A stretch of DNA of 64,000 bases, from the NCBI GenBank assembly GCA_028707495.1, contig JAQWAS010000006.1, positions 664 to 64,663 of the forward strand, in the 5' to 3' direction. Under the pieces are notes generated by a model. It was not told where the DNA came from. It saw only the letters and a list, made by a program, of their open reading frames with translations, and did not search any database. Shown here piece by piece: positions 1 to 64,000 of this stretch (its first letter is position 1; each line of letters starts with the position of its first letter). This stretch comes from Patescibacteria group bacterium (GTDB taxonomy: Bacteria > Patescibacteriota > Patescibacteriia > UBA2591 > JAQWAS01). Both the position numbers and the translations under genes were made by a program.

Positions 1-355
1 CAAACAAAATTGGGGAAAAAATAACCAAAACTGTCGGAATCAATGAAGCTAAACGTCCATCGGTGGCTATCTTTCTATTGAGAAGCAGGCTTGCGCCCAA
101 GATAAGGCCAAGCATAACAATTATTCCACCGAGCAAATTTCCAACCGATAAAGCCGTGGCGCGATCAATCGTTGCGTTTATACCCAAAGAAAGTTCGGGC
201 AAGCTGGTGATAAGTCCGAGCAAAATTCCAAACGCGAACAAGCGAATTTTTAAAACAGCGCCCAAATACTTGATATTTTTTACAGCAAAATTCGCCGACC
301 AGCCCAAGGCGATAAATAGTAATAAAAGTTTTAGTGAATCAAGTAAAATTGGCAT
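1..355 (-). CDS. CaCA-family (Na+/Ca2+ exchanger-like) membrane antiporter, N-terminal part; the gene runs off the left edge
   Basis: Manual minus-strand translation from ATG at 353-355 gives MPILLDSLKLLLLFIALGWSANFAVKNIKYLGAVLKIRLFAFGILLGLITSLPELSLGINATIDRATALSVGNLLGG..., which contains the alpha-repeat GxSxPE motif of CaCA exchangers. It is absent from the ORF track because it is partial; the + ORF 63..431 is its antisense shadow. Confidence 0.5.
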   Translation of the reverse strand, partial: MPILLDSLKLLLLFIALGWSANFAVKNIKYLGAVLKIRLFAFGILLGLITSLPELSLGINATIDRATALSVGNLLGGIIVMLGLILGASLLLNRKIATDGRLASLIPTVLVIFSPILF

Positions 356-392
356 AATTATAATTTTTCAATTCTTTTTTTGTAACAATCAT

Positions 393-1034
393 CTATTTAA
401 AACTATCCAATTTCAACGGTGCCCTGTCTGATTTGTCACGCATCAATGTTTTAATGATACTTCTCTTGCTTATGCCCAATACCAATAAAATTGTGGCGCT
501 GATTATGCCGAAGAAAGTTATTATTCCGAAAAGAATGTTAAAACCGAATTTATCGGCTATTATAGCGCCTATTGCGGCACTTGATGCTGTGGCTATACCT
601 ACGCCAACATCTTCCAGCGACCATTCAAACCCAACAATTTTTTTATCTATGTGATTGGTAAAAATTATACGCCAAGCCGGAACCGCCATAGAGTAGGCGA
701 GACCGTTAAAAATTTGTAATAAATATACATGCCATGGATGAGAGGATATCGTATAAAATAGCGGGATAATCGCGATTAAAAAAGTGCCGGCCACCATAAA
801 AGAATATTCGTCTCGCTCGCCTTTTATTTTGTCCATCAATCGGCTGATCGGCATTACCATAAGAACTCTTGTGATCCAGTAACAAGCCACCGCGTAGCCG
901 ATCACTTCAATCCTGTTTTCGATATTTTCTAAAATAAATACCGCGAATATGGGTGCCAGTAGGCCGACCGCAAAGAAAAGAAAAAAATCAGAGAAGATTA
1001 AAAAACGAATTGTCCTACTCACTTTATTATTCAT
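393..1034 (-). CDS. MFS-type transporter, half-size (6 TM, 213 aa)
   Basis: Hydrophobic six-helix protein with MFS motif A (RLMDKIKGERDE) between TM2 and TM3. Only half the length of a canonical 12-TM MFS. Confidence 0.55.
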   Translation of the reverse strand: MNNKVSRTIRFLIFSDFFLFFAVGLLAPIFAVFILENIENRIEVIGYAVACYWITRVLMVMPISRLMDKIKGERDEYSFMVAGTFLIAIIPLFYTISSHPWHVYLLQIFNGLAYSMAVPAWRIIFTNHIDKKIVGFEWSLEDVGVGIATASSAAIGAIIADKFGFNILFGIITFFGIISATILLVLGISKRSIIKTLMRDKSDRAPLKLDSFK

Positions 1035-1302
1035 AGTTTATATTAATTGTTTATTTTATAAAATCGTTTTCTGAGCGACGAGAGGAGCGAGAAAAACACC
1101 ATATACCCCCCTCTTAAAAAAATAAAAATAAAATTTGTTCATTATAGAAAAGTGTTAGGCGTTAGCCGTAAAAAGAAAAGCATATTTCATATAACAGGGT
1201 TTATACAAACTCATTAAATTGAGCCTTTATTTAAGCCAAAAATGAGCTTAAAATTTGTAATCATAAATGGTTATGATTACACAGAAATAGGCTATTTATT
1301 AT

Positions 1303-2826
1303 TTACCTTGCATACTCAGTAATGCGTTTTTCACGAATAACGCTGACCTTGATCTCGCCAGGATATTTGAGTTCTTCTTCAATGCGATTAGCTATTTCAC
1401 GAGCGAGCTTTTGAGCTTGAAGATCATCAATTTCTTCGGGCATAACAAAAACGCGAATTTCGCGACCAGCTTGAATAGCATAAGTTTTATCAACTCCATC
1501 AAAGTCACGAGCTAGATTTTCAAGTTCCTCTAGACGTTTGATGTATTCTTCATAAGTATCTTTACGCGCACCAACTCGAGCGCCAGAAATGGCATCAGCT
1601 ACTTTAACAATGACCGATTCGAGTGTAGGTGGGTGATCTTCGTGGTGATAGGCAATACCATTGATAATTTCTTCTGACAGACCGAATTTTTTACCCAAGT
1701 CACGGCCAATATCAGGATGAGTACCAATTACTTCATGGTCAACAGCCTTACCAATGTCATGGAGTAAACCCGATTTTTTAGCAATGGTGACGTCTGCTCC
1801 TAGTTCAGCTGCCAAGAGGGCAGAGAGGTTAGCAACTTCAATTGAGTGTTGTAGAACATTCTGACCATAGGATGAGCGGAATTTTAAACGACCTAAAAGT
1901 TGAATCAGTTTAGGATCTAAACCAGTTACACCCATTTCATAAACTGCATCTTCACCAGCTTTGCGAATCTCACGAGCCATTTCTTCTTTAGTTTTTTTAA
2001 CAATTTCTTCAATGCGACCCGGATGAATACGACCATCCAAAATTAATTTTTCTAAAACTCTTTTAGCTAAATGACGACGAATCGGTGAAAAACCAGAGAT
2101 AACCACGGTTTCTGGAGTGTCATCAACTATAATTTCTGTGCCAGTTAATTGTTCTAAAGTTTTAATATTACGACCTTCACGACCAATAATACGACCCTTT
2201 AATTCGTCCGATGGTAAGCTGACGGTCGTGGTGGTTAGTTCGGGAGTAACTGACGAAGCGCAACGTTCAACGGTTTGAGTTAAAATTTGTCGTGCTTTGT
2301 TGTCCCATTCTTCTTGAGAAATATTTTCTAATTTACGAACACGCTGAACCAAATCGTCTTTAATTTGACGTTCGGTATTTTTTAATAAAACATCTTTAGC
2401 TTCATCTTGGGTTAAACCGGCAATTTTTTGGAGTTTTTCCATTTGTTGCCCTTTAATTTCCTTGATGCTTTCTTCTTCTTTGCGTAGTTGCTCAGTTTTT
2501 TTAAAGATAGTCTCTTGTTTATTTTCTAGGTCAAGAATTTTTTTATCAAAAACCTCTTCGCGCTTCTCTAGTCTTTGTTGTTGAGAGTGGAGGTCTTTTT
2601 TAGTTTCTTGTTCTTCTTGTTTAGCCTTTTCAATAATAACTAAAGCCTTATCCTTGGCTTGGATAAGTAATTCTTTGTGTTGAGTTTTAGCTTCATTAAT
2701 TAAGGCAATAGCCTTAGCTTCAGCTGATTCCGCATTGCGGGCAGCTATGAGTTTACGAACAAAGTAGCCAATCACAAAGCCGACTGGCAAGGCCAGGGCT
2801 AAAATCAAAGGTAAAATATCGTTCAT
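1303..2826 (-). CDS. rny: Ribonuclease Y
   Basis: N-terminal TM helix, long coiled-coil, KH domain (GRIIGREGRNIKTLEQLTG) and HD domain (LLHDIGK...HHE), 507 aa, which is the typical RNase Y architecture. Confidence 0.9.
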   Translation of the reverse strand: MNDILPLILALALPVGFVIGYFVRKLIAARNAESAEAKAIALINEAKTQHKELLIQAKDKALVIIEKAKQEEQETKKDLHSQQQRLEKREEVFDKKILDLENKQETIFKKTEQLRKEEESIKEIKGQQMEKLQKIAGLTQDEAKDVLLKNTERQIKDDLVQRVRKLENISQEEWDNKARQILTQTVERCASSVTPELTTTTVSLPSDELKGRIIGREGRNIKTLEQLTGTEIIVDDTPETVVISGFSPIRRHLAKRVLEKLILDGRIHPGRIEEIVKKTKEEMAREIRKAGEDAVYEMGVTGLDPKLIQLLGRLKFRSSYGQNVLQHSIEVANLSALLAAELGADVTIAKKSGLLHDIGKAVDHEVIGTHPDIGRDLGKKFGLSEEIINGIAYHHEDHPPTLESVIVKVADAISGARVGARKDTYEEYIKRLEELENLARDFDGVDKTYAIQAGREIRVFVMPEEIDDLQAQKLAREIANRIEEELKYPGEIKVSVIREKRITEYAR

Positions 2827-3004
2827 AATATTTTAATTTAAACATAATTTATTAATTTTAATTTACATTTTTTAAACTATAAATTTAAATAATAACGTAA
2901 ATTTATTTTATTGTAGCATAGATTTAATTAACAATCAAGCGGTGATGAAAATTAATTTAAAAAAAAGAAGACAATTGTAGTCTTGCCTTCAAATTTTTAG
3001 ACTC

Positions 3005-3646
3005 TTATTTTATAACCTTATCGATTAATCCATATTTTAAAGCTTCTTGAGATGTTAAAAAGAAATCGCGATCAGTATCTTGTTCGATTTGAGTTAATTT
3101 TTGGCCGGTGTGTGTGGATAAAATTTTATTAATTTTATCTTTAATTTTTAAAATATGCTCAGCTCGAATTTTAACATCAATTGCTTGACCTTCAGCGCCA
3201 CCCATGACTTGGTGAAGCATAATTTCGGCATTCGGCAAAGCAAGGCGTTTACCTTTAGCTCCGGCAGCCAGCAGAACGGCACCCATACTCGCCGCCGTGC
3301 CAATGCAAATAGTCATAATATCAGGTTTAATGTATTGCATGGTATCGTAAATAGCCATGCCAGAAGTTACCATGCCACCAGGCGTGTTGATATATAATTT
3401 AATATCTTTGTTTTTATCTTCACTTTCTAAAAATAAAAGTTGGGCGATGATAGTATTAGCTACCGCATCGTTAATCGGATTACCTAAAAAAATAATTCTT
3501 TCTTTAAGTAGGCGAGAGTAAATATCATAAGCGCGTTCACCACGAGATGATTTTTCAATTACCGTAGGAATAAGTTGAAAATTTTGAGCTTGAATTTGAG
3601 ATGTCATATTTTTTAATTTTAATTTAAACCGGGTTAGAAGTTTCAA
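3005..3646 (-). CDS. clpP: ATP-dependent Clp protease proteolytic subunit
   Basis: ClpP core motifs [18 protein letters not shown] and [14 protein letters not shown], about 200 aa. Confidence 0.9.
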
Positions 3647-3920
3647 ATTTAAAAGTAATACGTGGAATCCATTTTAATCTAATTTGACGATTAAGCTTGC
3701 GTTGAAGATGACCAATATTTTTTTCTAAAATTTTTAAAGTGGTACCAGCTTGAGTTTCTGGAAAAACACTAATATAAATATCGGCGTTTTTAAAATTATC
3801 ACTAGTATCAACTCGAGTTATAGTTAAAAAGCTTTCCAAAGGGAGTTCAATCTCACGAGCAAGAATTTGGCTTAATTGCTGTCGAATTAAAATATTAATT
3901 TTTTCTAAACGTTCCGTCAT
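3624..3920 (-). CDS. rbfA: Ribosome-binding factor A
   Basis: 98 aa protein immediately downstream of infB; the RbfA-like sequence and this gene order are conserved. Confidence 0.75.
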
Positions 3921-3922
3921 AA

Positions 3923-5917
3923 TTATTGAATTGTATTTTTTTCTTGTTCAACCTCTTTAAAGGCGCGCAGAATATCGTCGGGTTGAATTTGAGTTTTACC
4001 TTCAAATTGCAGGCCACACTCTTCACCGGCATTAGCCTGAGGAATATCTTGTTGGCTTTTTTGAATTTTACTTACCTTACCTAAACCAATTTCTTTTTGA
4101 TCGCGTAAGATTAAACAGCGATTACCCTTTTCGATTTTACCACTAACAACCTGTCCGCCCAAAATAGTTTGTTTAGCTTCTTGGCGGAAAATTTTTAAAA
4201 CTTTTAATTGACCGGTTTCGATTGTTTTAAACTCGGGTTGAATGAGTTTATTCATGCAATCCTTAATTTCATCAATCAATTCATAAATAATACCAAAATT
4301 TTTAACTGGAATATTTTTATTTTTAGCTAATAGGTCAGCAGAAGTAGAAATTTGAGTATTAAAGCCAAAAACATGACCATGCTTAACTTCAGCACGCAAA
4401 ATGTCGGTTTCATTAATTTGACCTAAACCACGTTTAATAATATTAATTTTAATTTTAGGATGTTCTAATTTATTAATAGCCTCTTCAACGGCCTCAAGCG
4501 AACCCATAACATCAGCTTTTAAAACCAAGTTTAAATTAATTCTATCAGAGGACTCTTCGGTAGTTTTGTTTTTAATTGATAAAATTTGTTCAAAAGTTTC
4601 TTGTTGTTTTATCTTTTTTCTTTTTTTAAGATCTTTTTTGTCATCAATTTTTTCTAAAATGTCGCCAGCTTGCGGAGTGTTTTTTAAACCTAAAATTTTA
4701 ACCGGTGTACCGGGAAGAGCTTGTTCAATTTCTTGGCCATTAGTTAATTTTAAAGACTTTATTTTGCCACTACCTTGATTAACCAAAACAATATCATTTT
4801 TTTTAAGAGTACCACTTTGAATTAAAACTATAGCTTGTGGACCTTCGTTTTTATCTAGATGAGCCTCGATAATTGTGCCTAAAACCGGGCCATTGGGATC
4901 AGCCATAATTTTTTCTTTTTCCATATCAACAATCAACAAAATCATATCTAATAAATCATCAATGCCTTGTCCGGTTTTGGCTGAAATTGGCACGCAAATT
5001 GTTTTTCCGCCCCAGTCTTCTGGAGTTAGGTTAATTTCAGATAACTGTTTTTTAACTTGATCAACGTTGGCCTCGGGTTTGTCAACTTTATTAATAGCCA
5101 CTAGCATCATCAGATTTTCTTCTTGAATAATTTTAATCGATTCCATGGTTTGGGGCTTTAAACCTTCCTCGGCCGCCACGATTAAAATAGCGATATCGGC
5201 AATAGTGCCACCGCGGGAACGCATTTTTTTAAAAGCCGCATGTCCAGGTGTATCAATAAAAGTAATAAGTTTATTTTTCTTTTCAACCTGATAAGCTGAA
5301 ATGTGTTGGGTAATACCTCCTTGTTCTGATTGAGTAACGTGAGTTTTACGAATAGCATCTAATAAAGTTGTTTTACCATGATCGATGTGGCCCATAATTG
5401 TTACCACTGGCGTTTTAGAGCTTAAATTTTGATCAAGGTGTTGAGCAATAAGATCCTTAGCATTAATTTTTCTAATCTTTTTTTCTTCTAGAGACTGTTC
5501 CGTCACTCTAAATCCTAAATCCTCAACAATAATAGCTGCAGTTTCAAAATCAATATTGTCATTAATTGTTGCCATAATACCGTTGCGCATTAGTTCACTG
5601 ATAACTTTTACAACCGATAAATTAAGTCTATCGGCTAAATCATTAACAGTGATGACCTTAGGTAGACTGACTGGTGGTTGGTCAGCTTTAGCTTCAGCTT
5701 TTTTTTCTTTAAGTTGATCTTGTATTTCAATTTTTTGACTAATACTTTTAAGCTTCTCCTGCTCTTGATAATCTTTCCAGACTTGAATGATTTTTTCAGC
5801 AATTTTATCATCGACCTGAATGGCTTTTTCCCCCACATCAAAACCAAGCTGAGGAATTTTTTCGCGCAACTCTTGGGTTGAGGTTTTTAGTTTTCTAGCT
5901 AATTCAGTGATATTCAT
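3923..5917 (-). CDS. infB: Translation initiation factor IF-2
   Basis: G-domain motifs GHIDHGKTTLLD, DTPGH and NKVD, C-terminal beta-barrel domains, 664 aa. Confidence 0.9.
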   Translation of the reverse strand: MNITELARKLKTSTQELREKIPQLGFDVGEKAIQVDDKIAEKIIQVWKDYQEQEKLKSISQKIEIQDQLKEKKAEAKADQPPVSLPKVITVNDLADRLNLSVVKVISELMRNGIMATINDNIDFETAAIIVEDLGFRVTEQSLEEKKIRKINAKDLIAQHLDQNLSSKTPVVTIMGHIDHGKTTLLDAIRKTHVTQSEQGGITQHISAYQVEKKNKLITFIDTPGHAAFKKMRSRGGTIADIAILIVAAEEGLKPQTMESIKIIQEENLMMLVAINKVDKPEANVDQVKKQLSEINLTPEDWGGKTICVPISAKTGQGIDDLLDMILLIVDMEKEKIMADPNGPVLGTIIEAHLDKNEGPQAIVLIQSGTLKKNDIVLVNQGSGKIKSLKLTNGQEIEQALPGTPVKILGLKNTPQAGDILEKIDDKKDLKKRKKIKQQETFEQILSIKNKTTEESSDRINLNLVLKADVMGSLEAVEEAINKLEHPKIKINIIKRGLGQINETDILRAEVKHGHVFGFNTQISTSADLLAKNKNIPVKNFGIIYELIDEIKDCMNKLIQPEFKTIETGQLKVLKIFRQEAKQTILGGQVVSGKIEKGNRCLILRDQKEIGLGKVSKIQKSQQDIPQANAGEECGLQFEGKTQIQPDDILRAFKEVEQEKNTIQ

Positions 5918-6025
5918 ATGTTCCTATTGTACTCTTTTAAACCAAATAAGTCAATTAATAAATTAAAAAACTTGATTTTATTATCAGAATAAGTTAAAAT
6001 AAGATTTAATATAAACAAATAAATT

Positions 6026-7192
6026 ATGGCCTCAGACTTAATTAAAAAATTGCAAGAATTGATTAAAAAATCAACCAGAATTTTAGTTATTTTTCCAGCT
6101 GATTTTGATGGTGATATGTTAGCTTCAAGTTTGGCTTGGATAAATTTTTTATCTAAATGCGATCGACAATTACATGTCGATATAGTCGCTGATGGTATAG
6201 AAATTCCTAAAAAGTATGATTTTTTAAAATGTTTAGATCAAATTCAATCGAAGTTGAATTTAATTCGGGATTTAGTTATTTCTATCCAATCTCAAGACAA
6301 TAAAATTGGCGAATTAAGCTATGAAACGATTGATAATAAATTAAACATTTATTTATCTCCACAAGATCGAACTATTCAAAAAAATGATATTGCTTTAAGT
6401 TTAGACGGTTATAACTACGACTTGATTTTTGTTTTGGGTTGTCAACATTTATCTGACTTGGACACTGTTTATACTACACATAAAGATTTTTTTGATAAGA
6501 CGGCAATAATTAATTTTGATTATCATGCCAATAATGACAATTTTGGAATTTTAAATATTATTGATGTTAACTCAGCTTCGTTGGGAGAAGTGATTTATAA
6601 AATTATGCGTGGCTATAACCAAGAGCTAATTGATAAAGACATGGCCACGAGTTTATTGGCAGCGATGATTGCAGCAACTAACGCTTTTCGTTCGGCTAGC
6701 ACGAGCCAACACACTTTATTGGCAGCCAGCCAACTAATTTCTTTTGGAGCTGACAAAAGGAAAATTATGGAGAAATTATTTGAAAGTCGTTCCGTCGCCG
6801 TTTTAAAATTATGGGGTAGAGTTTTAGCGAGATTAAAAAATTCTCGCGATGGAAAGATTGCTTGGTCATTAATTTCAGATGAAGATATTTTGAAAAGTGG
6901 CTTAGATGGTTTAAATTCAACGGAGCAGGAAGAAGTAGTTTTTTGGGACATTATTAAAGAGCTTTATGCTAGTTTGTCACAAGCTCAAGTTGTTGCTATT
7001 TTTAGGCAAAAAAACAATCAAGTTAATGTTTATTTAAAATCACGAGACAGTAAAATTGATTTATTGAAAATCACTGAAGATTTCTCACCTCAAGGCGACA
7101 GTCAAAAAGTTAAATTAACATTTGAAAACGGCAGTATTTTAGAAATTGAAGATATTTTAACTAAACTGATAGAAACTAAAATGAGATCATAA
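6026..7192 (+). CDS. DHH-family phosphoesterase (NrnA-like, motifs partly degenerate)
   Basis: N-terminal DxD motif (FPADFDGD) and a DHH-like motif (FDYHANND). Transcribed divergently from rbfA/infB, a neighbourhood where nrnA is often found. Confidence 0.5.
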   Translation: MASDLIKKLQELIKKSTRILVIFPADFDGDMLASSLAWINFLSKCDRQLHVDIVADGIEIPKKYDFLKCLDQIQSKLNLIRDLVISIQSQDNKIGELSYETIDNKLNIYLSPQDRTIQKNDIALSLDGYNYDLIFVLGCQHLSDLDTVYTTHKDFFDKTAIINFDYHANNDNFGILNIIDVNSASLGEVIYKIMRGYNQELIDKDMATSLLAAMIAATNAFRSASTSQHTLLAASQLISFGADKRKIMEKLFESRSVAVLKLWGRVLARLKNSRDGKIAWSLISDEDILKSGLDGLNSTEQEEVVFWDIIKELYASLSQAQVVAIFRQKNNQVNVYLKSRDSKIDLLKITEDFSPQGDSQKVKLTFENGSILEIEDILTKLIETKMRS

Positions 7193-7211
7193 ATAATAAA
7201 ATGTTTTTTGA

Positions 7212-7288
7212 GGGCGCATAGCTCAGTTGGTTAGAGCACCACGCTTATAACGTGGGGGTCGATGGTTCGAGTCCATCTGCGCCCACCA
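7212..7288 (+). tRNA. tRNA-Ile with anticodon UAU, CCA encoded
   Basis: Manual cloverleaf: acceptor GGGCGCA/TGCGCCC, anticodon stem CCACG/CGTGG, loop CTTATAA giving anticodon TAT, T-loop TTCGAGT, 3' CCA. Confidence 0.8.
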
Positions 7289-7390
7289 GAATAACTGATA
7301 ACTCATAATCGCAAGATTGTTTTTAATATGAAGTTGTGATAAAGTTAAATGTTGTTATCGGTTACGAGTTGTAAGTTATAAGTTTTTTCC

Positions 7391-7465
7391 GCCGGGGTAG
7401 CTCAGTGGTAGAGCAGATGACTGAAAATCATCGTGTCGGCAGTCCGATTCTGCCCCCCGGCACCA
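7391..7465 (+). tRNA. tRNA-Phe (GAA), CCA encoded
   Basis: Acceptor GCCGGGG/CCCCGGC, anticodon loop CTGAAAA (GAA), T-loop TCCGATT; close to canonical bacterial tRNA-Phe. Confidence 0.85.
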
Positions 7466-7765
7466 CTACCAACTTTGGAAAAGTTGGTGTGGTGCCCCGG
7501 CACCACTATACATTTTTTTAAAAAGTTGACGTGGATGTCCTTGACACCACTATACATTTTTTTAAAAAGTTGACGTGGATGTCCTTGACACCACTATACA
7601 TTTTTTTAAAAAGTTGACGTGGATGTCCTTGACACCACTATACATTTTTTTAAAAAGTTGACGTGGATGTCCTTGACACCACTATACATTTTTTTAAAAA
7701 GTTGATGTGGTGTCTTCAATATCACCTATATCTTTAAAAAAGTTGATGTGATGTCTTTAGTGCCA
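7462..7765. repeat. Tandem array of a 44 bp repeat: four perfect copies at 7501-7676 flanked by about three degenerate copies, beginning inside the 3' end of tRNA-Phe
   Basis: Unit caccactatacatttttttaaaaagttgacgtggatgtccttga repeats with period 44 at 7501, 7545, 7589 and 7633. Degenerate copies lie at 7466-7500 and 7677-7765. The copy at 7494-7507 re-creates the tRNA 3' end (ccccggcaccacta). Confidence 0.85.
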
Positions 7766-7794
7766 ACTCACTAGCAATATATTACAATATAATT

Positions 7795-8046
7795 ATGTTT
7801 TATGTGTACGTAATTAAAAGCCAAAAAGACAACATGACGTATATTGGTTCAACTAATGATTTAAAAAGAAGATTTAATGAACATAATAAGGGTTTAGTTA
7901 AATCAACAAAACCAAGGATACCGTTTGAATTAATTTATTATGAAGCCTATAAATCAGAAGCAGATGCCAGAAGGAGAGAGCATAATTTAAAATTAAAAAG
8001 CCGTGCTTACGCGCAACTTAGAAAAAGAATTGAAAATAGTTTATAA
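7795..8046 (+). CDS. GIY-YIG nuclease family protein (UPF0213/YhbQ-like, 83 aa)
   Basis: N-terminal YVYVIKS...YIGST and the conserved R...E..H.N motifs of the GIY-YIG fold. Confidence 0.8.
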   Translation: MFYVYVIKSQKDNMTYIGSTNDLKRRFNEHNKGLVKSTKPRIPFELIYYEAYKSEADARRREHNLKLKSRAYAQLRKRIENSL

Positions 8047-8056
8047 TTGGTTATTT

Positions 8057-8133
8057 CGGAGTGTGGCCTAGTGGCTTAAGGCGCTTGCTTTGGGAGCAAG
8101 AGATCGCGGGTTCGAGTCCCGCCACTCCGACCA
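8057..8133 (+). tRNA. tRNA-Pro (UGG), CCA encoded
   Basis: Acceptor CGGAGTG/CACTCCG, anticodon stem CTTGC/GCAAG with loop TTTGGGA (TGG), T-loop TTCGAGT. Confidence 0.85.
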
Positions 8134-8157
8134 AATTAATGATAAAATAATAAATAT

Positions 8158-10032
8158 ATGAATCCAGAGAAAATAACTCAGGAATTTTTACCAGATGAAA
8201 CAAATAGACTTGACGTTTTAAATCAAGAAAATTTTAATGATTTACCAGAATATATTCAAGTAAGTCGAGAATTTAGAGATAAATTATGCGAATCGATTGA
8301 AACAGAAGGCTGGCCAGAATATCCCAATGAAAACGTAAAAGGTATTGAAGATTTTTTTAACCAAGCTAAAGATCAAGTAGATCAAAGATGGGAAAAATAT
8401 GCGACAGGGGTTTTAAGCGAAGATTTAAAAAAATGGGCTGATGAAATTCCTAATCATAAAAGCAATAAGGAAATTAAATTTTTATTATCCAATCCTGAAG
8501 AATTAGAAGAAAAATTAAAAATTAATCAATTTGGCGTTTTAGAATCTTTGAGAAATATAAAGCCAGAGGCTTGGCGAGAGTTGGTTCTTTCGGCATCAGA
8601 AAGACAATTGGCTCGTGTAGTTTTAACTCGTCATTGGATGAAAGAAATGTCTGACGAGCAATTTGAAATACTTGGTATTAATAAATCAGAAATGGAAATT
8701 TTACTTGATGCGGCTGGGATTTTTGGAAAATATATTGATCATGCTTATGTTAAACAAATTGAAATGGCTGATCGACCTGGCGGTCAAGAAAAAACACAAT
8801 TTGAAGATGATCCAGGCTCAGAATGTGTTTATGAATTTAAATCAGATCAACCAGACAAAATTGATTTAAAACCATATATTGATGTTTTTCCTTTTGAGTT
8901 CAAAAGAATAGATGTGGGTTTTAATTTTTTGTCACAAAAAGTTAGAAAATTTTTAGATCAAGGTAAATTACCAGAAGCTTATAATAATTTGCCAGATTAT
9001 TTAGAAAATATTTCTCGAAACTATATATCAGAAGAAGTTACTTTTGAAACTTTGGATAAAAATTGGAAGGAATTATATGCACAATTTGGGAAAATAAGTC
9101 AAAGCGAATGTCCACTTATGGTTATTCCTCAAGGAAATGCTTCAGTGGCAGGCGATGCTTCAAAAGTTGATATAGAATTAAGGTTAGGCGTAAAAACTTT
9201 AGAAACACGAGAGATGGAAAATGAGTTTCAAAGTTATCGACAAACAGCACAGTTCATGCTAGATAAAGTTGATACAGGACTAGATGAAAAGTATAAAATT
9301 CCTGAGGTAAATTTAAATTATCAACCTTTTGCTTTTGGGTCAGATCTTTTTTGGATGACAAGAGGCGAATCAGACGAAAAAACAATATCTTCTCATGTTA
9401 ATTCCGTAGCTGATGTGGCGATAGTTAGAGAGTTGCCACTTTTACAAAAAACATTCTTAGAAATGAAAACCGATCAAGCTGATTATACAAAATTGGCAGT
9501 TGATGAAACTGTTCGTCATGAAATTGGTCACAGTGTTGCGAGTTGGGAAGATAAAAAAGTTCTTAAAAGAATTGGCACTGGTTTTAATGCAGATGTTTTA
9601 GAAGAATTAAAAGCTGAAACACTTGGGGCTGAATTTTTTTATCAAAAAGCCATTGAAGCTAATTTAGATTCAACGGAAATTAAAAAGCATTTTTCAGCCA
9701 AGATGGGTGCGATGTGCGATTATTTAGCTAATAAAGATAAAAAAAGTGAAGCAGATAGGATATATTATTATTCAGGAGTAGCTATGTTTGATAAGCTTTT
9801 AGAACAAGGAGTTATTGTTATGTCAGAGTCGGGTCAGTATGAAATTACCGATGCTAAAAAAGGATTTGAAGTTTTAGGTGAAATAGGCAAAGACATTTTA
9901 AATAATTTTCATACTAATTCAAAGATTAAACCAAAAGAAGTTAAACAAAATTTAAAAGGATTTATTCAAGGATTAAAAGAGAAAGATAAAAAAGATCAGG
10001 TACAATCTTTTATAGAATTTTTAAAAAAATAA
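8158..10032 (+). CDS. Hypothetical soluble 624 aa protein with a zincin-like HExxH motif (HEIGH, with a downstream Glu)
   Basis: No TM segments, acidic; VRHEIGHSVASWED...EELKAE suggests a gluzincin-type metallopeptidase core. Otherwise unrecognisable. Confidence 0.5.
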   Translation: MNPEKITQEFLPDETNRLDVLNQENFNDLPEYIQVSREFRDKLCESIETEGWPEYPNENVKGIEDFFNQAKDQVDQRWEKYATGVLSEDLKKWADEIPNHKSNKEIKFLLSNPEELEEKLKINQFGVLESLRNIKPEAWRELVLSASERQLARVVLTRHWMKEMSDEQFEILGINKSEMEILLDAAGIFGKYIDHAYVKQIEMADRPGGQEKTQFEDDPGSECVYEFKSDQPDKIDLKPYIDVFPFEFKRIDVGFNFLSQKVRKFLDQGKLPEAYNNLPDYLENISRNYISEEVTFETLDKNWKELYAQFGKISQSECPLMVIPQGNASVAGDASKVDIELRLGVKTLETREMENEFQSYRQTAQFMLDKVDTGLDEKYKIPEVNLNYQPFAFGSDLFWMTRGESDEKTISSHVNSVADVAIVRELPLLQKTFLEMKTDQADYTKLAVDETVRHEIGHSVASWEDKKVLKRIGTGFNADVLEELKAETLGAEFFYQKAIEANLDSTEIKKHFSAKMGAMCDYLANKDKKSEADRIYYYSGVAMFDKLLEQGVIVMSESGQYEITDAKKGFEVLGEIGKDILNNFHTNSKIKPKEVKQNLKGFIQGLKEKDKKDQVQSFIEFLKK

Positions 10033-10035
10033 TTT

Positions 10036-10623
10036 ATGTCAATTGAATTTGAAGCTACCTTTGTTGATGTCGATATTGATGAGGTGCGTGTAAAATTAGA
10101 AAAATTGGGAGCGAAATTAATTCAACCAGAAAGATTGATGCGTCGGGTTATTTTTTGGCCACCCAAACAAGATGAATTAGGTTGGATGCGAGTTAGAGAT
10201 GAAGGACATAAAATTACTTTAAGTTATAAAAGATTTTTAGGTTATCAAAAAGAAAAAGTTGATATTAGTGATCAGGAAGAAATTTGTTTAGAAATTAATG
10301 ATTTTGAGCAAGGAGTTAAACTTTTAGAGATGACCGGGGCTAAAAAGAAGGCTTATCAAGAAACCAAGAGAGAAGAGTGGTTATATTTAAATAGTGAGAT
10401 TTGTCTTGATACTTGGCCGGGCTTGGAGCCATTTATAGAAATTGAAGCTCAGGACGAAGCTTTGGTTAAAAAAATTTCACAAGATTTAGATTTAGATTAT
10501 TCGCAGGCTTTGTTTGGGCCGGTACATGTAGTTTACGAAAAGAAATTAGGCATTTCAGCCGATGAAATTAATAATCATACACCTGAGATCACTTTTGACA
10601 ATCCACCACAGAAAAAGATATAA
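10036..10623 (+). CDS. CYTH-domain protein (triphosphate tunnel metalloenzyme / class IV adenylyl cyclase-like)
   Basis: N-terminal IEFEATF (ExEx motif), RVR...ITLSYK, and a C-terminal K.K..Y....KRE...LD.WPGLEPFIEIE pattern typical of CYTH domains. 4-nt spacing to the upstream gene suggests an operon. Confidence 0.55.
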   Translation: MSIEFEATFVDVDIDEVRVKLEKLGAKLIQPERLMRRVIFWPPKQDELGWMRVRDEGHKITLSYKRFLGYQKEKVDISDQEEICLEINDFEQGVKLLEMTGAKKKAYQETKREEWLYLNSEICLDTWPGLEPFIEIEAQDEALVKKISQDLDLDYSQALFGPVHVVYEKKLGISADEINNHTPEITFDNPPQKKI

Positions 10624-10636
10624 AATAAAAGTGCAA

Positions 10637-10711
10637 GCGGGTATCGTATAGTGGCTATTACCTCAGCTTTCCAAGCTGATGAGAGGGGTTCGATTCCCCT
10701 TACCCGCTCCA
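10637..10711 (+). tRNA. tRNA-Gly (UCC), CCA encoded
   Basis: Near-identical to canonical bacterial tRNA-Gly-UCC (GCGGGTATCGTATAGTGGCTATTACCTCAGCTTTCCAAGCTGATGA...). Confidence 0.85.
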
Positions 10712-10740
10712 AAATTATTTAGAATTCAAAATAAATCAAA

Positions 10741-10764
10741 AATAGGCCAATGGCCTATTTTTGT
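10741..10764 (+). terminator. Rho-independent terminator (taggccaatggccta followed by a T-tract)
   Basis: Perfect 6-bp stem with a GC core followed by TTTTTG. Confidence 0.6.
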
Positions 10765-10825
10765 GTGTAATTTCAAAAAATTCTAAACACTTTTTAGTTT
10801 AGCGAATAAAGAGAAAAGAGTTTAA

Positions 10826-10984
10826 TTAATCTTGTTTTGGCAAGAATTTAAACATCTTTGTGCCACAAGTTGGACAAGTTCCAGTAGCGGCACGTCTTTT
10901 GACTCCACCTTTGCCTTCAATAATAACTTCTTGTGGGTTTTTGATCTCTTTTTTAGCTTTGCATTTAACGCAATAAGCTTCCAT
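10826..10984 (-). CDS. Small (52 aa) CxxC...CxxC zinc-ribbon protein
   Basis: Manual translation MEAYCVKCKAKKEIKNPQEVIIEGKGGVKRRAATGTCPTCGTKMFKFLPKQD. Below the ORF-track size cutoff, but a clean ORF with four Cys in a zinc-ribbon arrangement. Confidence 0.45.
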   Translation of the reverse strand: MEAYCVKCKAKKEIKNPQEVIIEGKGGVKRRAATGTCPTCGTKMFKFLPKQD

Positions 10985-11076
10985 GAGATTATTTGTTAAT
11001 AATTAAACTACCTTTATTTTAGCTTATTTAAGCCAAAAATGAAAGTTGATAACTTTTTCAAGCTAAATTTACCAAA

Positions 11077-11283
11077 TTATTTTAATTTATTCAAATCTTT
11101 TAGTAAATTATCTAAATCCAAATCATACATTTTACAAATATCACCTAATTTTAAAACTTGCATTTCCATTTGAGCCATAGGGCAAGAAATACACGGTACT
11201 TTATATTTAGCTAAAATTCCAACAGATTCTGGCTTAGTTAAAACTTGAGCTAAAGTTGTATTTTTATTTATTTTTTGAGTCAT
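11077..11283 (-). CDS. DUF1858-like small protein (68 aa)
   Basis: Sequence pattern LAQVL...P....L.......C..C.....L (with VPCISCP) resembles the DUF1858 domain, which is often linked to Fe-S and redox genes. Confidence 0.5.
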   Translation of the reverse strand: MTQKINKNTTLAQVLTKPESVGILAKYKVPCISCPMAQMEMQVLKLGDICKMYDLDLDNLLKDLNKLK

Positions 11284-11644
11284 ATGTTTGTAAATAATTA
11301 TTAATAGCTTGAGTTAGAGCTTCACCGCCTAAAATAGAGCAGTGATATTTAATCGGCGGTAATTCGCCTAGATTTTTAGTTATTTTTTGTGCGTTTATTT
11401 TTAAGGCTTGTTTAAGTGTTTTGCCTTTGGCTAATTCGCATAACATATCCGAGGCAGCAATGGCCGCCGGACAACCATAAGTCATAAATTTAATGTCTTG
11501 AATGACATTATTTTTAATTTTTAAATATATTTTCATTATATCACCACACCGTACATTGCCAACTTCGCCGATGGCATCGGCGTTTTTAATTTCTCCGGCG
11601 AATTTGGGATTTTTAAAGCGATTGATGACTTTTTTGTTATACAT
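11264..11644 (-). CDS. nifU: Fe-S cluster assembly scaffold (IscU/NifU N-terminal domain)
   Basis: Three conserved Cys (GCGD, GCPAA, HCS) in IscU spacing, 126 aa, adjacent to a cysteine desulfurase. Confidence 0.85.
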   Translation of the reverse strand: MYNKKVINRFKNPKFAGEIKNADAIGEVGNVRCGDIMKIYLKIKNNVIQDIKFMTYGCPAAIAASDMLCELAKGKTLKQALKINAQKITKNLGELPPIKYHCSILGGEALTQAINNYLQTYDSKNK

Positions 11645-11678
11645 AAATTAAATCTTAAATGTAAAATTAAATTTTATT

Positions 11679-11840
11679 TGTCATCCCGAATTTCCGTCTG
11701 AACATCTATGGCTTTGTGTCATGCTGAATTTATTTCAGCATCTGTAATTAAGTTAAACGTTTCTTGCTCTGACAGGGTAAAAAGCATCAACAGATTCTGA
11801 AACAAGTTCAGAATGACAACTACAAAACAGAATGACAATC
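11679..11840. repeat. Copy A of the dispersed hairpin-repeat family (tgtcatcccgaa; gtcatgctgaa-N5-ttcagcatc; ttctgaa-N5-ttcagaatgacaa)
   Basis: Shares the TGTCAT..CTGAA / TTCAG..ATGACA modules with the loci at 13542, 20300, 21497 and 53609. Confidence 0.7.
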
Positions 11841-11929
11841 TCTAGCGTTAATAGACTTTTAAATATCCTCCGGTTCGGCTGGTTAGTTGCCACCCTAAAT
11901 CCCACGGACATTCTGCTAAATTTTTTTAA

Positions 11930-13075
11930 CTAGTAAATCGGCGATATCTTTCTTAATTTTTGAATAATGTTTGGTAAAATTTTAATTAAATAATCAATCT
12001 CTTTTAAAGTATTAAAACGACTTAAACTAATTCTTAAGCTACTATTAGCTAGTTCATCAGATAAGCCAATAGCTTTTAAAATATAACTTGGTTCTAAGGT
12101 TAAGGCCGAGCAAGCCGACCCAGTTGAAGTGGCAATCCCTTTATCATCTAATAATTTACCCAAAGATTCGCCTTCAACACCCTTGAAAGAAAAATTGATA
12201 TTATTACACAAACGTTTTTTACCGGTTGGGCCGTTTAAATATGTATCAGGAATTTTTTGAATTTCTTTGATTAATTTATCACGCAATTGAGTCATTTTTA
12301 AAATATCTTTTTGTTTGGCTAATTCAACAGCTTTACTAAAACCAATGATTGCTGGAATGTTTTCAGTGCCGGCTCTTAATTTATGTTCATGATTACCGCC
12401 ATGTTGCCAAGGTTCAATTTGTGTACCATTTTTAACATACAAAGCGCCAATGCCTTTAGGCCCGTGGATTTTATGAGCATTTAAACTAACCAAATCTAGA
12501 TTAAATTTTTTAACATCAATTTCGGTTTTAGTATAGCTTTGACAAGCATCAGTATGAAAATAGATTTTGTGTTGAGCACAAATTTTACCAACAGCTTCTA
12601 AATCTTGAAGAGTGCCAATTTCGTTATTGGCATGAATAATTGAAATCAAAATAGTTTTGGGAGTGATGGTTTTTTTGAGTTCATTTAAATCAATAAAACC
12701 GTGTTTATCAACTGGCAAATAAGTAATTTTAAAGCCTTGAGTAGTTAACCATTTACAAGAGTTTAAAACAGCTTTATGTTCAATTTGAGTGGTAATAAGA
12801 TGATTACCCTTTTTTTTATTAGCCCAAGCGATCCCTTTCAAGGCTAAATTATCACTTTCAGTTCCGCCAGAAGTAAAAATTATTTCGTTAGGTTTGGCCT
12901 TGATTGATTGAGCAATAATTAAACGACTTTTTTCTAAATCCTTTTTAGATTTTAAACCACAAGTGTGCAATGAGGAGGCATTGCCATAAAAATTCATTAA
13001 ATATGGTTGCATAGCTTTAACAACTTGCAGATCAGTTTGGGTTGTGGCCGCGTTATCAAAATAAATATGTTTCAT
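11930..13075 (-). CDS. nifS: Cysteine desulfurase (class V aminotransferase, NifS/IscS)
   Basis: PLP-binding lysine region (SLNAHKIHGPKGIGALY) and active-site Cys (STGSACS), 381 aa. Confidence 0.9.
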   Translation of the reverse strand: MKHIYFDNAATTQTDLQVVKAMQPYLMNFYGNASSLHTCGLKSKKDLEKSRLIIAQSIKAKPNEIIFTSGGTESDNLALKGIAWANKKKGNHLITTQIEHKAVLNSCKWLTTQGFKITYLPVDKHGFIDLNELKKTITPKTILISIIHANNEIGTLQDLEAVGKICAQHKIYFHTDACQSYTKTEIDVKKFNLDLVSLNAHKIHGPKGIGALYVKNGTQIEPWQHGGNHEHKLRAGTENIPAIIGFSKAVELAKQKDILKMTQLRDKLIKEIQKIPDTYLNGPTGKKRLCNNINFSFKGVEGESLGKLLDDKGIATSTGSACSALTLEPSYILKAIGLSDELANSSLRISLSRFNTLKEIDYLIKILPNIIQKLRKISPIY

Positions 13076-13175
13076 AAAATTTTATTTAAGATTGTTTTAA
13101 ATATAGCATAGAACAGTTTTTTTTTCAATTTTAAAAGCCATTTCAAAAATTTAAAATGGCTTTTAATAATGTGTT

Positions 13176-13505
13176 TTACAATGTATTTAGGATATCGTTT
13201 TTTAAGGCATCTTTTTGTCTTAAACCAACAAATTCTTTAATAGAGATGCCATTTTTGAATAATTTCATCGCTGGAATGCTTTGAATTTGATATTCTTCAA
13301 CTAATTGTTGGTTAGCTTCGGCACTAATATCAACTTTTACAATTTTAACTTTATCAACTAAATCTTGAGCGAGTTCATCTAAAATTGGTCCCATCATTTG
13401 GCAAGGGCCACACCATGGTGCCCAAAAATCAACCAAAACAGGTAAGTCTGATTTTAAAACTTCAGACTCAAAATTATCCTGAGAAATATTTAATGCTTGT
13501 GACAT
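13176..13505 (-). CDS. trxA: Thioredoxin
   Basis: WAPWCGPC active site, 109 aa. Confidence 0.9.
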   Translation of the reverse strand: MSQALNISQDNFESEVLKSDLPVLVDFWAPWCGPCQMMGPILDELAQDLVDKVKIVKVDISAEANQQLVEEYQIQSIPAMKLFKNGISIKEFVGLRQKDALKNDILNTL

Positions 13506-13541
13506 AAGATTATTGATTATTAATTAAGAATTATAGTTTTT

Positions 13542-13695
13542 TGTCATTCTGAATTTAACGAAGTGAAATGAAGAATCCCGTGAGACCTGCCTGCCGGCAG
13601 GCAGGTAACGAACCAATGTTTTAAAGTGTTTTTTGCAAACCTCACGGGATTCTATCAGTCGCCTGCTGAATCGGCAGGCTCCTTCCAGAATGACA
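13542..13695. repeat. Copy B of the dispersed repeat family; a 154 bp MITE-like element with perfect 10 bp terminal inverted repeats (TGTCATTCTG...CAGAATGACA)
   Basis: The terminal inverted repeats are seen directly. Internal nested palindromes include gaatcccgtgag/ctcacgggattc and the 20-nt perfect palindrome cctgcctgccggcaggcagg. Confidence 0.75.
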
Positions 13696-13704
13696 GCTTT
13701 TAAA

Positions 13705-14850
13705 TTAATTTATACCAATTAAATAATAAAAACCTAAACCTAAAAGTAGTATTGCCTCAATCAAAGTAATCCACACAACAAATTTTTGCGAACCCAATCT
13801 AATTTTCATAGTAAAAACCGCGATAACAAAAATTACAATTTCATCCAACATATAGAAAAAGACAAATAAGGTAATACACAAAACATAGCTTAGGGCAGTT
13901 AAATTAGCTTGAGAGAGCAGGCCGGCATAAAAAAGTGGTAAGGCGGCTGAGCAAGGGAACTCAATTAAGGTAATAACACCAGCAAAAACAATAATCGCGC
14001 CAACGAGACTTAAGGTGCGACTGGGTTGGGTGAAGGCAGATTTTAATTTAGTTGAAATTTTAGTCATAGCCTGACTCATACCACAATTGGGGCCATATTT
14101 TAACATACGAATAAATTGATAAATTAAATAAATTCCGCCGATTAAGCCAAGACAACCAATTACAACTTCCATGGAGCGCAAATAATTACCTAAAATATTA
14201 AAAAGTTTATACCAAAAGCCAATCAATAAACCATATAAAATAGCCGTTGTTAAAATAAAAGTTAAACCTAGACCAAATATTTTTTTACGTGATTTTAGGG
14301 TCAAAACTAGACCTAAAATAAAAACCAAAGCACCCAGAGAGCACACATTAAAACCATCAAAAAAGCCGAACATAACTGCTAAAATTGGTAAGGAATATTT
14401 TTCAATATCTATGTGGCCAATAATTGGTAGATGAATATCATTTTCGTCATCATCTTGACATTCAGTATTAGATTCTTGTTGTTGATCAGTTAGATAATCA
14501 ATTTTATTTTGTAGGTTAATTTGAGTTGTTTGGCCAAAACCTAAAAGGTATTCATCTTGGATAAAAGTTATTGGTACCAAGCCATGGATATTTTGAGGCA
14601 CATTATATTGCTGATAAAAACTTTTTAGCAGATCAACATTTTCTGATTGAGCCAATGAATAATAATTAATTTTTAAATCACAACCCTCTTTTTCTGTTTT
14701 CTGTAAAAAGCTTTTTTCTTGGGCACAATGGGGGCAAGACTCACTATAAAAAAAATTAATTTCATTATTAATTTCTTGTGCCAAAGTTAATTTAGGCAGC
14801 CAAGTTAAGCTGACTAAGATTAAAACTAAACTTAAAAATAATTTTTTCAT
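13705..14850 (-). CDS. Thiol-disulfide oxidoreductase fused to a CcdA/DsbD-type transmembrane domain
   Basis: Signal peptide, an N-terminal thioredoxin-fold with a CPHC motif, then a polytopic membrane domain with the conserved Cys pair of CcdA/DsbD-like proteins. Confidence 0.65.
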   Translation of the reverse strand: MKKLFLSLVLILVSLTWLPKLTLAQEINNEINFFYSESCPHCAQEKSFLQKTEKEGCDLKINYYSLAQSENVDLLKSFYQQYNVPQNIHGLVPITFIQDEYLLGFGQTTQINLQNKIDYLTDQQQESNTECQDDDENDIHLPIIGHIDIEKYSLPILAVMFGFFDGFNVCSLGALVFILGLVLTLKSRKKIFGLGLTFILTTAILYGLLIGFWYKLFNILGNYLRSMEVVIGCLGLIGGIYLIYQFIRMLKYGPNCGMSQAMTKISTKLKSAFTQPSRTLSLVGAIIVFAGVITLIEFPCSAALPLFYAGLLSQANLTALSYVLCITLFVFFYMLDEIVIFVIAVFTMKIRLGSQKFVVWITLIEAILLLGLGFYYLIGIN

Positions 14851-14934
14851 ATTTGAAAATTATAATATTTTTTAAACTTTATTTCAAGTTAATCAAAAAA
14901 TCCCACCAAGGGCGTGGGAAATTTTGACAAGATT

Positions 14935-15132
14935 TTATCTTGGTCGGGTCATTTTGGCTCCGCATTTAGGGCAGTCACATTCATAGCAGGGACAGCCTCT
15001 TTGATGATCAATTTTTTCGCCACAAGAAGGGCAAACACATTGACCATCTGGACCTAAACCTTGACCTTGAGGTTGTCGTCCTCGTCCTTGACCAAATCCT
15101 AGACCACGACCAGGTGCATTTGTATTAGGCAT
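14935..15132 (-). CDS. Small Gly/Cys-rich zinc-binding protein (65 aa)
   Basis: MPNTNAPGRGLGFGQGRG... followed by CxC..C / CPCYECDCPKC; it recalls the small partner proteins encoded next to DUF134 genes. Confidence 0.45.
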   Translation of the reverse strand: MPNTNAPGRGLGFGQGRGRQPQGQGLGPDGQCVCPSCGEKIDHQRGCPCYECDCPKCGAKMTRPR

Positions 15133-15157
15133 ATGTTTTTTAGTTAAAAATTAGTAA

Positions 15158-15454
15158 TTATTTTTTTAATCTATAATTGCCACCATCAACTTTAATAGCT
15201 GAACCATTGATTAGGGCTTGGGCAATTTTTTTCTGGGCTGAAACTAAAACGCGATGAAAGGTTGAACGTGAAACTTGCATTTTTTTAGCAGCTTGTTCTT
15301 CGGTTAACTCTTGAATGTCATGCAAACGAATAGCTTCTATTTCTTCAAAAGTTAATTGAATTTCGGTTAAATTTTTAAGACGTTGACCAGCTGGTTTAAA
15401 ATAAGTACAGCGTGGTTGTTGGCCGATGCGTCTGCATCTACACGGTCTAGGCAT
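15158..15454 (-). CDS. DUF134/UPF0251-family putative DNA-binding protein
   Basis: MPRPCRCRRI...FKP N-terminus plus an HTH-like LTEEQAAKKMQVSRSTFHRVL region. Start chosen at MPRP (15454) rather than the upstream ATG in the ORF track. Confidence 0.65.
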   Translation of the reverse strand: MPRPCRCRRIGQQPRCTYFKPAGQRLKNLTEIQLTFEEIEAIRLHDIQELTEEQAAKKMQVSRSTFHRVLVSAQKKIAQALINGSAIKVDGGNYRLKK

Positions 15455-15591
15455 AAAATTATTTTTAAAGTTATCCACAGTTATGAACATATGTTCATTA
15501 TTATTATAGCAAAGTTATCAACAATGTCAAGAGTTTGTTCTATTTAAAATTATGATATAATAAAAATAACTTAATTTTTAATTTTAAAAAT

Positions 15592-16503
15592 ATGCAACAA
15601 CAAAAAAATTCACCTAACTCTAATGGAATTTTTGGATTTTTATCTGTTATAATTGTTTTTTTACTTGTTTTATCTCCAACTTTAATTAAATCAATAATCA
15701 GTGGATCTAAGAGTGGGGTTGACGGTGGTATTGTTGGAATTGTGGCAATTATAATTATGTTTTTAAGTTTAGCGGTTATTGTTGGGTTAGGTGGTTTACG
15801 TGTAATTAATCAGTATGAGCGTGCGGTTGTTTTAACACTAGGCAAATATACAGGAACTAGAAACCCAGGATTAACTTGGATATTTCCTGGTATTCAAAGA
15901 ATTATTAAACCAGATTTAAGAATAACTACTGTTGATATTCCTCAACAAGAAGTAATTACCAAAGATAATGTTACGGTAGGTATAAATGCAGTAGTTTATT
16001 TTCGTGTTGCTATTCCAGAAAGAGCAGTTTTAGAAATTCAAGATTATTCGCGAGCCGTAGCTTTATATGCTCAAGCTACATTAAGAGATATCGTTGGTGG
16101 AGTTGAATTAGACGCATTTTTATCAGAGAGAGATAAAATTGCTGATGAAATAAAAAAAATTGTTGATGTAGCTACTGATCCTTGGGGAATTGATGTAACT
16201 ATAATTAAAATTCAAGATATTGAATTGCCAGCTGACATGAAACGAGCAATGGCCAAACAGGCAGAAACAGAAAGAGAGAGAAGGGCAGTAATTATTAAAG
16301 CCCATGGAGAATTAAGTGCTTCAGAAAATTTAAAAAAAGCAGCTGAAAATTTAACTTCAGTTCCTGGAGGTTTATCATTAAGAACCTTGGCAACTATTGA
16401 AAATATTAATCCCGATCCATCAAAAATGGTTATCTTTGCTTTACCAGTTGAAGTTTTAGAAGGGTTTAAATCTTTACAAAATTTAAAAGAAAAACAAAAA
16501 TGA
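15592..16503 (+). CDS. SPFH/Band-7 (stomatin/prohibitin-like) membrane protein
   Basis: N-terminal TM region then an SPFH domain (VDIPQQEVITKDNVTVGINAVVYFRV...) and a coiled-coil tail. Confidence 0.85.
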   Translation: MQQQKNSPNSNGIFGFLSVIIVFLLVLSPTLIKSIISGSKSGVDGGIVGIVAIIIMFLSLAVIVGLGGLRVINQYERAVVLTLGKYTGTRNPGLTWIFPGIQRIIKPDLRITTVDIPQQEVITKDNVTVGINAVVYFRVAIPERAVLEIQDYSRAVALYAQATLRDIVGGVELDAFLSERDKIADEIKKIVDVATDPWGIDVTIIKIQDIELPADMKRAMAKQAETERERRAVIIKAHGELSASENLKKAAENLTSVPGGLSLRTLATIENINPDPSKMVIFALPVEVLEGFKSLQNLKEKQK

Positions 16504-16760
16504 TATCAAAAAATATATTTGAAATAGAAGATATTTTTTCTATTGAAGGAATAGGAATTATTGTTGCTGGAACATTAAAAAATGGTAATATTTTGAAAGG
16601 GATGAAAACAATTATAAACGGTAAGACAGCCGAAGTTGCTAGCATTGAACAATATCATAAAAAAATTGATATGATTGATGCAGTAGGAAGTTCAGCTGGT
16701 TTATTGTTAAAAGGAGTTGAAAAAAAAGATATTTCTTTGGGAGAAATTTTTTTACAATAA
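16500..16760 (+). CDS. Small soluble beta-barrel protein (86 aa), EF-Tu domain-2-like / NfeD-like partner of the SPFH protein
   Basis: Start overlaps the SPFH stop (ATGA), implying translational coupling. IEGIGIIVAGTLKNGNILKGMKTIINGKTAEVASIE resembles the EF-Tu domain II beta-barrel. Confidence 0.45.
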   Translation: MISKNIFEIEDIFSIEGIGIIVAGTLKNGNILKGMKTIINGKTAEVASIEQYHKKIDMIDAVGSSAGLLLKGVEKKDISLGEIFLQ

Positions 16761-16765
16761 TAAAT

Positions 16766-16814
16766 AAAAAATCAGCCAACCTTTTTATAGATAAATTGGC
16801 TGATTTTTTATTTA
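16766..16814. terminator. Bidirectional hairpin terminator (atcagccaa...ttggctgat flanked by A/T tracts)
   Basis: 9-bp perfect stem with a T-tract on both strands, lying between convergent genes. Confidence 0.55.
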
Positions 16815-16818
16815 AAAA

Positions 16819-17469
16819 TTATTTGATAATATTTAAAAATTCTTTAATTAATTTATTAGTTTTTTCATTTAAATAATAAAAATCTTTCCATAAAACAACG
16901 ATATCAGCATTATTTAACACAGAACTTTTAATTTCTTGAATTGTATCGCCACCAGCTACAGAAATAAAAATTTTATTATAACTACCTTTAATTTGTTTAA
17001 TTTGATAATAGGGAATTAATTTTTCATTATTTTTTGTTTCGTCAACTCCTCTATGCAAGATAACTGCATCGGGCAAAGTTTTTAGTTTTTTTAAAATTAA
17101 AAGAGGATTTTCAACATTCATCATATCAATCATTGAATCAATATGATAATGGTCACATAATTCAATAAATTGTTTGATAGTTTCAATTGGTGCTACGCCT
17201 AAACAAGTAATAGCATTGGCACCGGCTTGAGCAAATAATTCTACTTCTCTATAAGCAAGATCGGCACACTTAGTATCAGCAACAAAATAAGAAGATGGGG
17301 CCACTTTTTTTAAGGTTGCTACGGCAAGTGCGCCATAAATTTTAATTAAAGGTGTTCCAATTTCAATTAAAATTCTTGGTGAAATAGGCAATTTAGAAAT
17401 AATAGCTTGTGCATTATTTAAATTACTATTGAGAGCAATTTGAATATATTTTTGGTGTCTTTGTAACAT
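16819..17469 (-). CDS. 3-hexulose-6-phosphate synthase-like (OMPDC-family ribulose-phosphate-binding barrel), paralogue 1
   Basis: LQIALN...IEIGTPLIKIYG...VADTKCADLA aligns with B. subtilis HxlA (LQLALD...VEIGTPVIKIWG...LADMKTMDAA). Confidence 0.65.
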   Translation of the reverse strand: MLQRHQKYIQIALNSNLNNAQAIISKLPISPRILIEIGTPLIKIYGALAVATLKKVAPSSYFVADTKCADLAYREVELFAQAGANAITCLGVAPIETIKQFIELCDHYHIDSMIDMMNVENPLLILKKLKTLPDAVILHRGVDETKNNEKLIPYYQIKQIKGSYNKIFISVAGGDTIQEIKSSVLNNADIVVLWKDFYYLNEKTNKLIKEFLNIIK

Positions 17470-17488
17470 AATTATTATTTAACAAAAA

Positions 17489-18157
17489 TTAATATTTTAA
17501 TGTTTTAAGAAATTCTTTAGCTAGTTGGCTTGTTTGTTTAGAATTATTATTGAATAATCGCCAAACAACAGCAATATTAGCATCATTAAAAATAGCACGT
17601 TTAACTTCTTTAATATTTTCGCCTCCAGCAATGGAAATTAAAACACGATAGGTTGCTTTAATTAAGTGAATTTGATGATAAGGAATTTGTTTTTCTCTAT
17701 TATTAGATTCATCAACTCCTCGATGAAGAATAACAACATCAGGAATTAATTTTAATTTTTTTAAAATTTCAAAAGGAAATTCAACATTCATCATATCAAT
17801 CATTGAATCAATATTATGTTTAACACAATTAGAAATAAATTCGTTTATTGTTTCAATTGGAGCTAATCCTAAACAAGTGGCCGCCTGAGCGCCAGCGCGG
17901 GAAATTGACGCGATTTCTCGTGAACCACGATCCATACATTTTAAATCAGCTACAATATATCCTGGTTTGCCAAGTTTTTTTTGCCAATAATTTTTAAGAT
18001 AAACAATGCCCTGTTCGCCATAAGTTTTTATTAAAGGCGTACCCGCTTCAATTAAAATTCTATCTGAAGTTGGTAAAGAATCAATCATTTGTTTAATTTC
18101 ATCTAAAGATTGATTAAAGGCAATTTGCAAATAAGTTTTTCTATGATTAAGAGTCAT
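17489..18157 (-). CDS. 3-hexulose-6-phosphate synthase-like, paralogue 2 (tandem duplicate)
   Basis: About 45% identical to the upstream paralogue; the same motifs (IEAGTPLIKTYG, ADLKCMDRG, IDSMIDMMNVE). Confidence 0.65.
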   Translation of the reverse strand: MTLNHRKTYLQIAFNQSLDEIKQMIDSLPTSDRILIEAGTPLIKTYGEQGIVYLKNYWQKKLGKPGYIVADLKCMDRGSREIASISRAGAQAATCLGLAPIETINEFISNCVKHNIDSMIDMMNVEFPFEILKKLKLIPDVVILHRGVDESNNREKQIPYHQIHLIKATYRVLISIAGGENIKEVKRAIFNDANIAVVWRLFNNNSKQTSQLAKEFLKTLKY

Positions 18158-18274
18158 AAATTTTTTGAAATTTATTGATTATCAAAAATAAATTATTAAT
18201 ACTTTATTATATAATATTTTTTGTTTTTGTGCATTTTTAACAAAAGAAAAATCACCGGCGTAGAGTCGGTGATT

Positions 18275-18478
18275 TTATTCTCTTAGCTCAATAAGCATAC
18301 AAGCATAGAGATATAAATTGACAAGAGTTATCCAACGGTGATTATAAATCGATGCGCCTATTTGGCTATACCGATTAGCTTCTTTAAAAATTTTTTTACG
18401 GAGTTCTCTAACAGTATTTTTTAATTGTTCGAGAGTCATTATCTCAAGCAATTTTTCATTTAAAGTATCAAGATCCAT
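18275..18478 (-). CDS. Hypothetical 67 aa protein
   Basis: Perfect SD (AGGAGG + 5 nt + ATG), a TTGACA-17-TAAGGT promoter at 18519-18547 on the minus strand, and an intrinsic terminator at 18243-18272. Confidence 0.5.
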   Translation of the reverse strand: MDLDTLNEKLLEIMTLEQLKNTVRELRKKIFKEANRYSQIGASIYNHRWITLVNLYLYACMLIELRE

Positions 18479-18593
18479 TTATCCTCCTTCATTTTTATTT
18501 TAACCTTACCAAATTTTAATTTTTATGTCAAGGGTAAATAAAAAAACCGTTTATATAAAAACGATTAATCTTAAAAATAAAAATTAAAACAAA

Positions 18594-20219
18594 TTACCAG
18601 GCCTTATTAACTTCTACATCAGTATAAAAATATTTAATAATTTCTTCAAAATTCATATCGCGATTTTTAGCCATATCCCAAGCGCCCCAAGCGGACATAC
18701 CGACGCCATGGCCAAAGAGTTCTTCGCCATCATCGTAAGGCACATATTTGGGTTGAATCCAAGGCTTATCACTACCGCCCCAGACTTGAGACCAAAGTTT
18801 AGTCATGCCATCACTGCGAGCGAAATAGGGCGTGATAGCTATTTGATTATTATAAGTTGCAACTAAACCTTGAGTATTTTCAACAGCTTGAACAACATTG
18901 GGGGACATTAATTCACGATCATAGCCACGATAATATTGATCGCCCGGATGTGAAGTTAAAGTAAAATGACGAACTTGATGGCGGGAAGGATTTAAAATGT
19001 TATACAAGGCATAGGTGCGTTCAGCAATAGTCATTGATTCGAGATAGGCCATGGGATTGACATTGCCAGTTTCAGCCATACCCTTTAAATAATCCTCCAT
19101 TGTTAATTCGTTAATTACCCAAAATTTATTATTATCTTGAGGAACGTAGCGTAATTCTAATTTGCCACGAAAACGAGAATAGACACCCCATTCGTCACGA
19201 GTTTTGTTAGTCGTAATTTCTAAAATAGTGTTGTCTAGTGGAATAAAGCGTAGGTATTTGTCAGTCATTAAAATACGTTTACCGCCGACATTTACCATAT
19301 AACGTTGAATATCAAAGTCAAAAATAATTTCTGTTTCTTCGCCTTGTGTCTGAGTAAATAAAAGATTGTTTTCAGCGTCAAAAACTTGATAAGGACCATT
19401 GCCAGTAATTTTGACTGGATCTTCAGTTGAATATAAACCAATACGAATGTCAGGTTCTGAGTTGACCAAATTTAAAACTGGAAATTCGTTGAGGTCTTTT
19501 TTTTCATAACGCGTAGGGTTAAAGCGTGGTTCTTCGATTGATGGTTGAGTTTCATTTTCGGGCAGAGACGAAATTTCTTCATCTGGGGTAGAATTATTTT
19601 CAGCAATAATTTCAGCTTGGTCGGGAGTTTCGGGGACTATAATAGTTCGCGGGGCATTGGGATCCTCAATTTTAATAACTAATTCTAAAGTTCCACCTTG
19701 AATCCAGTCTATACCTTTGGAGGCGATTTGGAAATTTTCAACATACAAACCTTCTTGTTCTGGTGCTTGAATAGCAAAACGAAATAAACCGATTTCGCCG
19801 GGTTTAACCGTTGTTGTTGTCATGCGAGTCGGGCAATAATAAGATGGCCAAAAGTCATGTTGAAAAGTGCTGTGGCGACCATAGGGTTTAGCTAAATTTA
19901 AAGCCACTAAATTATCTCCAGAGTTGCGCCAAGTAGCCGTGCCAGTGTTTTTAAATTTAACCCAAAAAGTAAAGCCTTTGCCGGGCGTTAAATTAATAAC
20001 ATAAGGATAACTTTGTTCGACGCGTTGAGCGGTGTAGGAGGCGGCTTGAATTGGTTTTAAAAAAGAAAAACCACCTACAAATGAGGTGTTAAAAAATAAA
20101 ACCAAGACACAAAATTTAAGGCCAATTTTAATAAACTTTTTGAATTTTTGTTTTTGACTACGACAAAGCATGGGATAAACTCTTACACTTATATTGTAGC
20201 ATGGATGAAAAAATAACAC
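18594..20219 (-). CDS. SpoIID/LytB-domain protein (putative cell-wall lytic transglycosylase or amidase enhancer)
   Basis: C-terminal domain with ...IAERTYALYNI... and GHGVGMSAWGA, which are SpoIID/LytB hallmarks; N-terminal signal/TM anchor. Confidence 0.7.
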   Translation of the reverse strand: MLFFHPCYNISVRVYPMLCRSQKQKFKKFIKIGLKFCVLVLFFNTSFVGGFSFLKPIQAASYTAQRVEQSYPYVINLTPGKGFTFWVKFKNTGTATWRNSGDNLVALNLAKPYGRHSTFQHDFWPSYYCPTRMTTTTVKPGEIGLFRFAIQAPEQEGLYVENFQIASKGIDWIQGGTLELVIKIEDPNAPRTIIVPETPDQAEIIAENNSTPDEEISSLPENETQPSIEEPRFNPTRYEKKDLNEFPVLNLVNSEPDIRIGLYSTEDPVKITGNGPYQVFDAENNLLFTQTQGEETEIIFDFDIQRYMVNVGGKRILMTDKYLRFIPLDNTILEITTNKTRDEWGVYSRFRGKLELRYVPQDNNKFWVINELTMEDYLKGMAETGNVNPMAYLESMTIAERTYALYNILNPSRHQVRHFTLTSHPGDQYYRGYDRELMSPNVVQAVENTQGLVATYNNQIAITPYFARSDGMTKLWSQVWGGSDKPWIQPKYVPYDDGEELFGHGVGMSAWGAWDMAKNRDMNFEEIIKYFYTDVEVNKAW

Positions 20220-20299
20220 AATAGTTAATTAGAAATAATAAACTATTGACTTAGTGAGTTGAAAATCTAAAAATATCAATTGAAACGATAAAATAAAAA

Positions 20300-20632
20300 G
20301 AGCCATTGCGAGGAGCGTAGCGACGAGGCAATCTCTTACGAAATAGAATTTAATGCGTTGATTTACGGGATTGCCACGTCGTCGGATTACCTCCTCCTCG
20401 CAATGACACTTCGGAAGTAAGATTGCCGCCTGCCTGCGGCGGGCAGGCGTCGTTCGCCGAATTGGCAAACTCCTCCTCACAATGACACACATCTAAAGTG
20501 TCATGCTGAACTTGTTTCAGCATCTGTAGTTGGATTAAAATTTGTTATTTTAAATAGACATCATGAGTGTTTACAGATCCTGAAATAAATTCAGGATGAC
20601 AAAAGACAAATTCAGAATGACATCGATAATCA
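20300..20632. repeat. Copy C of the dispersed hairpin-repeat family (gtgtcatgctgaacttgtttcagcatctg; cctgaaataaattcaggatgacaa; ttcagaatgaca; GC-rich palindrome gcctgcctgcggcgggcaggcg)
   Basis: The 30-mer agtgtcatgctgaacttgtttcagcatctgt is identical to one at 53705-53735. The annotated ORF 20229..20492 lies over this repeat and is probably spurious. Confidence 0.7.
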
Positions 20633-20672
20633 ACAAAAAGTGCAATAAGTGTGTACACATTACCAATATACC

Positions 20673-20701
20673 TTGACAAGAAATTTAATTTATGCTAGAA
20701 T
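20673..20701 (+). promoter_or_regulatory. Strong sigma70-type promoter P1 (TTGACA-17-TAGAAT with TGc extended -10), a member of a six-copy promoter family
   Basis: TTGACAAGAAATTTAATTTATGCTAGAAT matches sites at 55939, 56911, 49931(-), 47068(-) and 53552(-). Confidence 0.7.
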
Positions 20702-20849
20702 ATAGATAGATAATAATTATGGTTCTTTGATATAATATTTAATTGCGAAAAGAACAGACTGTTAATGCGGTTGGTTGGTTATCTGACTGATTGCCTTAGT
20801 GGTCTACTCTTTTCGCAATTATACAAAACAAGTTTTCCAAGGAGGAAAG

Positions 20850-21341
20850 ATGGAATGGTGCAAGCAAGACGGTATCATTTATTTCACTGTCACTAGTGAC
20901 ACGACCGGCGAAGGGTGGATCGAGCGTTTCAAAGACCAAGGATTCGATGTTAGCGATTACGCCCAAGGCGTACTTCGTTCACCGGATTTCAAACCGACGA
21001 AGGGAGTGACAAGAAAAATTGCTATCATCATGGGTACAACCTGGGATCATTATAGAGATAGGACCACCAAAAACATCCGTGCCAAGGCATCAGAGCTTGG
21101 CTTTACCACCCCAAGTGGTGAAGTCGCCTGTCTTATCAAAGAGCAATTCTCTGACGAGAAGATTAAAGCCATGGGTCTTTACTGGATTGTCACCATGCAC
21201 GAGCCCATTTATGTTAACGGCGATCCGTTGCTACTCGACGCTAGCATCTCCCGGGTGGTCACGTACTATGGCAATCCCGACAGGAGGTGGAGCCGTGGCG
21301 ATGGGTTCGCTTTCGAGGTCCCGCAAGTTTCTGGCTCTTAA
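20850..21341 (+). CDS. Hypothetical 163 aa protein with GC content well above its surroundings
   Basis: Start chosen at the ATG at 20850, which is preceded by AAGGAGG; the ORF-track start at 20799 lacks an RBS. Promoter P1 lies upstream and an intrinsic terminator downstream. No signal peptide. Confidence 0.55.
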   Translation: MEWCKQDGIIYFTVTSDTTGEGWIERFKDQGFDVSDYAQGVLRSPDFKPTKGVTRKIAIIMGTTWDHYRDRTTKNIRAKASELGFTTPSGEVACLIKEQFSDEKIKAMGLYWIVTMHEPIYVNGDPLLLDASISRVVTYYGNPDRRWSRGDGFAFEVPQVSGS

Positions 21342-21401
21342 GCCTTGGATCTTTGAGCTGTTGAACTTGGAATTTTAGCCCTTGGCTATTGTCGGGGTTA
21401 T

Positions 21402-21440
21402 GCGGGGCGCAATACAATACAAATTGCGCCCCTTTTTTAT
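21402..21440 (+). terminator. Rho-independent terminator (gcggggcgcaat...attgcgcccc followed by TTTTTTATTTT)
   Basis: 10-bp GC-rich stem followed by a T-tract. Confidence 0.8.
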
Positions 21441-21496
21441 TTTCAATAGCTAAAAAGACGGATATGAGATATAATGAAATATAAAACAATTTAAGT

Positions 21497-21633
21497 TGTC
21501 ATTCCCGCGTAGGCGGGAATCCAGGGTTAACAACTTTTAACTTTTTATAGAATAAGCCATATTTAATTTAAAGAGATTTTTTAAATTAAAGTATTTATTT
21601 AATCAATCCTGGATCCCCAATTAGGGATGACAA
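21497..21633. repeat. Copy D of the dispersed repeat family; about 137 bp with terminal inverted repeats TGTCATTCCC...GGGATGACA and an internal hairpin cccgcgtaggcggg
   Basis: The terminal inverted repeats are related to copy B (TGTCATTCTG). Confidence 0.65.
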
Positions 21634-21677
21634 TAAATTAATTTTTAATTTTTGAGATTTAATTTTTAATTTATTCA

Positions 21678-23120
21678 ATGTCTTTGACTCGTAAAATAGC
21701 ACACCAGACAATTATTCAGACTTTGGGTAAGGTTTTTGGTTTGGTAATTGCTTTGATTAGTATTGGTTTAATCACGCGTTATTTGGGAGCTGAAAAATAC
21801 GGCGTGTATACGGCGGTTTTAGTTTTCCTAAATTTATTTGGCGTGTTGGCTGATTGGGGCTTACATTCAATGTTAATTCAGTTTGCCAGTCAGCCCGGTA
21901 CTGATTTAAATAAAATTTTCAACAACATTTTTACTTTAAGGGTTTTATTACTGATTGGGTTTTTGTTTTTAGCCATCGTTGTCGGTTGGTTAATTCCTGT
22001 TTATTCTTTAGAGATTAAAATTGGGATTACGACGTCCTGTTTAGTTTTGTTTTTTGTCTCAGTTAATCAACTTTTAACCGCAGTTTTCCAACTTAAAATT
22101 AAAATGCAGGCCGTAGCTTGGGGAGAATTTTTAGCCAAATTGACTGGTTTAATTTTTATTATAATCGCTATCTTTTTAAAATTAAATATTTATTTTATTT
22201 TATTAAATGTAGTTTTGGGTGGTTTGGTGAGATTTTCAATTTTATTTTTTAAAGCTAAAAAATATATTCAATTTAAATGGCAATTTGACTTTGATTTATG
22301 GAAAAAAGTTTTAAATAAAACATGGCCATTAGCCTTATCAATTGTTTTTAGTATGATGTATTTTTTAATGGATACAATTATTCTATCTTGGACTCAACCA
22401 AATTTTGACGTTGGGATTTATGGCGCGAGTTATAAAGTTTTAGAAAATTTAATTGTTTTTCCAGTGATGTTTATTGGTTTAGTTTTTCCACTTTTGAGTC
22501 AGAGTTGGCAAAATCAAGATTTAGAAAAATTTAAGCATGTTTTGCAAAAAGCTTTTGATTTTTTAATCATCATTGTTACGCCTTTAATTTTTGGCGGTTA
22601 TTTAATTGGTAATAAATTAATGGTTTTTGTTGCCGGATCAGAATTCTATCTATCTGGTGAAGTGCTTAAAATTTTATTATTAGCTGTTGGTTGGCTGTTT
22701 GTGGGGCAATTATTTGGTCATACGATCATTGCCTTGGATTTACAAAAGAAAATGATGTGGTGTTATTTAATTATTGCGATTATGAGTTTAATTGGCTATA
22801 GTATTTTAATTCCACGTTATTCATATTTTGGCGCAGCTTGGATGACAGTCGGAGCTGAAATGTTGATGGTAATTTTAAGCAGTCTGTTAATTTTTAAAAA
22901 AACGCATTGGCTACCCGAGATTAAAACATTATTTAAAAGTTTATTCGCCAGTTTGATTATGGCTGGGGCGATATATTTAATTTTAGATTTAAATTTGTTA
23001 ATTAATTTAATAATTGGAATTATAGTTTATTTTAGCATCTTATATTTAATTGGTGGTGTTAAGAAGCAAGTTTTGCAAGAGATATTGAGGTTGAAGTATA
23101 ATACCAATGACACTAATTAA
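21678..23120 (+). CDS. Polysaccharide biosynthesis / oligosaccharide flippase (Wzx-like, MOP superfamily)
   Basis: 480 aa with about 12-14 TM helices; the N-terminal pattern is typical of Wzx/MurJ-like flippases. Confidence 0.7.
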   Translation: MSLTRKIAHQTIIQTLGKVFGLVIALISIGLITRYLGAEKYGVYTAVLVFLNLFGVLADWGLHSMLIQFASQPGTDLNKIFNNIFTLRVLLLIGFLFLAIVVGWLIPVYSLEIKIGITTSCLVLFFVSVNQLLTAVFQLKIKMQAVAWGEFLAKLTGLIFIIIAIFLKLNIYFILLNVVLGGLVRFSILFFKAKKYIQFKWQFDFDLWKKVLNKTWPLALSIVFSMMYFLMDTIILSWTQPNFDVGIYGASYKVLENLIVFPVMFIGLVFPLLSQSWQNQDLEKFKHVLQKAFDFLIIIVTPLIFGGYLIGNKLMVFVAGSEFYLSGEVLKILLLAVGWLFVGQLFGHTIIALDLQKKMMWCYLIIAIMSLIGYSILIPRYSYFGAAWMTVGAEMLMVILSSLLIFKKTHWLPEIKTLFKSLFASLIMAGAIYLILDLNLLINLIIGIIVYFSILYLIGGVKKQVLQEILRLKYNTNDTN

Positions 23121-23149
23121 ATACTAATGACACTAATAGATATAATATT

Positions 23150-24499
23150 ATGACTTTATTTATTTTATTAACATTGTTATTTGCTTTATTTATTTTTTTG
23201 AGTTGGCAAAATATTCAGTTAGCCTTGGGCTTATTATTTTTATGTTTGCCAAGTTATTTGATTCGATTTAATGTCGGATTTTTGCCGACGACAGTTTTAG
23301 AATTGATGATTTTAGCCATTTTTTTAACTTGGTTAGTTAAGAAATTGATTCGACATGAGCGAGTTTTAATTATAAAAAAATGGTTTTGGATTATTTTAAT
23401 GTGGCTGTTGGGTGCGACCTTGGCTTTATTAGTTTCGGCTGACTTAAGGGTGGCGGCTGGGATTTGGAAAGCTTATTTTATAGAACCAATTATAATTTTT
23501 ATAATTTTAATTGATGTTATTCAAAAACGTCGAGACATTAATTTAATTATGCATTTTTTAAGCGTAAGTGTGGTTAGTGTTGCACTTTTAGCGATTTATC
23601 AAAAAATAACGGGTTGGTTAGTACCGATCGAATTTTGGCAAGATGGGCGGATGACGAGTTTTTTTGGTTATCCCAATGCAATTGGTTTATACGTGGCGCC
23701 AATAGTTATTTTACTTTTGGCTCAGATTAAAGAAATTTTTAAAAATAAAAAAGATTTAAAATGGGGAGTCTTTTATTTAATAACTATTATTTTGGGCATT
23801 ATCAGCTTAGTTTTAGCAAAGTCGGAGGGGGCAGTAGTTGGCTTGTTGGCCGGAATTATTTTTTTAGCTTTATTAAGTGGGCCTAGAGAAAGAAAAACCA
23901 TTTTAATTATAATAATTTTAGCAATTTTAATGATAAGTTTTTATCAGCCTTGGCAAGAATATGCTAGAGAAAAAATAACTTTAAACGATTTGTCTGGTCA
24001 GATTCGTCGCCAACAGTGGAAAGAAACCTGGCAGATGTTGCAAGATGGCCGAATTTTAAGTGGTTCGGGTCTAGCCAGTTATCAGATAGCTATTGAACCT
24101 TATCATCAGGATGGGATTTTTTTTAACGCTGAGAAAGACCCTGATTTTAAGCGCAAAATAATTTTATTTAGCGATGAATATAAGGCGGAACACTGGCAAC
24201 CGGTAGAAATTTATTTATACCCGCACAACATAATTTTAAATTTTTGGACTGAATTGGGTTTGGCCGGATTATCAATTTTTATTTTGTGTCTTTTGGAATT
24301 TTTTAAAACTGGTGGATTAATTTTGAAAAATAAAAAAAATTATTTAGTTATCGGCTTGATGGCTAGTATGATTGTTATTTTAATTCATGGCTTAGTGGAT
24401 GTACCGTATTTTAAAAATGATTTAGCTATTTTATGGTGGCTATTTATTGGTTTAATAACAATTTTAGATATTAAATATCAAACGCGTTATGAAAATTAG
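23150..24499 (+). CDS. O-antigen ligase/polymerase-like polytopic membrane protein
   Basis: 449 aa multi-TM protein with a periplasmic loop and a Wzy_C-like region, adjacent to the flippase. Confidence 0.55.
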   Translation: MTLFILLTLLFALFIFLSWQNIQLALGLLFLCLPSYLIRFNVGFLPTTVLELMILAIFLTWLVKKLIRHERVLIIKKWFWIILMWLLGATLALLVSADLRVAAGIWKAYFIEPIIIFIILIDVIQKRRDINLIMHFLSVSVVSVALLAIYQKITGWLVPIEFWQDGRMTSFFGYPNAIGLYVAPIVILLLAQIKEIFKNKKDLKWGVFYLITIILGIISLVLAKSEGAVVGLLAGIIFLALLSGPRERKTILIIIILAILMISFYQPWQEYAREKITLNDLSGQIRRQQWKETWQMLQDGRILSGSGLASYQIAIEPYHQDGIFFNAEKDPDFKRKIILFSDEYKAEHWQPVEIYLYPHNIILNFWTELGLAGLSIFILCLLEFFKTGGLILKNKKNYLVIGLMASMIVILIHGLVDVPYFKNDLAILWWLFIGLITILDIKYQTRYEN

Positions 24500-25199
24500 A
24501 TTACAAAAATTTTTATCACAAGCCGGCTGTTGTTCGCGTCGGCAAGCAGAGGAATTAATCCAACAAAAAAGGATTAAAATTAATAACCAAGTGGCACGGC
24601 TAGGCGATAAAGCAGAAATTAACAAAGACGAAGTTAGGTTTGATGAGCGTGTTATAAAATTGACTTCGAACTTAATTTATATTAAATTAAATAAACCTAG
24701 GGGATATACTTGCACGCACGGTAAATTTGAAAAAGAAAAAAATATTTTTGAATTAATTAATCTTAAAGAAAAATTATTAATTGTTGGTCGTTTAGATCGA
24801 GAGAGTCGTGGTTTAGTATTATTAACGACAGATGGTGAATTGATGCAACAAATTACGCATCCGAGTTATCGACACGAAAAAGAATATATAGTTAAAATTA
24901 GCCAAAAAATTACCGAAGAAGAAATTAAAAATTTAATCCGAGTTTTTAGGGCTGGACTAGATTTGGGACCCGATTTTGGGAAAGTAAGAGTTAAAAATAT
25001 AGAATATTTGAAACAAAGTCAATTTAAAATAATTTTAATCCAAGGTAAAAAACGACAAATTCGCCAAATGTTTCAAAAATTAAATTACCAAGTTGCTGAT
25101 TTACAAAGAATTAGAATAAAAAACATCAAATTAGAAAAATTAGCAGAAGGTAAATGGCAATATTTAACTCAAACAGAAATTAATAATTTAAAAAAATAA
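24489..25199 (+). CDS. Pseudouridine synthase, RsuA/RluB family (S4 domain plus catalytic domain)
   Basis: N-terminal S4 RNA-binding motif (RLQKFLSQAGCCSRRQAEELI) and the catalytic Asp motif (GRLDRESRGLVLLT). Confidence 0.85.
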   Translation: MKIRLQKFLSQAGCCSRRQAEELIQQKRIKINNQVARLGDKAEINKDEVRFDERVIKLTSNLIYIKLNKPRGYTCTHGKFEKEKNIFELINLKEKLLIVGRLDRESRGLVLLTTDGELMQQITHPSYRHEKEYIVKISQKITEEEIKNLIRVFRAGLDLGPDFGKVRVKNIEYLKQSQFKIILIQGKKRQIRQMFQKLNYQVADLQRIRIKNIKLEKLAEGKWQYLTQTEINNLKK

Positions 25200-25214
25200 T
25201 TTAATTTAAAAATT

Positions 25215-25523
25215 ATGAATATAACAAAAATTTTTCCTCAAAGTTTTCTGTGTGCACTCGGTACGACTGCGTATATAATTTTAGTAAGTTTAATAATGAA
25301 TAAGGGCGAACAAATTTTTGGTCAGACAGATGGTGTGGCTGGTCCAATAGCTTTTTTGCTTTTGTTTGTTTTTTCAGCGGCTCTGACTGGAAGTTTAGTT
25401 TTGGGTAAGCCGGTTTTACTTTATTTAGATGGAAAAAAGAAAGAAAGTATCCAGATGTTTTTAACAACTTTGGGTTGGTTATTAATTATGACGATGCTAG
25501 CGTTAGTGTTGAGCGTAGCTTAA
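25215..25523 (+). CDS. Small 3-TM membrane protein (102 aa)
   Basis: Hydrophobic profile only; chosen over the overlapping antisense ORF 25213..25467. Confidence 0.35.
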   Translation: MNITKIFPQSFLCALGTTAYIILVSLIMNKGEQIFGQTDGVAGPIAFLLLFVFSAALTGSLVLGKPVLLYLDGKKKESIQMFLTTLGWLLIMTMLALVLSVA

Positions 25524-25539
25524 CTAATTCAAAAAATAA

Positions 25540-25625
25540 GGAGAGGTCGCATAGTTGGTCGATTGCGCTGGTTTCGAAAACCAGTAGACTGTAAAGTCTC
25601 GAGGGTTCGAATCCCTCCCTCTCCG
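25540..25625 (+). tRNA. tRNA-Ser (CGA), long variable arm, CCA not encoded
   Basis: Acceptor GGAGAGG/CCTCTCC, anticodon stem CTGGT/ACCAG with loop TTCGAAA (CGA), long variable arm, T-loop TTCGAAT. Confidence 0.85.
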
Positions 25626-25652
25626 TTTTTAGGGTTTTATTAAAAAATTTTT

Positions 25653-26411
25653 ATGTCCCAATACTACAAAATCCCACGCGATTCAAGATGGAACTTTGAC
25701 CCCAATCAAAAAAATAACTTTAAACTAAGTCGCTCTAAATTGGCTTTATTTTTAGAATGTCCACGTTGTTTTTATCTTGATAATCGTTTAGGTCTTAAAC
25801 GACCAGCGGGTTATCCTTTTAATTTAAATTCGGCCGTGGATTATTTATTAAAAAAAGAATTTGATATTCATCGAGCTGAAAAAAAACAACATCCTTTACA
25901 GGAAAAATATGGCCTTGATGCTCGGCCGGTAGCACATGAAAAATTAGACGTTTGGCGTGAAAATTTTCAAGGTGTTGAATATTTACACCCTGAAACTAGT
26001 TTATTAATTACCGGTGCGATTGATGATTTGTGGATTAATTCCAAAGGAGAATATATCGTGGTAGATTACAAGGCCACTTCAAAAAATGATGAGATTACAG
26101 AATTAGATCAAGATTGGCAAGATAGTTATAAACGCCAGATGGATATTTATCAATGGTTGCTACGTCGAAACGGACTTAAGGTTTCAGATACAGGCTATTT
26201 TGTTTATTGTAATGGCCGAACCGACACAGAAGCTTTTGATGCCAGATTAGAATTTGATGTGACTTTGGTACCATATAAAGGCGATGACAGTTGGGTCGAT
26301 AAAGCTATTTTAGATGCTTATGAATGTTTAATGTCTAACCAAATTCCAGAATCTAATTCTGAATGTGATTATTGTCTTTATCGTCAAACAATTCAAAAAT
26401 ATCTTAAATAA
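25653..26411 (+). CDS. PD-(D/E)XK nuclease with Cas4/RecB-like Cys cluster
   Basis: N-terminal CPRC, a central D...DYKATSK (D-x-n-D/E-x-K) motif and C-terminal CDYC, matching the four-Cys Fe-S arrangement of Cas4/AddB-type nucleases. Confidence 0.55.
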   Translation: MSQYYKIPRDSRWNFDPNQKNNFKLSRSKLALFLECPRCFYLDNRLGLKRPAGYPFNLNSAVDYLLKKEFDIHRAEKKQHPLQEKYGLDARPVAHEKLDVWRENFQGVEYLHPETSLLITGAIDDLWINSKGEYIVVDYKATSKNDEITELDQDWQDSYKRQMDIYQWLLRRNGLKVSDTGYFVYCNGRTDTEAFDARLEFDVTLVPYKGDDSWVDKAILDAYECLMSNQIPESNSECDYCLYRQTIQKYLK

Positions 26412-26413
26412 AT

Positions 26414-27346
26414 ATGATGGATTTGTTTAAAGAAATTTTAGAAAAATATAATTTAGAATTTAAAAAAGATCATCCAGAAATTGAAATTAATGGTAGCCCT
26501 GAACGTTGCCAGCAACGTTGGGTAATTGAAGATCAAGTGGGTGATTTTTTTATTGTTGAAAAAATTTTTAATCATCAAGTTAACCGTCGAGAATATATCA
26601 GTCAAAATTTAGAAAAATTAAATCAAGCTGGTTTAGATAAAATTGAATTATATTTAACAAATAATCAGAATGAGTTTATAACTCAAATTAACAAAGACTG
26701 GTGGCAGATTAAAAAATATATTTTGGGCGTAGATTTGCAACGTCCAGATTATTTAGATGACAGCTGGCGTGGTCAAGTTTTGGCTGACTGGTATTTAGAA
26801 TTTAGTCAAAATAGTTCAAAATTAAACACAATTCCTCAAGCGGTTTTTTCTATTAAAACTTATATTTATGAATTAATTGAAGGGCTTAAAAAATATCAGC
26901 CTAAAGTTTTGAATCAGATTGAACCTGTTTTGAATTTTTTGAACCAAAAGTTTATGTTACAACATGATAAATTAACCAAGAGTTTTTGTCATGGTGATTG
27001 GCATGTGTTAAATATAATTTGGGGAGAACAAGAAATTAAAAAAGTTATTGATTGGGAATTTTGCGGTTGGAAACCGCAAGTCTATGATTTAGCTAATATG
27101 TTAGGTTGTTTAGGAGTTGAACATCCAACGGCTTTTCAAAGAAAATGCGTTTTAAGTTTAATTCAAAAAATAAAAGGGTCTAATTTATTTAATAAATTAA
27201 GCTGGCAAATTTTACCAGAATTTATTTTAGCCTTGCGTTTTGCCTGGTTGGCTGAATGGTTGAGAAAAAATGACCAGCCGATGATTAAATTAGAAATAGA
27301 TTATATGTTTTGGTTAAAAGCTAATGTTGATAAATTAATTGATTAA
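26414..27346 (+). CDS. Phosphotransferase-family kinase (APH/choline-kinase-like)
   Basis: Catalytic HGDWHVLNI and DWEF motifs. Confidence 0.55.
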   Translation: MMDLFKEILEKYNLEFKKDHPEIEINGSPERCQQRWVIEDQVGDFFIVEKIFNHQVNRREYISQNLEKLNQAGLDKIELYLTNNQNEFITQINKDWWQIKKYILGVDLQRPDYLDDSWRGQVLADWYLEFSQNSSKLNTIPQAVFSIKTYIYELIEGLKKYQPKVLNQIEPVLNFLNQKFMLQHDKLTKSFCHGDWHVLNIIWGEQEIKKVIDWEFCGWKPQVYDLANMLGCLGVEHPTAFQRKCVLSLIQKIKGSNLFNKLSWQILPEFILALRFAWLAEWLRKNDQPMIKLEIDYMFWLKANVDKLID

Positions 27347-27384
27347 GAGTTTACTCTTTTTTGTTTTTTATCTATAATATATAT

Positions 27385-28254
27385 ATGAATAAAAAAATTA
27401 CCAAAGCGGTTATACCCGTGGCCGGTTTCGGTACGCGATTTTTTCCAGCTACCAAAGCTCAGCCCAAACAAATGTTGCCAATTTTAGATAAACCAGTTAT
27501 TCAATATATTGTTGAGGAAATGGTAGAGTCTGGAATTAAACAAATTATTTTAGTAACCGGTGCTGATAAAAGAGCCATTGAAGATCATTTTGATTATAAT
27601 GATGCTTTGGCTCTTCATCTAGAAAAACAGGGCAAAAAAGATGTTTTAGAGCAAATGGAAAAAATTTCAAACATGGCTGACTTTATTTATGTGCGCCAAA
27701 AGGGTCCCTACGGTAATGGCACACCATTATTAAACGTTCAAGAAATAATCGGCGATGAACCTTTTATCTGTGCTTTTGGCGATGATGTTTTTATGGGAGA
27801 AAAACCAGCTGTTCAGCAAATAATCGAAGTATATAATCAATATGGTGGAAGTGTTATTGGATCTTTTAGAGTTGATCAAAATAAAGTTAATCAATATGGG
27901 GTTTTGGATGTTGAAAAAAAAGAAGATAAAATTTATCAAATAAAAGATATTGTTGAAAAACCATTAGTTAAGGATGCTCCCTCTAATTTAGTTGTAACTG
28001 GTCGGTATTTATTTACTCCAGATATTTTTAAAGCATTAAAAGAGATTCAACTTGATGGGGGAAAAGAATTGTGCGTTTCAGATGCAATTGATATTTTATT
28101 GGGCCAAAATAAGCCCTTTTATGCTCGAGAAATTGATGGAACATATTATGATTGTGGCAATAAGTTTGAATTTTTAAAGGCCATCGTGGATGTTGGTTTG
28201 CAACGGCCAGAATTTAAAAAAGATTTAATTGATTATCTAAAAGCTAAAATATAA
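27385..28254 (+). CDS. galU: UTP--glucose-1-phosphate uridylyltransferase
   Basis: KAVIPVAGFGTRFFPATKAQPKQMLPILDKPVIQYIVEE is a canonical GalU N-terminus. Start set at MNKK (27385) rather than the ORF-track 27361. Confidence 0.85.
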   Translation: MNKKITKAVIPVAGFGTRFFPATKAQPKQMLPILDKPVIQYIVEEMVESGIKQIILVTGADKRAIEDHFDYNDALALHLEKQGKKDVLEQMEKISNMADFIYVRQKGPYGNGTPLLNVQEIIGDEPFICAFGDDVFMGEKPAVQQIIEVYNQYGGSVIGSFRVDQNKVNQYGVLDVEKKEDKIYQIKDIVEKPLVKDAPSNLVVTGRYLFTPDIFKALKEIQLDGGKELCVSDAIDILLGQNKPFYAREIDGTYYDCGNKFEFLKAIVDVGLQRPEFKKDLIDYLKAKI

Positions 28255-28263
28255 TCTATAAGT

Positions 28264-29634
28264 ATGATTAAAAAACATTGGAGTAAAATTTTAGTTATTT
28301 TATTATTAATCGTTATTATGACGGGTGGATTTAGATGCAAGACAACTTCGCAAGAAGTCAGAGAGGCGATGAAGCCGGTTAAATTAATTTATTGGGGAGT
28401 TTGGGACACGCCCGAAGCCATCAATTTTTTAATTAATGATTATCGAGTTTTACATCCGCATGTTTCAATCGAATATAGAAAATTAAGAAACGAAGAATAT
28501 GAACAAGCCTTAAAAGAAGCTTGGTTAGATGAACGTGGTCCGGATATTTTTGCCATTCCAATTACCTGGTTAGAAGAATATAAACATCGATTATTGCCCT
28601 TACCAGATAAAATTACGATGCCATACGTTCAATTGGTTGGACCGTCGTGTAAACGTGAAGAAGAAGTTGTTTTAAAAACTCAAGCTAGTTTAAATTTAGG
28701 TGATATTCGCCAAAAATTTGTTGGCACAATTTATGATGATGTGGTTGAGGGCGAGCAGATTTATGGATTACCATTAAGCTTAGATAGCTTAGTTTTATAT
28801 TATAATCGTGATTTGTTGAATACAGCTGGTATCCCTCAACCACCAACTAATTGGACAGAATTTAAAAATCAAGTTCAAAAATTAACTTTTCAAGATGAAA
28901 AGGGCAATATTGTTCAGGCTGGGGTGGCCTTGGGTACGGCTAATAACGTCAGAAACGCGACAGATATTTTATCCCTATTAATGATGCAAAATGGAACACC
29001 GATGATTCAAGGCAGAAAGGCGACTTTTAATTTACCCTCAACTCAACGAGAAGGCTATTATCCTGGAGAAGAAGCTTTACGTTTTTATACAGATTTTGCC
29101 AATCCAGCTAAGGAAGTTTATACTTGGAATAGTCAAATGCCAGATTCTTTAGACGCTTTTATTGAAGGTCGCGTAGCTTTCTATTTTGGTTATTCGTATG
29201 ATTTGGCGACTATTCAATCTCGAGCACCTAAGTTGAATTTTAGTATCACTACCATGCCTCAAATTAAAGATAGCTTGCAAAGCGTGAACAGCGCTAATTA
29301 TTGGATTCAAACGGTTTATTGGAAAACGGAACATGCCAATGAGGCTTGGGATTTTATTCAATTTATGGCGACGAATGAAGATTCGATTAAAAAGTATTTA
29401 GATGTTGATCATCGTCCAACGGCTTTGAATAGTTTATATAATCAACAAATTGAGGACTATGATTTGCGACCATTTGTAAAACAAATTTTAACTGCCCAAA
29501 CTTGGTATAACGGTCAAAATTATCCAGTAGTTGAAGAGGCTTTTAAAGAAATGATTAATAAAGTTTTACGTGGTGAGGCGACGATTAAACAAGCAATTCT
29601 ATATGGAGTAGGGGCAGTAAATTTAACATTTTAG
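28264..29634 (+). CDS. Extracellular solute-binding protein (ABC transporter, family 1 sugar-binding type); no permease genes adjacent
   Basis: Signal peptide and a 456 aa periplasmic-binding-protein-like sequence. Confidence 0.65.
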   Translation: MIKKHWSKILVILLLIVIMTGGFRCKTTSQEVREAMKPVKLIYWGVWDTPEAINFLINDYRVLHPHVSIEYRKLRNEEYEQALKEAWLDERGPDIFAIPITWLEEYKHRLLPLPDKITMPYVQLVGPSCKREEEVVLKTQASLNLGDIRQKFVGTIYDDVVEGEQIYGLPLSLDSLVLYYNRDLLNTAGIPQPPTNWTEFKNQVQKLTFQDEKGNIVQAGVALGTANNVRNATDILSLLMMQNGTPMIQGRKATFNLPSTQREGYYPGEEALRFYTDFANPAKEVYTWNSQMPDSLDAFIEGRVAFYFGYSYDLATIQSRAPKLNFSITTMPQIKDSLQSVNSANYWIQTVYWKTEHANEAWDFIQFMATNEDSIKKYLDVDHRPTALNSLYNQQIEDYDLRPFVKQILTAQTWYNGQNYPVVEEAFKEMINKVLRGEATIKQAILYGVGAVNLTF

Positions 29635-29664
29635 AAAATTCAAAATAAAAAATTAAGAGATAAG

Positions 29665-30402
29665 ATGATATCTAAAAATTATAAAATCATAATTTCAATT
29701 CTATTGTTGTCGTTATTTTTTTTACCACAAGTTTCTCAAGCTAAATTATTGCCAACACCAACCGGCAGTTGTCCAAATAATTTAAGTTGTGTTGACGGCA
29801 AATGCAGTGGTACTACCTTAGAATGTAATTACACTCTAGATGATATTTTAAGAGGCTTTGTAGATTTTAGTGAGTGGTTATTAAAAATTTTAGGAACCAT
29901 TGCTCTGCTAATGTTTGTAGTTGGTGGGGCAATGTATTTAACGTCTGGTGGCAATGAAGAAAAAGTCAAACAAGGTACGGCTATTTTAAAGGGAACAATT
30001 ACGGGTATTATAATTGCTTTATTGGCTTGGACAATTGTGCATTTTGTTTTAGTAATTTTAAATGTAGACCCCAAATATCAAGCCGGTCTAACTGGAGCTG
30101 GGGTAAGTGATGCTTGCGGAACCACACCGGCAACATCTGGTTACGATTGTATGGAATTGACTTCATGTAACCTACCTAGTGATTTAGATTATTGTCGGAT
30201 TGATAATCAATGCTATCGAGGAATGTGTATGAGTAATTCGAGTCAGACGGTTGTGTGTTGTAAGCCGTTATCAACTTGTGGGAGCGGTAGTCGTCAATAT
30301 TGTTTTTGCCGAGAAAATTGTTTGGGCACGGATGAACATTTGTCGAGCAATGATAGTGATTGTAATTCTGGTCAGTGTTGTTGTTTAAATTATCTTCCAT
30401 AA
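29665..30402 (+). CDS. VirB2/TrbC-like pilin-family protein with Cys-rich N- and C-terminal extensions
   Basis: Core FVDFSEWLLKILGTIALLMFVVGGAMYLTSGGNEEKVKQG with a second TM helix, shared with the three downstream paralogues; about 20 Cys in the extensions. Confidence 0.6.
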   Translation: MISKNYKIIISILLLSLFFLPQVSQAKLLPTPTGSCPNNLSCVDGKCSGTTLECNYTLDDILRGFVDFSEWLLKILGTIALLMFVVGGAMYLTSGGNEEKVKQGTAILKGTITGIIIALLAWTIVHFVLVILNVDPKYQAGLTGAGVSDACGTTPATSGYDCMELTSCNLPSDLDYCRIDNQCYRGMCMSNSSQTVVCCKPLSTCGSGSRQYCFCRENCLGTDEHLSSNDSDCNSGQCCCLNYLP

Positions 30403-30415
30403 TAAATAAAAATAT

Positions 30416-30790
30416 ATGACATATAAAAAAATTATCATTGGTATTATATTAAGTCTGTCATTTTTTAATTTTTTAATTATACCAATTTTAGCACAAACGA
30501 ATGCTTCGCCAAGTACAGTATCAATATCTAATCCAATTCCAGAAAATGATCCTAAAATTTTAGTTGGTAAAATCATTAAGGCCTTTTTGGGATTTTTGGG
30601 CACAATTGCTTTGGTAATGGTTATTTACGGTGGCTTTATGTGGATGACGTCAGCCGGTAATGAAACTAAAATTGAAAAGGGTAAAAATACTTTATTGTGG
30701 GCAGTCATTGGTTTGGCGACAATATTTTTAAGTTATACTATTCTAACAATGGTTTTTAATGCTCTAGAAGGAAAACCGATTTTTGGTTAA
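30416..30790 (+). CDS. VirB2/TrbC-like pilin-family protein
   Basis: Signal peptide, GGFMWMTSAGNETKIEKGK motif, C-terminal TM helix. Confidence 0.65.
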   Translation: MTYKKIIIGIILSLSFFNFLIIPILAQTNASPSTVSISNPIPENDPKILVGKIIKAFLGFLGTIALVMVIYGGFMWMTSAGNETKIEKGKNTLLWAVIGLATIFLSYTILTMVFNALEGKPIFG

Positions 30791-31003
30791 AGATCGGCTT
30801 GTTGTGGATAGTTTTTTTGTGGTATAATAATTTAATAGTGATAATAATTAATAATATCTTTTAAAAATTTGTCTAGATTAAGGTTATAAATTAGAATCCG
30901 TTTGGGGAGGTTTAATGTTAATCAACATTGCCCACCTGAGGCGGACTAATAATTTGTAACTAAATCAAAGATTTAGACAAATTATTAGAAAGGGGGTGAA
31001 AAT

Positions 31004-31381
31004 ATGAAAATTACAAAAAAACATTTATTAGCTGGTGTCTTTTCTGTTTTTGCGATAAGTATGTTAGTTGTGCCAGCAGTTTTGGCACAGAATATGCCAA
31101 ATTTGCCTAATAGTCAATATGCAATTAGTAATTTAGAGAATCAACAAGATATTATGAATAGAATAGAAGGTATAATTAATTCTATTTTAGCCTTCTTGGG
31201 ATTTATAGCCGTTATTATTATGTTAATTGGTGGTTTTTTGTGGATGACAGCTGCTGGTAATGAAGAAAAAGTAGAAAAAGCCAAAAAAACTATTGGTGCG
31301 GGCGTAATTGGTTTAGCTATTATTTTATTATCTTGGATTATAGTCAGAATCGTTTGGTTAATTTTGATAAATCAATGGTAA
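31004..31381 (+). CDS. VirB2/TrbC-like pilin-family protein
   Basis: Signal peptide, GGFLWMTAAGNEEKVEKAK motif, C-terminal TM helix. Confidence 0.65.
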   Translation: MKITKKHLLAGVFSVFAISMLVVPAVLAQNMPNLPNSQYAISNLENQQDIMNRIEGIINSILAFLGFIAVIIMLIGGFLWMTAAGNEEKVEKAKKTIGAGVIGLAIILLSWIIVRIVWLILINQW

Positions 31382-31392
31382 AAGAATATTAA

Positions 31393-31803
31393 ATGAAAAT
31401 CGAATTTAAAAAAATATTAATTATAATATTTATTCTATTGATTTTACCAATCACAGTTTTGGCTGATAATTATGGACTTGATGTAACAGCGAACGTGGCT
31501 GGTTTAAAAAATGCAGATATAGATGTTATGGCCAGAACAGAAGAGATCATAAATGCTATTTTGGGTTTTTTAGGCTTTATAATGGTATGTTTAATAATAT
31601 ATAGTGGTTTTATGTGGATGACTTCGACTGGTAATGAAGAAAAAATTACTAAAGCTAAAAATACATTGAAAGCGTCTATTATCGGTTTTGCTATTATTAT
31701 GCTAGCCTGGGTAATAATTACGGTTGTTTGGGGTGTCTTAGTCGGCGAACCAATTTTTAGTGGAGGTACGGGTGTGACCGGTGGAATAAATGTACCTCAC
31801 TAA
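31393..31803 (+). CDS. VirB2/TrbC-like pilin-family protein
   Basis: Signal peptide, SGFMWMTSTGNEEKITKAK motif, C-terminal TM helix, Gly-rich tail. Confidence 0.65.
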   Translation: MKIEFKKILIIIFILLILPITVLADNYGLDVTANVAGLKNADIDVMARTEEIINAILGFLGFIMVCLIIYSGFMWMTSTGNEEKITKAKNTLKASIIGFAIIMLAWVIITVVWGVLVGEPIFSGGTGVTGGINVPH

Positions 31804-31822
31804 AAAGTAATTAGTATAAAAA

Positions 31823-31860
31823 AAATAACAGATTGAATTTAATCTGTTATTTTTTTATTT
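31823..31860. terminator. Bidirectional hairpin terminator (aacagattgaatttaatctgtt flanked by A/T runs)
   Basis: Perfect 8-bp stem with a T-tract on both strands, between convergent genes. Confidence 0.6.
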
Positions 31861-31865
31861 AAAAA

Positions 31866-32588
31866 TTATTGGATTTGGATTTTTAATCTTATAGTTTCTT
31901 TTAAATATTGTAAAATGGTTTTTAGTAAATTGACTCGACTATGACGAATCTTTTTATCAGCGTTATCAGACCATTCAACAGAGATTTCTTGTATTTTATA
32001 ATTAAGTTTTATAGACCGGATTAATAGTTCCGAGTCAAAGAACCATGAATCGTTTTTTACGTTTGGTAAAATATTTTTGATAATTTCATAATCGAAAGCT
32101 TTAAAGCCACAGGGATAATCGTTAATTTTAAGACCAAAAACCCAATTTATTATTATAGTATTTATTTTCGACAACAAAGTTCTTAACTGTGACCTATCTA
32201 TTTTTGACGCAGTTAAATATCTAGAGCCAATAGTTATATTAGCCTTTTGTAAGATTATAGGTTCTATCAAATTTTTTAAATAAGACAAATCGGTTGCCAG
32301 GTCTGCGTCCATAAAACAATTGATACTGGCTGGATATTTATTCCAGGCAGTTCTGATAGCTAGTCCCTTGCCTTTATTGTTTGTATATGTGTATTTTATG
32401 TTTAAGTATTTTTTTTCTAAAATTTGAGAAATTTGACCGGTTTTGTCTGACGAATTATTGTCAGCAATTATTATTTGATAGTCATGAGAATATAAATTTT
32501 TCTGACAGAAATCTAATATTTTCAAAATATTCTGTTCTAAAATTTTTTCTTCATTATAAACAGGGACGACAATGGAAATTTTTTTCAT
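31866..32588 (-). CDS. Family 2 glycosyltransferase (polyprenyl-phosphate sugar synthase, DPM1/ArnC-like)
   Basis: KISIVVPVYNEE... DNNSSDKT ... FMDADL GT-A fold motifs, 240 aa. Confidence 0.85.
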   Translation of the reverse strand: MKKISIVVPVYNEEKILEQNILKILDFCQKNLYSHDYQIIIADNNSSDKTGQISQILEKKYLNIKYTYTNNKGKGLAIRTAWNKYPASINCFMDADLATDLSYLKNLIEPIILQKANITIGSRYLTASKIDRSQLRTLLSKINTIIINWVFGLKINDYPCGFKAFDYEIIKNILPNVKNDSWFFDSELLIRSIKLNYKIQEISVEWSDNADKKIRHSRVNLLKTILQYLKETIRLKIQIQ

Positions 32589-32600
32589 TTATTTTTTAAT

Positions 32601-34112
32601 TTAATTTTTTTTTGGGGTAAAAAGGTAATAATTGTGACAAGATGGACAGTCGCCGCCTATTTTTTCTTTCAATAAATAGTTATTTTTAATTAATTTAATA
32701 GTTGAATAATTGAATCTTCCCAAGATTCCATTTATTATTTTACTGTCGTCAAATATATTAGTTTCTAAGATAATAAGATTTAATTTTTGATCAACAATTT
32801 GATTATTGAAGTCATCTAATTTTTTAATATTTGATCTGTCGAGCTGAGAAAGCATAAAAATATCTATAGGGGTGCCTTTATTTGTTAATAAAGATAGTGT
32901 TGCGTTTTCACTGAAAATAGGTGCATTAACTTGATCTATTCTTTTTAAAGTTTCCAAATTAATATGTTTTAAATAATTTAAAAAAACATGACTATTTTTA
33001 TAAAGATTTACAGGAATGCAAATAAGATCAAAAATTAAAATAGTTGATATAATGACTACGAAAATATTTTTATAATTGCTATATGTTACAAATTTAATTG
33101 TATCGTCAATAAATAAAGATGCACAGATTGAGAGAAAAATTATTATTTCAATAAAATAATTAGTATTAGATCCAAGTCTAACTAACGTTATAAATGTTAA
33201 AAAAAGGGATATAATGGCATAGATAATTAACAAGTAGAAAGATTTTTTATTTTTAAATAAGTTAATAAACAAAAAAGTTCCTCCAAATAGATAAATTAAC
33301 AGGTCAATTAAGGCAGATTCGTGTATTCTAAATAAAACCATAGATAAATCCATAACAGAACCAGACGTTAAATATTTAAAAATGTGCAATGTAAATTGGT
33401 TTTGGGTAAGTAGATTTAAAACAACAATACCCGATAAAAGGGAAATAAAAAATATCGAGGTGAACTTAATTAGTTTTTTATATTCCTTGTTAATAAATAA
33501 ATATATTATAAAAGCGACCGGAGCGGATATAAATGAGTGTTTAGTAAAAAAAGCTAAAACAAAAAATATTATTGATAGATATAACCAGTTTGATTTTTGA
33601 TATCTCAATATGAGATAAAAACCTATTAAACTAAAAAGGACTGCCAGCGGATCAACCCTAACGAGTGATAACCAGACTAGAATAGTTTGCGATGAGTAAA
33701 TTAAAAGAGCGGCAACAAGGGATGTGGTTTTTTTATTCGATAAAATGAATGTAATTTTATAAGCCAAGAAAACTATTAAAATTGAAATAATAAAGGAAAA
33801 GGTTCTGCCAGCTAAAAAATTTACTCCGAAAATTTTGACGAGTAAAGATAAAATAAAGATATGAATCGGTGGATAGTTAGTAGGTACGAAGAGAGGATCA
33901 TCTAATTTGCCGTATATGGTTGTATCGAGATCAAAATTGGTAGCTTGATATAATTCTAAGCCTTCAGCATAGTCTAGCTGGTATGGATATAAAATTTGTT
34001 TTATAGATATAAAAACAAAAAAGCCAAAATTTATCAGTAAAATAAAAATAATTACATATTTTATTTTTTCTGCAATGGGTTGGTCTAAAAATTTTTTAAT
34101 AATTCTCTGCAT
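32601..34112 (-). CDS. Polytopic GT-C-type membrane glycosyltransferase (PMT/ArnT-like)
   Basis: 503 aa with more than 10 TM helices, overlapping a second such gene and adjacent to the polyprenyl-phosphate GT2. Confidence 0.55.
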   Translation of the reverse strand: MQRIIKKFLDQPIAEKIKYVIIFILLINFGFFVFISIKQILYPYQLDYAEGLELYQATNFDLDTTIYGKLDDPLFVPTNYPPIHIFILSLLVKIFGVNFLAGRTFSFIISILIVFLAYKITFILSNKKTTSLVAALLIYSSQTILVWLSLVRVDPLAVLFSLIGFYLILRYQKSNWLYLSIIFFVLAFFTKHSFISAPVAFIIYLFINKEYKKLIKFTSIFFISLLSGIVVLNLLTQNQFTLHIFKYLTSGSVMDLSMVLFRIHESALIDLLIYLFGGTFLFINLFKNKKSFYLLIIYAIISLFLTFITLVRLGSNTNYFIEIIIFLSICASLFIDDTIKFVTYSNYKNIFVVIISTILIFDLICIPVNLYKNSHVFLNYLKHINLETLKRIDQVNAPIFSENATLSLLTNKGTPIDIFMLSQLDRSNIKKLDDFNNQIVDQKLNLIILETNIFDDSKIINGILGRFNYSTIKLIKNNYLLKEKIGGDCPSCHNYYLFTPKKN

Positions 34113-35757
34113 TTTTTATTTTGTAGATTTTAACTTCTAAGTCTTCATAGGCAAGTATAAATTTAGCATTATTATTTAAAACCTTATCGAGCTCTATGTG
34201 ACGATTTTTTTCTAAAAAGATATAAGAAGAATTAAAATTGTTTTTTATAATTTCAGACAGATTGTAATCATTGATATCTAATTTTTTATTATTTTTAAAA
34301 TTTTTTTTATAGTCAGTATTAATAGGTGGATTGCCCCACACAAGATTTTCCCATTGCCAATATAGATTTTTATCATAGTTATACATAAATGTTGGGTCTA
34401 AACCAACTAAATAATTATTTTGATCGTTGTGATAAAAGAGGGCGGGAAATTCGTCCCAGCAACTGTGGAAGATGGTTGATTTTAAAGGGGTGTTGTCTTT
34501 AAGCCATTGGCTACTGTATTTAAATTTATTTAAGTCAAAACCATTGGTAATATTTTTTTGAGTATCGATAATAACTCTAACTAAGCCAAAATAAACAAAA
34601 AACCCCATGCCGATAATCAAATAAATAGTTATTATAGATAAAATAAAACGTTGTGGTCCTAAAAAGCTATGCTTAATTTTTTGTATGATCGATTTATAAT
34701 TGACGGTTGGCCAAAAATTATTTAAAGAGTAGCCAATGGCGAGAATAGTAAGGGGTACAAAATATTCTACATAGCGACCAGATTTTAGTGTTGCCAAACA
34801 AAAAATAATCGATAAAAATAACAAACTAAAAACTTTTTTAGATTTATTTCTTTGATTAGAGGACCAGATGAAAGAAAAAATCCATAGAATCATTATAATA
34901 ATTAGTACATAAAGTAATGATAAGCCATTATATGGATACCACTCCATACCGACTGAAATTTTATTGCCATAATTTAAAATACCTATTTTAAAAATTTGTT
35001 GCCAATAAAAATTTATATTTTGTGGAAAATATGGATTAATTATTATTCCCAAAATCGATCCGGATAAGGTTGATAGGATTAATTTAATTTTTTGTTTTGC
35101 AAATAAGTTTTTAAAAGTTTCTGATAAAAATTTATTATAATCTTTGTAATTTGCTGATAACGAGATTATAAGACAATATATAATAGTTATAAAAGGTAAA
35201 AGTATCCAGCCGCCATAACTCCAAACATAAATAAAAGATAAACATAAAAGACTCCATGGCCTATTTTTAAATAGACAATAAATACCTATAAACAAAATTA
35301 TCATTGATAGGGGTTGGGCTTTTGCTAAGCTCATGCGATATAACCAGGGAGAGGCAGTTAATAAAAGGCCAAGATATAACCAAGTTGGTTTTATTTTTAG
35401 TTTTTTTAGTAACCAATAAAAAGTCAAAACAGTTAAAGTTGATAAGATGATTACGGAAAATTTTATACCGATTAGTGGGTCAGGGAAGAGAGTAATAAAG
35501 GGGATTAAAATAATATGATAAAGTAAATGATGATCTACATATTTTTCACCCGTCACAACCGTATACTGTAACCATGGGAAATTTTTTATAATTCCCTGGT
35601 CTTTCATTAAAAGAGCCATTTTGGTGTGATAAAATGAATCGGGGTCGGTTAAAGTCGGTGAAATTTGAAAATAAGAAAAAATAGTTACACTAAAAAGTAT
35701 GACTAGTAGGATTGGCAATAACTTATTTTTATAAAAAATATTTTTAATTGAAAGCAT
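34096..35757 (-). CDS. Polytopic GT-C-type membrane glycosyltransferase (PMT/ArnT-like), second copy
   Basis: 553 aa with more than 10 TM helices; 17-nt overlap with the downstream gene suggests an operon. Confidence 0.55.
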   Translation of the reverse strand: MLSIKNIFYKNKLLPILLVILFSVTIFSYFQISPTLTDPDSFYHTKMALLMKDQGIIKNFPWLQYTVVTGEKYVDHHLLYHIILIPFITLFPDPLIGIKFSVIILSTLTVLTFYWLLKKLKIKPTWLYLGLLLTASPWLYRMSLAKAQPLSMIILFIGIYCLFKNRPWSLLCLSFIYVWSYGGWILLPFITIIYCLIISLSANYKDYNKFLSETFKNLFAKQKIKLILSTLSGSILGIIINPYFPQNINFYWQQIFKIGILNYGNKISVGMEWYPYNGLSLLYVLIIIMILWIFSFIWSSNQRNKSKKVFSLLFLSIIFCLATLKSGRYVEYFVPLTILAIGYSLNNFWPTVNYKSIIQKIKHSFLGPQRFILSIITIYLIIGMGFFVYFGLVRVIIDTQKNITNGFDLNKFKYSSQWLKDNTPLKSTIFHSCWDEFPALFYHNDQNNYLVGLDPTFMYNYDKNLYWQWENLVWGNPPINTDYKKNFKNNKKLDINDYNLSEIIKNNFNSSYIFLEKNRHIELDKVLNNNAKFILAYEDLEVKIYKIKNAENY

Positions 35758-35944
35758 AAAGAATACTATTTCTATAGTTTAGTCTTGGTAAATAAAAATT
35801 GTTTTCTCCAAGCATGGGAGAGAAAATAATTAATATAATAAAAATCAGTTTAATTGTTACTGGCTGGTACTATTATGTCGAAAGTTTGTTTTCTTATAAG
35901 TCTGGGGGTCTATAATCTTGGTAATAATTGGAAATATTTTAAAT

Positions 35945-36565
35945 TTAATTTATTACCCTTAAATTGCCTGAGTCTTCTTTTAAGATTTTTTTGTAGCGTG
36001 GATTTTTTTTGAGTGCTGGAGTGTTTTCATGTTCAACAACATAATAAGCAAAGCCTTGCATTTTTTTGACTAATTCATAATTTGCATGCCCTGGAAATTT
36101 AATTGGGTCTTTTTCTTCGAAATTAACTGGGCTGTCGTCAACAGTAGCAAAATATGTTTGGCCAGTATTGGCAAGAAGGTGGCCATATCCAGGTGGCATA
36201 TAAATTTTTTGTCCTGGTTTTGTAATAATCGCTTTAAACTCTTCTACTACGTCAGCGATCATTTCTCCTTTTTTATTGGTAGCTAATTTTTGGAGGAGGG
36301 CGACACCTTCTCCAAAAATAATTTCATAATTTTCATCCAATTGTCCAACATGGTAGTGCCCATAAGTTTTAATGTATTCTCCTGAGATTGTGCCGGGTTC
36401 CCAAATGGTGATATTTTTTTGATCAGATCCTCCACGGATCATATAATAATGAATGATGGGACCTTTTCCTTTGGGGTCCATTAAAACCTCTTGCATTTTT
36501 TCATGTGTTCGCGCGGCGTAGTGTTTGGCGACATTAAGAAAATTGATATTCATATTTTTAATCAA
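35945..36565 (-). CDS. Cupin-type glucose-6-phosphate isomerase (archaeal cPGI family)
   Basis: TYGHYH, IYMPPGYGHLLANTG and C-terminal NPRYKK align with Pyrococcus cPGI (TKGHFH, VYVPPYWAHRTVNIG, PRWKK). Confidence 0.7.
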   Translation of the reverse strand: MIKNMNINFLNVAKHYAARTHEKMQEVLMDPKGKGPIIHYYMIRGGSDQKNITIWEPGTISGEYIKTYGHYHVGQLDENYEIIFGEGVALLQKLATNKKGEMIADVVEEFKAIITKPGQKIYMPPGYGHLLANTGQTYFATVDDSPVNFEEKDPIKFPGHANYELVKKMQGFAYYVVEHENTPALKKNPRYKKILKEDSGNLRVIN

Positions 36566-36857
36566 TTAAAGTTTTATATTTTTTGAGCAATGTCTTAAAA
36601 TTATTTTTATAGAATTTAACGAGTTTATTATTTCAATTTAAAAATAAAAAAAGCCATGTGCTGGCGATTAATTTTTCTAATAAATTTTAAATTGTCGAGT
36701 TGATTTTTCATTTTTATTTTCGCATATTTATTATTTAATGTTATCATATGGCTAATTTTTTGTCCAATAAAATTATTTGTTTAAAATTCCAAAAATTTGC
36801 TAACTGAGTTTTATTTTGCTACAATATGTATGATTATAAATCAAATAAATTTATTTT

Positions 36858-37577
36858 ATGTCAGGACACTCAAAATGGCACTCAATCAAGCATAAAAAGG
36901 GTGCAGCCGATGCTAAGCGGTCGGCGTTATTTACTAAATTAGCTCATACGGTGACGATTGCTGCTCGTCAAGGTGGCGGAGATATTGATATGAATCCCAA
37001 GTTAAGTTTGGCCGTAGAAAAAGCTAAGCAAGCCAATATGCCTAAAGACAATATTGATCGGGCTATTAAACGCGGGACGGGTGATGGTAGTGGTAATCAG
37101 GTTGAAGAAGTTTTGTACGAAATTTTTGGCCCAGGTGGCGTTGGTATTTTAGTTCAGGCGTTGACTAATAATAAAAATCGGACCGTATCTAATTTAAAAC
37201 ATATTTTAAGTAAGTATAATTCAACGTTAGCTGCTCAAAATAGTGTTCAGTGGATGTTTGAATTAAAAGGCGTAATTCGGTTAGCCGAGACAGAAATTAA
37301 AGATAGAGATGATTTAGAAATGAATTTAATTGAACAGGGAATTTTGGATATTATGAGCGAAGAAAATTATTTAGTTATTTATACTAAAATGGAGGATTTG
37401 CAAAAAATTGAAGCTTGGCTTAAAAATAATAGTTATCAAGTTGAATATGCTGAGATTGAATGGATTGCTAAAGAACTTATTGAAGTTGACGTAAACATAG
37501 AAGAAAAACTAAATAGATTATTAGAAAATTTAGACGAAGACGAAGATATTAGTGATTATTATACTAATGTGAAATAA
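36858..37577 (+). CDS. yebC: YebC/PmpR-family transcriptional regulator
   Basis: MSGHSKWHSIKHKKGAADAKR is the hallmark N-terminus, 239 aa. Confidence 0.9.
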   Translation: MSGHSKWHSIKHKKGAADAKRSALFTKLAHTVTIAARQGGGDIDMNPKLSLAVEKAKQANMPKDNIDRAIKRGTGDGSGNQVEEVLYEIFGPGGVGILVQALTNNKNRTVSNLKHILSKYNSTLAAQNSVQWMFELKGVIRLAETEIKDRDDLEMNLIEQGILDIMSEENYLVIYTKMEDLQKIEAWLKNNSYQVEYAEIEWIAKELIEVDVNIEEKLNRLLENLDEDEDISDYYTNVK

Positions 37578-37714
37578 TGATTAGGTTATAGGTGAGAGGT
37601 GGTAGGTTATTTTTATTATCATTTATGTCCATCAGCTGGCGCATAGATTCCTGTAGCGTCTAGAGTTAATCATATCTAAACGTTGATTTAAGAATAGATA
37701 CTTTAAAACGCTTT

Positions 37715-37812
37715 CCCCTCCTTACGAAGGAGGGGATAAAAGGGGTGGTTCTGTTTAAAACTTAGAATCAGAATCAACCACCCTCTGACCCTCTCCTTAA
37801 AAAGGAGGGGAG
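37715..37812. repeat. Cluster of three GC-rich hairpins between yebC and ruvC
   Basis: cccctcc-ttacgaa-ggagggg; gggtggttctg...cagaatcaaccaccc; ctcc-ttaaaaa-ggag(ggg). Confidence 0.5.
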
Positions 37813-37839
37813 AATTAAATAAAGTAATTAAATATAAAA

Positions 37840-38331
37840 ATGATTATTTTAGGGATAGATCCAGGTTTGGCGACACTAGGTTATGGTTTAATCGAAGTTG
37901 ATAAAAGTGAATTAAAATATCTTAAACATGGTACGATTGAAACAGCTAAAAATGAAGATCATGTCCAACGTTTATCTCAAATCTACGATCAATTAAGCAA
38001 GATCATAAAAAAATATCAACCAGAAAAGGTAGCTGTTGAAGAGCTATTTTTTTGTAAAAACACAAAAACAGCTTTAAAGGTTGGTCAGGCAGTTGGCGTA
38101 GTCTATTTGTGCTTGGCGCAAAATAAATTACGATTAGAGAGTTATACGCCGTTACAAGTTAAACAAGCTATTAGCGGTTACGGTAATGCGAATAAAAAAC
38201 AGATGCAAGATATGGTGAAAATAATTTTAAAATTAAAATCTATTCCACAACCAGATGATGCGGCCGATGGCTTAGCTTTGGCTTTATGTTGTGCTCAGAG
38301 TTTAAAATTTAAAAGTAGAATTAGAGAATAA
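37840..38331 (+). CDS. ruvC: Holliday junction resolvase RuvC
   Basis: MIILGIDPGLATLGYG catalytic Asp region, 163 aa. Confidence 0.9.
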   Translation: MIILGIDPGLATLGYGLIEVDKSELKYLKHGTIETAKNEDHVQRLSQIYDQLSKIIKKYQPEKVAVEELFFCKNTKTALKVGQAVGVVYLCLAQNKLRLESYTPLQVKQAISGYGNANKKQMQDMVKIILKLKSIPQPDDAADGLALALCCAQSLKFKSRIRE

Positions 38332-38345
38332 ATTTTTTAAAAAAT

Positions 38346-38385
38346 AAAGCAGGCAACACATTGACGTGTTGCCTGCTTTATTTTT
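38346..38385. terminator. Bidirectional intrinsic terminator (aaagcaggcaacac...gtgttgcctgcttt)
   Basis: 14-bp perfect stem flanked by A and T tracts, between convergent ruvC and smc. Confidence 0.8.
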
Positions 38386-38402
38386 TAAAATAAAATAAAA
38401 AT

Positions 38403-40661
38403 TTATTTATCGTCTAGTTTTAAACTCACAATTTTAGAAATACCATCTTGGCTCATGGTTACACCATAAAGAATTTCGCCGATTTCCATAGTATAACGAT
38501 TGTGGGTAATAACAATAAACTGAGTTTTATGGGCTAAATCTTTTAAGATTTTAGCAAATTTATGAGAATTGTTTTCATCTAAGGCCGCGTCAACTTCGTC
38601 CAAAATTATAAAAGGTGGTGGATTAGATGAGATAATGGCGCAAATTAAAGCCAAAGAAGTTAAGGCTTTTTCTCCACCAGAGAGCATTTCAATATTTTTT
38701 AATTTTTTTCCTGGCGGAGTGGCGTGAATTTCGATTGATTTATAGCTGGTTTGATTGATGATTTTTAAGATTTTATCTAATGGAGTTTGCCTTTTACTAG
38801 TTTCGGAATCGAGTGTTTCGTCGGGTATATCTTGGCCGATTTGAAATTCAGGATCGAGTTCTTCATTTTCTTCTATAGTGGTCGTCTCTTCCTTTTTAAG
38901 AATTAATTCAGCTTTACCACCATCAAAAAAGCTAGTAAAAAATTTGTTAAACTCTTTATTAATAGTTTCAAATTTTTCTTCAAATTGATTTTTAATTTTT
39001 TGATTTAATTCTTTAATAATTTTTTCTAAAGATTGGATGGCCTGGTTAAGATCTTCAACTTGATGATTTAAAAAATCATAACGTTCTTTAATTAAAGTAT
39101 ATTCTTGAACGGTTTCTGGGTCGATACCACCAATAATTTCTAATTGGTGTTTTAATTTATAAATTTCACTTTTGATTTCTTCCGAGTTGGGTTGAGTTGT
39201 TGCTGGGCACTTTTTAATCTGATCAATATTTTTACCAACAAAATCTTGTTCAATTTCACGCATTAAATCTTCTTGTCTAACTTCAATGCGCGCCAAGTCT
39301 ATTTTAACTTCATTGAGCTGACTATTAAGTTCATTAAGTTCAAATTGTTTTTGTTGGAGTTCTTCTTGTTGTTTAAAAAGCTGTTGATTTTTAGTTTCTT
39401 GGGTTTTATTAAAATCACTAATTTCCTGTTGAACATTTTTTAAATTATCTTGATTGGTTTGCAAATCCTGACTAATTTTAGCTAGTTGCTCATTAATTTT
39501 TTTATTTAATTCTTTTTGAGCCGAATTGTCTCTGGTTGGCGAAAGCTGTTGACTTAAAATTTTAAGCTGTTGATTATTTTTAATTAAAACCTGTTGAAGA
39601 TTTTCTAAGCTTTGTTGGTTAATTTGGCTTAAAATTTTATCTTGAATTTCAATAATATTTTTTAAATCTTGAATAATTTTATTTAAAAGTTGAGGTGTTA
39701 GTTGGATCGAAATATTTTGAGTTGGAATTTGGATTAGCTGTGATTTTAATTCAAATTCTTTTTGGCGAAGCTGATTTTGTAAATCAATAATATGTTGATA
39801 TTTCTCTTGAAGCTGATCAAAAAGTTGTGAGCGTGTTGGTTTGATTTTAATTTGGTCAATCTTGTTTTTAGCCTGATTGAATTCAGTTTGAGCCTGATCG
39901 ATTTTTTGATTTAAATTATCAAAATTTATTTTCAACTTAGCTTGTTGTTGGTTAATTTGTTGCCACAAATGAGCATAGTAAGTTGTTTGGTAGCTTTCCA
40001 GCTCTTGTTCGATTTTTTCTCTTTTTTCCAAACGTTTAACCTGGCGAGTTAGGGAAGTTAATTGGGGAATAATTTCTTTTAAGGTTAATTGAGTTTGTTC
40101 TAAATTTTCTTGGACACTTTTTAATTTATTAATGGCTTTTTCTTGTTTAAATTGATATTGTTTTACACCAACAGCTTCGTTAAAATAATCACGTCTTTCT
40201 TGCGGGGTAGCTTTAATAATAGAATCTATTTCACCCTGGCTGATAATGCTGTAATTTTTTTGACCAAAACTTATTTTAGCTAATAAAAACAAAATATCCT
40301 GTAAACGTGATTTAGATTCATTAATTAAATATTCTCCCTCACCATTAAGATAAATACGTCGTGTAATTAATAAATTAGTATAATCAATAGCTTGGCGCTG
40401 AGGATTATCAATATCAATTGAAACTTCAGCCAAATTTTGGCGACTAGCCTTGTCGGAACCAGAAAAAATAATGTCAGTCGATTTTTTACCACGTAAATTT
40501 TTTAAACTTTGTTCGCCCAAGCCCCAGCGCAGAGCATCAACTAAATTAGATTTACCACTGCCATTTGGTCCGACAATACAAGTAACACCAGGTTTAAAAT
40601 CTAACCTGGTTTTATTAGCAAAAGATTTAAAGCCTTTAATTTCGAGTCTTTGTAGATACAT
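38403..40661 (-). CDS. smc: SMC-family chromosome segregation ATPase, unusually short (752 aa) with no recognisable hinge
   Basis: N-terminus KGFKSFANKTRLDFKPGVTCIVGPNGSGKSNLVDALRWGLGEQS (SMC Walker A), C-terminal LSGGEKALTSLALI...ILDEVDAALD (signature and Walker B), coiled-coil middle. The conserved rnc-smc order supports the call. Confidence 0.75.
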   Translation of the reverse strand: MYLQRLEIKGFKSFANKTRLDFKPGVTCIVGPNGSGKSNLVDALRWGLGEQSLKNLRGKKSTDIIFSGSDKASRQNLAEVSIDIDNPQRQAIDYTNLLITRRIYLNGEGEYLINESKSRLQDILFLLAKISFGQKNYSIISQGEIDSIIKATPQERRDYFNEAVGVKQYQFKQEKAINKLKSVQENLEQTQLTLKEIIPQLTSLTRQVKRLEKREKIEQELESYQTTYYAHLWQQINQQQAKLKINFDNLNQKIDQAQTEFNQAKNKIDQIKIKPTRSQLFDQLQEKYQHIIDLQNQLRQKEFELKSQLIQIPTQNISIQLTPQLLNKIIQDLKNIIEIQDKILSQINQQSLENLQQVLIKNNQQLKILSQQLSPTRDNSAQKELNKKINEQLAKISQDLQTNQDNLKNVQQEISDFNKTQETKNQQLFKQQEELQQKQFELNELNSQLNEVKIDLARIEVRQEDLMREIEQDFVGKNIDQIKKCPATTQPNSEEIKSEIYKLKHQLEIIGGIDPETVQEYTLIKERYDFLNHQVEDLNQAIQSLEKIIKELNQKIKNQFEEKFETINKEFNKFFTSFFDGGKAELILKKEETTTIEENEELDPEFQIGQDIPDETLDSETSKRQTPLDKILKIINQTSYKSIEIHATPPGKKLKNIEMLSGGEKALTSLALICAIISSNPPPFIILDEVDAALDENNSHKFAKILKDLAHKTQFIVITHNRYTMEIGEILYGVTMSQDGISKIVSLKLDDK

Positions 40662-40665
40662 GAAT

Positions 40666-41367
40666 TTAAATATAATTTTGCCAAGCTTGTTTCTTGAGCG
40701 CTTTTTCGGCAGCTTGAACTTCAGCTTCCTGTTTGCTTGAGCCGATAGCTTGAGCCATTAAAAAGTTTTTAAGATAAACACCCATTTCAAATTTTTTAGC
40801 GTGGTCTGGTCCGTGTTCTTGAATTATTTTATAGCTAGGGGTAATTTCAAATTTTTCTTGAGTGATTTCTTGTAGACGCGTTTTAGGATCAATGTAGAGT
40901 TTATTTTTTAAAATATAAGGCAATTCAATTAGAATATTTTTTTGGATAAATTGACTAACGATTTTAATTCCTTGGTCAAGATAGATGGCGCCGATTAAAG
41001 CTTCCATAGCATTGGCTAAAATAGATTCGCGGGCTTTGGAATTTTTATCTTTAGCCTCGCCCCTGCCCAATAATAAAAAATCATTAATTTTTAATTTATT
41101 AGCCACTTGAGCCAGCATTTTAGAATTAACTAAACTTGAACGCCAGTTGGTAAGATCACCCTCTGGATTATCATATTTTTTAAATAAAAATTCAGTTACA
41201 ATTAATTCCAAAACAGCATCGCCTAAAAATTCCAAGCGTTCATTGTGGTTAAGTTCGAAATTATTATTTTCATTTAAATAAGAACGGTGAGTTAGGGCTT
41301 GAATTAGTAGAAAGTCTTGTTTAAATTTAATATTTAATTGTTTTTCTAAAAGATTATATTTTTTCAT
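40666..41367 (-). CDS. rnc: Ribonuclease III
   Basis: [15 protein letters not shown] catalytic signature and C-terminal dsRBD, 233 aa. Confidence 0.9.
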
Positions 41368-41797
41368 CTAGTTGAGGATTATTTTCTTGTAAATCACGGT
41401 AAATACTACCCAAAACACCGTTAACAAATTTACCCGAAGACGATCCACCAAAATTTTTTGCCAATTCAATAGCTTCATTAATAGCGACTTTGGGCGGAAT
41501 AGTCTTGTCGTACATTAATTCATAAATACCAATTCTTAAAACATTACGATCGATAATTGTAATTTGTTCTAATGGCCATTCGGGAGCATATTTAACAATT
41601 TGGGCATCTAATTCTTTTAGGTGTTCAATAATGCCTTGCAATAAATCAAGCGCGAAATTATTTTTTTCTTCAAGGGTCGGTGCAAATTCAGTTAAATCTT
41701 TTTTAAGTAAGTCAGTCGGGTTGCCTTGTTGATTATTAAAGTCCCACTCATAGAGAGATTGCATAACGACACTGCGAGATAAATGACGATGAGACAT
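41354..41797 (-). CDS. nusB: NusB-family antitermination factor
   Basis: 147 aa all-helical NusB-like sequence. Confidence 0.7.
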
Positions 41798-41839
41798 AGA
41801 TTTATTTTTTAAAAATTTAAATTAAAACAAAAAAGAAGA

Positions 41840-42094
41840 TTATTTCTTCTTTTTTGCGGGAGTATTTTTTTTATCTAAATTTTTAACTTCAGCTTTTTCG
41901 TTTTTGGAGAGCTTTTTTAATTTAATGTCCAGAATTTTTTTGTCGGCATAAGTGCCACAAAATTTACAAACATGATGTGGTTTAACTGGGTGTTGGCATT
42001 TAGGACACGAAGTTAATTTAGTTGGTTTGAGTTTTAAATGTTGAGCGCGTTGTTTACGTTGAGATGAAGTTTTCTTTTGTTTGGGTACAGACAT
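41840..42094 (-). CDS. rpmF: Ribosomal protein L32 with a Lys-rich C-terminal extension
   Basis: MSVPKQKKTSSQRKQRAQH...CPKCQHPVKPHHVCKFCGTY is the L32 signature. Start moved to MSVPKQ (42094). Confidence 0.75.
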   Translation of the reverse strand: MSVPKQKKTSSQRKQRAQHLKLKPTKLTSCPKCQHPVKPHHVCKFCGTYADKKILDIKLKKLSKNEKAEVKNLDKKNTPAKKKK

Positions 42095-42118
42095 ACTTAT
42101 AAATTTATTAATTATCAA

Positions 42119-42313
42119 ATTATTATAAATTATTTTTTATAAAATAGCAAGTGTGTAAAATTTAACAATAAATTAAAATGAATTTTTAAAAAATTTTATC
42201 CCCAGTTAATTCACACACTGTCCACCCTTAGGCATTTTGAAAATTTTTTATTTTGTGAGATAGTAGATGAATACATTAAATTATAAACAAAAATAAATTT
42301 TAATTTTAAAAAC
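42119..42313. promoter_or_regulatory. Candidate oriC / dnaA upstream region (AT-rich, with DnaA-box-like 9-mers)
   Basis: TTATCCCCA (42195-42203) has one mismatch to TTATCCACA, and tgtgtaaaa is a weaker site. Classic rpmF–dnaA context. Confidence 0.35.
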
Positions 42314-43684
42314 ATGACAAAAGAACAATTGTGGCAGGGGGTTTTAGGCGAACTCGAATTAAATTTAAGTAAAGCCAATTTTACAACCTGGTTTAAAAAT
42401 ACTTTTATTTTTTCTTGGGATGAAACTAAAGGAGAGATCGTGATCGCCGTGCCTAACGCGTTTACGCAGGCTTGGCTAGAAAAAAAATATCACAAAGATA
42501 TTAAAAAGGGTTTAACAAATGTTTCTAATCAAGACATTAAAAATGTAATTTATAAAATAGAGAATATTCGTCATTATAAAGAAATGAAAGAATTAGAAGG
42601 CCAGAAAATAGCGGAACCAACATTAATTGAGGATTCGGCTAGTAAAACTAGGTTGAATGCTTATGGTTTAAATCCTTATTATACTTTTGATAATTTTGTA
42701 GTTGGTAAAAATAATGAACTGGCTTATGCGGCTTGTAAGGCAGTAGCCGAAAAATCAGGCGAAAAATATAATCCATTATTTATTTATAGTGGCGTGGGTT
42801 TAGGTAAAACTCATTTATTACAAGCCATCGGTCATGCGATTTTAGAAAAAAACCCTAAAGCCAAAGTCCTTTATGTCAGTTGCGAAAAATTTACCAATGA
42901 TTATATTCGAGCCATTCACGACAAAACCATTGATAGCTTTAAAAAATATTATCGTACCGTGGATTTGCTGTTAGTCGATGATGTGCAGTTTATGGCCGGC
43001 AAAGAAGGCACTCAAGAAGAATTTTTTCACACCTTTAATGAATTACATCAAAAAAACAGACAAATTGTGATCACTTCAGATCGTTTACCTAAAACCATTC
43101 CGGCACTAGAAGAACGGTTAATTTCACGTTTTGAATGGGGATTAATTACTGATATTTCCAAACCAGATCTAGAAACTCGATTAGCAATTTTAAATTCAAA
43201 ATGTGAGGAGAAAAAATATAAACTCAGTGATGATATTTTAAAATTTTTAGCCTCAACTATTCAAACCAACGTTAGAGAATTGGAAGGGGCTTTAAATAAA
43301 GTCATTGCTTATCATAATCTTTACAATTTAGAACCAACCCTAGATTCAACTAAAAATATTTTGTCGAGTTTAAAAGCCAAGCCACAACGTGGTGCTTTAA
43401 CTCCTCGCCAGGTGATTAAAACCGTTTCTGATTTTTATGAAATTAAACCGAATGATTTATGTTCTAAAACACGTAAAAAGGAAGTGGCCATGCCAAGACA
43501 AATTGCAATGTATTTATTACGTGAAGAAGTGGGAACTTCTTATCCCAGTATTGGTCAAGAATTGGGCGGACGTGATCATACGACTGCCATTCATGCTTAT
43601 AATAAAATTAAGGAAGCTGTCGAAGAAGACGGTCGAGTTAAAGATGATATCGAAATGATAAAACAGAGACTTTATAATACTTAG
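42314..43684 (+). CDS. dnaA: Chromosomal replication initiator DnaA
   Basis: AAA+ Walker A (GVGLGKTHLL), Walker B (LLVDDVQF) and C-terminal DnaA-box-binding HTH, 456 aa. Confidence 0.9.
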   Translation: MTKEQLWQGVLGELELNLSKANFTTWFKNTFIFSWDETKGEIVIAVPNAFTQAWLEKKYHKDIKKGLTNVSNQDIKNVIYKIENIRHYKEMKELEGQKIAEPTLIEDSASKTRLNAYGLNPYYTFDNFVVGKNNELAYAACKAVAEKSGEKYNPLFIYSGVGLGKTHLLQAIGHAILEKNPKAKVLYVSCEKFTNDYIRAIHDKTIDSFKKYYRTVDLLLVDDVQFMAGKEGTQEEFFHTFNELHQKNRQIVITSDRLPKTIPALEERLISRFEWGLITDISKPDLETRLAILNSKCEEKKYKLSDDILKFLASTIQTNVRELEGALNKVIAYHNLYNLEPTLDSTKNILSSLKAKPQRGALTPRQVIKTVSDFYEIKPNDLCSKTRKKEVAMPRQIAMYLLREEVGTSYPSIGQELGGRDHTTAIHAYNKIKEAVEEDGRVKDDIEMIKQRLYNT

Positions 43685-43750
43685 GTCGTAGTTTTGAGAG
43701 ATTTATTAAAGAAAACCAAAGTTAAAATTCTAAAAGTATAAAAATAAAAA

Positions 43751-43780
43751 GCCCGTCTGCCGATTCGGCGGACGGGTTTT
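43751..43780 (+). terminator. Rho-independent terminator (gcccgtctgccgattcggcggacgggtttt)
   Basis: GC-rich stem followed by a T-tract after dnaA. Confidence 0.8.
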
Positions 43781-43871
43781 GGGATTGGGTTTAGATAAAT
43801 ATGTGTTTATGACTCAGTTTTCTAAATTAAACTTGTTCTAAAGCCAAAATTAGATTATAATAAAATCATCT

Positions 43872-44702
43872 ATGTATATCATTAAAGCTTCAGGCGAAAA
43901 AGAAAAATATCAGCCTCAAAAAATTGTGAGGACAATTTTACGTGCTGGTGCAAATAAAAATTTAGCTCGAGAAGTTATCCAAAAAATAGAACCTTTTGTG
44001 TATGAAGGTATGTCGACTAAAGAAATTTTAAAATTAGTGCGTAAATTTTTAAGCCAAAAAGAAAAAACGGTTGCAGCCAAGTATAATTTAAAAAAAGCGA
44101 TTATGCAACTTGGCCCCACTGGTTTTAATTTTGAAAAATTAGTTGAAAGAATTTTACAAAAAGAAGGTTATCAAACCTCGACGCCACTTGTCACACAGGG
44201 AAGATGCGCTCAACACGAAATAGATGTGATAGCTAAAAAAGAAAATTCAATTTATGATATTGAATGTAAATATCGCAATGCGCGTGGAATTTATGTTGGA
44301 TTACAAACAGCCTTATATGTTTGGGCACGTCATCAAGATTTGGTGGGGGGCTCTCAAAATAAAAAATGTCCTAAATTTACTCAACCTTGGTTATGGTGCA
44401 ATACGCGTTTTTCTAGTCAGGTTATTCAATATGGCGGTTGTGCTAAAATGAAGTTAACTGGTTGGGATTATCCAGCAAAAGAAAGTTTGCGTGATTTGTT
44501 AGAAAAAAACAAATTTTATCCCATTACGGTTTTAACTTCTTTATCACAAAAAGATAAGGCAAATTTATTTAAAAATAATATAATTTTAATTCAAGATTTG
44601 TTAAACCAAGATTTAAAAAAAATTCAAGTAAAAACAAAAATTGATTTAAATAAATTAAAAAATTGGATTGATCAATCTAAAAAAATATTAAATTTAAAAT
44701 AA
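43872..44702 (+). CDS. ATP-cone domain fused to a PD-(D/E)XK (Mrr/restriction-endonuclease-like) nuclease domain
   Basis: N-terminal YIIKASGEKEKYQPQKIVRTIL (ATP-cone-like). The central EIDVIA...YDIECKY matches the D-(x)n-E-x-K catalytic motif. Confidence 0.55.
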   Translation: MYIIKASGEKEKYQPQKIVRTILRAGANKNLAREVIQKIEPFVYEGMSTKEILKLVRKFLSQKEKTVAAKYNLKKAIMQLGPTGFNFEKLVERILQKEGYQTSTPLVTQGRCAQHEIDVIAKKENSIYDIECKYRNARGIYVGLQTALYVWARHQDLVGGSQNKKCPKFTQPWLWCNTRFSSQVIQYGGCAKMKLTGWDYPAKESLRDLLEKNKFYPITVLTSLSQKDKANLFKNNIILIQDLLNQDLKKIQVKTKIDLNKLKNWIDQSKKILNLK

Positions 44703-44720
44703 AAATAAAACATTTTAAAT

Positions 44721-46397
44721 ATGCCAACCCAAAATTTTTTTAAGGACGAAAGCCGAAAGAAAAATCAACAATTACACGAAAAACTAGGAGATATTAAAAT
44801 AAAAGAAAAAGAACGTGTAGTTCAAACGCAAGCAGTTATTTTAGGTATAAATTATATTAATTTAGTTGGTTTTGCTATTTCCGATGAAGCTTTAAGAATT
44901 CTCCCAAAAGATAAAGCCGAAACATTAAAAACTATTTGTTTTTTATTAGAAAATAAAGAATTGCGTTTGGCTACGGTTGATTCGACTAATGTGGCTGTTC
45001 AAGATTTGGCCCAAGAATTAAGTCGACAAGGTTATCATGTTGAAATTTATTTAACTTCGCAACATTCTTTCGACAAGGCTTTACAGTTATATGAGCGTTT
45101 GCCTAAAATTAAAGAAGTCACCGTGGGGGTAAAAATTAGCCAAAATGATTTTGAGTTATATAAGAATAAAATTAAAAAATTAAGTGATGTACAGGCTGAA
45201 ATTCAGGATGCTGACATTTCTAAAATTGTAACCGTAATTATTGCTGCCGCGGTCCAAGCTGAGGCCTCAGATATTCACGTTGAAGCTGAAGAAAAAGATA
45301 TTAAATTGCGTTATCGTATTGATGGTGTTTTACAAGATGTTGCAATTTTAGATAAAGAATTGTGGAAAAATTTAAATTCTAGAATTAAATTATTAGCCAA
45401 ACTGAAAATTAATATTATCGACCAACCTCAAGACGGTCGGTTTAGTATTTTTTTGCACGATCAGAAAATTGACGTCAGAGTTTCATGTTTGCCAACTAAT
45501 TTTGGTGAAAGCGTGGTGATGCGTTTATTGACGGGGACAGCCACTAGTGTAGAATTTGAAAGCTTAGGATTAATTGGTCAAGCCTTTGAACAATTATCAC
45601 AGGAAATTAAAAGACCCAACGGGATGATTTTAACCACTGGGCCAACTGGTTCGGGTAAAACAACAACCCTATACGCTATTTTGAAAAAAATTAAAAATTC
45701 ACAAACTAAAATTATTACTTTAGAAAATCCAATCGAATATCAGCTAGATGGTATTAGTCAAAGTAATGTAGATATAGATAAGGGTTACGGATTTGCTGAT
45801 GGTTTAAAATCAATTTTACGTCAAGATCCAGATGTGATTATGGTCGGAGAAATCAGAGATTATGACACGGTTGATACGGCTATTAACGCAGCCCTAACCG
45901 GCCATTTGGTTTTATCGACTTTGCACACTAATAGTGCTGCAGCAACTATTCCGCGTTTTTTATCGATGGGAGCTAAGCCATTTTTGTTGGCCCCATCTTT
46001 AAATGTTATCATTGCGCAACGTTTAGTTAGGCGAGTATGTGAAAAATGTAAACAAGAAATCCAACTATCAGAAGCTGATTTAGAAAAAATTAAAAAAATT
46101 TTACAATCCATACCAGAAGCTATGCGCCAGGGAATTGATTTAGAAAATTTAAAGTTTTATCATGGTCAAGGTTGTGAAAGTTGCCAAGGAATCGGTTATA
46201 AGGGTCGAATTGGTATTTATGAAGTTTTGACTATGAATGAAGAAATCGAAAAAATGGTTTTGAACGAAAAAGTATCAGAATATGATATTTTAAACATTGC
46301 ACAACAAAACGGTATGGTGACGATGGTGCAAGACGGCTTATTAAAAGCTTTACAGGGTGTTACTTCAGTAGAAGAAGTTTTCCGAGTAGCTGAATAA
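44721..46397 (+). CDS. GspE/PilB-family secretion/pilus assembly ATPase
   Basis: Walker A GPTGSGKTTTLYA, Asp box, Walker B and His box; C-terminal tetracysteine (CEKC...CESC), 558 aa. Confidence 0.85.
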   Translation: MPTQNFFKDESRKKNQQLHEKLGDIKIKEKERVVQTQAVILGINYINLVGFAISDEALRILPKDKAETLKTICFLLENKELRLATVDSTNVAVQDLAQELSRQGYHVEIYLTSQHSFDKALQLYERLPKIKEVTVGVKISQNDFELYKNKIKKLSDVQAEIQDADISKIVTVIIAAAVQAEASDIHVEAEEKDIKLRYRIDGVLQDVAILDKELWKNLNSRIKLLAKLKINIIDQPQDGRFSIFLHDQKIDVRVSCLPTNFGESVVMRLLTGTATSVEFESLGLIGQAFEQLSQEIKRPNGMILTTGPTGSGKTTTLYAILKKIKNSQTKIITLENPIEYQLDGISQSNVDIDKGYGFADGLKSILRQDPDVIMVGEIRDYDTVDTAINAALTGHLVLSTLHTNSAAATIPRFLSMGAKPFLLAPSLNVIIAQRLVRRVCEKCKQEIQLSEADLEKIKKILQSIPEAMRQGIDLENLKFYHGQGCESCQGIGYKGRIGIYEVLTMNEEIEKMVLNEKVSEYDILNIAQQNGMVTMVQDGLLKALQGVTSVEEVFRVAE

Positions 46398-46417
46398 AAA
46401 AGTCGCACACTGTGCGA

Positions 46418-46888
46418 CTAATGGAATAACTTAGTGATCCCTTTTAAGATCCGTGAAAATAAGTTTACACGTTTGATTGGAATAACTGGTTGATGGTTGA
46501 TTACGGCTTGTTCCTTCATTATTTCTTGTTTAACTTTTTTGTCTAACCATTCAAGACAAATGAAGATATTGTAAATAGGTAAGCCGTGAAGCTGTGATGG
46601 GTGTTTATTTTCGAGAATTTTGTAAAATTCGAGATTAGACCATTCTTTTTTATACTTTTCTACCCACGAGTTAACAGCCCGTCGAACATACAGAAGATCT
46701 TTCGGGTCTTTGGCTTGCCGTATTCTAGTTTGAATTTCTTGAGATCCTTGGAATAGAAATTGCCAAAGGGTTTCTCTGCCAAAGACTATCCAAATGTTGG
46801 CTAATCTAGCCATGGCTAAATCGAGAATTTTTGCCGACGATTCGTCTATATTAATCGTGCATAGAAATTCCGAATGAGAATCTGTCAT
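46418..46888 (-). CDS. Hypothetical 156 aa protein behind a long GC-rich structured leader
   Basis: Start set at MTDSH, preceded by GGGGGAAT + 4 nt + ATG. Promoter P5 lies about 180 nt upstream. Confidence 0.5.
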   Translation of the reverse strand: MTDSHSEFLCTINIDESSAKILDLAMARLANIWIVFGRETLWQFLFQGSQEIQTRIRQAKDPKDLLYVRRAVNSWVEKYKKEWSNLEFYKILENKHPSQLHGLPIYNIFICLEWLDKKVKQEIMKEQAVINHQPVIPIKRVNLFSRILKGITKLFH

Positions 46889-47067
46889 TTTATTCCCCCT
46901 TAGTAAAATGTGCAAAAAATTTTCCCTGCATGGGCCTGCACTCAAGAGAATTTTTGTTAGGAGAAGTCGAGGTATAAACCCAGAGGAACCCTGACAAAAA
47001 CCCCCATGCTTGTCGTGAGTGCAGACTTATACAGGGAAAATGAAATTAATTTATTAACTTACTTTAT

Positions 47068-47096
47068 ATCCTAGCATAAATAAAAAATCTTGTCAA
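47068..47096 (-). promoter_or_regulatory. Promoter P5 of the six-copy family (TTGACAAGATTTTTTATTTATGCTAGGAT, minus strand)
   Basis: Reverse complement of 47068-47096; -35 TTGACA, 17-nt spacer, -10 TAGGAT. Confidence 0.65.
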
Positions 47097-47121
47097 GGGT
47101 ATAACTCTCTTTTTTATACAC

Positions 47122-48135
47122 ATGGATAAACTTAACAAAAAAACTCCTGTAACCGATCAAGACGATGCAATTTTAGATGCGACTTTGAGACCACAAAAAT
47201 TGGTAGAATTTATTGGTCAAAATAAAATTAAAAACAGCTTAGGAATTTTTTTGCAAGCTGCCAAGGCACGACATGAAGCAATTGATCATATTTTAATTCA
47301 TGGCGGACCAGGTTTAGGTAAAACGACTTTGGCTAACATTATAGCCAAAGAAATGGGTGTTAATATTAAGTCTATTGCCGGACCAGCCATAGAAAAAACT
47401 GGTGACGTGGCTGCTTTATTAACTAATCTAGAAGAAGGCGATGTTTTATTTATTGATGAGATTCATCGTTTACCCAAGGTAGTGGAAGAAATTTTATATC
47501 CCGCCATGGAAGAATATTTTTTAGATATTGTTTTAGGTAAAGGGCCCAGTGCACAAACCTTAAAATTAGATTTACCCAAGTTTACACTAGTTGGAGCAAC
47601 AACGCGGGCGAGTTTATTGTCTTCGCCATTACGTGATCGTTTTGGTATTGTTTATCATTTAGATTTTTATCAAGAGCCTGAGGTGCAAGATATTATTAAG
47701 CGTTCAGCTAAAATTTTCAATGTAGATTTAGATGTACCAGCTGCCGAAGAAATTGCTCGACGCTCTAGACGGACGCCTAGAATTGCTAACCGTTTATTAA
47801 AACGCGTGCGAGACTATGCTCAAGTGAAAGCCGATGGTAAAATTAATCATGATTTGGCGCGTCGAGCTTTAGCCATGATGGAAATAGATGAATATGGCTT
47901 AGATGAAGTCGATCGTCAAATTTTACAAACTTTGATTGAAAAGTTTCAAGGTGGTCCGGTGGGTTTAAAAACTTTAGCCACAGCTACACATCAGGACGTA
48001 GAAACACTAGAAACCATGTATGAACCATTTTTAATTCAACTTGGTTTTTTAAATCGCACTAGTCGTGGTCGATTAGCGACGGGATTAGCTTATCAACATT
48101 TGGGTTATCAACAACCGGCTCAACTAAATTTATAA
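47122..48135 (+). CDS. ruvB: Holliday junction DNA helicase RuvB
   Basis: AAA+ [11 protein letters not shown], sensor motifs and winged-helix C-terminus, 337 aa. Confidence 0.9.
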
Positions 48136-48137
48136 AT

Positions 48138-49163
48138 ATGCAACTTAAAGATTTTGATTATGTTTTACCACCAAAACTAATTGCTCAGCAACCAATTCGG
48201 CCGCGAGATCACTCGCGACTTTTAGTTTTAGATCAAAAGACACATAAAATTAAACATCAATATTTTTATGATTTACCGCAATTTTTAAAAGCAGGCGATG
48301 TATTGGTTTTTAACAATTCCAAAGTGATACCGGCACGTTTATGGGCACAAAAATTAACTGGTGGTAAAGTTGAAGTTTTGCTTTTACATCAAATAAATAA
48401 TAAAACTTGGGAGGTTTTATTGGGTGGAAAAAATTTAAAAGCTGGCATGATTTTAAATTTGAATAAATTTAAACAGCGTCAAATTGAACTTAAGTTAATT
48501 AAAAGTTTAACTCAGGGGCGGTGGCAAGTTGAATTTAATTTAACTTCACAAGCTTTTAAAGTTTTTAGAGCTAAATACGGAATTGCGCCAACGCCACCCT
48601 ATATTAAACGTTTATCAAATTTAAAAGAGTATCAAAATATTTATGCTCAGCCAGAAGGGTCGACAGCTGCGCCAACAGCTGGTTTTCATTTTACTCAACA
48701 ATTAATTGATAAATTAAAAAAACAAGGCGTTCAGTTAGAATTTGTAACCTTGCATGTGGGCTTAGACACATTTCGACCAGTTAAGGTTAATAAAATAGAA
48801 GATCATCAAATGCATTCTGAGCTTGCTGTTTTAAATAAAAAGACAGCTATAAAATTAAACCAAGCCAAAAAGGATGGTCGGCGAATTATAGCTGTGGGTA
48901 CGACCACGGTGCGAGTTTTAGAATCAGCTTGGCAAAAAAATAAATTTCAGAGTTTAGAAAAATTAGTAGATATTTTTATTTATCCAGGCTATCAATTTAA
49001 AAGTTTAGATGGTTTAATTACCAATTTTCATTTGCCAAAATCGAGTTTGTTAATGCTAGTTAGCGCTTGGGTTGGTCGTAAGGTAATTTTACAAACCTAT
49101 CAAACTGCTATTCAGAAAAAATATCGTTTTTTTTCTTTTGGCGATGCAATGTTAATTATTTAA
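48138..49163 (+). CDS. queA: S-adenosylmethionine:tRNA ribosyltransferase-isomerase
   Basis: FDY.LP..LIAQ.P...RD.SRLLV N-terminus and overall QueA pattern, 341 aa. Confidence 0.85.
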   Translation: MQLKDFDYVLPPKLIAQQPIRPRDHSRLLVLDQKTHKIKHQYFYDLPQFLKAGDVLVFNNSKVIPARLWAQKLTGGKVEVLLLHQINNKTWEVLLGGKNLKAGMILNLNKFKQRQIELKLIKSLTQGRWQVEFNLTSQAFKVFRAKYGIAPTPPYIKRLSNLKEYQNIYAQPEGSTAAPTAGFHFTQQLIDKLKKQGVQLEFVTLHVGLDTFRPVKVNKIEDHQMHSELAVLNKKTAIKLNQAKKDGRRIIAVGTTTVRVLESAWQKNKFQSLEKLVDIFIYPGYQFKSLDGLITNFHLPKSSLLMLVSAWVGRKVILQTYQTAIQKKYRFFSFGDAMLII

Positions 49164-49176
49164 TTTAAAAAAGATA

Positions 49177-49204
49177 AAACCCGACTTTTGTGCCGGGTTT
49201 GTTT
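49177..49204. terminator. Bidirectional hairpin terminator (aaacccgac...gccgggttt)
   Basis: Stem followed by T-tracts on both strands, between convergent queA and the lipoprotein gene. Confidence 0.6.
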
Positions 49205-49211
49205 GGAGAGG

Positions 49212-49904
49212 TTATCGAAGACTCTCCTTGTTTCTTTGTTCGAGATAATTTAGCTCATTTGTGCAAGCTAACGGATCAACGTCAGTGATTTGAATCTGTC
49301 GATCCTTAATTTCGCGCCGAATATAATCAATGGCTGGTTGAACATCCCTCCAGTCCCATTCGTCTCTAACGACACGAAGAGAATCTCGGATGTCTTTAAT
49401 GAGCGGATCTGAGTTTTTGCAACTAAGATCCAATAGTTTGTCGAGGTGTTCTTCTGACGTCCCGAGAGATTCAATTGGTACGCCAGCGGAATCAGCATAA
49501 GAAAGTATTTTCCAATACTCCTCAGAAACATCTTCATCGCTACACTTCGTTGTGGCTATTTTTATCCAACGATAGCCTTCGGAAATATAGCCCTTTTTTT
49601 GACACTCAGCGATTTTTTCTTTGGTGATTTCGAGGCTGTCGAGTTCGATCTGCGCCTTGTCGGCTAGAGAATAGAGATTTTCTATTCTTTCACTGACATT
49701 TTCTTCGAGGCACTTATCTTGAATCCATGCCCATTTATTAAGAATTTTTTTTTCATATTCTGTGGGGCTTGGCTTTCCGACTAAATCACAGGCACTTGTT
49801 ATGCCGGCGATAATAATGATTATAAGTGTTATACCTATCAAAGCGGGTGTTACCTTGCGAATTTTCTTTTCCATTTTTCTCCTTTGTTTATTTTCAATAT
49901 ACAA
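49212..49904 (-). CDS. Hypothetical lipoprotein (230 aa), GC-richer than surroundings
   Basis: N-terminal TM/signal with a lipobox-like ITSAC. Driven by promoter P4 and the RBS AAAGGAG. Confidence 0.55.
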   Translation of the reverse strand: MYIENKQRRKMEKKIRKVTPALIGITLIIIIIAGITSACDLVGKPSPTEYEKKILNKWAWIQDKCLEENVSERIENLYSLADKAQIELDSLEITKEKIAECQKKGYISEGYRWIKIATTKCSDEDVSEEYWKILSYADSAGVPIESLGTSEEHLDKLLDLSCKNSDPLIKDIRDSLRVVRDEWDWRDVQPAIDYIRREIKDRQIQITDVDPLACTNELNYLEQRNKESLR

Positions 49905-49930
49905 TCTACACTATTTTTATTTCTATTTAC

Positions 49931-49959
49931 ATCTTAGCATATATTTAATTTCTTGTCAA
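49931..49959 (-). promoter_or_regulatory. Promoter P4 of the six-copy family (TTGACAAGAAATTAAATATATGCTAAGAT, minus strand)
   Basis: Reverse complement of 49931-49959; -35 TTGACA, 17-nt spacer, -10 TAAGAT. About 20-nt leader to the AAAGGAG RBS. Confidence 0.7.
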
Positions 49960-50004
49960 GAGTTGCTTTGTTTAAATATTTAAGCTATAATAATTTGAGA
50001 TTCA

Positions 50005-50079
50005 GGCGCGATAGCCAAGTGGTAAGGCGACGGTCTGCAAAACCGTTATTCACGGGTTCGAATCCCGTTCGCGCCTCCA
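50005..50079 (+). tRNA. tRNA-Cys (GCA), CCA encoded
   Basis: Acceptor GGCGCGA/TCGCGCC, anticodon stem ACGGT/ACCGT with loop CTGCAAA (GCA), T-loop TTCGAAT. Confidence 0.85.
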
Positions 50080-50130
50080 AAATAAAAAAAAACACCCCTT
50101 GGGTTTTTTACTAAATTTTTTGAAATAAAT

Positions 50131-50625
50131 CTAACTTAACTCTATTCTAATTTTTTCTAATTCTAGGCCAAGATCAAGGCCTTGTTTTTTGTATTTAACT
50201 CCAATTTCGCTTATAATTTGATATAAATTTTCTCCACGGGCTACGCGTTGCTGAATTTCGACTTTAATTTTTTCGGTGATTATTTCCTTATATTTATTTT
50301 CTAATTCAGAGCTAGGCCATTCTTCACGATTACTGTTTTTGATTTTTTCTAAAGCCAAAAGAATAATTTGATTTAAATCAATGGGTTCAGAAGAAATTTG
50401 ATTTATATCGATTAAAATATCATTGACTTTTTTGCTCCAATTCAACCAATCAACATCAACGCCCTTATTATTTAAATTATTAATTTCAGAAATAACGTGA
50501 TTAACGGCCTGATCTATTTTATCTTGCAAAATTATATGAGAAGATTCTCTTTCGTGAGCGCAAGTAACCATATTTTTAAATTTAAAATTATATTTTATTT
50601 TATTAAAAATAATCAAAGCTGTCAA
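50131..50625 (-). CDS. Hypothetical protein (164 aa; the real start may be the internal Met at MVTCAHE)
   Basis: ORF only; no recognisable motifs. Confidence 0.4.
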   Translation of the reverse strand: MTALIIFNKIKYNFKFKNMVTCAHERESSHIILQDKIDQAVNHVISEINNLNNKGVDVDWLNWSKKVNDILIDINQISSEPIDLNQIILLALEKIKNSNREEWPSSELENKYKEIITEKIKVEIQQRVARGENLYQIISEIGVKYKKQGLDLGLELEKIRIELS

Positions 50626-50663
50626 CTTTTTTAATTTTATAAAAAGCGTTATAATATAAGATT

Positions 50664-51572
50664 ATGAATCAAAAAGATAAATTTATTATTATTGATGCTA
50701 ATGCGGTTTTACATCGAGCTTGGCACGCCTTACCGCCACTTGAAACAGAGAGTGGTCAGGTTGTGAATGCAGTTTATGGTTTTATTTCAGTTATAATTAA
50801 AATTTTGCGGGAATTTAAGCCAAATTATATGGCGGCGTGTTTTGATATGCCAGGGCCGACTTTTAGACATAAAGAATTTAAAGAATATAAAGCGGGACGA
50901 GAAAAACAACCTGATGAATTTTATGAACAAATTCCAATCACTCAAGGCGTTTTAAAAGATTTTGATATTCAAGTTTTAGGTTTAAGCGGTTATGAAGCTG
51001 ATGATTTGATCGGTTTTTTGTCTCACAAGGTTGATGGCGGTTTAGAAAAAATTATTGTGACTGGCGACATGGATGCTTTGCAATTAGTAGATAAATCAAC
51101 TTGGGTTTATAATTTAAAAAAAGGTATCAGCGAAACTGAAATTTTTGATGAAGCCGCTGTTTTCGAAAGATATGGTTTTAAGCCTGAGCAATTAATTGAT
51201 TATAAAGCTTTACGTGGAGATCCCTCTGACAACATCCCGGGAATTAGAGGAATTGGCAAAAAAACAGCGACACAATTAATTCAGCAATTTAGTTCATTAG
51301 AAGTTTTATATCAACAAGTTGAACAAGGTGAGGTTGAAGGTGTCAGTCAAAGGATTAGGCAAATGCTTTTAGATCAAAAGGATCAAGCTTTTTTAAGTAA
51401 AAAATTAGCCACCATTGTTTTGGATGTTCCTTTGGATTTTAATTTAGAAAATTTTAAAACTAAAAAATTAGATGTAGATAAAATTAGTGTTAAATTTAGT
51501 CAATTGGGATTTAAATCTTTGTTAAAAAGACTAGATGATGTCGTTGGTATTAAGCAGGAAAAATTGATTTAA
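50664..51572 (+). CDS. Stand-alone 5'-3' exonuclease (Pol I N-terminal / FEN-like domain)
   Basis: IIIDANAVLHRAWHA..., the acidic metal-binding clusters, and a helix-hairpin-helix (GIRGIGKKTA), 302 aa. Confidence 0.85.
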   Translation: MNQKDKFIIIDANAVLHRAWHALPPLETESGQVVNAVYGFISVIIKILREFKPNYMAACFDMPGPTFRHKEFKEYKAGREKQPDEFYEQIPITQGVLKDFDIQVLGLSGYEADDLIGFLSHKVDGGLEKIIVTGDMDALQLVDKSTWVYNLKKGISETEIFDEAAVFERYGFKPEQLIDYKALRGDPSDNIPGIRGIGKKTATQLIQQFSSLEVLYQQVEQGEVEGVSQRIRQMLLDQKDQAFLSKKLATIVLDVPLDFNLENFKTKKLDVDKISVKFSQLGFKSLLKRLDDVVGIKQEKLI

Positions 51573-51584
51573 ATTTTTTTAATT

Positions 51585-52556
51585 ATGATTATTTATCTGT
51601 ACGGTCAAGATGATTTTCGAATTCATCAAGACTTACAAACAATCAAAAATAAATTTTTAAAACAAGTTGATCAATCGGGTTTAAATTTTAGTTATTTAGA
51701 TGGCAGTGATTTAAAAATTGATCAATTTCGCCAAGCGGTTTTAGTTTCAGGTTTTTTAGCTAAGAAAAGAATGGTGGTAATTAAAAATTTATTAACCACA
51801 GGTCGGGATGAAAATTTAATAACTGAAATTTTAACTAATTTTAAAAAATTAGAACAGCAGGAAGATGTGGTGATAATTTTTATTCAGACCGATGAATTGA
51901 AAAATATTCGTACTCAGGTTAAAAAAGATCTTTTAAATAAATTGGTAAAAAGTCAGTACGCCAAAGAATTTAAATTATTAAAAAATAAAGATTTAATAAA
52001 TTGGATAAAAAAAGAAGTTAGCCAACTCAAAGCCAAAATTGAACCGACTGCCATTGAATTGTTAATTAATTATTTAGGCAATGATTTGTGGAAAATTAAT
52101 AACGAGATTCACAAATTAGTAGCTTATAAAAGTGGTCAAATTATACAATCAGTAGATGTGGAATTGATGGTTAAAGCTGATTTAGATGAAAATATTTTTA
52201 ATTTAACCGATGCCATTGCTAACCAAAACAAGAAGCAATCTTTAAAATTAATTCAACAGCAATTAACGGATAGTGGTGCTTGGTTACGAATTTTAAATAT
52301 GATCAGTTATCAGTTTCGTAATTTAATTATTTTAAAAAGTTATTTAAATGAACATGGCTATAGCAATCAATATGGTTTAGCTAAAGGATTAGGTTTGCAT
52401 CCGTTTATAATTCAAAAAAGTTTAAATCAAGTTGATAAATATTCTTTGCCACAATTAAAAAAAATCTATCATCAGCTTTTAGAGATAGATTTACAAATGA
52501 AAACTAAGAGTTTGAATCCAGAGGTTTTATTAGATAAATTGGTAGTCGAGAATTAG
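51585..52556 (+). CDS. holA: DNA polymerase III delta subunit-like
   Basis: N-terminal MIIYLYGQDDFRI plus size and clamp-loader-like helical C-terminus. Confidence 0.55.
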   Translation: MIIYLYGQDDFRIHQDLQTIKNKFLKQVDQSGLNFSYLDGSDLKIDQFRQAVLVSGFLAKKRMVVIKNLLTTGRDENLITEILTNFKKLEQQEDVVIIFIQTDELKNIRTQVKKDLLNKLVKSQYAKEFKLLKNKDLINWIKKEVSQLKAKIEPTAIELLINYLGNDLWKINNEIHKLVAYKSGQIIQSVDVELMVKADLDENIFNLTDAIANQNKKQSLKLIQQQLTDSGAWLRILNMISYQFRNLIILKSYLNEHGYSNQYGLAKGLGLHPFIIQKSLNQVDKYSLPQLKKIYHQLLEIDLQMKTKSLNPEVLLDKLVVEN

Positions 52557-52613
52557 TTTTTATTCAAACAAAAAAGCAATTCAATCAAGAATTACTTTTT
52601 TTATTTATCAAAA

Positions 52614-52886
52614 TTATTTTTTCTTGTCAGTTTTATTAGCTTTTTTCATTAAGCCTGATTTTTTGCGAGCGGCCGTGTTTTTTTTAAAAACATTATTTTT
52701 GGCAGCTTTATCAATAGCCTTTTGGGTTTTTTGCATCCATTCATTAATTTTGGATTTATCACTCTGATCAATAGCTTTTAATGTTTGTTTAACTAAATAT
52801 TTGATATTAGCTTTAATATCTTTATTGTGTTGTGTTCTTTTAATCTCTTGACGAAGAGACTTTTTAGCTGATTTTGATTGTGGCAT
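52614..52886 (-). CDS. rpsT: Ribosomal protein S20
   Basis: MPQSKSAKKSLRQEIKRTQHNKDIKANIKYLVK matches the S20 consensus. Confidence 0.8.
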   Translation of the reverse strand: MPQSKSAKKSLRQEIKRTQHNKDIKANIKYLVKQTLKAIDQSDKSKINEWMQKTQKAIDKAAKNNVFKKNTAARKKSGLMKKANKTDKKK

Positions 52887-52919
52887 ACTATATTAAATAA
52901 AAATTAAAAATTAAAAATG

Positions 52920-53234
52920 TTAAGCCAGGTCGTCATAAATATCCTCTTCGTAGTTATCTTCTTCTTCGGCTGGCATTTCATCTAGAAGTTGAGCTTCTTG
53001 TTTAATAATTTCATCCCAGGTTTTATCACTTTGACCGGTCAAGGCTTCAAATTTGGCTTTAAAATTATCATTAAAATCTTTAATTAATTCAGGTTCTTGC
53101 TCAAAGATTTCATTTAATTTTTCTAGCACACCTTCTGGTAAAATAGGTAAAAAAACAAGAAGGTCATTTTGATCTTCTGGCGAAACCTGCGATGTACTTA
53201 AGGTCTGTTCTATTTTTTTTAATGCTTCAGACAT
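52920..53234 (-). CDS. Hypothetical acidic 104 aa protein
   Basis: ORF with very acidic C-terminus; likely co-transcribed with 53254..53445 from promoter P6. Confidence 0.4.
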   Translation of the reverse strand: MSEALKKIEQTLSTSQVSPEDQNDLLVFLPILPEGVLEKLNEIFEQEPELIKDFNDNFKAKFEALTGQSDKTWDEIIKQEAQLLDEMPAEEEDNYEEDIYDDLA

Positions 53235-53253
53235 CCTCCTAAATCAATAATAA

Positions 53254-53445
53254 TTAAGCAGCTTGTCGATATTTACGTTCGATAAGGTTGGGGTTTCTTT
53301 TCTCGTTATCACATTCATTTGTTATAAAAGCAGCAGCTATAGCCAAGTTTTCAGATTCTTCTCTAATAAAAGCTAAATTAGGCTCATGTTCATGAGTTTC
53401 TTTGTTGGCAATTTCTTCAATTTGTGGATTATATGTTTCTGACAT
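53254..53445 (-). CDS. Hypothetical 63 aa protein
   Basis: ORF immediately downstream of promoter P6. Confidence 0.35.
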   Translation of the reverse strand: MSETYNPQIEEIANKETHEHEPNLAFIREESENLAIAAAFITNECDNEKRNPNLIERKYRQAA

Positions 53446-53551
53446 ATTTTTTGTTATCCCCAGTTAAACGACCTTTAAGTATATTATAATACATTAAAGA
53501 TTTTTTGTGAAGGGATTTAATTAAACAAGGTGTTAATTAAATTGATACACC

Positions 53552-53580
53552 ATCTTACACCCGATCTAAATTCTTGTCAA
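53552..53580 (-). promoter_or_regulatory. Promoter P6 of the family (TTGACAAGAATTTAGATCGGGTGTAAGAT, minus strand)
   Basis: Reverse complement of 53552-53580; -35 TTGACA, 17-nt spacer, -10 TAAGAT. The spacer is less conserved than in P1-P5. Confidence 0.55.
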
Positions 53581-53608
53581 GGGGTAAGCGGGGGATAATG
53601 TTAAAAGA

Positions 53609-53835
53609 TGTCATTCTAAATCCGCCTGGAGTGGATGAAAGAAATTGTCATGCTGAACTTTAGTCAGCCAAATCGGAGGATGTTTCAGCATCCGTTAGTA
53701 TGGGAAGTGTCATGCTGAACTTGTTTCAGCATCTGTTAACGCTTAAAATATTGATTCTTAAAAAACGTTTTTTTTCGACCACAGATCCCTGAACTGAATT
53801 CAGGGCAGGCTCTGAAATAAATTCAGGATGACAAT
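53609..53835. repeat. Copy E of the dispersed hairpin-repeat family (two gtcatgctgaac...ttcagcatc hairpins; ccctgaactgaattcaggg; ctgaaataaattcaggatgacaa)
   Basis: Contains the same 30-mer as copy C and the same 23-mer ctgaaataaattcaggatgacaa. Confidence 0.7.
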
Positions 53836-53951
53836 TCAAGCGTTTCTATAATGTTCGACCCAGATTTAACTAGATAAAAATAAATATTGATTATAATATT
53901 GAAATTAATTTATAGCTTTAATCAAAATATAATTTATGCTATAATAAACCC

Positions 53952-54512
53952 ATGTTGAGTTTTATCAAGGGTAAAATTAAATTTAAAGATGAGCGGAGTG
54001 TAATTATTCAAACCGGAGATTTAGGTTTTGAAGTTTATTTAACAGAGCCAATTTTAAAGGAATTAATTTTAAATCAAGAAGTGGAATTATTTACTTATTT
54101 GCATACACGAGAAAATATCATGGAATTATATGGATTTATAAATAGGCTAGAAATGAATTTTTTTGAAAAATTAATCGAAGTGCCAGGCATTGGACCCAAA
54201 TCAGCTTTAAGCGTTTTATCATTAGCCAGTCCAGATGAATTAATTGAAGCTATCAATCAAGATAATGTTGAAATTTTAACCAAAGTTTCTGGTATTGGCA
54301 AAAAAACAGCGCAACGAATTGTGGTGGAATTAAAAACCAAATTAAATTCTAAATCTAAAATTTTAGATCAAACCGATAGCCAAACATTTGATGCCCTGCA
54401 AAAACTAGGTTATTCCGTGCAAGATATTCGTCAGGCGATCAAAGAAATGCCGACAGATGTTGAGGGTTTGGAAAATAAAGTTAAAGCAGCTTTGAAGATT
54501 TTGGGAAAATAA
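53952..54512 (+). CDS. ruvA: Holliday junction branch-migration protein RuvA
   Basis: OB-fold N-terminus and tandem HhH (IEVPGIGPKSA, VSGIGKKTAQRIV), 186 aa. Confidence 0.85.
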   Translation: MLSFIKGKIKFKDERSVIIQTGDLGFEVYLTEPILKELILNQEVELFTYLHTRENIMELYGFINRLEMNFFEKLIEVPGIGPKSALSVLSLASPDELIEAINQDNVEILTKVSGIGKKTAQRIVVELKTKLNSKSKILDQTDSQTFDALQKLGYSVQDIRQAIKEMPTDVEGLENKVKAALKILGK

Positions 54513-54581
54513 AGATTAAAGCATAAACCCGAAATTACAAATTCTAAATAAATTAAAAATTTAAAATTACAGATTCAAAAC

Positions 54582-55568
54582 ATGCAGGTTGTAGAAATTA
54601 AAAATCAACAAAAGTGGAATGAGTGGGTTGTCCGTGAGAGCGGACAATTTTTACAATCTTGGCAATGGGGAGAATTGCAACAAAAATTGGGTCGTCGGAT
54701 TTGGCGTTTGGGCGTGCAAGCGGGAGATAAAATTTTAGGCGGGACTTTAATTATCAAACACGATTTGCCCTTTAACAAAAGTTATTTATATTCACCGCGT
54801 GGTCCAATTTTAAATCAAAAACAAGATTTGAAAATAAAAGAAATTTTAATAAATAAAATAAAAGAAATAGCTCAACAAGAAAAAGCCATATTTTATAAAT
54901 GCGAACCTAGCGACCAAAATTTAATTGATCAAAATTTTAAAAAAGTTAAATCAGTCCAACCGGCCAATACTTTGATTTTAGATTTAAAATTAAGCTTGGA
55001 AGAATTATTAAAAAATATGCATCCCAAAACGCGTTACAATATTAAATTAGCTCAACGTAAGGGGGTTAAAATTGAAGAAGGTCGGGATATAAGTTTATTT
55101 TTAAATTTAATACATCAAACAGCCAAGCGTGATGAATTTAATCCGCATGCAGATGAATATTATCGGAAAATATTTCAAGAATTTAAATATAATCAGGGAT
55201 CGGGTTTCAAATTATTTATCGCTAAATTTCAAGATCGGGTTATCGCCACCAATTTGATTATGTTTTTTGGCCAGACAGTTACTTATGTACATGGTGCGAG
55301 TAGCAATCAAGATAGAAACGTAATGGCACCATATTTATTACAATGGCAAGTGATTAAACAAGCGCAAGAGCAAGGGTTTAAATATTATGATTTTTGGGGC
55401 ATTAATCCGAGTGATGTCGGTTTGGGCTATTTGAAATCTTGGCAGGGGATTACGCGTTTTAAAACCAGTTTTAGTGGACAAGAAATAAATTATCCTGGCA
55501 CATTTGATTTGGTTTTAAAACCAGCTTGGTATCGGTTATATAATTTAATAAAAAAAATTAAAAATTAA
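54582..55568 (+). CDS. FemAB-family peptidoglycan interpeptide aminoacyltransferase-like protein
   Basis: 328 aa FemAB/FemX-like sequence (Q.W.W.E......R....V..G) with GNAT-like halves. Confidence 0.7.
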   Translation: MQVVEIKNQQKWNEWVVRESGQFLQSWQWGELQQKLGRRIWRLGVQAGDKILGGTLIIKHDLPFNKSYLYSPRGPILNQKQDLKIKEILINKIKEIAQQEKAIFYKCEPSDQNLIDQNFKKVKSVQPANTLILDLKLSLEELLKNMHPKTRYNIKLAQRKGVKIEEGRDISLFLNLIHQTAKRDEFNPHADEYYRKIFQEFKYNQGSGFKLFIAKFQDRVIATNLIMFFGQTVTYVHGASSNQDRNVMAPYLLQWQVIKQAQEQGFKYYDFWGINPSDVGLGYLKSWQGITRFKTSFSGQEINYPGTFDLVLKPAWYRLYNLIKKIKN

Positions 55569-55572
55569 TCTA

Positions 55573-55647
55573 GCCTCCATAGTTTAATGGATAGAACAAA
55601 GGATTCCGGATCCTTAGATCCAAGTTCGATTCTTGGTGGGGGTACCA
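55573..55647 (+). tRNA. tRNA-Arg (CCG), CCA encoded; the acceptor stem has two G-U pairs
   Basis: Anticodon stem AAGGA/TCCTT with loop TTCCGGA (CCG), D-stem GTTT/GAAC, T-loop TTCGATT; acceptor GCCTCCA/TGGGGGT. Confidence 0.7.
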
Positions 55648-55726
55648 GAGATAACAGATAACAAGTAACAGCTAACACCTAATTTTAATTAGGTTCTCAC
55701 CCAGAGGGTGATCAGTCTTTGGCTGA

Positions 55727-55750
55727 GATTCTTGGTGGGGGCATCAGAGA
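55727..55750. repeat. Imperfect direct repeat of the tRNA-Arg 3' end (gattcttggtgggggcatcagaga), about 100 bp downstream of the tRNA
   Basis: Compare 55628-55651 gattcttggtgggggtaccagaga. Confidence 0.6.
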
Positions 55751-55938
55751 CAATTTACAATCTACAACTCGCAACAGATGATAGACATAAAGTCCATTTT
55801 GGTGGATTTTTTTATTTTATTTTTTTAAATGTTTATTTATCCCGTTGACTTGTCGATTCGGCGGATAGGACAAACAAGAGTGAGTTTCTAGAAAATAAAA
55901 AGATTCAGTCATTAATAATGAGGCGGATTTTAAAAACC

Positions 55939-55967
55939 TTGACAAGAAATTTAATATATGCTAAGAT
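55939..55967 (+). promoter_or_regulatory. Promoter P2 of the family (TTGACAAGAAATTTAATATATGCTAAGAT)
   Basis: -35 TTGACA, 17-nt spacer, -10 TAAGAT with TGc extended -10. Confidence 0.7.
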
Positions 55968-56037
55968 ATTAACAGAACTTTGATATTAAAAAATAAAACA
56001 ACGGCAACAATAAAAACAAAAAAAACAGGAGGAAAAA

Positions 56038-56859
56038 ATGAAGACATTCATTCTTTGGATGTTGGTCGTGTTTTCGGTATCGGTCACTGTATTTGGTTAC
56101 GATGTAATTGACCGCGATTTGGGACTCGGCGATCCAGGTCTTAAATCTGCAGTGCCAGAATCGGCAGTTTCGGACACTGAATCCACTACTCAGCCAATCA
56201 CCTCTTTCAGTGCATTGGTCAGTAAAGAAATGACCGATAGCGAAGAAACGGAAGAGGATATAGAAGACACGATGTTTTTCGTGGAAGAAGAAGAAACATT
56301 AAGCGATGGAAGTGTCCTCAATGCCCAAAACTTTTTAGGTATTGATTTCGGCACCGGCGCCTCATTTGCTCCATCGAAAGATTCGCCAGAATATGAAGAA
56401 TGGTCTAAGACAGTGAACGAAAATTTCATTTTTTCTGTCGAGGTTTCTAATTTTTCCTTTTCTGACATTGAGGCCAGAATCACAGATCCAATGGATTTTG
56501 TTCCATTGGCCGGCGGAAGGGATGTTATTATTTTCCGATTAAGTTGGGAAAATTTAAATCTTGATAGTATCGCCGGATTGGGATTGAATGAAACAAAAAA
56601 TTATCGCTGTCAAATGGCGGTAGTTGATCAGAGGGGCGCCAAAAACGGTTTAAAAATCGTCGAAGTGCCTGTCTGGCAAGCTTTTCGTTCGCCGGCGCCA
56701 GACGATTTACCGTTCGAAAAAACTGAAGGGGGATTTGAAGGAGTAACATTTTATGATGTTTACTTCCGAGCCCCAAAGGGAGTTCATGCTATTTGGGTTC
56801 GTTTTTTAATAAACGGAACCAACATGACTGAATCGCTTTGTGATGTTCCCGTGGCGTAA
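56038..56859 (+). CDS. Hypothetical secreted protein (273 aa, signal peptide), GC-richer than surroundings
   Basis: RBS AGGAGGAAAAA + ATG; N-terminal signal peptide; an acidic Ser/Thr/Glu-rich region then a probable beta-rich domain. Confidence 0.55.
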   Translation: MKTFILWMLVVFSVSVTVFGYDVIDRDLGLGDPGLKSAVPESAVSDTESTTQPITSFSALVSKEMTDSEETEEDIEDTMFFVEEEETLSDGSVLNAQNFLGIDFGTGASFAPSKDSPEYEEWSKTVNENFIFSVEVSNFSFSDIEARITDPMDFVPLAGGRDVIIFRLSWENLNLDSIAGLGLNETKNYRCQMAVVDQRGAKNGLKIVEVPVWQAFRSPAPDDLPFEKTEGGFEGVTFYDVYFRAPKGVHAIWVRFLINGTNMTESLCDVPVA

Positions 56860-56870
56860 CACCGCCATTC

Positions 56871-56900
56871 AAGGGGGCGAATTTTCGCCCCCTTTTTTAT
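56871..56900 (+). terminator. Rho-independent terminator (aagggggcgaattttcgccccc followed by TTTTTTATTTT)
   Basis: 7-bp GC stem followed by a T-tract. Confidence 0.8.
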
Positions 56901-56910
56901 TTTAATAATA

Positions 56911-56939
56911 TTGACAAACAATTTTATTTATGCTAGGCT
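56911..56939 (+). promoter_or_regulatory. Promoter P3 of the family (TTGACAAACAATTTTATTTATGCTAGGCT)
   Basis: -35 TTGACA, 17-nt spacer with the conserved TTTATGCTAGG core, and a weaker -10. Confidence 0.6.
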
Positions 56940-56999
56940 ATAAATAGTTCGTTCTTTAAAATGTTTATAAAAAATGAAAAATAAAACCAAGGAGGAAAA

Positions 57000-57842
57000 A
57001 TGGCGAAAAAAGATCAGGGAGGTTCATATGGAGGCGGTGGTATAGAATTTACATCGAAAAAAGAAGAGAGACCATCCACCAAACCTTATACACAGAGACC
57101 ACCAAATTCAAATCTTGGCATGAGTACGGCGTATAAGATATTATTAATGCCACTCATTTTATTGGTTGTGGCGTTGGTTGCCTTTGTGACTATTAAAAGT
57201 CCACAACACGATTTCTTTTCTTTTTTTAAGAAAGGAATTAATCAAGCACCGCCACCCGAAATAATCATGAAAATGAAACAATCGGCCGAATCAAATCAAC
57301 CGATTTCTCAAAATTCTATGGGTCGGCAAGAACAACCTCTTCAGAACACGAAGGCCACATCGCAACATGATACGGTTGATACCATTAGCGATTATCTCAG
57401 CGAAGAAGAACTTGCTAGATGGATTGCCAGTAACATTCCTAAAGAATTTCATTTTTTGGCTAAACACTTGGTTGAAAATGGGTACAACAAGCCAAAGGAA
57501 ATTTTAAAGGTCTTGATAGACGAAGGGTCTTTACAGGGGAGAGATATAGCAAGGTTGGTTGTCTTGTATGAAGGGTTGACTGATACTTCAGGAATTAAGT
57601 CCGTAGATAGTTTGATTTACGCATCTCAAAATGAAAATGAGAAAATAGAAATTGTTATCGATGAAATCGAGGATCCCGAGCTTCAGCCAACTGAGCAGAA
57701 TCAACAGAGCGGGTATGTAACCATATTAAAACCCCTCAATCAATCAAAGACGGTTAATTCAGATAATTCTGGGGCGATGAATTCTCGCAAATCGGGCCGA
57801 GTGACTATTCTTCAACCACTTGTTTCGTCCGAAACACAATAG
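57000..57842 (+). CDS. Hypothetical single-pass membrane protein (280 aa), GC-richer than surroundings
   Basis: RBS AAGGAGGAAAA + ATG; Gly-rich N-terminus, one TM helix (ILLMPLILLVVALVAFVTI), acidic C-terminal region; a hairpin plus T-tract follows. Confidence 0.55.
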   Translation: MAKKDQGGSYGGGGIEFTSKKEERPSTKPYTQRPPNSNLGMSTAYKILLMPLILLVVALVAFVTIKSPQHDFFSFFKKGINQAPPPEIIMKMKQSAESNQPISQNSMGRQEQPLQNTKATSQHDTVDTISDYLSEEELARWIASNIPKEFHFLAKHLVENGYNKPKEILKVLIDEGSLQGRDIARLVVLYEGLTDTSGIKSVDSLIYASQNENEKIEIVIDEIEDPELQPTEQNQQSGYVTILKPLNQSKTVNSDNSGAMNSRKSGRVTILQPLVSSETQ

Positions 57843-57885
57843 GGAGCTAAAAACGCCCCCTATTTTATTTTTTGTTTATTTTATT

Positions 57886-58287
57886 TTAACTCTGCCACAA
57901 GCCGTGTAAATTGCAATAAGTGCGAGCATTTATAACTTCACTTTTAGTGGTGAAATTAATCTCTGGTGCGTCTTGGAGTTGTAAATATTTGCGTCCAACG
58001 CGACCATCGGCAGTAATGATTTCAATCCATTCAATTTGATGTTCAGTGGTCATGGGATGAAGACTGGAGCCAATTTTAACTTTGACACCAGTTTGTTCTT
58101 CGCAAACTGTGGCGGGTAATTTTTCAGTTACTGGTACATGTTTTTCACCAAGTTCTGCATCTTGAGTTTGGGTTTGTAATAATTCCATAGGTTGGCCGCA
58201 ACAAACCAATTCACCTTGGCCGGTGTGAATGACTTCGGTCATATTCCCACAGATATTGCATTTATAAATTTGATTTAATTGAGTCAT
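57886..58287 (-). CDS. Superoxide reductase (desulfoferrodoxin-type)
   Basis: N-terminal desulforedoxin-like CNICGN...CCG plus a SOR domain (EKHVPV...HPMTTEHQIEWIE), 133 aa. Confidence 0.85.
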   Translation of the reverse strand: MTQLNQIYKCNICGNMTEVIHTGQGELVCCGQPMELLQTQTQDAELGEKHVPVTEKLPATVCEEQTGVKVKIGSSLHPMTTEHQIEWIEIITADGRVGRKYLQLQDAPEINFTTKSEVINARTYCNLHGLWQS

Positions 58288-58305
58288 CTTAATTTATTTA
58301 CTTTA

Positions 58306-58878
58306 TTAATACTCTTCGCATTTAATTTGATAATAGCTTTGAGGATGGTCACAAGATGGGCATTTAGTAGGAGGAGTTGTGCCAACATGCACATAACCGC
58401 ATTCACGACACGTCCAAGCAATTTCTTGGTCTTTTTTAAAGATAGTGCCATTTTCTAATTGAGCTAAAACTTTTTTAAAACGCTCTTCGTGGTGTTCTTC
58501 TGCCTTAGCAATAGCGCGTAGACGATTGGCAATTTCTGGATGGCCTTCCTTTTCAGCAATTTTAGCAAAATCAGGATACATTGAAGTGTGTTCGTGATTT
58601 TCACCAGCAATGGCCGATTTTAAATTTTCAATAGTTGTGCCATAAACATTAGGCGAAGTCGCTTCAACCATAATTTCATTTTGATCACTTTTTAATTTTT
58701 GAATGTGTTCAAAAATGCGTTTAGCATGCACACGTTCATTGTCTTCGGTTAAACTAAAAATTTCAGCAATTTGTTCATAGCCTTCTTTTTTAGCAACTTT
58801 GGCATAATAGTTATACCGATTACGCGCTTGGCATTCGCCAATAAAAGCTTGAGTTAGATTAATTAGAGTTTGTGACAT
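58306..58878 (-). CDS. rbr: Rubrerythrin
   Basis: Ferritin-like diiron E..H motifs plus a C-terminal rubredoxin-like CRECG...CPSC. Confidence 0.9.
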
Positions 58879-58908
58879 AAGATTATTATGTTAATAATTA
58901 ATTAATAT

Positions 58909-59652
58909 TTAATGTGGTGCAATAAATTTAACACCATATAAAATTAAAATACCTAAAATCAAAATTAATAAATTCAAAATAGATTTACGGAGATTAGTTT
59001 CTTTTTTAATTTCTGGAATTAAATCACAGGCCGCGATGTAAATAAAACCACCACCAGCAATCGGCAGGAGTAAACTAACAAAGTTTTCAACTTGTTGAGC
59101 TAAAAAAAAGCCAACTAGACCACCCATAATAGCTGTTAAGGCAGTTATTAAATTATACATTAAAGCTTTTTTCTTGGTCAGGCCACCATAAATTAAAACT
59201 CCAAAATCGCCGATTTCTTGTGGAATTTCATGTAAAATAATAGCTAGGGTGGTAATTAGACCTAATTTAAAATCAACTATAAAACTCGTAGCAATAATTA
59301 AACCATCAATAAAATTATGGACAGCATCGCCAATGAGGTTCATATAAGTAAAAGTGTGGATAGTACATTTAATATTATGGCAATGTCGCCAGTGGAGAAT
59401 TTTTTCAATCAGAAAGAATAAAATAAAACCAAGCAAAACATAAATTAAAGATTTTTCGCAATTTAATAAATGTAGACTTTCGGGAATTAAATGTAAAAAA
59501 GCACCGCCCATTAAGGCACCAGCCGATAAGCCAATTAAGTAAAATAAAATTTTATCCAGTTTAGTGTCTGATAATTTTAAAAATAAAATACCCACCAAAG
59601 ACAGGAGGCTGACAATTAAGGTAGCTAAGATAATAATTAATAAGACGGGCAT
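58909..59652 (-). CDS. ZIP-family zinc/iron transporter
   Basis: 8-TM protein with HNFIDGL and HEIPQEIGDF metal-binding motifs. Confidence 0.85.
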   Translation of the reverse strand: MPVLLIIILATLIVSLLSLVGILFLKLSDTKLDKILFYLIGLSAGALMGGAFLHLIPESLHLLNCEKSLIYVLLGFILFFLIEKILHWRHCHNIKCTIHTFTYMNLIGDAVHNFIDGLIIATSFIVDFKLGLITTLAIILHEIPQEIGDFGVLIYGGLTKKKALMYNLITALTAIMGGLVGFFLAQQVENFVSLLLPIAGGGFIYIAACDLIPEIKKETNLRKSILNLLILILGILILYGVKFIAPH

Positions 59653-59660
59653 AGTTTTAT

Positions 59661-60935
59661 TTATTTTTTAAGGCCACAACTTTGACCGGCTAAATAACCA
59701 GTGCTCCAAGCGATTTGTAAATTATAACCACCAGTTGGTCCGTCCAAATCTAAAATTTCACCAGCTAGATAAAGATTATCAATAATTTTTGATTGCATGG
59801 TTTGCGGATTAATTTCTTTTAAATTTATACCGCCCGTCGTGATAATAGCCTTATCAAAGCCAGCTAGCGCTTGAATATTTAATTCAAATTCTTTTAAAAG
59901 TTTAATCAGTTTTTTTCTTTGTATTTTAGTAATAGAATTAACCGGTTGATCAGCTGGAATATCTGATAAATCAATTATAACTGGAATAAGTTTTTGAGGC
60001 AATAATTGATTTAAACTATTTTTAAATTGTTTGTTAAGCTGAGATTGAAAATCCCGTAAGATTCTTTTATCTAGGGTGGTGTAATCGATGGCCGGTTTAA
60101 AATCAATTTTAATTTTCAAATTTAATTTATTTAAAGGCAAATTATATTGGTTGGTATAATCAATAATTTTTTTACTTAAATTTAAAACAACCGGACCACT
60201 GAGACCTTCATGAGTAAAAAGTGCTTCGCCGAAAAGTTCGGTAATTTTGCGTTGGCGCCATAAACTAACATTTACATTTTTTAAACTTAAACCAGCTAAA
60301 TTTTTAACCCAAGTTTCCTGAATTAAAATTGGCGTGAGAGCGGGTTGCGGTTTAATAATGGTGTGGCCTAATTTTTTTAACCAGGTATAGGCTTCGCCGT
60401 TTGAACCAGTCTGGGGATAAGATTGACCACCAGTGGCTAAAATAAATTTATCAGCTTGAACTATTTGATTGTTATTTAAAATTATATGTTGAATTGTATT
60501 ATTTTTAATTATAATTTTTTTAACAACAGAATTGAGCTGAATTTTAACTCGCTGGTCAGCTAAAAATTTTTTTAAGCAATCAATAACATCTCGCGAAGCG
60601 TCTGAAGTCGGGAAGACTCTTTGACCGCGTTCAATTTTGGTTTTTAAACCTAATTGATTAAAAAAATTTATCAAATCATAATTCGAAAAATTATTTAAAG
60701 CTGAATACAAAAATTTACCATTTGATCCATAGTTGGCAATGAATTTTTTTAAATTTTTTTCAGCATTAGTTAAATTACACCGGCCTTTGCCGGTGATAGA
60801 TAATTTAATACCCAAGCGATCATTTTTTTCTAATAAAACAACTTGCGCGCCTAATTGCGCTGCGCGGCCAGCCGCCAACATGCCAGCTGGTCCACCGCCA
60901 ATCACGGCTAAATTGTAGTGAATAGGATTTGACAT
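59661..60935 (-). CDS. HI0933/BaiN-family FAD-dependent oxidoreductase
   Basis: N-terminal Rossmann VIGGGPAGMLAAGRAA and the family-typical GKGRCNLTN motif, 424 aa. Confidence 0.8.
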   Translation of the reverse strand: MSNPIHYNLAVIGGGPAGMLAAGRAAQLGAQVVLLEKNDRLGIKLSITGKGRCNLTNAEKNLKKFIANYGSNGKFLYSALNNFSNYDLINFFNQLGLKTKIERGQRVFPTSDASRDVIDCLKKFLADQRVKIQLNSVVKKIIIKNNTIQHIILNNNQIVQADKFILATGGQSYPQTGSNGEAYTWLKKLGHTIIKPQPALTPILIQETWVKNLAGLSLKNVNVSLWRQRKITELFGEALFTHEGLSGPVVLNLSKKIIDYTNQYNLPLNKLNLKIKIDFKPAIDYTTLDKRILRDFQSQLNKQFKNSLNQLLPQKLIPVIIDLSDIPADQPVNSITKIQRKKLIKLLKEFELNIQALAGFDKAIITTGGINLKEINPQTMQSKIIDNLYLAGEILDLDGPTGGYNLQIAWSTGYLAGQSCGLKK

Positions 60936-60941
60936 TTTAAA

Positions 60942-61319
60942 TTAACTAAAAAGTCGATCATCGTTTTCAACATATTGACTCATAATTTTATAAGCCTCGT
61001 ATAATTGTGGTTCAAGTTGTTTAACAATTCGGTTGAGAGTGCCTGGCGTATATTTATCTTCACGAAAAGCATAAGTCAAAACTTTAGTTAAAGCGCTTTC
61101 AAGGGTGGGGTTTTCTTGATGGAGTTTTTCTAATAAATCATTTTTAAAATCTTGACGATGAGGGTTATTTTCAATATCGATAAATAATAAATAAAAATTA
61201 TTATACATCGGCGGTTCCTTGCCTTCTGGAAATTGTTTATTTTCCGGCTGAGAAATAAATTCGTCGTATGTTAAGGGTGAATAATTTTCTTTTTCGAAAG
61301 AAGGTAATTTTTCTGACAT
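60942..61319 (-). CDS. Hypothetical 125 aa protein
   Basis: ORF only. Confidence 0.4.
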   Translation of the reverse strand: MSEKLPSFEKENYSPLTYDEFISQPENKQFPEGKEPPMYNNFYLLFIDIENNPHRQDFKNDLLEKLHQENPTLESALTKVLTYAFREDKYTPGTLNRIVKQLEPQLYEAYKIMSQYVENDDRLFS

Positions 61320-61323
61320 AAAA

Positions 61324-61866
61324 TTAATTATAATTTATAATTATAGGGAATTCCAAGGCATCATCGTTAGCCGGCAAACCTGATGGATTGTCTTTTTGTA
61401 AAATTAAGGCTCCACGATCGCTATAAGCTGGAGGTTGGTCAAATTCAAGTGTAGCCGTGAAGGGAACCATGTTTTGAGTCATCCAATCGGATTGAGCAGT
61501 CGCAATGCCCTGGCTGATAATTAAACCGTCCCAATTAACCAAAACAATTGGGAAACTGGCTTCAAAAAACCAAGTGCCAGGTGCTTGACCTTTAATAAAT
61601 AAAGGACTGTCGACCGTTTGGTTGGGAAGGGGGTAATCAAGTTGGATTAATTCGCCCTTTTCGCTTGGGTATTCGAGCTTTTCAGTAAAAATTTGTTCTT
61701 GCCAACGACATTGGCGAGGATAGCTTTCCATCACTGGATTGCCCAGCGCTACGCATTCTTCAAAGCTAGTTACCAGCTCAGGTGCTTTGGCTTGATTGAC
61801 TTGCCAGATAATAATAATGGCGCTGACAGACAAAATTAAAATAATAATTAAAAGTGTTTTTTTCAT
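61324..61866 (-). CDS. Secreted protein with a possible Gmad2/GerM-like Ig domain
   Basis: Signal peptide; GC-richer; weak resemblance only. Confidence 0.4.
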   Translation of the reverse strand: MKKTLLIIILILSVSAIIIIWQVNQAKAPELVTSFEECVALGNPVMESYPRQCRWQEQIFTEKLEYPSEKGELIQLDYPLPNQTVDSPLFIKGQAPGTWFFEASFPIVLVNWDGLIISQGIATAQSDWMTQNMVPFTATLEFDQPPAYSDRGALILQKDNPSGLPANDDALEFPIIINYN

Positions 61867-62288
61867 AGGATTAAATTAATAAAATTTTTTTAAATGAAAT
61901 ATGTATTTTTGAAAATTCAAAATAAAAAATGATTACGCAATGAGTTTAATTTTTTTTCTCAATCATCAAGAGATAATCTCTGAATGTCGCCATGCAAGAC
62001 TTCACCAGCAATAAATTTTAAAAGTAAATAAGGGACTGCGCAATTTTGACATTTTGTTTGACCGCCAAAAGTACACCCGCCCTGAGTTTTCCAAAGTTGT
62101 AAACAAAATTCCAATTCTTTGAGATATTTTATTTTTTCTTGGGCTTGTTCTTTTTTCATTTTTTAATTTTTATAACATCAGGGATAAGAGAAGTTTTCGT
62201 AGTGGAGTGGAGGCAAATATGGGTGTAGGCTTTTGGATAAAAACCGTAACCAGATATGCCGTGTTAGCTGATGTATTCCTTTTCTTTT

Positions 62289-62312
62289 GTCCGCCCGGGG
62301 CGGACTTGTTTT
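62289..62312 (+). terminator. Plus-strand intrinsic terminator (gtccgcccggggcggac followed by TTGTTTT) with no plus-strand CDS upstream
   Basis: Perfect 7-bp GC stem followed by a T-tract; on the minus strand it is followed by A-rich sequence, so it is unidirectional. Confidence 0.55.
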
Positions 62313-62410
62313 AAAAAAATTTCAAATTTCTTTTTACGTTTTGGGCGAAGGGCAGAGGGGTTAGGGGTGCCTACCCGCCTCTGGAGGAAATGCCCAAAAA
62401 TCAAAACTCC

Positions 62411-63361
62411 TTATTTGTTTTTTCTTTGCCGTATCCTGTTCTTCAAGTACCTTTCAATCGCTTCTTTTGAAGTTAGCCAATTTCTGCCTTCTTTGTGTGC
62501 TTCTAACTTTCCTTGTCTGGCCAGCAAATTTAGATATTTTGCAGAAAAAGGTGTAGTTTTAGATATCTCAGTTAGTGAAACAAATTTTTCTTGTTTGGTG
62601 GTTGTGGGAGTTAAATTTTTTAGGTAAATATCAAGGGATCGCTCTATGGATTGAGCGATAAATTTTACTAGTGGTTCAAATCTACCACTATCCGCTTTAT
62701 CCAGTACATCGTAATATTTTTTGCGGTCATTTTTTAATATAATCACCAACGGATAACCAGATTGCATCAGCAATAAATTCATCGTTAGGCGGGCGGTTCT
62801 ACCGTTACCGTCAAAAAATGGATGAATATGGACTAATTTGTGGTGCAACAATGCAACCAGCTCAATAATGTTTGTCTTGCCTTTTTGTGAATTAAGCCAA
62901 TTAATTAAACCTCGCATTTTTTGTGGTACTTGCAAGGCGTCCGGAGGCGTGTGTTTGGCTCCACCAATAACCACATTAGAGTTTCTGTATTTTCCCGCCC
63001 ACTCTTTATCTGTTTTTTGGATAATAATTTGATGTAAATTTCGTATTAGTATTTCAGAAATGGTGTTCTTTTTGTTATTATCTATTAAGTCATACAAATA
63101 TTCCAGTGCGGTTTGGTGGTCTTTGGCTTCCAAGTGGTCTTTTAAAGGTTTTCCTTTTATGGTTATACCTTCATTAATAACCAAAAAAGTCTCTTTTAAA
63201 GTTAAAGAGTTGCCTTCAATCGCATTGGAGTTGTAGGTCATTTCTATCTGAAATTTCTCTCGCAGTTTTTGTACCGCTGATTTAGGCAATGGGCGAAGCT
63301 TGTTGAGTTTGATCAGCTTTTCTTCCAAGCGTTTTTTTATAATAGGAGATAAATAAGTCAT
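62411..63361 (-). CDS. Fic/Doc-family protein (AMPylation-type motif)
   Basis: HPFFDGNGRTARL is a canonical Fic motif, 316 aa. Confidence 0.85.
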   Translation of the reverse strand: MTYLSPIIKKRLEEKLIKLNKLRPLPKSAVQKLREKFQIEMTYNSNAIEGNSLTLKETFLVINEGITIKGKPLKDHLEAKDHQTALEYLYDLIDNNKKNTISEILIRNLHQIIIQKTDKEWAGKYRNSNVVIGGAKHTPPDALQVPQKMRGLINWLNSQKGKTNIIELVALLHHKLVHIHPFFDGNGRTARLTMNLLLMQSGYPLVIILKNDRKKYYDVLDKADSGRFEPLVKFIAQSIERSLDIYLKNLTPTTTKQEKFVSLTEISKTTPFSAKYLNLLARQGKLEAHKEGRNWLTSKEAIERYLKNRIRQRKNK

Positions 63362-63367
63362 AGAATA

Positions 63368-63410
63368 CTTAATATGGTTTAGTTAATTATTTACAGTATA
63401 CCATATTAAG
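63368..63410 (-). promoter_or_regulatory. 11-bp perfect palindrome (cttaatatggt...accatattaag) overlapping the TTGACC-16-TATACT promoter of the Fic gene
   Basis: Minus strand TTGACCaaattccttaatatggTATACT; the palindrome arms flank the -10 and the TSS, and the start codon lies 7 nt after the right arm. Confidence 0.5.
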
Positions 63411-63498
63411 GAATTTGGTCAAATATTTAATGTTTTTGGGCAGAGGGGTTAGGGGTGCCTGCCCGCCTTTGGAGGGAATGCCCCGAAGCCATTTCGTT

Positions 63499-64000
63499 TC
63501 AGATAATTTTATAGTGTGCGTTTCTGCCCAGTCCGATTCTTTCTATCTTTTTCAATCTAAGTAAAACATTCAGTGTTTGTTTTACTGTTGTTCTGATGAT
63601 TTTTGTATTATTCACGATATCACCCGTGCTCACTTCTTTTGCCTTTTCAATATATTGCCAAACAATTAGCTGTTTTTTGGACAGAATTTTTTCTATGTTT
63701 TCTTTTGATAGAAGTTCCACCGCCATTTGAGATTGCTTCAAAATAATATCTAAAAAGAAATCCAGCCAGTCAGCGATGTTCTCGTTATCTGTCCCAATAG
63801 TTTTTTGGCTGCGTCGCAAAGAGATATAATAATCTGGCTTATTGTCTTCCACCAATTTTTCATGAGAGACATAAGGAGCATACAAATATCCTGCTTTGAG
63901 TAAAAGTAGATTGGTTAGTACGCGAGATAGCCGTCCATTTCCGTCGCTAAAAGGATGAATTTTTAAAAATTCAACCAAAAAGTTGCCGATCACGAGTAAT
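63499..64000 (-). CDS. Second Fic/Doc-family protein, N-terminal part beyond the window edge
   Basis: HPFSDGNGRLSR Fic motif; the ORF is open to the right edge. Confidence 0.8.
   Translation of the reverse strand, partial: LLVIGNFLVEFLKIHPFSDGNGRLSRVLTNLLLLKAGYLYAPYVSHEKLVEDNKPDYYISLRRSQKTIGTDNENIADWLDFFLDIILKQSQMAVELLSKENIEKILSKKQLIVWQYIEKAKEVSTGDIVNNTKIIRTTVKQTLNVLLRLKKIERIGLGRNAHYKII

Follow-up and report, generated by a model that had tools for sequence, protein, structure and literature searches.

The 44-bp tandem array between a tRNA-Phe gene and a stand-alone GIY-YIG nuclease gene in the window (the whole 64,000-nucleotide stretch of DNA analysed here) has probably arisen by VNTR amplification of a decayed hairpin module at the tRNA-Phe end, a module that is likely the cognate element of an Ssn-like GIY-YIG nuclease. 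The link between hairpin and nuclease is drawn from their co-occurrence and from analogy with known systems. All features described below lie on the forward strand of the window.

The 44-bp array and its alleles

Four identical 44-bp units (CACCACTATACATTTTTTTAAAAAGTTGACGTGGATGTCCTTGA), as assembled and as found by TRF and a repeat search, occupy positions 7501–7676. They are preceded by a proto-unit (U0, 7457–7500), which is in register, matches at 30 of 44 positions and starts inside tRNA-Phe, and are followed by two decayed units, U5 (7677–7717; 39/44, with the divergence at its 3′ end) and U6 (7718–7758; 32/44). U5 and U6 are older than the four identical units. TRF gives a period of 44 at 7501–7714 (4.9 copies, 98% matches) with a score of 414, against 70 for the runner-up in the 64-kb window, and the 25-mer core of the unit has four matches where 0.00 are expected by chance, with no copy elsewhere in the 64 kb. 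The array described in the first-pass annotation is thus confirmed by TRF and by in-register alignment, as is, for the sequence as assembled, its count of four perfect units; besides these there are the two decayed units (7677–7758) and the proto-unit (7457–7500), where roughly three degenerate units had been reported. The gap to the GIY-YIG gene, given there as about 30 bp, needs a small correction to 36 nt, from the array end at 7758 to the ATG at 7795.

Three independent assemblies of the same species (L001–L003), with flanks 99.5–100% identical to the window, carry different numbers of perfect units. There are none in L002 (0 mismatches to the window across 1,206 flanking nt), one in L003 (3 mismatches across 608 nt) and at least two in L001 (1 mismatch across 1,383 nt), and U5 and U6 are kept in every allele, the 0-copy one included. 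Since the number of perfect units varies in this way despite nearly identical flanks, the array is a fast-changing VNTR, with head-to-tail units and alleles of 0, 1, at least 2 and 4 (as assembled) perfect units that differ by 0–3 flanking bases. The recent expansion suggested previously is therefore upheld, and the comparison with related strains that had been recommended as a check does reveal copy-number differences among assemblies of the species. Because a 0-copy allele exists, the perfect units probably have no required function. The array resembles bacterial intergenic VNTRs or minisatellites in having identical head-to-tail units whose copy number varies between otherwise identical strains. 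In contrast to those, the unit here is not arbitrary, as it comes from a conserved nuclease-associated hairpin module and starts within a tRNA gene.

The 44-mer itself is confined to this species, whereas the hairpin, like its generic form, is found again in different phyla. A search of metagenome contigs with a 28-mer of the unit gave matches at this one locus only, and the unit is absent from the viral contigs searched. The loci of GIY-YIG homologues 77–79% identical to the window protein (the 83% identical one being left out) have no arrays.

It is extremely improbable that the array is an assembly artefact, or a replication origin or iteron cluster. Assembly is difficult where repeats exceed the k-mer length, and short-k contigs from SRR22315502, 100% identical to the window, are indeed broken at both sides of the array; however, the identical unit is found in independent assemblies, so the array itself is no artefact, and the contigs with 0 and 1 copies run through the whole region into unique sequence at either end. 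As for an origin, the cumulative GC skew dips to a shallow minimum around 4–6 kb, where genes diverge, but no DnaA box lies between 3113 and 15471, the count in the window (11) is close to the 11.5 expected, and a locus with a 0-copy allele cannot be an essential origin.

The pairs of TTGAC half-sites 15 nt apart (7526/7541 etc.) and the TATACA elements (five) that had been reported are both present. A regulatory role for the units, as iterated binding sites (TTGAC-N10-TTGAC) or phased A/T tracts upstream of the GIY-YIG promoter, a contingency locus whose copy number changes expression, or tandem promoters, nevertheless seems improbable. In its favour, the TTGAC pairs are regular, the array stops just short of a promoter-like site (below) and the copy number is strain-variable, as in known contingency loci, but the pair is absent from U5, U6, the proto-unit and the relatives, the 44-mer is species-specific, and there is no candidate regulator adjacent. 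The proposal that each unit could fire as a promoter gets no support from a sigma-70 scan, which found no site in 7457–7758 and a promoter-like count for the region not above that of shuffles. The nearest site, and the only promoter-like one near the gene, is GTGCCA-17-TACAAT at 7760–7788, a consensus match only, whose first hexamer begins two bases downstream of the array end at 7758; because it ends 6 nt before the ATG, the GIY-YIG mRNA may be leaderless.

A hairpin module at the tRNA-Phe end

The tRNA-Phe gene (GAA anticodon, encoded CCA; ARAGORN; Rfam RF00005, 68.3 bits) occupies 7391–7465, and a hairpin is predicted by folding at 7459–7496, with the structure GGCACCAC-T-ACCAACTTT / GGA loop / AAAGTTGGT-GTGGTGCC. 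Its outer 5′ arm consists of the last 7 nt of tRNA-Phe (GGCACCA) and the first trailer base. As ssDNA the hairpin is very stable (−18.6 kcal/mol, z = −6.3). In order, the module consists of the tRNA 3′ end GGCACCAC, CCAACTT...AAGTTGG, GTGGTGCC and the tRNA end once more; as a tRNA trailer it reads CACCAAC...GTTGGTGTGGTGCC. The second copy of the tRNA-Phe 3′ end (CCCCGGCACCACTA, 7495–7508) is an exact 14-mer, and together with 7489–7496 it makes a small palindrome, GTGGTGCC-CC-GGCACCAC. The first perfect unit of the array starts within this copy. The repetition of the 14-mer had been noticed in the first-pass annotation; the two copies are, however, spaced 40 nt start to start (7455 and 7495), not 39, and the 14-mer CCCCGGCACCACTA comprises the last 11 nt of tRNA-Phe plus 3 trailer nt rather than the last 14 nt of the tRNA.

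Each array unit retains the layout of the module, namely CACCAC-TA, a decayed left arm and then AAAAGTTGryGTGGnTGyC. The left arm of the hairpin is lost in the units, and a single unit folds only weakly as ssDNA (−4.8 kcal/mol, z = −1.8), so the array units may no longer be substrates. A stem, GTGGATGTC-CTT-GACACCAC, is present at each unit junction and is followed after 6 nt by T7.

The gene order tRNA-Phe – GIY-YIG – tRNA-Pro, completed in the window by tRNA-Pro (TGG; 8057–8133; ARAGORN), is shared with the homologous loci L016 and L034, and the module is conserved beside it in Falkowbacteria and Magasanikbacteria MAGs. Equivalent second copies of the tRNA end are found in L016 (GAGGCACC), L034 (CCTCGGCACC) and L027 (CCTCGGCACCAC). 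The sequence of the right arm, AAGTTGGTGTGGTGCC, is unchanged in L016 and L034, and the loops differ. In the window, L016 and L034 the two tRNA-end copies enclose the closed hairpin only, whereas L027 has, in order, the tRNA-Phe end, the left arm, the GIY-YIG ORF, the right arm and the second tRNA-Phe-end copy; the arms are likewise split around the ORF in L052. Judged by sequence, the conserved feature is the tRNA-end hairpin rather than the 44-mer or the TTGAC half-sites. Alternatively, the hairpin could be a tRNA trailer particular to the lineage that only happens to be found with the GIY-YIG gene.

The duplicated tRNA end had been interpreted as a footprint of site-specific integration. 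The duplication does look like an insertion-type junction, but one of the GIY-YIG/hairpin module and not of an integrase; no integrase, recombinase or transposase is encoded within ~10 kb (20 neighbouring ORFs). A tRNA-targeting integrative element was rejected, since there is no integrase among these ORFs and the repeats lie 40 nt apart without a kb-scale island. A very slight chance is left to an integrase-mediated insertion in tRNA-Phe whose attL/attR remnant was later amplified. The exact 14-nt second copy would agree with such an event, as would the closest relative, L005 (nearest by its neighbouring DHH gene; 53% identity), in which DHH is followed directly by tRNA-Pro, without tRNA-Ile, tRNA-Phe or the GIY-YIG gene in between. 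Against it, the copies enclose the hairpin only, the unit is absent from viral contigs, and distant lineages have the same junction, again accompanied by the GIY-YIG gene. More distant DHH-gene relatives have other tRNAs at that position, and a single-protein scan of reference genomes for synteny via the DHH gene gave no match.

The hairpin might instead act at the RNA level. It is present in both the RNA MFE and the centroid structures, and tRNA genes near GIY-YIG genes of this family lie on the same strand as the gene in 19 of 20 cases, which suggests co-transcription. The hairpin and the unit stem-loops would then function in a tRNA-Phe/GIY-YIG/tRNA-Pro transcript, as 3′ processing or stability signals, or as weak terminators or insulators setting the level of read-through into the nuclease gene, with copy number tuning expression. 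We regard this as unlikely. A terminator scan does flag 7489–7506 and a T-run, and T7 also follows the unit-junction stems, but relatives do not conserve the T-run, the stems in the units are weak, a 0-copy allele exists, and Rfam yielded no known ncRNA family for the array/hairpin region even at E ≤ 1. Moreover, the arms are conserved in sequence, beyond pairing, across phyla and in non-tRNA contexts, which points to recognition by a protein. An intrinsic terminator was rejected, as the T-run of the sole terminator-like match (7489–7506) is 6 nt away and L016 and L034 have the hairpin without a U-tract.

The GIY-YIG family and its palindrome

The gene at 7795–8046 encodes an 83-aa single-domain GIY-YIG nuclease (Pfam PF01541, E = 1.3e-18), of which the domain covers residues 1–71. 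Its AF2 model is compact (pLDDT 95.9), with a beta-beta-alpha-beta-alpha arrangement, and its Foldseek neighbours are BH0048, Slx1, I-TevI and UvrC. The GIY-YIG-motif residues are invariant in the homologue alignment (A1). The protein belongs to a tight clade, 63–83% identical across many phyla, which is found in CPR bacteria, Omnitrophota, Margulisiibacteriota and other phyla.

In 55 of 80 homologous loci the ORF is enclosed by a perfect inverted repeat that is 10 nt or longer, whereas shuffled controls gave 7–12 nt. These repeats are almost always (A)CCCCCACACCAA, a palindrome split into CCCCCACACCAA and TTGGTGTGGGGG. The half-sites are concentrated 64-fold within 150 nt of the ORF, and none occur in 61.6 kb of control loci without the gene. 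Closed palindromes stand beside the ORF in the window, L016, L018, L034, L054, L059 and L062, and by sequence comparison the hairpin of the window is the tRNA-Phe-type version of the generic palindrome. The linkage of the array to the neighbouring stand-alone GIY-YIG gene is borne out at the level of the module, which is conserved beside homologous genes, and a hairpin-forming inverted repeat specific to the family is found beside the gene. The ORF of the window is not itself between arms, and its own flanking arms are decayed; the TTGGT just after its stop codon is a possible remnant of the right arm.

Non-consensus bases are matched on both arms at many loci (for example in L023, L027, L041, L052, L058, L070, L078, L082 and L093), and where the site adjoins a tRNA gene the two arms vary in concert, each agreeing with the tRNA end. 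tRNA genes are enriched 4.2-fold within 250 nt of the gene. In L029, a module of tRNA end plus hairpin adjoining the gene has been iterated in tandem independently (63 nt × 2.4). Solo palindromes without an ORF are present elsewhere, but the palindrome is not dispersed at high copy in the loci examined and occurs once in the 64-kb window. A literature search for the palindrome retrieved only unrelated papers, with no mention of it. Genes of the family lie near contig ends about 2-fold more often than uniformly expected, an observation that we do not use as support.

Ssn proteins, which constitute the cd10448 family of GIY-YIG ssDNA nucleases, are single-domain GIY-YIG proteins that bind ssDNA hairpin repeats and cut beside them (PMC11893778), and their genes are flanked by the cognate hairpin repeats, NTS/SRM (Chenal et al. 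2025, Nat Commun, PMC11893778). By analogy, Ssn/NTS is the closest known system to the present clade. Both have a single GIY-YIG domain of ~80–95 aa without an extra DNA-binding domain, both have a specific hairpin-forming inverted repeat on the gene flanks that gives an IS-like look, and in both the nuclease and hairpin appear to co-evolve and are widespread across phyla. However, the clade protein is only 32–37% identical (44–50 bits) to the SsnA orthologues of N. gonorrhoeae, Rhizobium and Azospirillum, which are 54–59% identical among themselves, and it is about as far from them as from UPF0213/YazA (40%). The ssDNA specificity of Ssn may not carry over to the clade. The SRM pattern (HGTCWY N0-2 YYVSBRH N0-5 WNVSBRG N0-2 RNCYNB; PMC11893778) is found within 300 nt of the ORF in none of the 80 homologous loci and not near 7795–8046, whereas the same regular expression matches the flanks of the Neisseria, Rhizobium and Azospirillum genes; the gene-plus-flanking-repeat architecture of Ssn was confirmed for these three orthologues. 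The clade mostly has one palindrome split around the ORF where Ssn has complete hairpins on each side, its palindrome is not in dispersed high copy, and its variants merge with tRNA gene ends, duplicating ~10 nt.

Comparable features are seen in three other systems. As in REP/RAYT (IS200/IS605-like Y1), a nuclease gene is flanked by palindromes thought to be its ssDNA-hairpin targets, and solo palindromes without an ORF occur elsewhere, but the folds are unrelated (GIY-YIG here, HUH/Y1 there), the copy number is far lower here, and no BIME-like clusters were seen except the tandem iterations in the window and L029. SegB of phage T4 is a free-standing GIY-YIG homing endonuclease in a tRNA cluster, and the Seg and I-TevI enzymes have a C-terminal DNA-binding domain and cut dsDNA. 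The clade shares with the SegB type a GIY-YIG gene between co-oriented tRNA genes and, at some loci (L027), insertion-like junctions with a duplicated target; its protein, however, is an 83-aa catalytic domain alone. A GIY-YIG homing endonuclease of the I-TevI/Seg type was rejected, as the NCBIfam group I intron endonuclease model (TIGR01453) gives 25.3 bits against a cut-off of 56 and covers residues 4–39 only. Proteins of UPF0213 (YazA/YhbQ) are of comparable size and fold, provide the best PDB match in both sequence and structure (1zg2), and include B. subtilis YazA, to which the 40% identity above refers. In contrast to the clade, which is defined here by its palindrome, yazA at the single locus inspected (L096) overlaps the housekeeping gene on either side, and the SRM pattern has no match there.

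Proposed origin of the array and its significance

In the reading that we prefer, a decayed tRNA-end hairpin module amplified as a VNTR, the nuclease would recognise the hairpin when it is extruded in ssDNA and nick beside it, by analogy with Ssn/NTS and RAYT/REP. The module may have arrived at the tRNA end because the ...CACCA there resembles the outer arm ...CACACCA. Its right end would restore the target (rcX then X), which would make head-to-tail iteration possible. The four identical units could then have arisen by recent slippage or unequal recombination between the 29-nt heads that the units share, and nuclease nicks or hairpin extrusion possibly stimulated the amplification.

A wider proposal, that the GIY-YIG gene and the split palindrome together make up a minimal mobile or homing cassette of a kind not recognised before, combining a hairpin-recognising nuclease, tRNA-end capture and tandem reiteration, is conceivable but doubtful. 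According to it, the nuclease would recognise the closed palindrome as a hairpin, the ORF occupying the position of the loop, and tRNA ends would be captured since ...CACCA at the 3′ end or GGGG... at the 5′ end mimics the outer arm. Insertion would copy ~10 nt of the tRNA end, re-template the distal arm to match it and regenerate the target on the far side, leading to reiteration and to the arrays seen here and in L029.

It was only in 2025 that single-domain GIY-YIG nucleases specific for hairpins (Ssn) were described (PMC11893778), and what they recognise makes them interesting as ssDNA tools. The clade described here appears to be separate and is very tightly conserved, and with a simple palindrome different from that of Ssn it offers a ready-made candidate pair of nuclease and site. 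In the strain-variable array, instability at a site of this kind can be read from natural variation. For annotation, the module accounts for a group of unusual tRNA trailers and may be behind the contig breaks by some genes annotated as 'GIY-YIG nuclease family protein' in MAGs. The co-changing arms and the short duplication of the tRNA end give a concrete hint as to the way these elements are moved or copied, and if the gene and its split palindrome do form a cassette, they would represent insertion driven by a GIY-YIG enzyme and guided by a hairpin, in bacteria and perhaps also in archaea.

The array and its chromosomal neighbourhood

The window is part of a bacterial chromosome, in which RNase Y, ClpP, RbfA and IF-2 are encoded on the minus strand upstream of a DHH phosphoesterase gene, followed in order by tRNA-Ile(TAT), tRNA-Phe, the array, a GIY-YIG gene and tRNA-Pro. 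An identical DHH protein is present in a Patescibacteria MAG. The nearest relative (locus L005; 53% identity in DHH) keeps the ClpP-RbfA-IF-2/DHH arrangement, with tRNA-Pro directly after DHH. A tRNA-Ile with a TAT anticodon is uncommon in bacteria; it adjoins the DHH gene here (7212-7288) and in two Buchananbacteria/Falkowbacteria-like relatives, L006 (7288-7361) and L009 (7973-8046). Cumulative GC skew over positions 1-8000 dips to a shallow minimum near 4-6 kb, where IF-2 (minus strand) and DHH (plus strand) diverge, and no DnaA-box cluster was found at this minimum.

Downstream of tRNA-Phe(GAA) (7391-7465, plus strand), Tandem Repeats Finder located a period-44 array at 7501-7714 (4.9 copies, 98% matches) with a score of 414, compared with 70 for the second-best repeat in the 64-kb window. 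Four identical units, CACCACTATACATTTTTTTAAAAAGTTGACGTGGATGTCCTTGA, occupy 7501-7676 as assembled. They are followed by two decayed units, U5 (7677-7717; 39/44 identical, 3' end divergent) and U6 (7718-7758; 32/44 identical), and preceded by a proto-unit (7457-7500; 30/44 identical) that starts inside the tRNA. The 25-nt core of the unit has four matches versus 0.00 expected, and the unit does not occur elsewhere in the window. The array description in the first-pass annotation was thus correct, small coordinate details aside; the tRNA-end repeat it reported is indeed a 14-mer, CCCCGGCACCACTA, present at 7455 and 7495, of which only 11 nt are the end of tRNA-Phe and 3 nt are trailer. An ORF for an 83-aa GIY-YIG domain protein (7795-8046; Pfam E = 1.3e-18) and tRNA-Pro (8057-8133) complete the region. 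Directly 3' of tRNA-Pro lies a 624-aa ORF (8158-10032), which has no Pfam match; two other samples encode a protein identical to it.

Variation in copy number

Independent assemblies of the same species were found through contigs encoding exactly identical flanking proteins. Perfect units number zero in L002 (JGI 3300014204; no flank mismatches to the window in 1,206 nt), one in L003 (ENA ERZ27247363, k141; three in 608 nt) and at least two in L001 (JGI 3300029288; one in 1,383 nt), the last being a lower bound because the contig starts inside the array; the window has four as assembled. Contigs of run SRR22315502 match the window at 100% identity but are broken on either side of the array. 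In the 0-copy and 1-copy contigs, the shared stretch is no longer than 73 nt and is bordered by unique sequence on each side; given these flanks and the behaviour of de Bruijn assemblers, we infer that neither contig can be a collapsed form of a longer array. Copy number thus shifts faster than point substitutions build up. Comparison across related strains, as proposed in the first-pass annotation, finds 0 to 4 perfect units, as assembled, within one species, and its suggestion of recent expansion is supported by counts of 0, 1, at least 2 and 4 between near-identical flanks. Since the proto-unit and both decayed units are present in every allele, one type of unit was amplified recently, after an older round of duplication. 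The array is real and, taken alone, is an ordinary fast-evolving VNTR. A replication origin is rejected by the lack of DnaA boxes nearby and by the 0-copy allele, and a terminator by the unconserved T-run. The earlier suggestion that each unit could act as a promoter is not supported, consensus sites being absent within the units.

A hairpin module and a split palindrome around the GIY-YIG gene

A 17-bp hairpin lies at 7459-7496 (-18.6 kcal/mol as ssDNA, z = -6.3), with GGCACCAC, the last bases of tRNA-Phe, and ACCAACTTT on one side of the stem and AAAGTTGGT and GTGGTGCC on the other; it appears in both the RNA MFE and centroid structures and is directly followed by the second tRNA-end copy. 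Of 80 loci encoding close homologues of the GIY-YIG protein, two, from a Falkowbacteria MAG (L016) and a Magasanikbacteria MAG (L034), repeat the order tRNA-Phe, GIY-YIG, tRNA-Pro, both with this hairpin module after tRNA-Phe and then a second tRNA-end copy; the right arm, AAGTTGGTGTGGTGCC, is invariant among the three and the loops differ. At L027 the arms enclose the ORF (...CCTCGGCACCAC-ACCAAT-T-ATG...TAA-TTGGTGTGGTGCC-TCGGCACCAC-CAA) and tRNA-Gly follows; L052 has the same arrangement at a tRNA-Leu 3' end. The duplicated tRNA end is part of a conserved hairpin module. The first-pass annotation had taken it for a footprint of site-specific integration; this att-site reading was discarded, because the copies are only 40 nt apart and no integrase, recombinase or transposase is encoded among the 20 ORFs neighbouring the array.

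The GIY-YIG protein retains 63-83% identity across many phyla, with homologues in many Patescibacteria classes, Omnitrophota, Margulisiibacteriota, Saganbacteria, Elusimicrobia, Cloacimonadota, Clostridia and others, whereas the neighbouring DHH gene falls to about 35% already inside Patescibacteria. The AlphaFold2 model is confident (pLDDT 95.9) and shows a compact GIY-YIG core plus a long helix at the C-terminus; its Foldseek neighbours are UPF0213 BH0048, the Slx1 nuclease domain (TM about 0.65, rmsd about 2 Å), I-TevI and UvrC. The motif positions Y3, Y5, Y16, G18, R26, H30, N31 and E62 are invariant in the clade. Searching 1.84 billion representatives with a profile gave 16,656 hits at E <= 1e-3 and only nine at E <= 1e-30, which fits a tight clade inside a large superfamily. 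Second, divergent GIY-YIG genes (36-53% identity) lie about 1 kb or less from the conserved gene at four loci (L016 2454-2657; L042 3364-3612; L021 4067-4264; L034 924-1124, minus strand); that of L016 is just upstream of tRNA-Phe, which therefore stands between two GIY-YIG genes.

In 55 of the 80 homologous loci, the ORF sits between the arms of a perfect inverted repeat 10 nt or more in length, compared with 7-12 nt in shuffled controls. It is nearly always (A)CCCCCACACCAA...TTGGTGTGGGGG(T), with the consensus arm AATTTACCCCCACACCAATTA; the distance to the start codon is usually 0-30 nt, and that to the stop codon 0-20 nt. Half-site density is 64-fold higher in the 150 nt next to the ORF than further out, and no half-site occurs in 61.6 kb of control loci without the gene. 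Closed palindromes lacking the ORF are found beside the gene (L018, L054, L059, L062) and a few kb off (L040, L053, L062, L077), and in many loci the two arms share the same departure from the consensus base. Where the site adjoins a tRNA, the outer bases of both arms are replaced to match the tRNA end: the arms are GGCACCACACCAA / TTGGTGTGGTGCC at tRNA-Phe 3' ends, and CCCCTCACCAAG... / ...CTTGGTGAGGGG, merged with GGGGCCCGTAG, at tRNA-Ala 5' ends. In these cases the far side of the module carries a repeat of about 10 nt from the tRNA end. tRNA genes are enriched 4.2-fold within 250 nt of the GIY-YIG gene, 19 of 20 being co-oriented with it.

L100 (377-664) and L101 (497-784) carry a homologue of 79% identity, again with the split palindrome, beside genes for ArsA-like and CDC48-type double-AAA ATPases; this archaeal-looking context means that the element may occur in archaea too. 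The 95-aa ORF called there starts within the left arm, and its true start is probably an internal ATG. L036 (~1780-2250) and L067 (~2900-3400), from MAGs labelled Cloacimonadota and Clostridia, have near-identical flanks around the gene, suggesting recent transfer or mis-binning; these contain a 22-nt perfect inverted repeat, and a longer repeat that includes the palindrome arm (...taaactcctaaatccacagTTGGTGTGGGGGtaaacc...) is present in them several times.

Origin of the 44-bp unit and comparison with Ssn nucleases

Every unit follows the module order: CACCAC-TA, then an A/T run into which the left arm has decayed, then a right arm that can still be recognised (perfect units, AAAAGTTGACGTGGATGTCC; U5, AAAAGTTGATGTGGTGTC; U6, AAAAGTTGATGTGATGTC). 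The unit junction GTGGATGTC-CTT-GACACCAC mirrors GTGGTGCC-CC-GGCACCAC, the small palindrome that closes the intact module. By its sequence, then, the array unit appears to derive from the conserved hairpin module tied to the mini GIY-YIG nuclease clade. Because the module ends in the reverse complement of the tRNA-end sequence followed by that sequence itself, its start is recreated on the right side, which makes head-to-tail iteration easy, whether this would proceed by repeated insertion or by slippage. L029 is an independent example of iteration, in which 2.4 copies of a 63-nt module (tRNA 5' end copy, CTCCACACCAAATAAA, loop, TTTATTTGGTG...) separate the GIY-YIG gene from a tRNA. A single window unit folds weakly (-4.8 kcal/mol, z = -1.8), so the perfect units are probably decayed by-products, not active sites. 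Tandem arrays also lie directly 5' of homologous GIY-YIG genes at L033 (2938-3011; 33 nt x 2.3, the unit lying between left arm and ORF) and, at the contig start, L076 (1-82; 42 nt x 2.0, with no obvious palindrome origin).

In the proposed mechanism, the nuclease would recognise the hairpin in ssDNA and nick the DNA, tRNA ends would be captured through mimicry, and iteration would result from target regeneration. The strongest rival is an RNA-level role in processing a tRNA-Phe / GIY-YIG / tRNA-Pro transcript, but this leaves unexplained the conservation of arm sequence across phyla in non-tRNA contexts. A known RNA family was also rejected, none having matched.

The closest parallel is offered by the Ssn proteins, single-domain GIY-YIG proteins of ~94 aa (CDD cd10448), which bind hairpin repeats (NTS/SRM) as ssDNA only and cut beside them, and whose genes typically lie between such repeats, much as in an IS (Chenal et al. 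2025, PMC11893778). We recovered the N. gonorrhoeae orthologue (94 aa, embedded in NTS repeats) and those of Rhizobium and Azospirillum, whose flanking SRMs fit the published pattern. These three share 54-59% identity with one another; the window protein has 32-37% identity to them and 40% to B. subtilis YazA (UPF0213). None of the 80 homologous loci matches the published SRM pattern near the gene.

Dispersed 'GTCAT + hairpin' repeats of the canonical Ssn type, e.g. GTCATGCTGAACTTGTTTCAGCATCTGT, occur in the window at 11718-11745, 20500-20527, 21497-21524 and 53709-53736 (plus strand) and at 11790-11817, 20573-20600 and 21598-21624 (minus strand), several of them paired in inverse about 100 nt apart. 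One of them, TGTCATTCCCGCGTAGGCGGGAATCCAG at 21497, comes very close to the Neisseria NTS consensus, and it alone in the window fits the SRM pattern as published. A cluster of these repeats flanks an ORF (20799-21341) that is unannotated and richer in G+C; no gene of the canonical ssnA type was found in the 64-kb window.

In the literature searched we found no mention of the palindrome, and nothing relevant on GIY-YIG proteins with tRNA, palindromes or CPR. The window system resembles Ssn/NTS in architecture, a GIY-YIG gene with an associated hairpin, but it differs in being a separate clade with another palindrome and in its geometry, since one palindrome is divided between the two sides of the ORF; it can be called Ssn/NTS-like and is at most a candidate member of Ssn proper. 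The locus is a new version of the recently described nuclease-plus-hairpin type.

Follow-up and report, generated by a model that had tools for sequence, protein, structure and literature searches.

What are the short inverted repeats that recur at five places (loci A to E) in this DNA from a Patescibacteria MAG, and by what means might they have multiplied? In the earlier note, made on the 64-kb stretch analysed here as a whole (the window), they were described as a dispersed, modular family of intergenic, hairpin-rich repeats, possibly MITEs with TGTCAT terminal inverted repeats (TIRs). The family is genuine: all five loci are present where they had been placed, and 5/5 fall between genes; coding sequence takes up 85% of the window. 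The search pattern TGTCATNCTGAA gives 9 matches vs 0.04 expected from shuffles, 9/9 of them within the five loci, and the 1,013 bp of these loci hold 17 of the window's 39 TGTCAT/ATGACA hexamers. The perfect 10-bp terminal inverted repeats of copy B were confirmed (13542-13551 and 13686-13695), as was the exact 23-mer shared by C and E (at 20580 and 53812); the other stretch common to C and E is likewise exact, its length being 32 nt (20496, 53705) and not 30. In copy D, the TGTCAT ends are present and the inverted repeat is subterminal (14 nt, 86%).

What is repeated is a hairpin of 27 nt that is complete in itself, TGTC-AT-N-CTGAA-YTTRT-TTCAG-N'-AT-C (stem of 8 bp, loop of 5 nt). Some copies stand alone, some are half-sites, and others are paired head-to-head, with the tags outward, in doublets of ~103 bp. 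The "TIR", taken for a transposon end, is really just one part of this whole unit, namely its 5' tag and the 5' half of its stem. The features of the five loci are as follows.

A0, 11679..11707, plus strand: degenerate, TGTCAT tag and decayed hairpin (TGTCATCCCGAATTTCCGTCTGAACATCT); imperfect inverted match to A2.
A1, 11717..11743, plus strand: canonical CTGAA-class unit TGTCATGCTGAATTTATTTCAGCATCT, left arm of doublet A; -6.8 kcal/mol, z -4.2.
A2, 11792..11818, minus strand: canonical unit TGTCATTCTGAACTTGTTTCAGAATCT, forming the right arm of doublet A; gap to A1 about 48 nt, scored as 50-51 in the spacing analysis.
A3, 11829..11838, minus strand: half-site, tag and 5' half-stem only (TGTCATTCTG), 10 nt past doublet A.
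B1, 13542..13584, plus strand: variant unit, TGTCAT-TCT, 21-nt loop, AGA-ATC-CCGTGAG; weak fold.
GC-rich palindrome, 13585..13606, no strand: perfect, 22 bp, ACCTGCCTGCC/GGCAGGCAGGT, in the spacer of doublet B.
B2, 13641..13695, minus strand: variant unit, TGTCAT-TCT, 33-nt loop holding a GCCTGCCG...CAGCAGGC hairpin, AGA-ATC-CCGTGAG; right arm of doublet B.
C1, 20303..20334, plus strand: TTGCGAGGAG-class unit with decayed tag (GCCATTGCGAGGAGCGTAGCGACGAGGCAATC).
C2, 20369..20408, minus strand: TTGCGAGGAG-class unit TGTCATTGCGAGGAG...GACGTGGCAATC, doublet partner of C1; its class is also found at 7 unrelated loci and upstream of one CPR ssn gene.
C3, 20421..20487, minus strand: TTGYGAGGAG-class unit with GC-rich palindromes in the loop (TGTCATTGTGAGGAGGAG...GGCAATC).
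C4, 20499..20525, plus strand: canonical CTGAA-class unit, left arm of doublet C, within the exact 32-mer common to E2.
C5, 20575..20601, minus strand: canonical unit TGTCATCCTGAATTTATTTCAGGATCT, right arm of doublet C.
C6, 20611..20622, minus strand: half-site TGTCATTCTGAA, 9 nt past doublet C.
D1, 21497..21524, plus strand: NTS-type unit TGTCATTCCCGCGTAGGCGGGAATCCAG with a 4-nt loop, left arm of doublet D; -8.9 kcal/mol, z -4.0.
D2, 21605..21632, minus strand: degenerate NTS-type unit TGTCATCCCTAATTGGGGATCCAGGATT, right arm of doublet D; AT-rich spacer of 80 nt between it and D1; resembles the Rfam WsnRNA46 doublet.
E0, 53609..53620, plus strand: half-site TGTCATTCTAAA.
E1, 53646..53692, plus strand: CTGAA-class unit with interrupted loop, 26 nt between the arms and not 5.
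E2, 53708..53734, plus strand: canonical unit, left arm of doublet E.
E3, 53784..53833, minus strand: CTGAA-class unit with a 24-nt GC-rich palindromic insert in its 3' arm, right arm of doublet E.

Units A1, A2, C4, C5, D1, and E2 have 8-bp stems and loops of 4 or 5 nt, and in DNA folding, the canonical units other than the degenerate D2 reach -5.3 to -8.9 kcal/mol (z -2.8 to -4.7). The outer stems of B1, B2, and C1-C3 are just 5 bp long and their loops large; the folding of these units, and that of D2, is no better than that of shuffled sequence. TGTC lies directly before the stem in all canonical units. The tag GTCA was found to be invariant in an alignment of 57 sequences, and so was C26, directly 3' of the palindrome, in the alignment labelled A3 (not the half-site of that name); the tails in the window are CTG, or CCA in D1. 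Tags-outward doublets of ~100-155 bp are formed across the five loci (A, B, C1-C2 with the decayed tag of C1, C4-C5, D, and E), all of them intergenic, and the ~103-bp doublets of two inverted units lie at 11717-11818 (A), 20499-20601 (C), and 53708-53833 (E). At least four stem classes can be distinguished in the window, namely CTGAA, the NTS-like CCCGCG, TTGCGAGGAG, and TCT...AGAATCCCGTGAG, in addition to units with foreign palindromes in the loop or arm and decayed half-sites; the loci are also enriched in a GCCTGCC motif. The doublet-plus-half-site layout of A is nearly the same in C. The composite or nested nature proposed for A, C, and E was borne out, each consisting of a doublet with extra solo, interrupted, or half units, and the REP-like reading and the inverted-repeat (doublet) organisation likewise proved correct.

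Outside the window, the same 27-mer was met with at 120 or more genome loci, which represent many phyla and include 24 from CPR MAGs, and in 39 viral contigs. Its conservation is confined to the hairpin, with sharp boundaries and random sequence on both flanks (131 instances, taken from 120 other genomes); hence a longer element having these hairpins as its ends does not exist. The covariance of the hairpin was confirmed: the two positions that were left free in the search pattern are paired with each other in 126 of 136 cases, with four pair types. Doublet arrays with conserved spacers were also found in other genomes. The nearest NifS homologue obtained in the collection search is only 68% identical, from which it follows that no close relative of the source genome is present in the collections searched.

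Apart from housekeeping genes, a single family recurs in the neighbourhood of the units, that of a ~95-aa GIY-YIG protein (Pfam PF01541). Its gene is placed exactly between inverted units at three loci (L108, L097, and L104) and in tandem with units at three others (L070, L087, and L103). Hairpins of comparable design, termed SRMs (Ssn-related motifs), were described for the Ssn single-stranded-DNA nucleases, and 71% of ssnA homologues have them nearby (Chenal et al. 2025, Nat Commun 16:2388, PMC11893778). Ssn binds the hairpin only as ssDNA and in one orientation only, and cuts a few nucleotides upstream of the tag; three nucleotides before the palindrome and a C after it are important for SsnA, the latter being critical for binding (PMC11893778). 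This biochemistry was shown for four homologues, from three Neisseria species and Wolbachia, and an Ssn effect on transformation was reported in N. meningitidis (PMC11893778). In a protein-first test, in which 80 metagenomic loci were picked by GIY-YIG homology alone, tagged hairpins flank the gene in the expected orientation at 62, and a tag followed by a hairpin was observed in 108/159 cases near the gene vs 91/554 elsewhere. In the hairpins beside ssn-like genes, both-side changes occur at 7/8 stem pairs, a number reached in 0/500 shuffles. The gaps of tags-outward pairs are bimodal: 0-80 bp without a gene (91 pairs, including those of the window) and 250-400 bp with ssn (41 pairs). In CPR genomes there are ssn genes that are closely followed by a CTGAA doublet; in one case, a TTGCGAG-class unit lies shortly ahead of the gene. 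Judging from size, single-domain architecture, and hairpin association, we infer that the flanked ~95-aa proteins are cd10448 members. No ssn gene was detected in the 64-kb window, where tblastn finds only gene 7795-8046; this gene scores 48 bits on the HMM of the ssn-like subfamily (members, 122-145 bits) and has no C-terminal WHREWKINLIE...NP..DL segment, features of its sequence which place this single GIY-YIG gene of the window in another subfamily.

The published degenerate SRM pattern, HGTCWYN(0-2)YYVSBRHN(0-5)WNVSBRGN(0-2)RNCYNB, matches the window once, at D1 (21497; 0.04 expected), and matches none of the CTGAA-class units. Near the gene, it is found in just 4/80 ssn-like loci and misses the hairpins at 58 of the 62 loci where they were detected. 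As the CTGAA class is missed by this pattern, the assignment of the class rests on the association tests and not on the published definition, and the published counts probably underestimate the system. Taken with the anatomy of the units, the association data make it highly probable that the five loci are clusters of SRMs, alias CGTC/TGTC-tagged REPs. The unit of such a cluster consists of an unpaired 5' tag (T/C)GTC, an 8-bp stem starting from AT, a 4-5-nt loop, and then C.

A different function of the hairpins, mainly at the level of RNA, was also considered, in which the units would be small RNAs, mRNA stabilisers, or attenuators and the Ssn link would be secondary. Copies A, B, and D are each flanked by two genes read in the same direction (nifS-nifU; ORF 13705-14850 and trx; the 20799 gene and a polysaccharide-synthesis gene, respectively) and would be transcribed; ORF 13705-14850, which had been called DsbD-like, has no Pfam match. 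Two Rfam sRNA families in which the same hairpins are embedded, FtrB and WsnRNA46, match D below threshold, and it was argued in a survey of REPs that many of them act as RNA hairpins (Di Nocera, De Gregorio, Rocco 2013, BMC Genomics 14:522, PMC3733652). However, no Rfam family attains its gathering score, the units occur in both orientations relative to transcription, and the conserved unpaired tag and strict orientation agree with the determinants that were mapped on DNA for SsnA, a protein that does not bind RNA (PMC11893778). A mainly RNA-level role is considered improbable, and it and the Ssn/SRM explanation are not mutually exclusive.

The intergenic doublets of 100-155 bp with inverted TGTCAT... 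at their ends, the layout of A and C, which looks as though copied as one unit, and the conserved-spacer arrays of other genomes could also be expected of MITEs, that is, deletion derivatives of a DDE-transposase IS (e.g., IS630/Tc1) with TGTCAT TIRs mobilised in trans. Cross-genome conservation is limited to the 27-nt hairpin, however, with unrelated internal and flanking sequence; solo units and half-sites are common; and target-site duplications, sought at the doublet flanks, are not consistent there, being absent at 4/5 doublets, with a possible AAAG only at C. No transposase was found in the window, and none is recurrent near the units at 120 loci; CGTC repeats also lack a linked transposase in the 2013 survey (PMC3733652). 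An origin as MITEs is very unlikely, and of the earlier note as a whole, the REP-like repeat family stands while the classical MITE derived from IS630/Tc1 or IS200/IS605 is not supported. The mobilisation of REP/REPIN elements by a RAYT, an IS200/IS605-type Y1 transposase, deserves equally little credence, even though the architecture is much alike, with a tagged hairpin, ~100-bp head-to-head doublets, intergenic clusters, and ssDNA recognition. REPINs, RAYTs, and GTAG-tagged REPs are reportedly the subject of work by Bertels and Rainey from 2011. The tag here is (T/C)GTC and not GTAG, a Y1 transposase is neither present in the window nor recurrent near the units, and RAYT genes are never CGTC-flanked in the published survey (PMC3733652). 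A DDE or Y1 transposase was rejected as the partner gene, the recurrent gene between hairpins being that of the ~95-aa GIY-YIG nuclease. Chance similarity or duplication local to the contig, for which the small number of loci in the window is the one argument, can be practically dismissed: the excess of TGTCATNCTGAA matches and the spread of the identical unit over at least 120 genomes and 39 viral contigs already refute it. The earlier note had reserved this reading for the case of no further copies; as the family is pan-bacterial, local duplication clearly does not describe it. In addition, a break in an independent assembly falls 4 nt before A1 (its contig ends at 11713, the unit starts at 11717), as would fit a sequence present in several copies in the sample.

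The tags-outward doublets correspond to the ssn cassette layout minus the gene. If the loci are SRM clusters, a cognate ssn would be encoded elsewhere in this Patescibacteria genome or would have been present recently. The repeats may have multiplied by an Ssn-dependent or a recombination/replication process acting on single-stranded DNA, and Ssn, where present, would nick single-stranded copies of the sites, e.g., in incoming transforming DNA. It is conceivable, if rather doubtful, that the doublets are REPIN-like non-autonomous mobile elements propagated by Ssn, so that Ssn would be a single-strand transposase of GIY-YIG type, a mode of transposition still to be demonstrated; in a streamlined, probably competence-dependent genome, several classes would then be retained and would invade the loops of one another, perhaps with no ssn in residence. 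Such propagation is compatible with the bimodal spacing, the conserved-spacer arrays, the shared A/C layout, the interrupted units, and the cross-phylum spread, none of which demonstrates movement.

On the SRM assignment, an apparent new MITE family becomes a recognisable case of the known Ssn/SRM (CGTC-REP) system, which extends into CPR/Patescibacteria genomes and whose most widespread hairpin class, that with the CTGAA stem, is invisible to the published search pattern. By size, the cassettes with a gene and the doublets without one fall into two separate classes, as expected if doublets derive from cassettes or are copied like them. If a cognate Ssn exists in the organism, the sites would mark cut points in single-stranded DNA, a point of possible importance in bacteria that are presumed to depend on DNA uptake.

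Several known systems can be compared with these loci. D scores 31.5 bits against RF02748 FtrB (Francisella sRNA B; gathering score 66), whose consensus holds GUCAUUCCCGCGUAGGCGGGAAUC, identical to D1, and 22.2 bits against RF02625 WsnRNA46 (Wolbachia sRNA 46; gathering score 65.3), which contains a TGTCAT...ATGACA doublet with GGATCCAG/CTGGATTCC arms, as in D; these matches rest on the shared hairpins alone, so the window elements are not members of either sRNA family. REPINs are similar in that two inverted tagged hairpins and a short spacer form a ~100-bp doublet, and REPIN-RAYT systems in that elsewhere one small nuclease or transposase gene lies between the same hairpins; the bimodal spacing was observed for the tags-outward pairs studied here. 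In contrast, the RAYT fold is that of an HUH Y1 transposase, not GIY-YIG, and REPIN-RAYT systems are lineage-specific and vertically inherited, whereas the 27-mer is common to many phyla.

The CGTC-tagged REPs are closer. They comprise families CGTC-1 to CGTC-4, include Neisseria dRS3 and Rickettsia RPE-4 and RPE-6, and are characterised by a CGTC/TGTC tag, an 8-9-bp stem from AT, a 4-5-nt loop, and a 3-nt tail; they are mostly head-to-head dimers with 20-100-bp spacers, have no associated transposase, and are listed for five phyla, CPR not being among them (PMC3733652). The window shows the same tag, stem, loop, tail, and predominance of head-to-head dimers with spacers of this kind, also with no transposase, and its CTGAA class is likened to these REPs as a group, with no family number. 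The 2013 survey names no associated enzyme, and the GIY-YIG link dates from 2025.

Compared with the published SRMs, the window differs in its dominant class, with an AT-rich CTGAA stem and YTTRT loop, in the coexistence of at least four stem classes within 64 kb, in the inserted palindromes that interrupt several units, and in its host, a Patescibacteria MAG, a group not mentioned by Chenal et al. (2025). It is also devoid of an ssn gene, and the Ssn cleavage data concern Neisseria/Wolbachia hairpins and not the CTGAA type. Shared with the SRMs are the 5' (C/T)GTC tag, the AT-initiated palindrome, the short loop, and the C after the palindrome, as well as, in other genomes, the hairpins on both sides of a ~95-aa single-domain GIY-YIG gene. 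As for SRMs, the motifs are intergenic and clustered and may bracket genes, here gene 20799-21341 between clusters C and D, and D1 is a near-exact copy of the Neisseria Transformation Sequence (NTS), defined as CGTCATTCCCGCGMAVGCGGGAATCYRG (PMC11893778).

Re-reading of the sequence confirmed the five intergenic repeat loci, A-E, as the earlier note had described them, including the perfect 10-bp terminal inverted repeats of B and the exact repeats common to C and E (a 32-mer and a 23-mer). The repeats are real and highly non-random. The motif TGTCATNCTGAA has nine matches on both strands of the window, all within the five loci, against 0.04 expected from dinucleotide-preserving shuffles, and 17 of the window's 39 TGTCAT/ATGACA hexamers lie inside the loci, which total 1,013 bp. 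About 85% of the window is coding; loci A-E, all intergenic, amount to 10.6% of the intergenic DNA. The repeated element is a self-contained hairpin unit and not the terminus of a longer element. Its canonical form, TGTC-AT-N-CTGAA-YTTRT-TTCAG-N'-AT-C(TGT), comprises an unpaired 5' TGTC tag, an 8-bp stem, a 5-nt loop, and a C directly after the stem. Folded as ssDNA, the canonical units reach -5.3 to -8.9 kcal/mol (z -2.8 to -4.7), except for unit D2 of locus D, which folds no better than its shuffles. The units of loci A, C, and E, and the promoter-like boxes found in the window, are as follows:

11717-11818: doublet A, about 103 bp, two inverted units with tags outward
20499-20601: doublet C, about 103 bp, two inverted units with tags outward
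53708-53833: doublet E, 126 bp, right-hand unit carrying an insert
11829-11838, 20611-20622, 53609-53620: half-sites (tag plus 5' half-stem) around the doublets
11679-11707: decayed unit in locus A
53646-53692, 53784-53833: units split by additional sequence, either within the loop or within the 3' arm
20667-20710, 53911-53946, 55933-55976, 56905-56948: promoter-like boxes TTGACAAGAAATTTAATTTATGCTAGAATA

In doublets A, C, and E, the inverted units are separated by about 48 nt (50-51 as scored in the spacing analysis), and the hairpins are common to all three, with weak similarity between spacers. A second stem class makes up doublet D, whose left unit, TGTCATTCCCGCGTAGGCGGGAATCCAG, has a 4-nt loop. 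A third class, TGTCATTGYGAGGAG...GACGWRGCAATC, is represented by three further units in locus C. The two units of doublet B have a fourth form, TGTCAT-TCT...AGA-ATC-CCGTGAG, in which the loops are long, and the spacer between them contains a perfect 22-bp GC-rich palindrome. Folding of the third and fourth forms, i.e., the units of that class in C and those of B, is no better than that of shuffled sequence. At gathering thresholds, Rfam finds seven tRNAs only in the whole window; in permissive mode it gives sub-threshold matches, accounted for by the common hairpin. Clusters C and D exactly bracket a 180-aa ORF (20799-21341), which has no match in Pfam or NCBIfam and is located in a stretch of locally raised GC content (38% vs. 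about 31%); this arrangement resembles the NTS-gene-NTS layout (NTS, Neisseria Transformation Sequence) described around some Neisseria genes. The TTGACAAGAAATTTAATTTATGCTAGAATA boxes, 36-41 nt long and conserved (repeat families D5 and D8), stand upstream of four genes, and two of the boxes are just downstream of clusters C and E.

Scanning representative genomes with TGTCATNCTGAAYTTRTTTCAGNATC returned at least 120 loci. The matches listed come from Bacteroidota, Spirochaetota, Nitrospirota, Proteobacteria, Firmicutes, Melainabacteria, a Nanoarchaeota bin, and others, and 24 of the 120 are from CPR/Patescibacteria MAGs; 14 plasmids or chromids also bear the unit, and it is absent from cultured phages. 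Compared by BLAST with the 120 listed loci, the window resembles them in the unit of about 30 nt alone, and across 131 instances the edges of conservation are the exact ends of the unit, with random flanks on either side. Covariation, a check proposed in the earlier note, bears out the hairpin: at the N positions of the CTGAA pattern, 126 of 136 cases are Watson-Crick pairs (C:G 57, G:C 48, T:A 19, A:T 2). In some genomes, the units are found in doublet arrays of 98-114 bp each with conserved spacers. The exact CTGAA unit was also seen in the Nanoarchaeota MAG (L014, an archaeal bin) and in 39 IMG/VR viral contigs (L202-L240), only one of which encodes a protein similar to Ssn, the single-stranded DNA nuclease discussed below.

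When all ORFs of the 120 listed loci were clustered, one non-housekeeping family alone was recurrent among these matches: GIY-YIG proteins about 95 aa long (Pfam PF01541). Wherever the ssn-like subfamily of this family is present among the listed loci, a unit lies immediately 5' of the gene and in its orientation, and three loci (L097, L104, and L108) have a further, inverted unit immediately 3'; at L108, the stop codon of the gene falls inside the loop of the right hairpin. Since circularity was to be avoided, six ssn-like proteins were aligned and metagenome contigs were searched by protein alone, which gave 565 confirmed candidates out of 600, the best 80 of which were retained. Of these best 80 loci, 62 have a (T/C)GTCA-tagged hairpin beside the gene and oriented as expected (51 upstream, 52 downstream). 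When tags were counted without requiring a hairpin, one (at least 7 of 8 positions paired) was found to follow 108 of 159 correctly placed GTCA[TC] tags and 91 of 554 other tags of the same 80 loci. Stem sequences vary from one ssn-like locus to another and the changes are fully compensated, both sides having changed in 7 of 8 pairs; in this set, preselected for pairing, compensatory changes occupy 71 cells vs. 16 expected, and none of 500 shuffles scored as high. The link of the CTGAA class to ssn is based on the multi-genome survey together with the protein-first test. Over all loci, the gaps of tags-outward pairs are bimodal: 91 pairs with gaps of 0-80 bp, the window's included, are gene-less, 41 pairs with gaps of 250-400 bp contain the gene, and only three have gaps of 100-250 bp.

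The association extends to the host group of the window. Annotated proteins of Buchananbacteria and Daviesbacteria include close homologues of the one at L108, on contigs that carry a compact CTGAA doublet directly 3' of the ssn-like gene and, in one case, a CGTCATTGCGAGCGAAGCGAAGCAATC unit also 5' of it, which ties two of the window's classes to ssn in CPR. In L097, from a gammaproteobacterial MAG, 5' half-sites (TGTCATCCTGAAC plus 5-7 nt) form long arrays beside the ssn-like genes (7180-7360 and 7770-7990), and a 461-bp Winogradskyella contig (L070) consists of tandem ssn cassettes; together they suggest repeated local amplification at ssn sites.

The earlier note had proposed a MITE-like family, and the part of this proposal that concerns REP-like hairpins in inverted doublets stands, whereas nothing pointing to a DDE or Y1 transposon was found. 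The 64-kb window contains no transposase and no ssn gene. Its one GIY-YIG gene (7795-8046) was considered as the partner enzyme and rejected: the product falls outside the ssn-like subfamily, scoring 48 bits on the ssn-like HMM vs. 122-145 bits for members, it is devoid of the C-terminal segment of ssn-like proteins, and no tagged hairpins adjoin the gene. Hairpins can hitch-hike on conventional transposons, as seen in Sphingobium plasmids: on S. yanoikuyae plasmid NZ_CP060123.1 (L241, 1501-1782), the terminal inverted repeat of a Tn3-family transposon has two tagged-hairpin doublets just interior to it, and this transposon is common, at 100% identity, to several sphingomonad plasmids. The four other records with these doublets are 99.5-100% identical across the common segment and for that reason show no presence/absence polymorphism. 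For the window itself, a NifS search of the collections turned up no genome close to the source: the protein is 100% identical to one from a Patescibacteria MAG, and the next homologue is at 68%. No database record was found for the window's 541-aa SpoIID-domain protein. An independent Logan assembly fragment, identical to the window, stops at 11713, 4 nt upstream of unit A1 (start 11717).

Several further features of the window were observed. Leaving aside the identical MAG protein, homologues of NifS (11930-13075) are only 62-68% identical at best and those named are mostly from DPANN archaea (Woesearchaeota, Nanoarchaeota, and Aenigmatarchaeota), which suggests that the nifS-nifU pair may have been transferred between domains. 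At 7457-7720, a 44-bp unit is present in five tandem copies, three of them identical and each with TTGAC-like hexamers; the array starts inside the 3' end of tRNA-Phe (7391-7465), which the first copy duplicates (GGCACCAC), and extends to the aforementioned GIY-YIG gene (83 aa, YhbQ/UPF0213 type), followed by tRNA-Pro. A small integrated element is one possible reading of this arrangement, an array of promoters another. ARAGORN assigns 7212-7288 to a tRNA-Ile with anticodon UAU, which is uncommon in bacteria, where AUA is usually decoded by a lysidine-modified CAU tRNA. GC-rich 46-nt direct repeats (62350-62395 and 63438-63483), 93% identical, internally self-complementary (CAGAGG...CCTCTG), and without an Rfam match, bracket a Fic/DOC-family gene (62411-63361). 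Four consecutive paralogues with the T4SS_pilin domain (PF18895; 29665-31803) have a conserved 71-nt segment in common, a PilB-like T2SSE ATPase is encoded at 44721-46397, and two tandem OMP-decarboxylase/HUMPS-family paralogues (16819-18157) are 72% identical over 300 nt.

It is proposed that a cognate Ssn is, or formerly was, encoded elsewhere in the genome and that the window's units would be its sites. The doublets would then correspond in layout to an ssn cassette minus its gene, and could have arisen by deletion or by the copying of doublets as units. The doublet-plus-half-site layout common to A and C suggests copying. More speculatively, half-site arrays beside ssn genes and the interrupted units may hint at repeated breakage and repair there.

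Literature searches with the raw repeat sequence, or with GIY-YIG combined with MITE, REPIN, or YhbQ, gave nothing relevant. The family has already been described under two other names. The "CGTC-tagged REPs" (Di Nocera et al., 2013; PMC3733652) have a CGTC or TGTC tag, stems of 8-9 bp starting with AT, loops of 4-5 nt, and a 3-nt tail, form mainly head-to-head dimers with spacers of 20-100 bp, are known from five phyla, include Neisseria dRS3 and Rickettsia RPE-4 and RPE-6, and have no dedicated transposase. The enzyme link comes from Chenal et al. (2025; PMC11893778), who generalised the Neisseria NTS, CGTCATTCCCGCGMAVGCGGGAATCYRG, to "Ssn-related motifs" (SRMs) flanking ssnA, a 94-aa single-domain GIY-YIG gene (CDD cd10448). 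SsnA binds the motif as ssDNA only and in one orientation only, cutting a few nucleotides upstream; critical positions are the three immediately before the palindrome and the C following it, and recognition of the folded, tagged hairpin with upstream nicking was shown for four homologues. In N. meningitidis, the Ssn system reduces integration of NTS-containing transforming DNA, and NTS-ssnA-NTS was noted by the authors to resemble an insertion sequence, with mobility not demonstrated there (PMC11893778). The PDB holds no solved Ssn structure, UPF0213 proteins 1ZG2 and 1YWL being the sole matches.

The window's canonical units carry every feature defined for CGTC-tagged REPs and SRMs (PMC3733652; PMC11893778). 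Unit D1 fits the published SRM pattern, and the Rfam FtrB consensus contains exactly this hairpin; the complete locus D is similar to the Rfam WsnRNA46 doublet. D1 is also the pattern's sole match in the window, and the pattern gives a gene-adjoining match in 4 of the 80 ssn-like loci vs. 62 of 80 by the tag-plus-hairpin detector, which places the AT-rich CTGAA class outside the published search definition. This gap and the bimodal cassette/doublet spacing are useful by-products of the analysis. The host here is a Patescibacteria MAG, a group not mentioned in the text of Chenal et al. (2025; PMC11893778), and, to that extent, the window's repeats are an occurrence of a known family in a host group from which it had not been reported.

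Follow-up and report, generated by a model that had tools for sequence, protein, structure and literature searches.

A putative family of sigma-70-type promoters, conserved beyond the hexamers, in front of unrelated accessory genes of a Patescibacteria group bacterium

Why would a bacterial genome carry almost the same promoter sequence in front of several unrelated genes? The question arises from a stretch of 64,000 nucleotides from a Patescibacteria group bacterium (hereafter, the window), in which the original prediction had placed six dispersed copies of one strong promoter. All six coordinates were confirmed in the window sequence, and the copies are as follows:

20671 to 20711, plus strand: promoter copy 1 (core family), with C at -37, TTGACA, the 17-bp spacer AGAAATTTAATTTATGC, TAGAAT, and the start region ATAGATAGA
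49921 to 49961, minus strand: promoter copy (core family), TTGACAAGAAATTAAATATATGCTAAGAT then GTAAATAGA
55937 to 55977, plus strand: promoter copy (core family), TTGACAAGAAATTTAATATATGCTAAGAT then ATTAACAGA
47066 to 47098, minus strand: promoter copy (diverged relative), TTGACAAGATTTTTTATTTATGCTAGGAT, divergent from ruvB
56909 to 56949, plus strand: promoter copy (diverged relative), TTGACAAACAATTTTATTTATGCTAGGCT then ATAAATAGT
53552 to 53580, minus strand: marginal sixth copy, TTGACAAGAATTTAGATCGGGTGTAAGAT, without the TATGC block

The -35 box is an exact TTGACA and the spacer is 17 bp long in all six copies, while the -10 hexamers read TAGAAT, TAAGAT (three copies), TAGGAT, and TAGGCT. The -10 is thus consistently sub-optimal, being TARRAT rather than TATAAT. 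The elements of the family are a C at -37, TTGACA, a 17-bp A/T spacer (AAGAAATTWAAT), TATGC, TARRAT, and an A/T-rich start region, ATAnATAG; the copy at 20673 (+) reads TTGACAAGAAATTTAATTTATGCTAGAAT. A 9-bp palindrome, CTTGnCAAG (CTTGACAAG), lies over the -35 box in 5/6 copies. The copies at 20673 (+), 55939 (+), and 49931 (-) form a close trio with ~90% identity across ~40 nt (-38 to +9); those at 47068 (-) and 56911 (+) are clear relatives, and that at 53552 (-) is marginal. Beyond about -38 and +9 the similarity stops sharply. A repeat search recovered the family independently, its best within-window pairs being 40 nt at 90% and 39-41 nt at 85%. The pattern TTGACA-N17-TARRAT was observed 6 times in the 64-kb window against 0.08 expected from shuffles; the copy at 56911 (+), with its TAGGCT, lies outside this pattern and was recognised by eye. 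One of the six pattern matches, at 50597 (-), is unrelated to the promoter family.

Part of this conservation is ordinary. TATGC, found directly before the -10 in five of the six copies and absent at 53552, is a common TRTGn extended -10 (TG at -15/-14), and core promoters at 2908 (-), 13098 (-), and 53910 (+) carry the same TRTGn element. Of the conserved spacer that had been proposed, the TATGC portion is therefore not particular to the family, while the C at -37, AAGAAATTWAAT, and ATAnATAG are. With the hexamers and the TRTGn block set aside, similarity at the remaining 24 positions is higher than among random intergenic 41-mers, with z = 7.5 for three copies, 9.2 for five, and 8.7 for six. 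The data support a predicted sigma-70-type promoter family that is conserved beyond what the hexamers require. Promoter activity, strength, start sites, and high expression are all predictions from sequence here.

Such conservation might simply reflect a generic optimum, with every position from -38 to +9 selected for strength; the same sequence would then also be expected elsewhere in the genome, before the genes for rRNA and ribosomal proteins and before others with high expression. The degenerate form TTGACAANNNNTTNNATNTATGCTARRNT is indeed common, with at least 80 loci and single matches in many Clostridia and Patescibacteria in a scan of genome contigs, and core promoters in the window use TATGCTA too. 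Strong promoters moreover share features outside the hexamers: both a 3'-terminal C in the UP element and the spacer sequence add to promoter strength, the spacer up to 600-fold (PMC12641261). However, among the 80 matches listed for generic TTGACAA...TATGCTA promoters in other genomes, the free spacer positions showed neither a GAAA preference nor convergence on GAAATTTAAT, and AAGAAATTT is therefore not a universal optimum. The sub-optimal -10 also argues against a sequence tuned for strength throughout. The original prediction had itself named a generic housekeeping promoter as the finding that would count against it, but in the window the motif preceded none of the 7 tRNA genes, rpsT, rpmF, infB, dnaA, RNase Y, or ruvAB. 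The DNA examined consisted of 64 kb of the genome plus fragments, with the rRNA and large ribosomal-protein operons lying outside it. In 40 loci of relatives, an Rfam scan placed the motif directly upstream of no tRNA, rRNA, or other known RNA gene. We therefore regard a generic optimum as highly improbable.

The unit headed by the copy at 20673 (+) contains the following features:

20740 to 20821, plus strand: long near-perfect RNA hairpin in the g163 5' leader (predicted fold)
20850 to 21341, plus strand: g163 (163 aa), SD AAGGAGG, GC 0.50, GC3 0.56
21404 to 21438, plus strand: g163 intrinsic terminator, GGGGCGCAAT...ATTGCGCCCC then T6

The 145-nt leader of g163 has a predicted dG of -44 kcal/mol (z = -5.8). 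Its product, first described as a 163-aa protein of unknown function, has that length and belongs to a family of >1,000 Patescibacteria proteins, most of about 211 aa, of which it lacks the N-terminal ~48 aa. It shares with DGR targets a C-type-lectin-like fold and the position of the variable region at the C-terminus, and its homologue in a relative (locus L128) is a DGR target, with 12/12 adenine-specific VR/TR mismatches, bAvd, and RVT_1. Alone among the products, g163 thereby resembles the DGR variable proteins Treponema TvpA and Bordetella Mtd; unlike these, it is truncated, and no TR-like repeat, reverse transcriptase, or Avd was found for it within the window. Both the promoter and the leader of g163 differ from those of its homologues in L128 and L130, and since the promoters of homologues in other hosts are without the family spacer, the promoter looks local rather than imported. 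The 5' truncation and the different promoter and leader would fit a new 5' expression region having been placed in front of the gene. As a side observation, GTTCTTTRA occurs near the start site at 20673, 55939, and 56911 and in the leaders of L128 and L130; with 59 matches vs 75 expected, the window shows no enrichment of it.

Downstream of the copy at 47068 (-), a conserved RNA precedes the gene:

46919 to 47041, minus strand: conserved structured RNA that forms one long, irregular hairpin, bulged by 10 nt on its 5' side (ACGACAAGCA), then AAAAUUUUUU
46418 to 46888, minus strand: g156 (156 aa), SD AAGGGGGAAT, GC3 0.35
46401 to 46419, minus strand: g156 intrinsic terminator, GC-stem

The hairpin (dG -56.8 kcal/mol, z = -7.6) has the same architecture in L101 and L024, so that what had been described as a structured leader is structured, but is more than a leader. 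Neither it nor the other structured leaders matched Rfam at gathering scores, with permissive searches giving chance-level hits only, and a covariance model built on the hairpin gave no additional copy when run over 435 kb of loci. The g156 protein is a strict orphan, matching only itself among 5.8 billion proteins.

Three further units share this layout:

49212 to 49874, minus strand: g220, SD AAAGGAG, lipoprotein-like N-terminus
49177 to 49200, minus strand: g220 intrinsic terminator, GC-stem
56038 to 56859, plus strand: g273, SD CAGGAGG, signal peptide, GC3 0.39
56871 to 56904, plus strand: g273 intrinsic terminator, AAGGGGGCGAATTTTCGCCCCCTT then a T-run
57000 to 57842, plus strand: g280, SD AAGGAGG, single-pass membrane protein, GC3 0.36
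57839 to 57874, plus strand: g280 terminator, ATAGGGAGC...GCCCCCTAT then a T-run

The promoter of g220 stands back to back with that of tRNA-Cys. Its protein family is rare (34 representatives in 1.84 billion), and 13 synonymous against 9 non-synonymous codon substitutions relative to the strain variant L096 fit a real coding gene; gene order around g220 differs strongly from that in L122. The g273 protein is a strict orphan, and its terminator lies immediately upstream of the 56911 (+) copy, which heads g280, for which no family match was found.

The marginal copy at 53552 (-) heads a different kind of unit:

53254 to 53445, minus strand: 63-aa gene
52920 to 53234, minus strand: 104-aa gene
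52614 to 52886, minus strand: rpsT

A second, better promoter (TTCACA-17-TATAAT) lies at 53483-53511, 41 nt downstream of this copy. The 63-aa and 104-aa genes are not GC-rich (GC3 0.19 and 0.23), and the next gene of the unit, where small acidic proteins had been described, encodes ribosomal protein S20. This copy hardly fits an explanation by a promoter family. The MITE-like hairpin repeats, said to abut two of the promoters, are near but not fused: they end ~30-70 nt upstream of the copies at 20673 and 53552. A MITE-borne or IS-borne promoter was rejected, as the copies cease to resemble one another outside the core promoter, and the repeats are also found where the promoter is missing (11713-11818).

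The promoter-linked genes are set apart from the rest of the window in how they are likely to be expressed. An SD was present at 6/6 of them compared with 1/59 other genes (p = 8e-8), and the AGGAGG-type sequence proposed for each was borne out for five units. GC-stem terminators were likewise found after g163, g273, g280, g220, and g156, and the best terminators between 44 and 64 kb are those of promoter-linked units. Core genes in the window instead have -10-only promoters of the form TGnTAnAAT (an extended -10 with no -35) and no SD, and -10-like boxes are enriched 6-12 nt upstream of their start codons, suggesting that core transcripts are often leaderless. The sharper contrast is therefore one of architecture: a full -35, a leader, and an SD for the family, against -10-only promoters without an SD for core genes. 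What is new here is this core style, -10-only, SD-less, and often apparently leaderless, with the SD tied to promoter-linked genes.

Base composition differs as well, with a higher GC3 in promoter-linked genes (p = 0.005). The statement that each gene is GC-rich holds for five units (GC3 0.35-0.56, against a mean of 0.24 for other genes) and fails for the two genes at 53552. In the comparison with ribosomal genes that the original prediction had called for, rpsT, rpmF, and infB reached only 0.22-0.24, unlike the promoter-linked genes; codon bias from high expression was thus rejected as the source of the high GC3.

The genes could instead be foreign cassettes, acquired with their own promoter, SD, and terminator from one GC-richer donor or mobile element, for instance a phage or plasmid. 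Their GC and GC3 exceed those of the host and differ from those of its ribosomal genes, their use of an SD is alien to the host style, two are strict orphans, MITE-like repeats lie nearby, and the g163 DGR-target family lies 10-17 GC points above the host in three different hosts. Yet the units stand one by one among core genes and are accompanied by no integrase, att-like repeats, or target duplications, the unit at 47068 is ancient and syntenic in other lineages, and the promoters of g163 homologues elsewhere are without the family spacer. No PHROG or NCBIfam matches were found, and none of 2.9 million IMG/VR viral contigs contains the motif, results by which a phage or defence origin was rejected. 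We consider an import of this kind very unlikely.

The search for the motif in relatives, as had been proposed, found it before other unrelated genes and at ruvB-divergent loci. Apart from relatives, a pattern scan of metagenome contigs yielded nothing but pieces of the source population itself (L082, L096), and the best matches between window copies and relatives covered 46-49 nt at 88-89%. One copy, in L112, lies beside smpB and agrees with the 20673 copy at 41/46 nt (89%); the metagenome series behind L112 also includes a strain contig of 97% identity. Another, in L111, stands before a hairpin leader of ~180 nt, after which come an SD and the gene for a 155-aa secreted orphan. Promoters matching the 47068 copy also diverge from ruvB in L127 and the L101 group, where their position is the same and the RuvB proteins are 58-60% identical. 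Both lineages keep TTGACAAGAwTTTwwATnTATGCTA, although the loci were found with that very pattern and the comparison is thus biased by ascertainment. Retention of the spacer across such distances points to functional constraint rather than recent copying only, and the diverged copies and the synteny suggest an old family under constraint and not a recent jump.

Constraint on the spacer would also be expected if a regulator, either a repressor or a partner of sigma region 4, bound the family-specific part and coordinated surface and variable proteins with a small RNA. Candidate sites would be the palindrome CTTGACAAG over the -35, the spacer AAGAAATTTAAT, or ATAnATAG at the start site. This would account for conservation beyond the hexamers and TRTGn (z = 7.5-9) with sharp ends at about -38 and +9, for CTTGnCAAG in 5/6 copies, for the spacer retained opposite ruvB, and for a cargo enriched in exported, membrane, and binding proteins. 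However, the copies show neither extended dyad symmetry nor a direct-repeat operator, no gene for a transcription factor lies within or beside the units, and the three most diverged copies vary exactly at the spacer positions that a regulator would need. Patescibacteria also have few regulators in general. Finally, the C at -37 and the spacer A/T tracts are general determinants of strength (PMC12641261). A regulon is, in our view, unlikely.

We give an even chance to a lineage-specific family of reused, full-consensus sigma-70/sigma-A promoters that head self-contained accessory expression units. Each copy would head its own unit, running from the promoter through a real 5' leader, in some cases a long hairpin, and an AGGAGG SD to the gene and a GC-stem intrinsic terminator. 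The cargo would be accessory and lineage-specific: a protein of the C-type-lectin-fold DGR-target family, exported, membrane, or lipoprotein orphans, and one small structured RNA. As had been claimed, the genes are unlinked. Their products are non-homologous (nothing below E = 0.3 in all-against-all BLASTP), and several are exported or membrane proteins. They comprise a truncated member of the C-type-lectin-fold family, two strict orphans, a lipoprotein of a rare family, and a membrane protein, and the upstream neighbours of the copies are different core genes. The housekeeping RNA polymerase holoenzyme would read the promoters through sigma regions 4, 3, and 2 with no activator, giving strong constitutive initiation, and translation of the resulting mRNAs would then rely on SD pairing. 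Common descent is the most likely source of the shared ~40-nt block, a working promoter having been reused or propagated before new genes, after which selection for strength would have kept it intact. Copying as the origin of the block is our inference: no copying mechanism is evident around the copies, and no flanking homology or element boundaries surround the shared 40-49 nt, which roughly match a core-promoter footprint. That the conservation ends exactly there is compatible, too, with a bound factor or with selection acting on each position separately.

Phages such as T5 and T7 carry families of near-identical strong early promoters that are read by the host sigma-70 holoenzyme and share sequence in the spacer and initial transcribed region. 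The promoters described here are similarly several, predicted to be strong, and alike outside the hexamers; unlike them, they lie at scattered chromosomal sites among core genes, no phage genes are present, and IMG/VR gave no match. They further resemble extended -10 (TRTGn, or "-16 region") promoters of the Gram-positive sigma-A/sigma-70 type in their TTGACA, 17-bp spacer, TATGC before TAnnnT, C upstream of the -35, and spacer A/T tracts; the Ex element and the UP-element cytosine have been described (PMC12641261). They differ from such promoters in forming a tight family (~90% over 40 nt, including weakly read positions), in their non-consensus TARRAT, and in serving, within the window, only accessory units while core genes are -10-only. 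Putative mobile promoters, or promoter propagation, were described by Matus-Garcia, Nijveen and van Passel in 2012 with a threshold of >=50 nt at >=80% identity (PMC3488235). Here, too, similar promoter DNA precedes non-homologous genes with non-homologous upstream neighbours in one genome and its close relatives, but the shared 40-49 nt fall below that length and no IS or MITE carrier was found.

This is a tidy example of promoter reuse in a small AT-rich Patescibacteria (CPR) genome and not a new kind of system or genetic element. If true, it would offer a native Patescibacteria expression toolkit of strong promoter, leader, ribosome-binding site, and terminator, at a time when the genetic tractability of these bacteria is only beginning. 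It would also flag the lineage-specific products that are probably abundant in the cell, namely a homologue of C-type-lectin-fold variable proteins, exported orphans, and a structured RNA not described before; these would be sensible first candidates for host-interaction studies. More speculatively, and in our estimation very unlikely, the genome may have two gene-expression regimes, in which core genes are -10-only and leaderless or SD-less while the accessory set, made up of surface proteins, variable binding proteins, and one small RNA, needs both the -35 and SD pairing and could be switched as a block. Such a switch could act on sigma region 4, the conserved spacer, or anti-SD availability, and would give a regulator-poor, probably symbiotic CPR bacterium a minimal global switch. 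The SD-less, apparently leaderless core genes beside the promoter-linked units would, if this contrast is true, constitute a natural case of two initiation styles coexisting in a reduced genome.

The pattern TTGACA-N17-TARRAT occurred six times in the window, against 0.08 sites expected from dinucleotide-preserving shuffles. Five of these matches were promoter sites named in the original prediction (20673+, 55939+, 49931-, 47068- and 53552-), and the remaining one, at 50597-, was unrelated. The sixth predicted site, 56911+, carries TAGGCT, outside the pattern, and inspection of the sequence confirmed it; all six are thus present. The copies differ in their degree of conservation. Among those at 20673+, 55939+, and 49931-, 1-3 of the 29 positions vary, whereas the pair 47068- and 56911+ retain TTGACAA, the spacer TT and AT, and TATGCTAGG, and 53552- has only TTGACAAGAATTTAGAT and TAAGAT in common with the others. 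An unprompted repeat search recovered the family as a block of about 40 nt with 85-90% identity:

C-37 to about +9: extent of the shared block from repeat search and alignment, CTTGACAAGAAATTWAATWTATGCTARRAT then RTAnATAGA
Part of the spacer of the 40-mer: AAGAAATTT, an A/T-type sequence

When only the 24 positions outside both hexamers and the TRTGn block were scored, three copies exceeded random intergenic 41-mers of the window in mutual similarity with z = 7.5, five copies with z = 9.2, and all six with z = 8.7. As these free positions are far more alike than intergenic 41-mers, the motif is real and well beyond chance.

The spacer had been claimed to be conserved as well, which proved correct in part. 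TATGC before the -10 is a TRTGn extended -10 block (“-16 region”), typical of Gram-positive-type promoters, and by its sequence the window family qualifies as an extended -10 sigma-70/sigma-A promoter. The same block precedes the -10 of core genes, as TATGCTACAAT at 2908-, TATGCTATATT at 13098-, and TATGCTATAAT at 53910+, and this part of the conservation is therefore ordinary. A cytosine just 5' of the -35 and spacer A/T tracts have been reported to act generally as strength features in bacteria (PMC12641261). A relaxed form, TTGACAANNNNTTNNATNTATGCTARRNT, occurs as a single promoter at no fewer than 80 loci, in Clostridia and Patescibacteria as well as other groups, and among the 80 relaxed-form matches listed, the free spacer positions did not converge on GAAATTTAAT. 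This lack of convergence marks the AAGAAATTWAAT segment, together with the start region, as specific to the family.

Every gene in the window was tabulated for upstream sequence, Shine-Dalgarno sequence (SD), and third-position GC (GC3). The upstream 20 nt of core genes were pure A/T without an SD, their mean GC3 was 0.24, and their promoters had the form TGnTAnAAT without a recognisable -35. Boxes resembling a -10 were enriched 6-12 nt ahead of core start codons, suggesting that many core mRNAs may be leaderless or near-leaderless. Examples of these boxes near the ATG, often TGnTAnAAT, are:

53941-53954: -10 box
50650-50666: -10 box
13851-13866: -10 box
60942-61335: stretch showing the same style

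The SD-less style with a -10 near the ATG was also seen in two other Patescibacteria contigs (L128 and L130). Genes behind the repeated promoter had real leaders of 50-180 nt. As predicted, an AAGGAGG-type SD preceded all six, versus 1 of 59 others (Fisher p = 8e-8), and the strong terminators ascribed to these units were indeed the best intrinsic terminators of the 44-64 kb region. The claimed rise in GC was found in five promoter-linked genes (GC3 0.35-0.56, versus the core mean) and did not extend to all six. Expression-linked codon bias was ruled out as the source of the higher GC, since GC3 is only 0.22-0.24 in the ribosomal genes rpsT and rpmF and in infB.

It is quite improbable that the motif is the generic optimal promoter of the organism, given that it was absent from all housekeeping and stable-RNA genes seen. 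In the 64-kb window, which holds no rRNA operon, it preceded none of seven tRNA genes, rpsT, rpmF, infB, dnaA, RNase Y, or ruvAB; since none of these genes uses it, the motif does not act there as the housekeeping promoter that had been named beforehand as the competing explanation. Likewise, an Rfam scan of 40 relatives' loci placed it directly 5' of no tRNA, rRNA, or other known RNA gene. Two RNA features were seen in the fetched loci: in L015 (1-3805), a group I intron interrupts a Patescibacteria 23S rRNA gene, and a consensus promoter-like site lies within the rRNA region; in L114, a promoter match is followed after about 340 nt by a type II hammerhead ribozyme (1844-1899).

The window also contains several repeats:

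11713-11818: MITE-like hairpin repeat (TGTCATGCTGAACTTGTTTCAGCATCTGT and inverted copies), long intergenic region
20229-20490: repeat region noted alongside
20495-20604: MITE-like hairpin repeat, as at 11713-11818
53642-53763: the same
7457-7720: 44-nt tandem unit CACCACTATACATTTTTTTAAAAAGTTGACGTGGATGTCCTTGA, five to six copies, three identical
62350-62395: 46-nt GC-rich repeat GGGCAGAGGGGTTAGGGGTGCC...
63438-63483: second copy of the 46-nt repeat, 93% identical

MITE-like repeats, said to abut two promoter copies, do lie near two of them, but also occur without a promoter; GC-rich palindromic repeats beside them yield spurious ORFs. The 44-nt array directly follows tRNA-Phe and overlaps its 3' end, and each junction recreates TTGACA. 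The 46-nt repeat sits upstream of two adjacent Fic-domain genes.

The sequence behind copy 47068, where a structured leader had been predicted for the 156-aa gene g156, folds into a long hairpin that has a 10-nt bulge on its 5' side (dG -57 kcal/mol, z = -7.6). The same architecture and bulge recur in two fetched loci; stem sequences differ between lineages:

46919-47041, minus strand: hairpin RNA in the window, with the run AAAAUUUUUU as its possible end
L101 3143-3262, plus strand: hairpin RNA
L024 4079-4193, plus strand: hairpin RNA

The RNA has an irregular long stem; its bulge, ACGACAAGCA(UGG), is invariant, and its 3' strand carries a conserved UUCUUGAG. It adjoins ruvB in two lineages of three. 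In L101, it is also divergent from ruvB and driven by TTGACAAGAATTTTTATCTATGCTACGAT, and in L024, a high-GC complete Patescibacteria genome, it is a stand-alone unit that has a promoter and a terminator of its own but lacks an ORF. No Rfam match was found, and a covariance model detected no further copies in 435 kb of fetched loci. The proteins 3' of it differ, being g156 in the window and an unrelated 97-aa protein in L101. Because the architecture is conserved while these proteins differ, copy 47068 would first of all drive a conserved small RNA, more than merely a leader, and g156 may be reached by read-through. In a further lineage (L127), the promoter is kept at the same ruvB-divergent position with a different structured RNA behind it. 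Lineages whose RuvB proteins are 58-60% identical keep the spacer at this syntenic promoter, which points to a putative added functional constraint, with the ascertainment of these loci biased, as they were found with the pattern itself.

The promoter-linked products showed no mutual relatedness and belonged to no Pfam, PHROG, or NCBIfam family. The 163-aa gene behind copy 20673 (g163), noted as a gene of unknown function, is no orphan: it has more than 1,000 Patescibacteria homologues, 50-60% identical and mostly about 211 aa, and a full-length paralogue (PHS07_03345, 78% identical) on another contig of the same MAG. Its structural model, a confident one (pLDDT 92), matches C-type-lectin-like folds, among them that of the Treponema variable protein TvpA. 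The homologue in L128 is a bona fide target of a diversity-generating retroelement (DGR), in which a 128-nt repeat pairs the gene's 3' end with a template repeat (TR); all 12 VR/TR mismatches fall at template adenines.

20850-21341, plus strand: g163, C-type-lectin-like fold, no Pfam model, N-terminal ~48 aa of the family absent
L128 10001-12512: DGR with VR 10488-10615 and TR 10984-11111, then bAvd and reverse transcriptase

No template repeat, reverse transcriptase, or Avd was found in the 64-kb window around g163. In three hosts, the g163-family gene lies 10-17 GC points above the host. Promoters of g163 homologues are strong in sequence but without the family spacer, and their leaders also differ. 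With the gene also truncated at its 5' end, these differences suggest that in the window lineage a rearranged g163 may have come under a local promoter, leader, and SD. A short U-rich motif, GTTCTTTGATA or close variants, sits close to where three of the six transcripts are predicted to start. It is also present in the leaders of g163 homologues from other genomes, and these homologues have a hairpin leader and a conserved 3' UTR (CTTTGAACT...TAGCCCTTG) in common as well; the 9-mer is not enriched across the window.

20722-20732: U-rich motif
55977-55987: U-rich motif
56951-56959: U-rich motif
L130, about 9880: U-rich motif
L128, about 9850: U-rich motif

Among the other products, g273 (copy 55939) and g156 are strict orphans that match only themselves among 5.8 billion proteins, g220 (copy 49931) has 34 relatives, all distant, in a set of 1.84 billion representatives, and g280 (copy 56911) is a single-pass membrane protein without a family. 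Relative to a 97%-identical strain contig (L096), the codon changes in g220 comprise 13 synonymous and 9 non-synonymous ones, in keeping with a genuine coding gene, probably under purifying selection. Of 37 differences between the contigs, 26 cluster in one 137-nt patch of g220 (49541-49677, residues ~66-112), suggesting that recombination or diversifying selection may have acted in this lipoprotein. The substitutions are not adenine-specific, and the adjoining 618 nt (promoter, tRNA-Cys, next ORF) show zero differences. Two small acidic proteins had been claimed for the 53552 unit; its 104-aa product is acidic, and its last ORF is a basic ribosomal protein that begins 33 nt after the 104-aa gene with no terminator between.

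52614-52886, minus strand: rpsT (ribosomal protein S20), end of the 53552 unit, no SD, GC3 0.22

A stricter pattern matched 45 metagenome loci, of which L082 and L096 represent the same population as the window. A locus from the L096 metagenome series (L112, GC 0.32) carries a copy near-identical to that at 20673 (41/46 nt, 89%), which lies beside smpB and drives a different ORF; in L111, a copy precedes a 155-aa secreted orphan that has an SD and a hairpin leader of ~180 nt. The search of related CPR sequences that had been proposed thus yielded further copies, which enlarge the family and once more precede accessory genes that are unrelated.

Phages have families of strong early promoters, which the window family resembles, but without phage context; the motif was in none of 2.9 million viral contigs. 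Four points make import of the units as cassettes from a single donor improbable: the lack of any signal of phages or mobile elements, the single dispersal of the units among core genes, the antiquity of the 47068 unit, and the local look of the promoter. Similar promoters before non-homologous genes recall the “putative mobile promoters” of Matus-Garcia et al. (PMC3488235), for which at least 50 nt at 80% identity are required; the window block, at only 40-49 nt, misses this threshold, and no carrier element is visible. Common descent of the promoter block is made probable by the similarity at positions that the polymerase reads weakly, by the extra copies in front of unrelated genes, and by the rearrangement of g163. 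A regulon, in which a factor binds the spacer or CTTGnCAAG over the -35, is possible but doubtful, as neither operator-like symmetry nor a candidate regulator was found. Promoter activity and strength are predictions from the 64 kb examined, as would be any co-regulation.

We put at about even the chance that the copies form one lineage-specific family of full-consensus sigma-70 promoters, reused to head autonomous accessory-product units. The housekeeping holoenzyme alone would suffice to read them, and each unit would have its own leader, SD-dependent translation, and terminator boundary, with core genes following a separate, -10-only and SD-less style. This clean two-style expression architecture, the undescribed hairpin RNA, and the tie to g163, a gene of a DGR-target family, raise the case above the routine.
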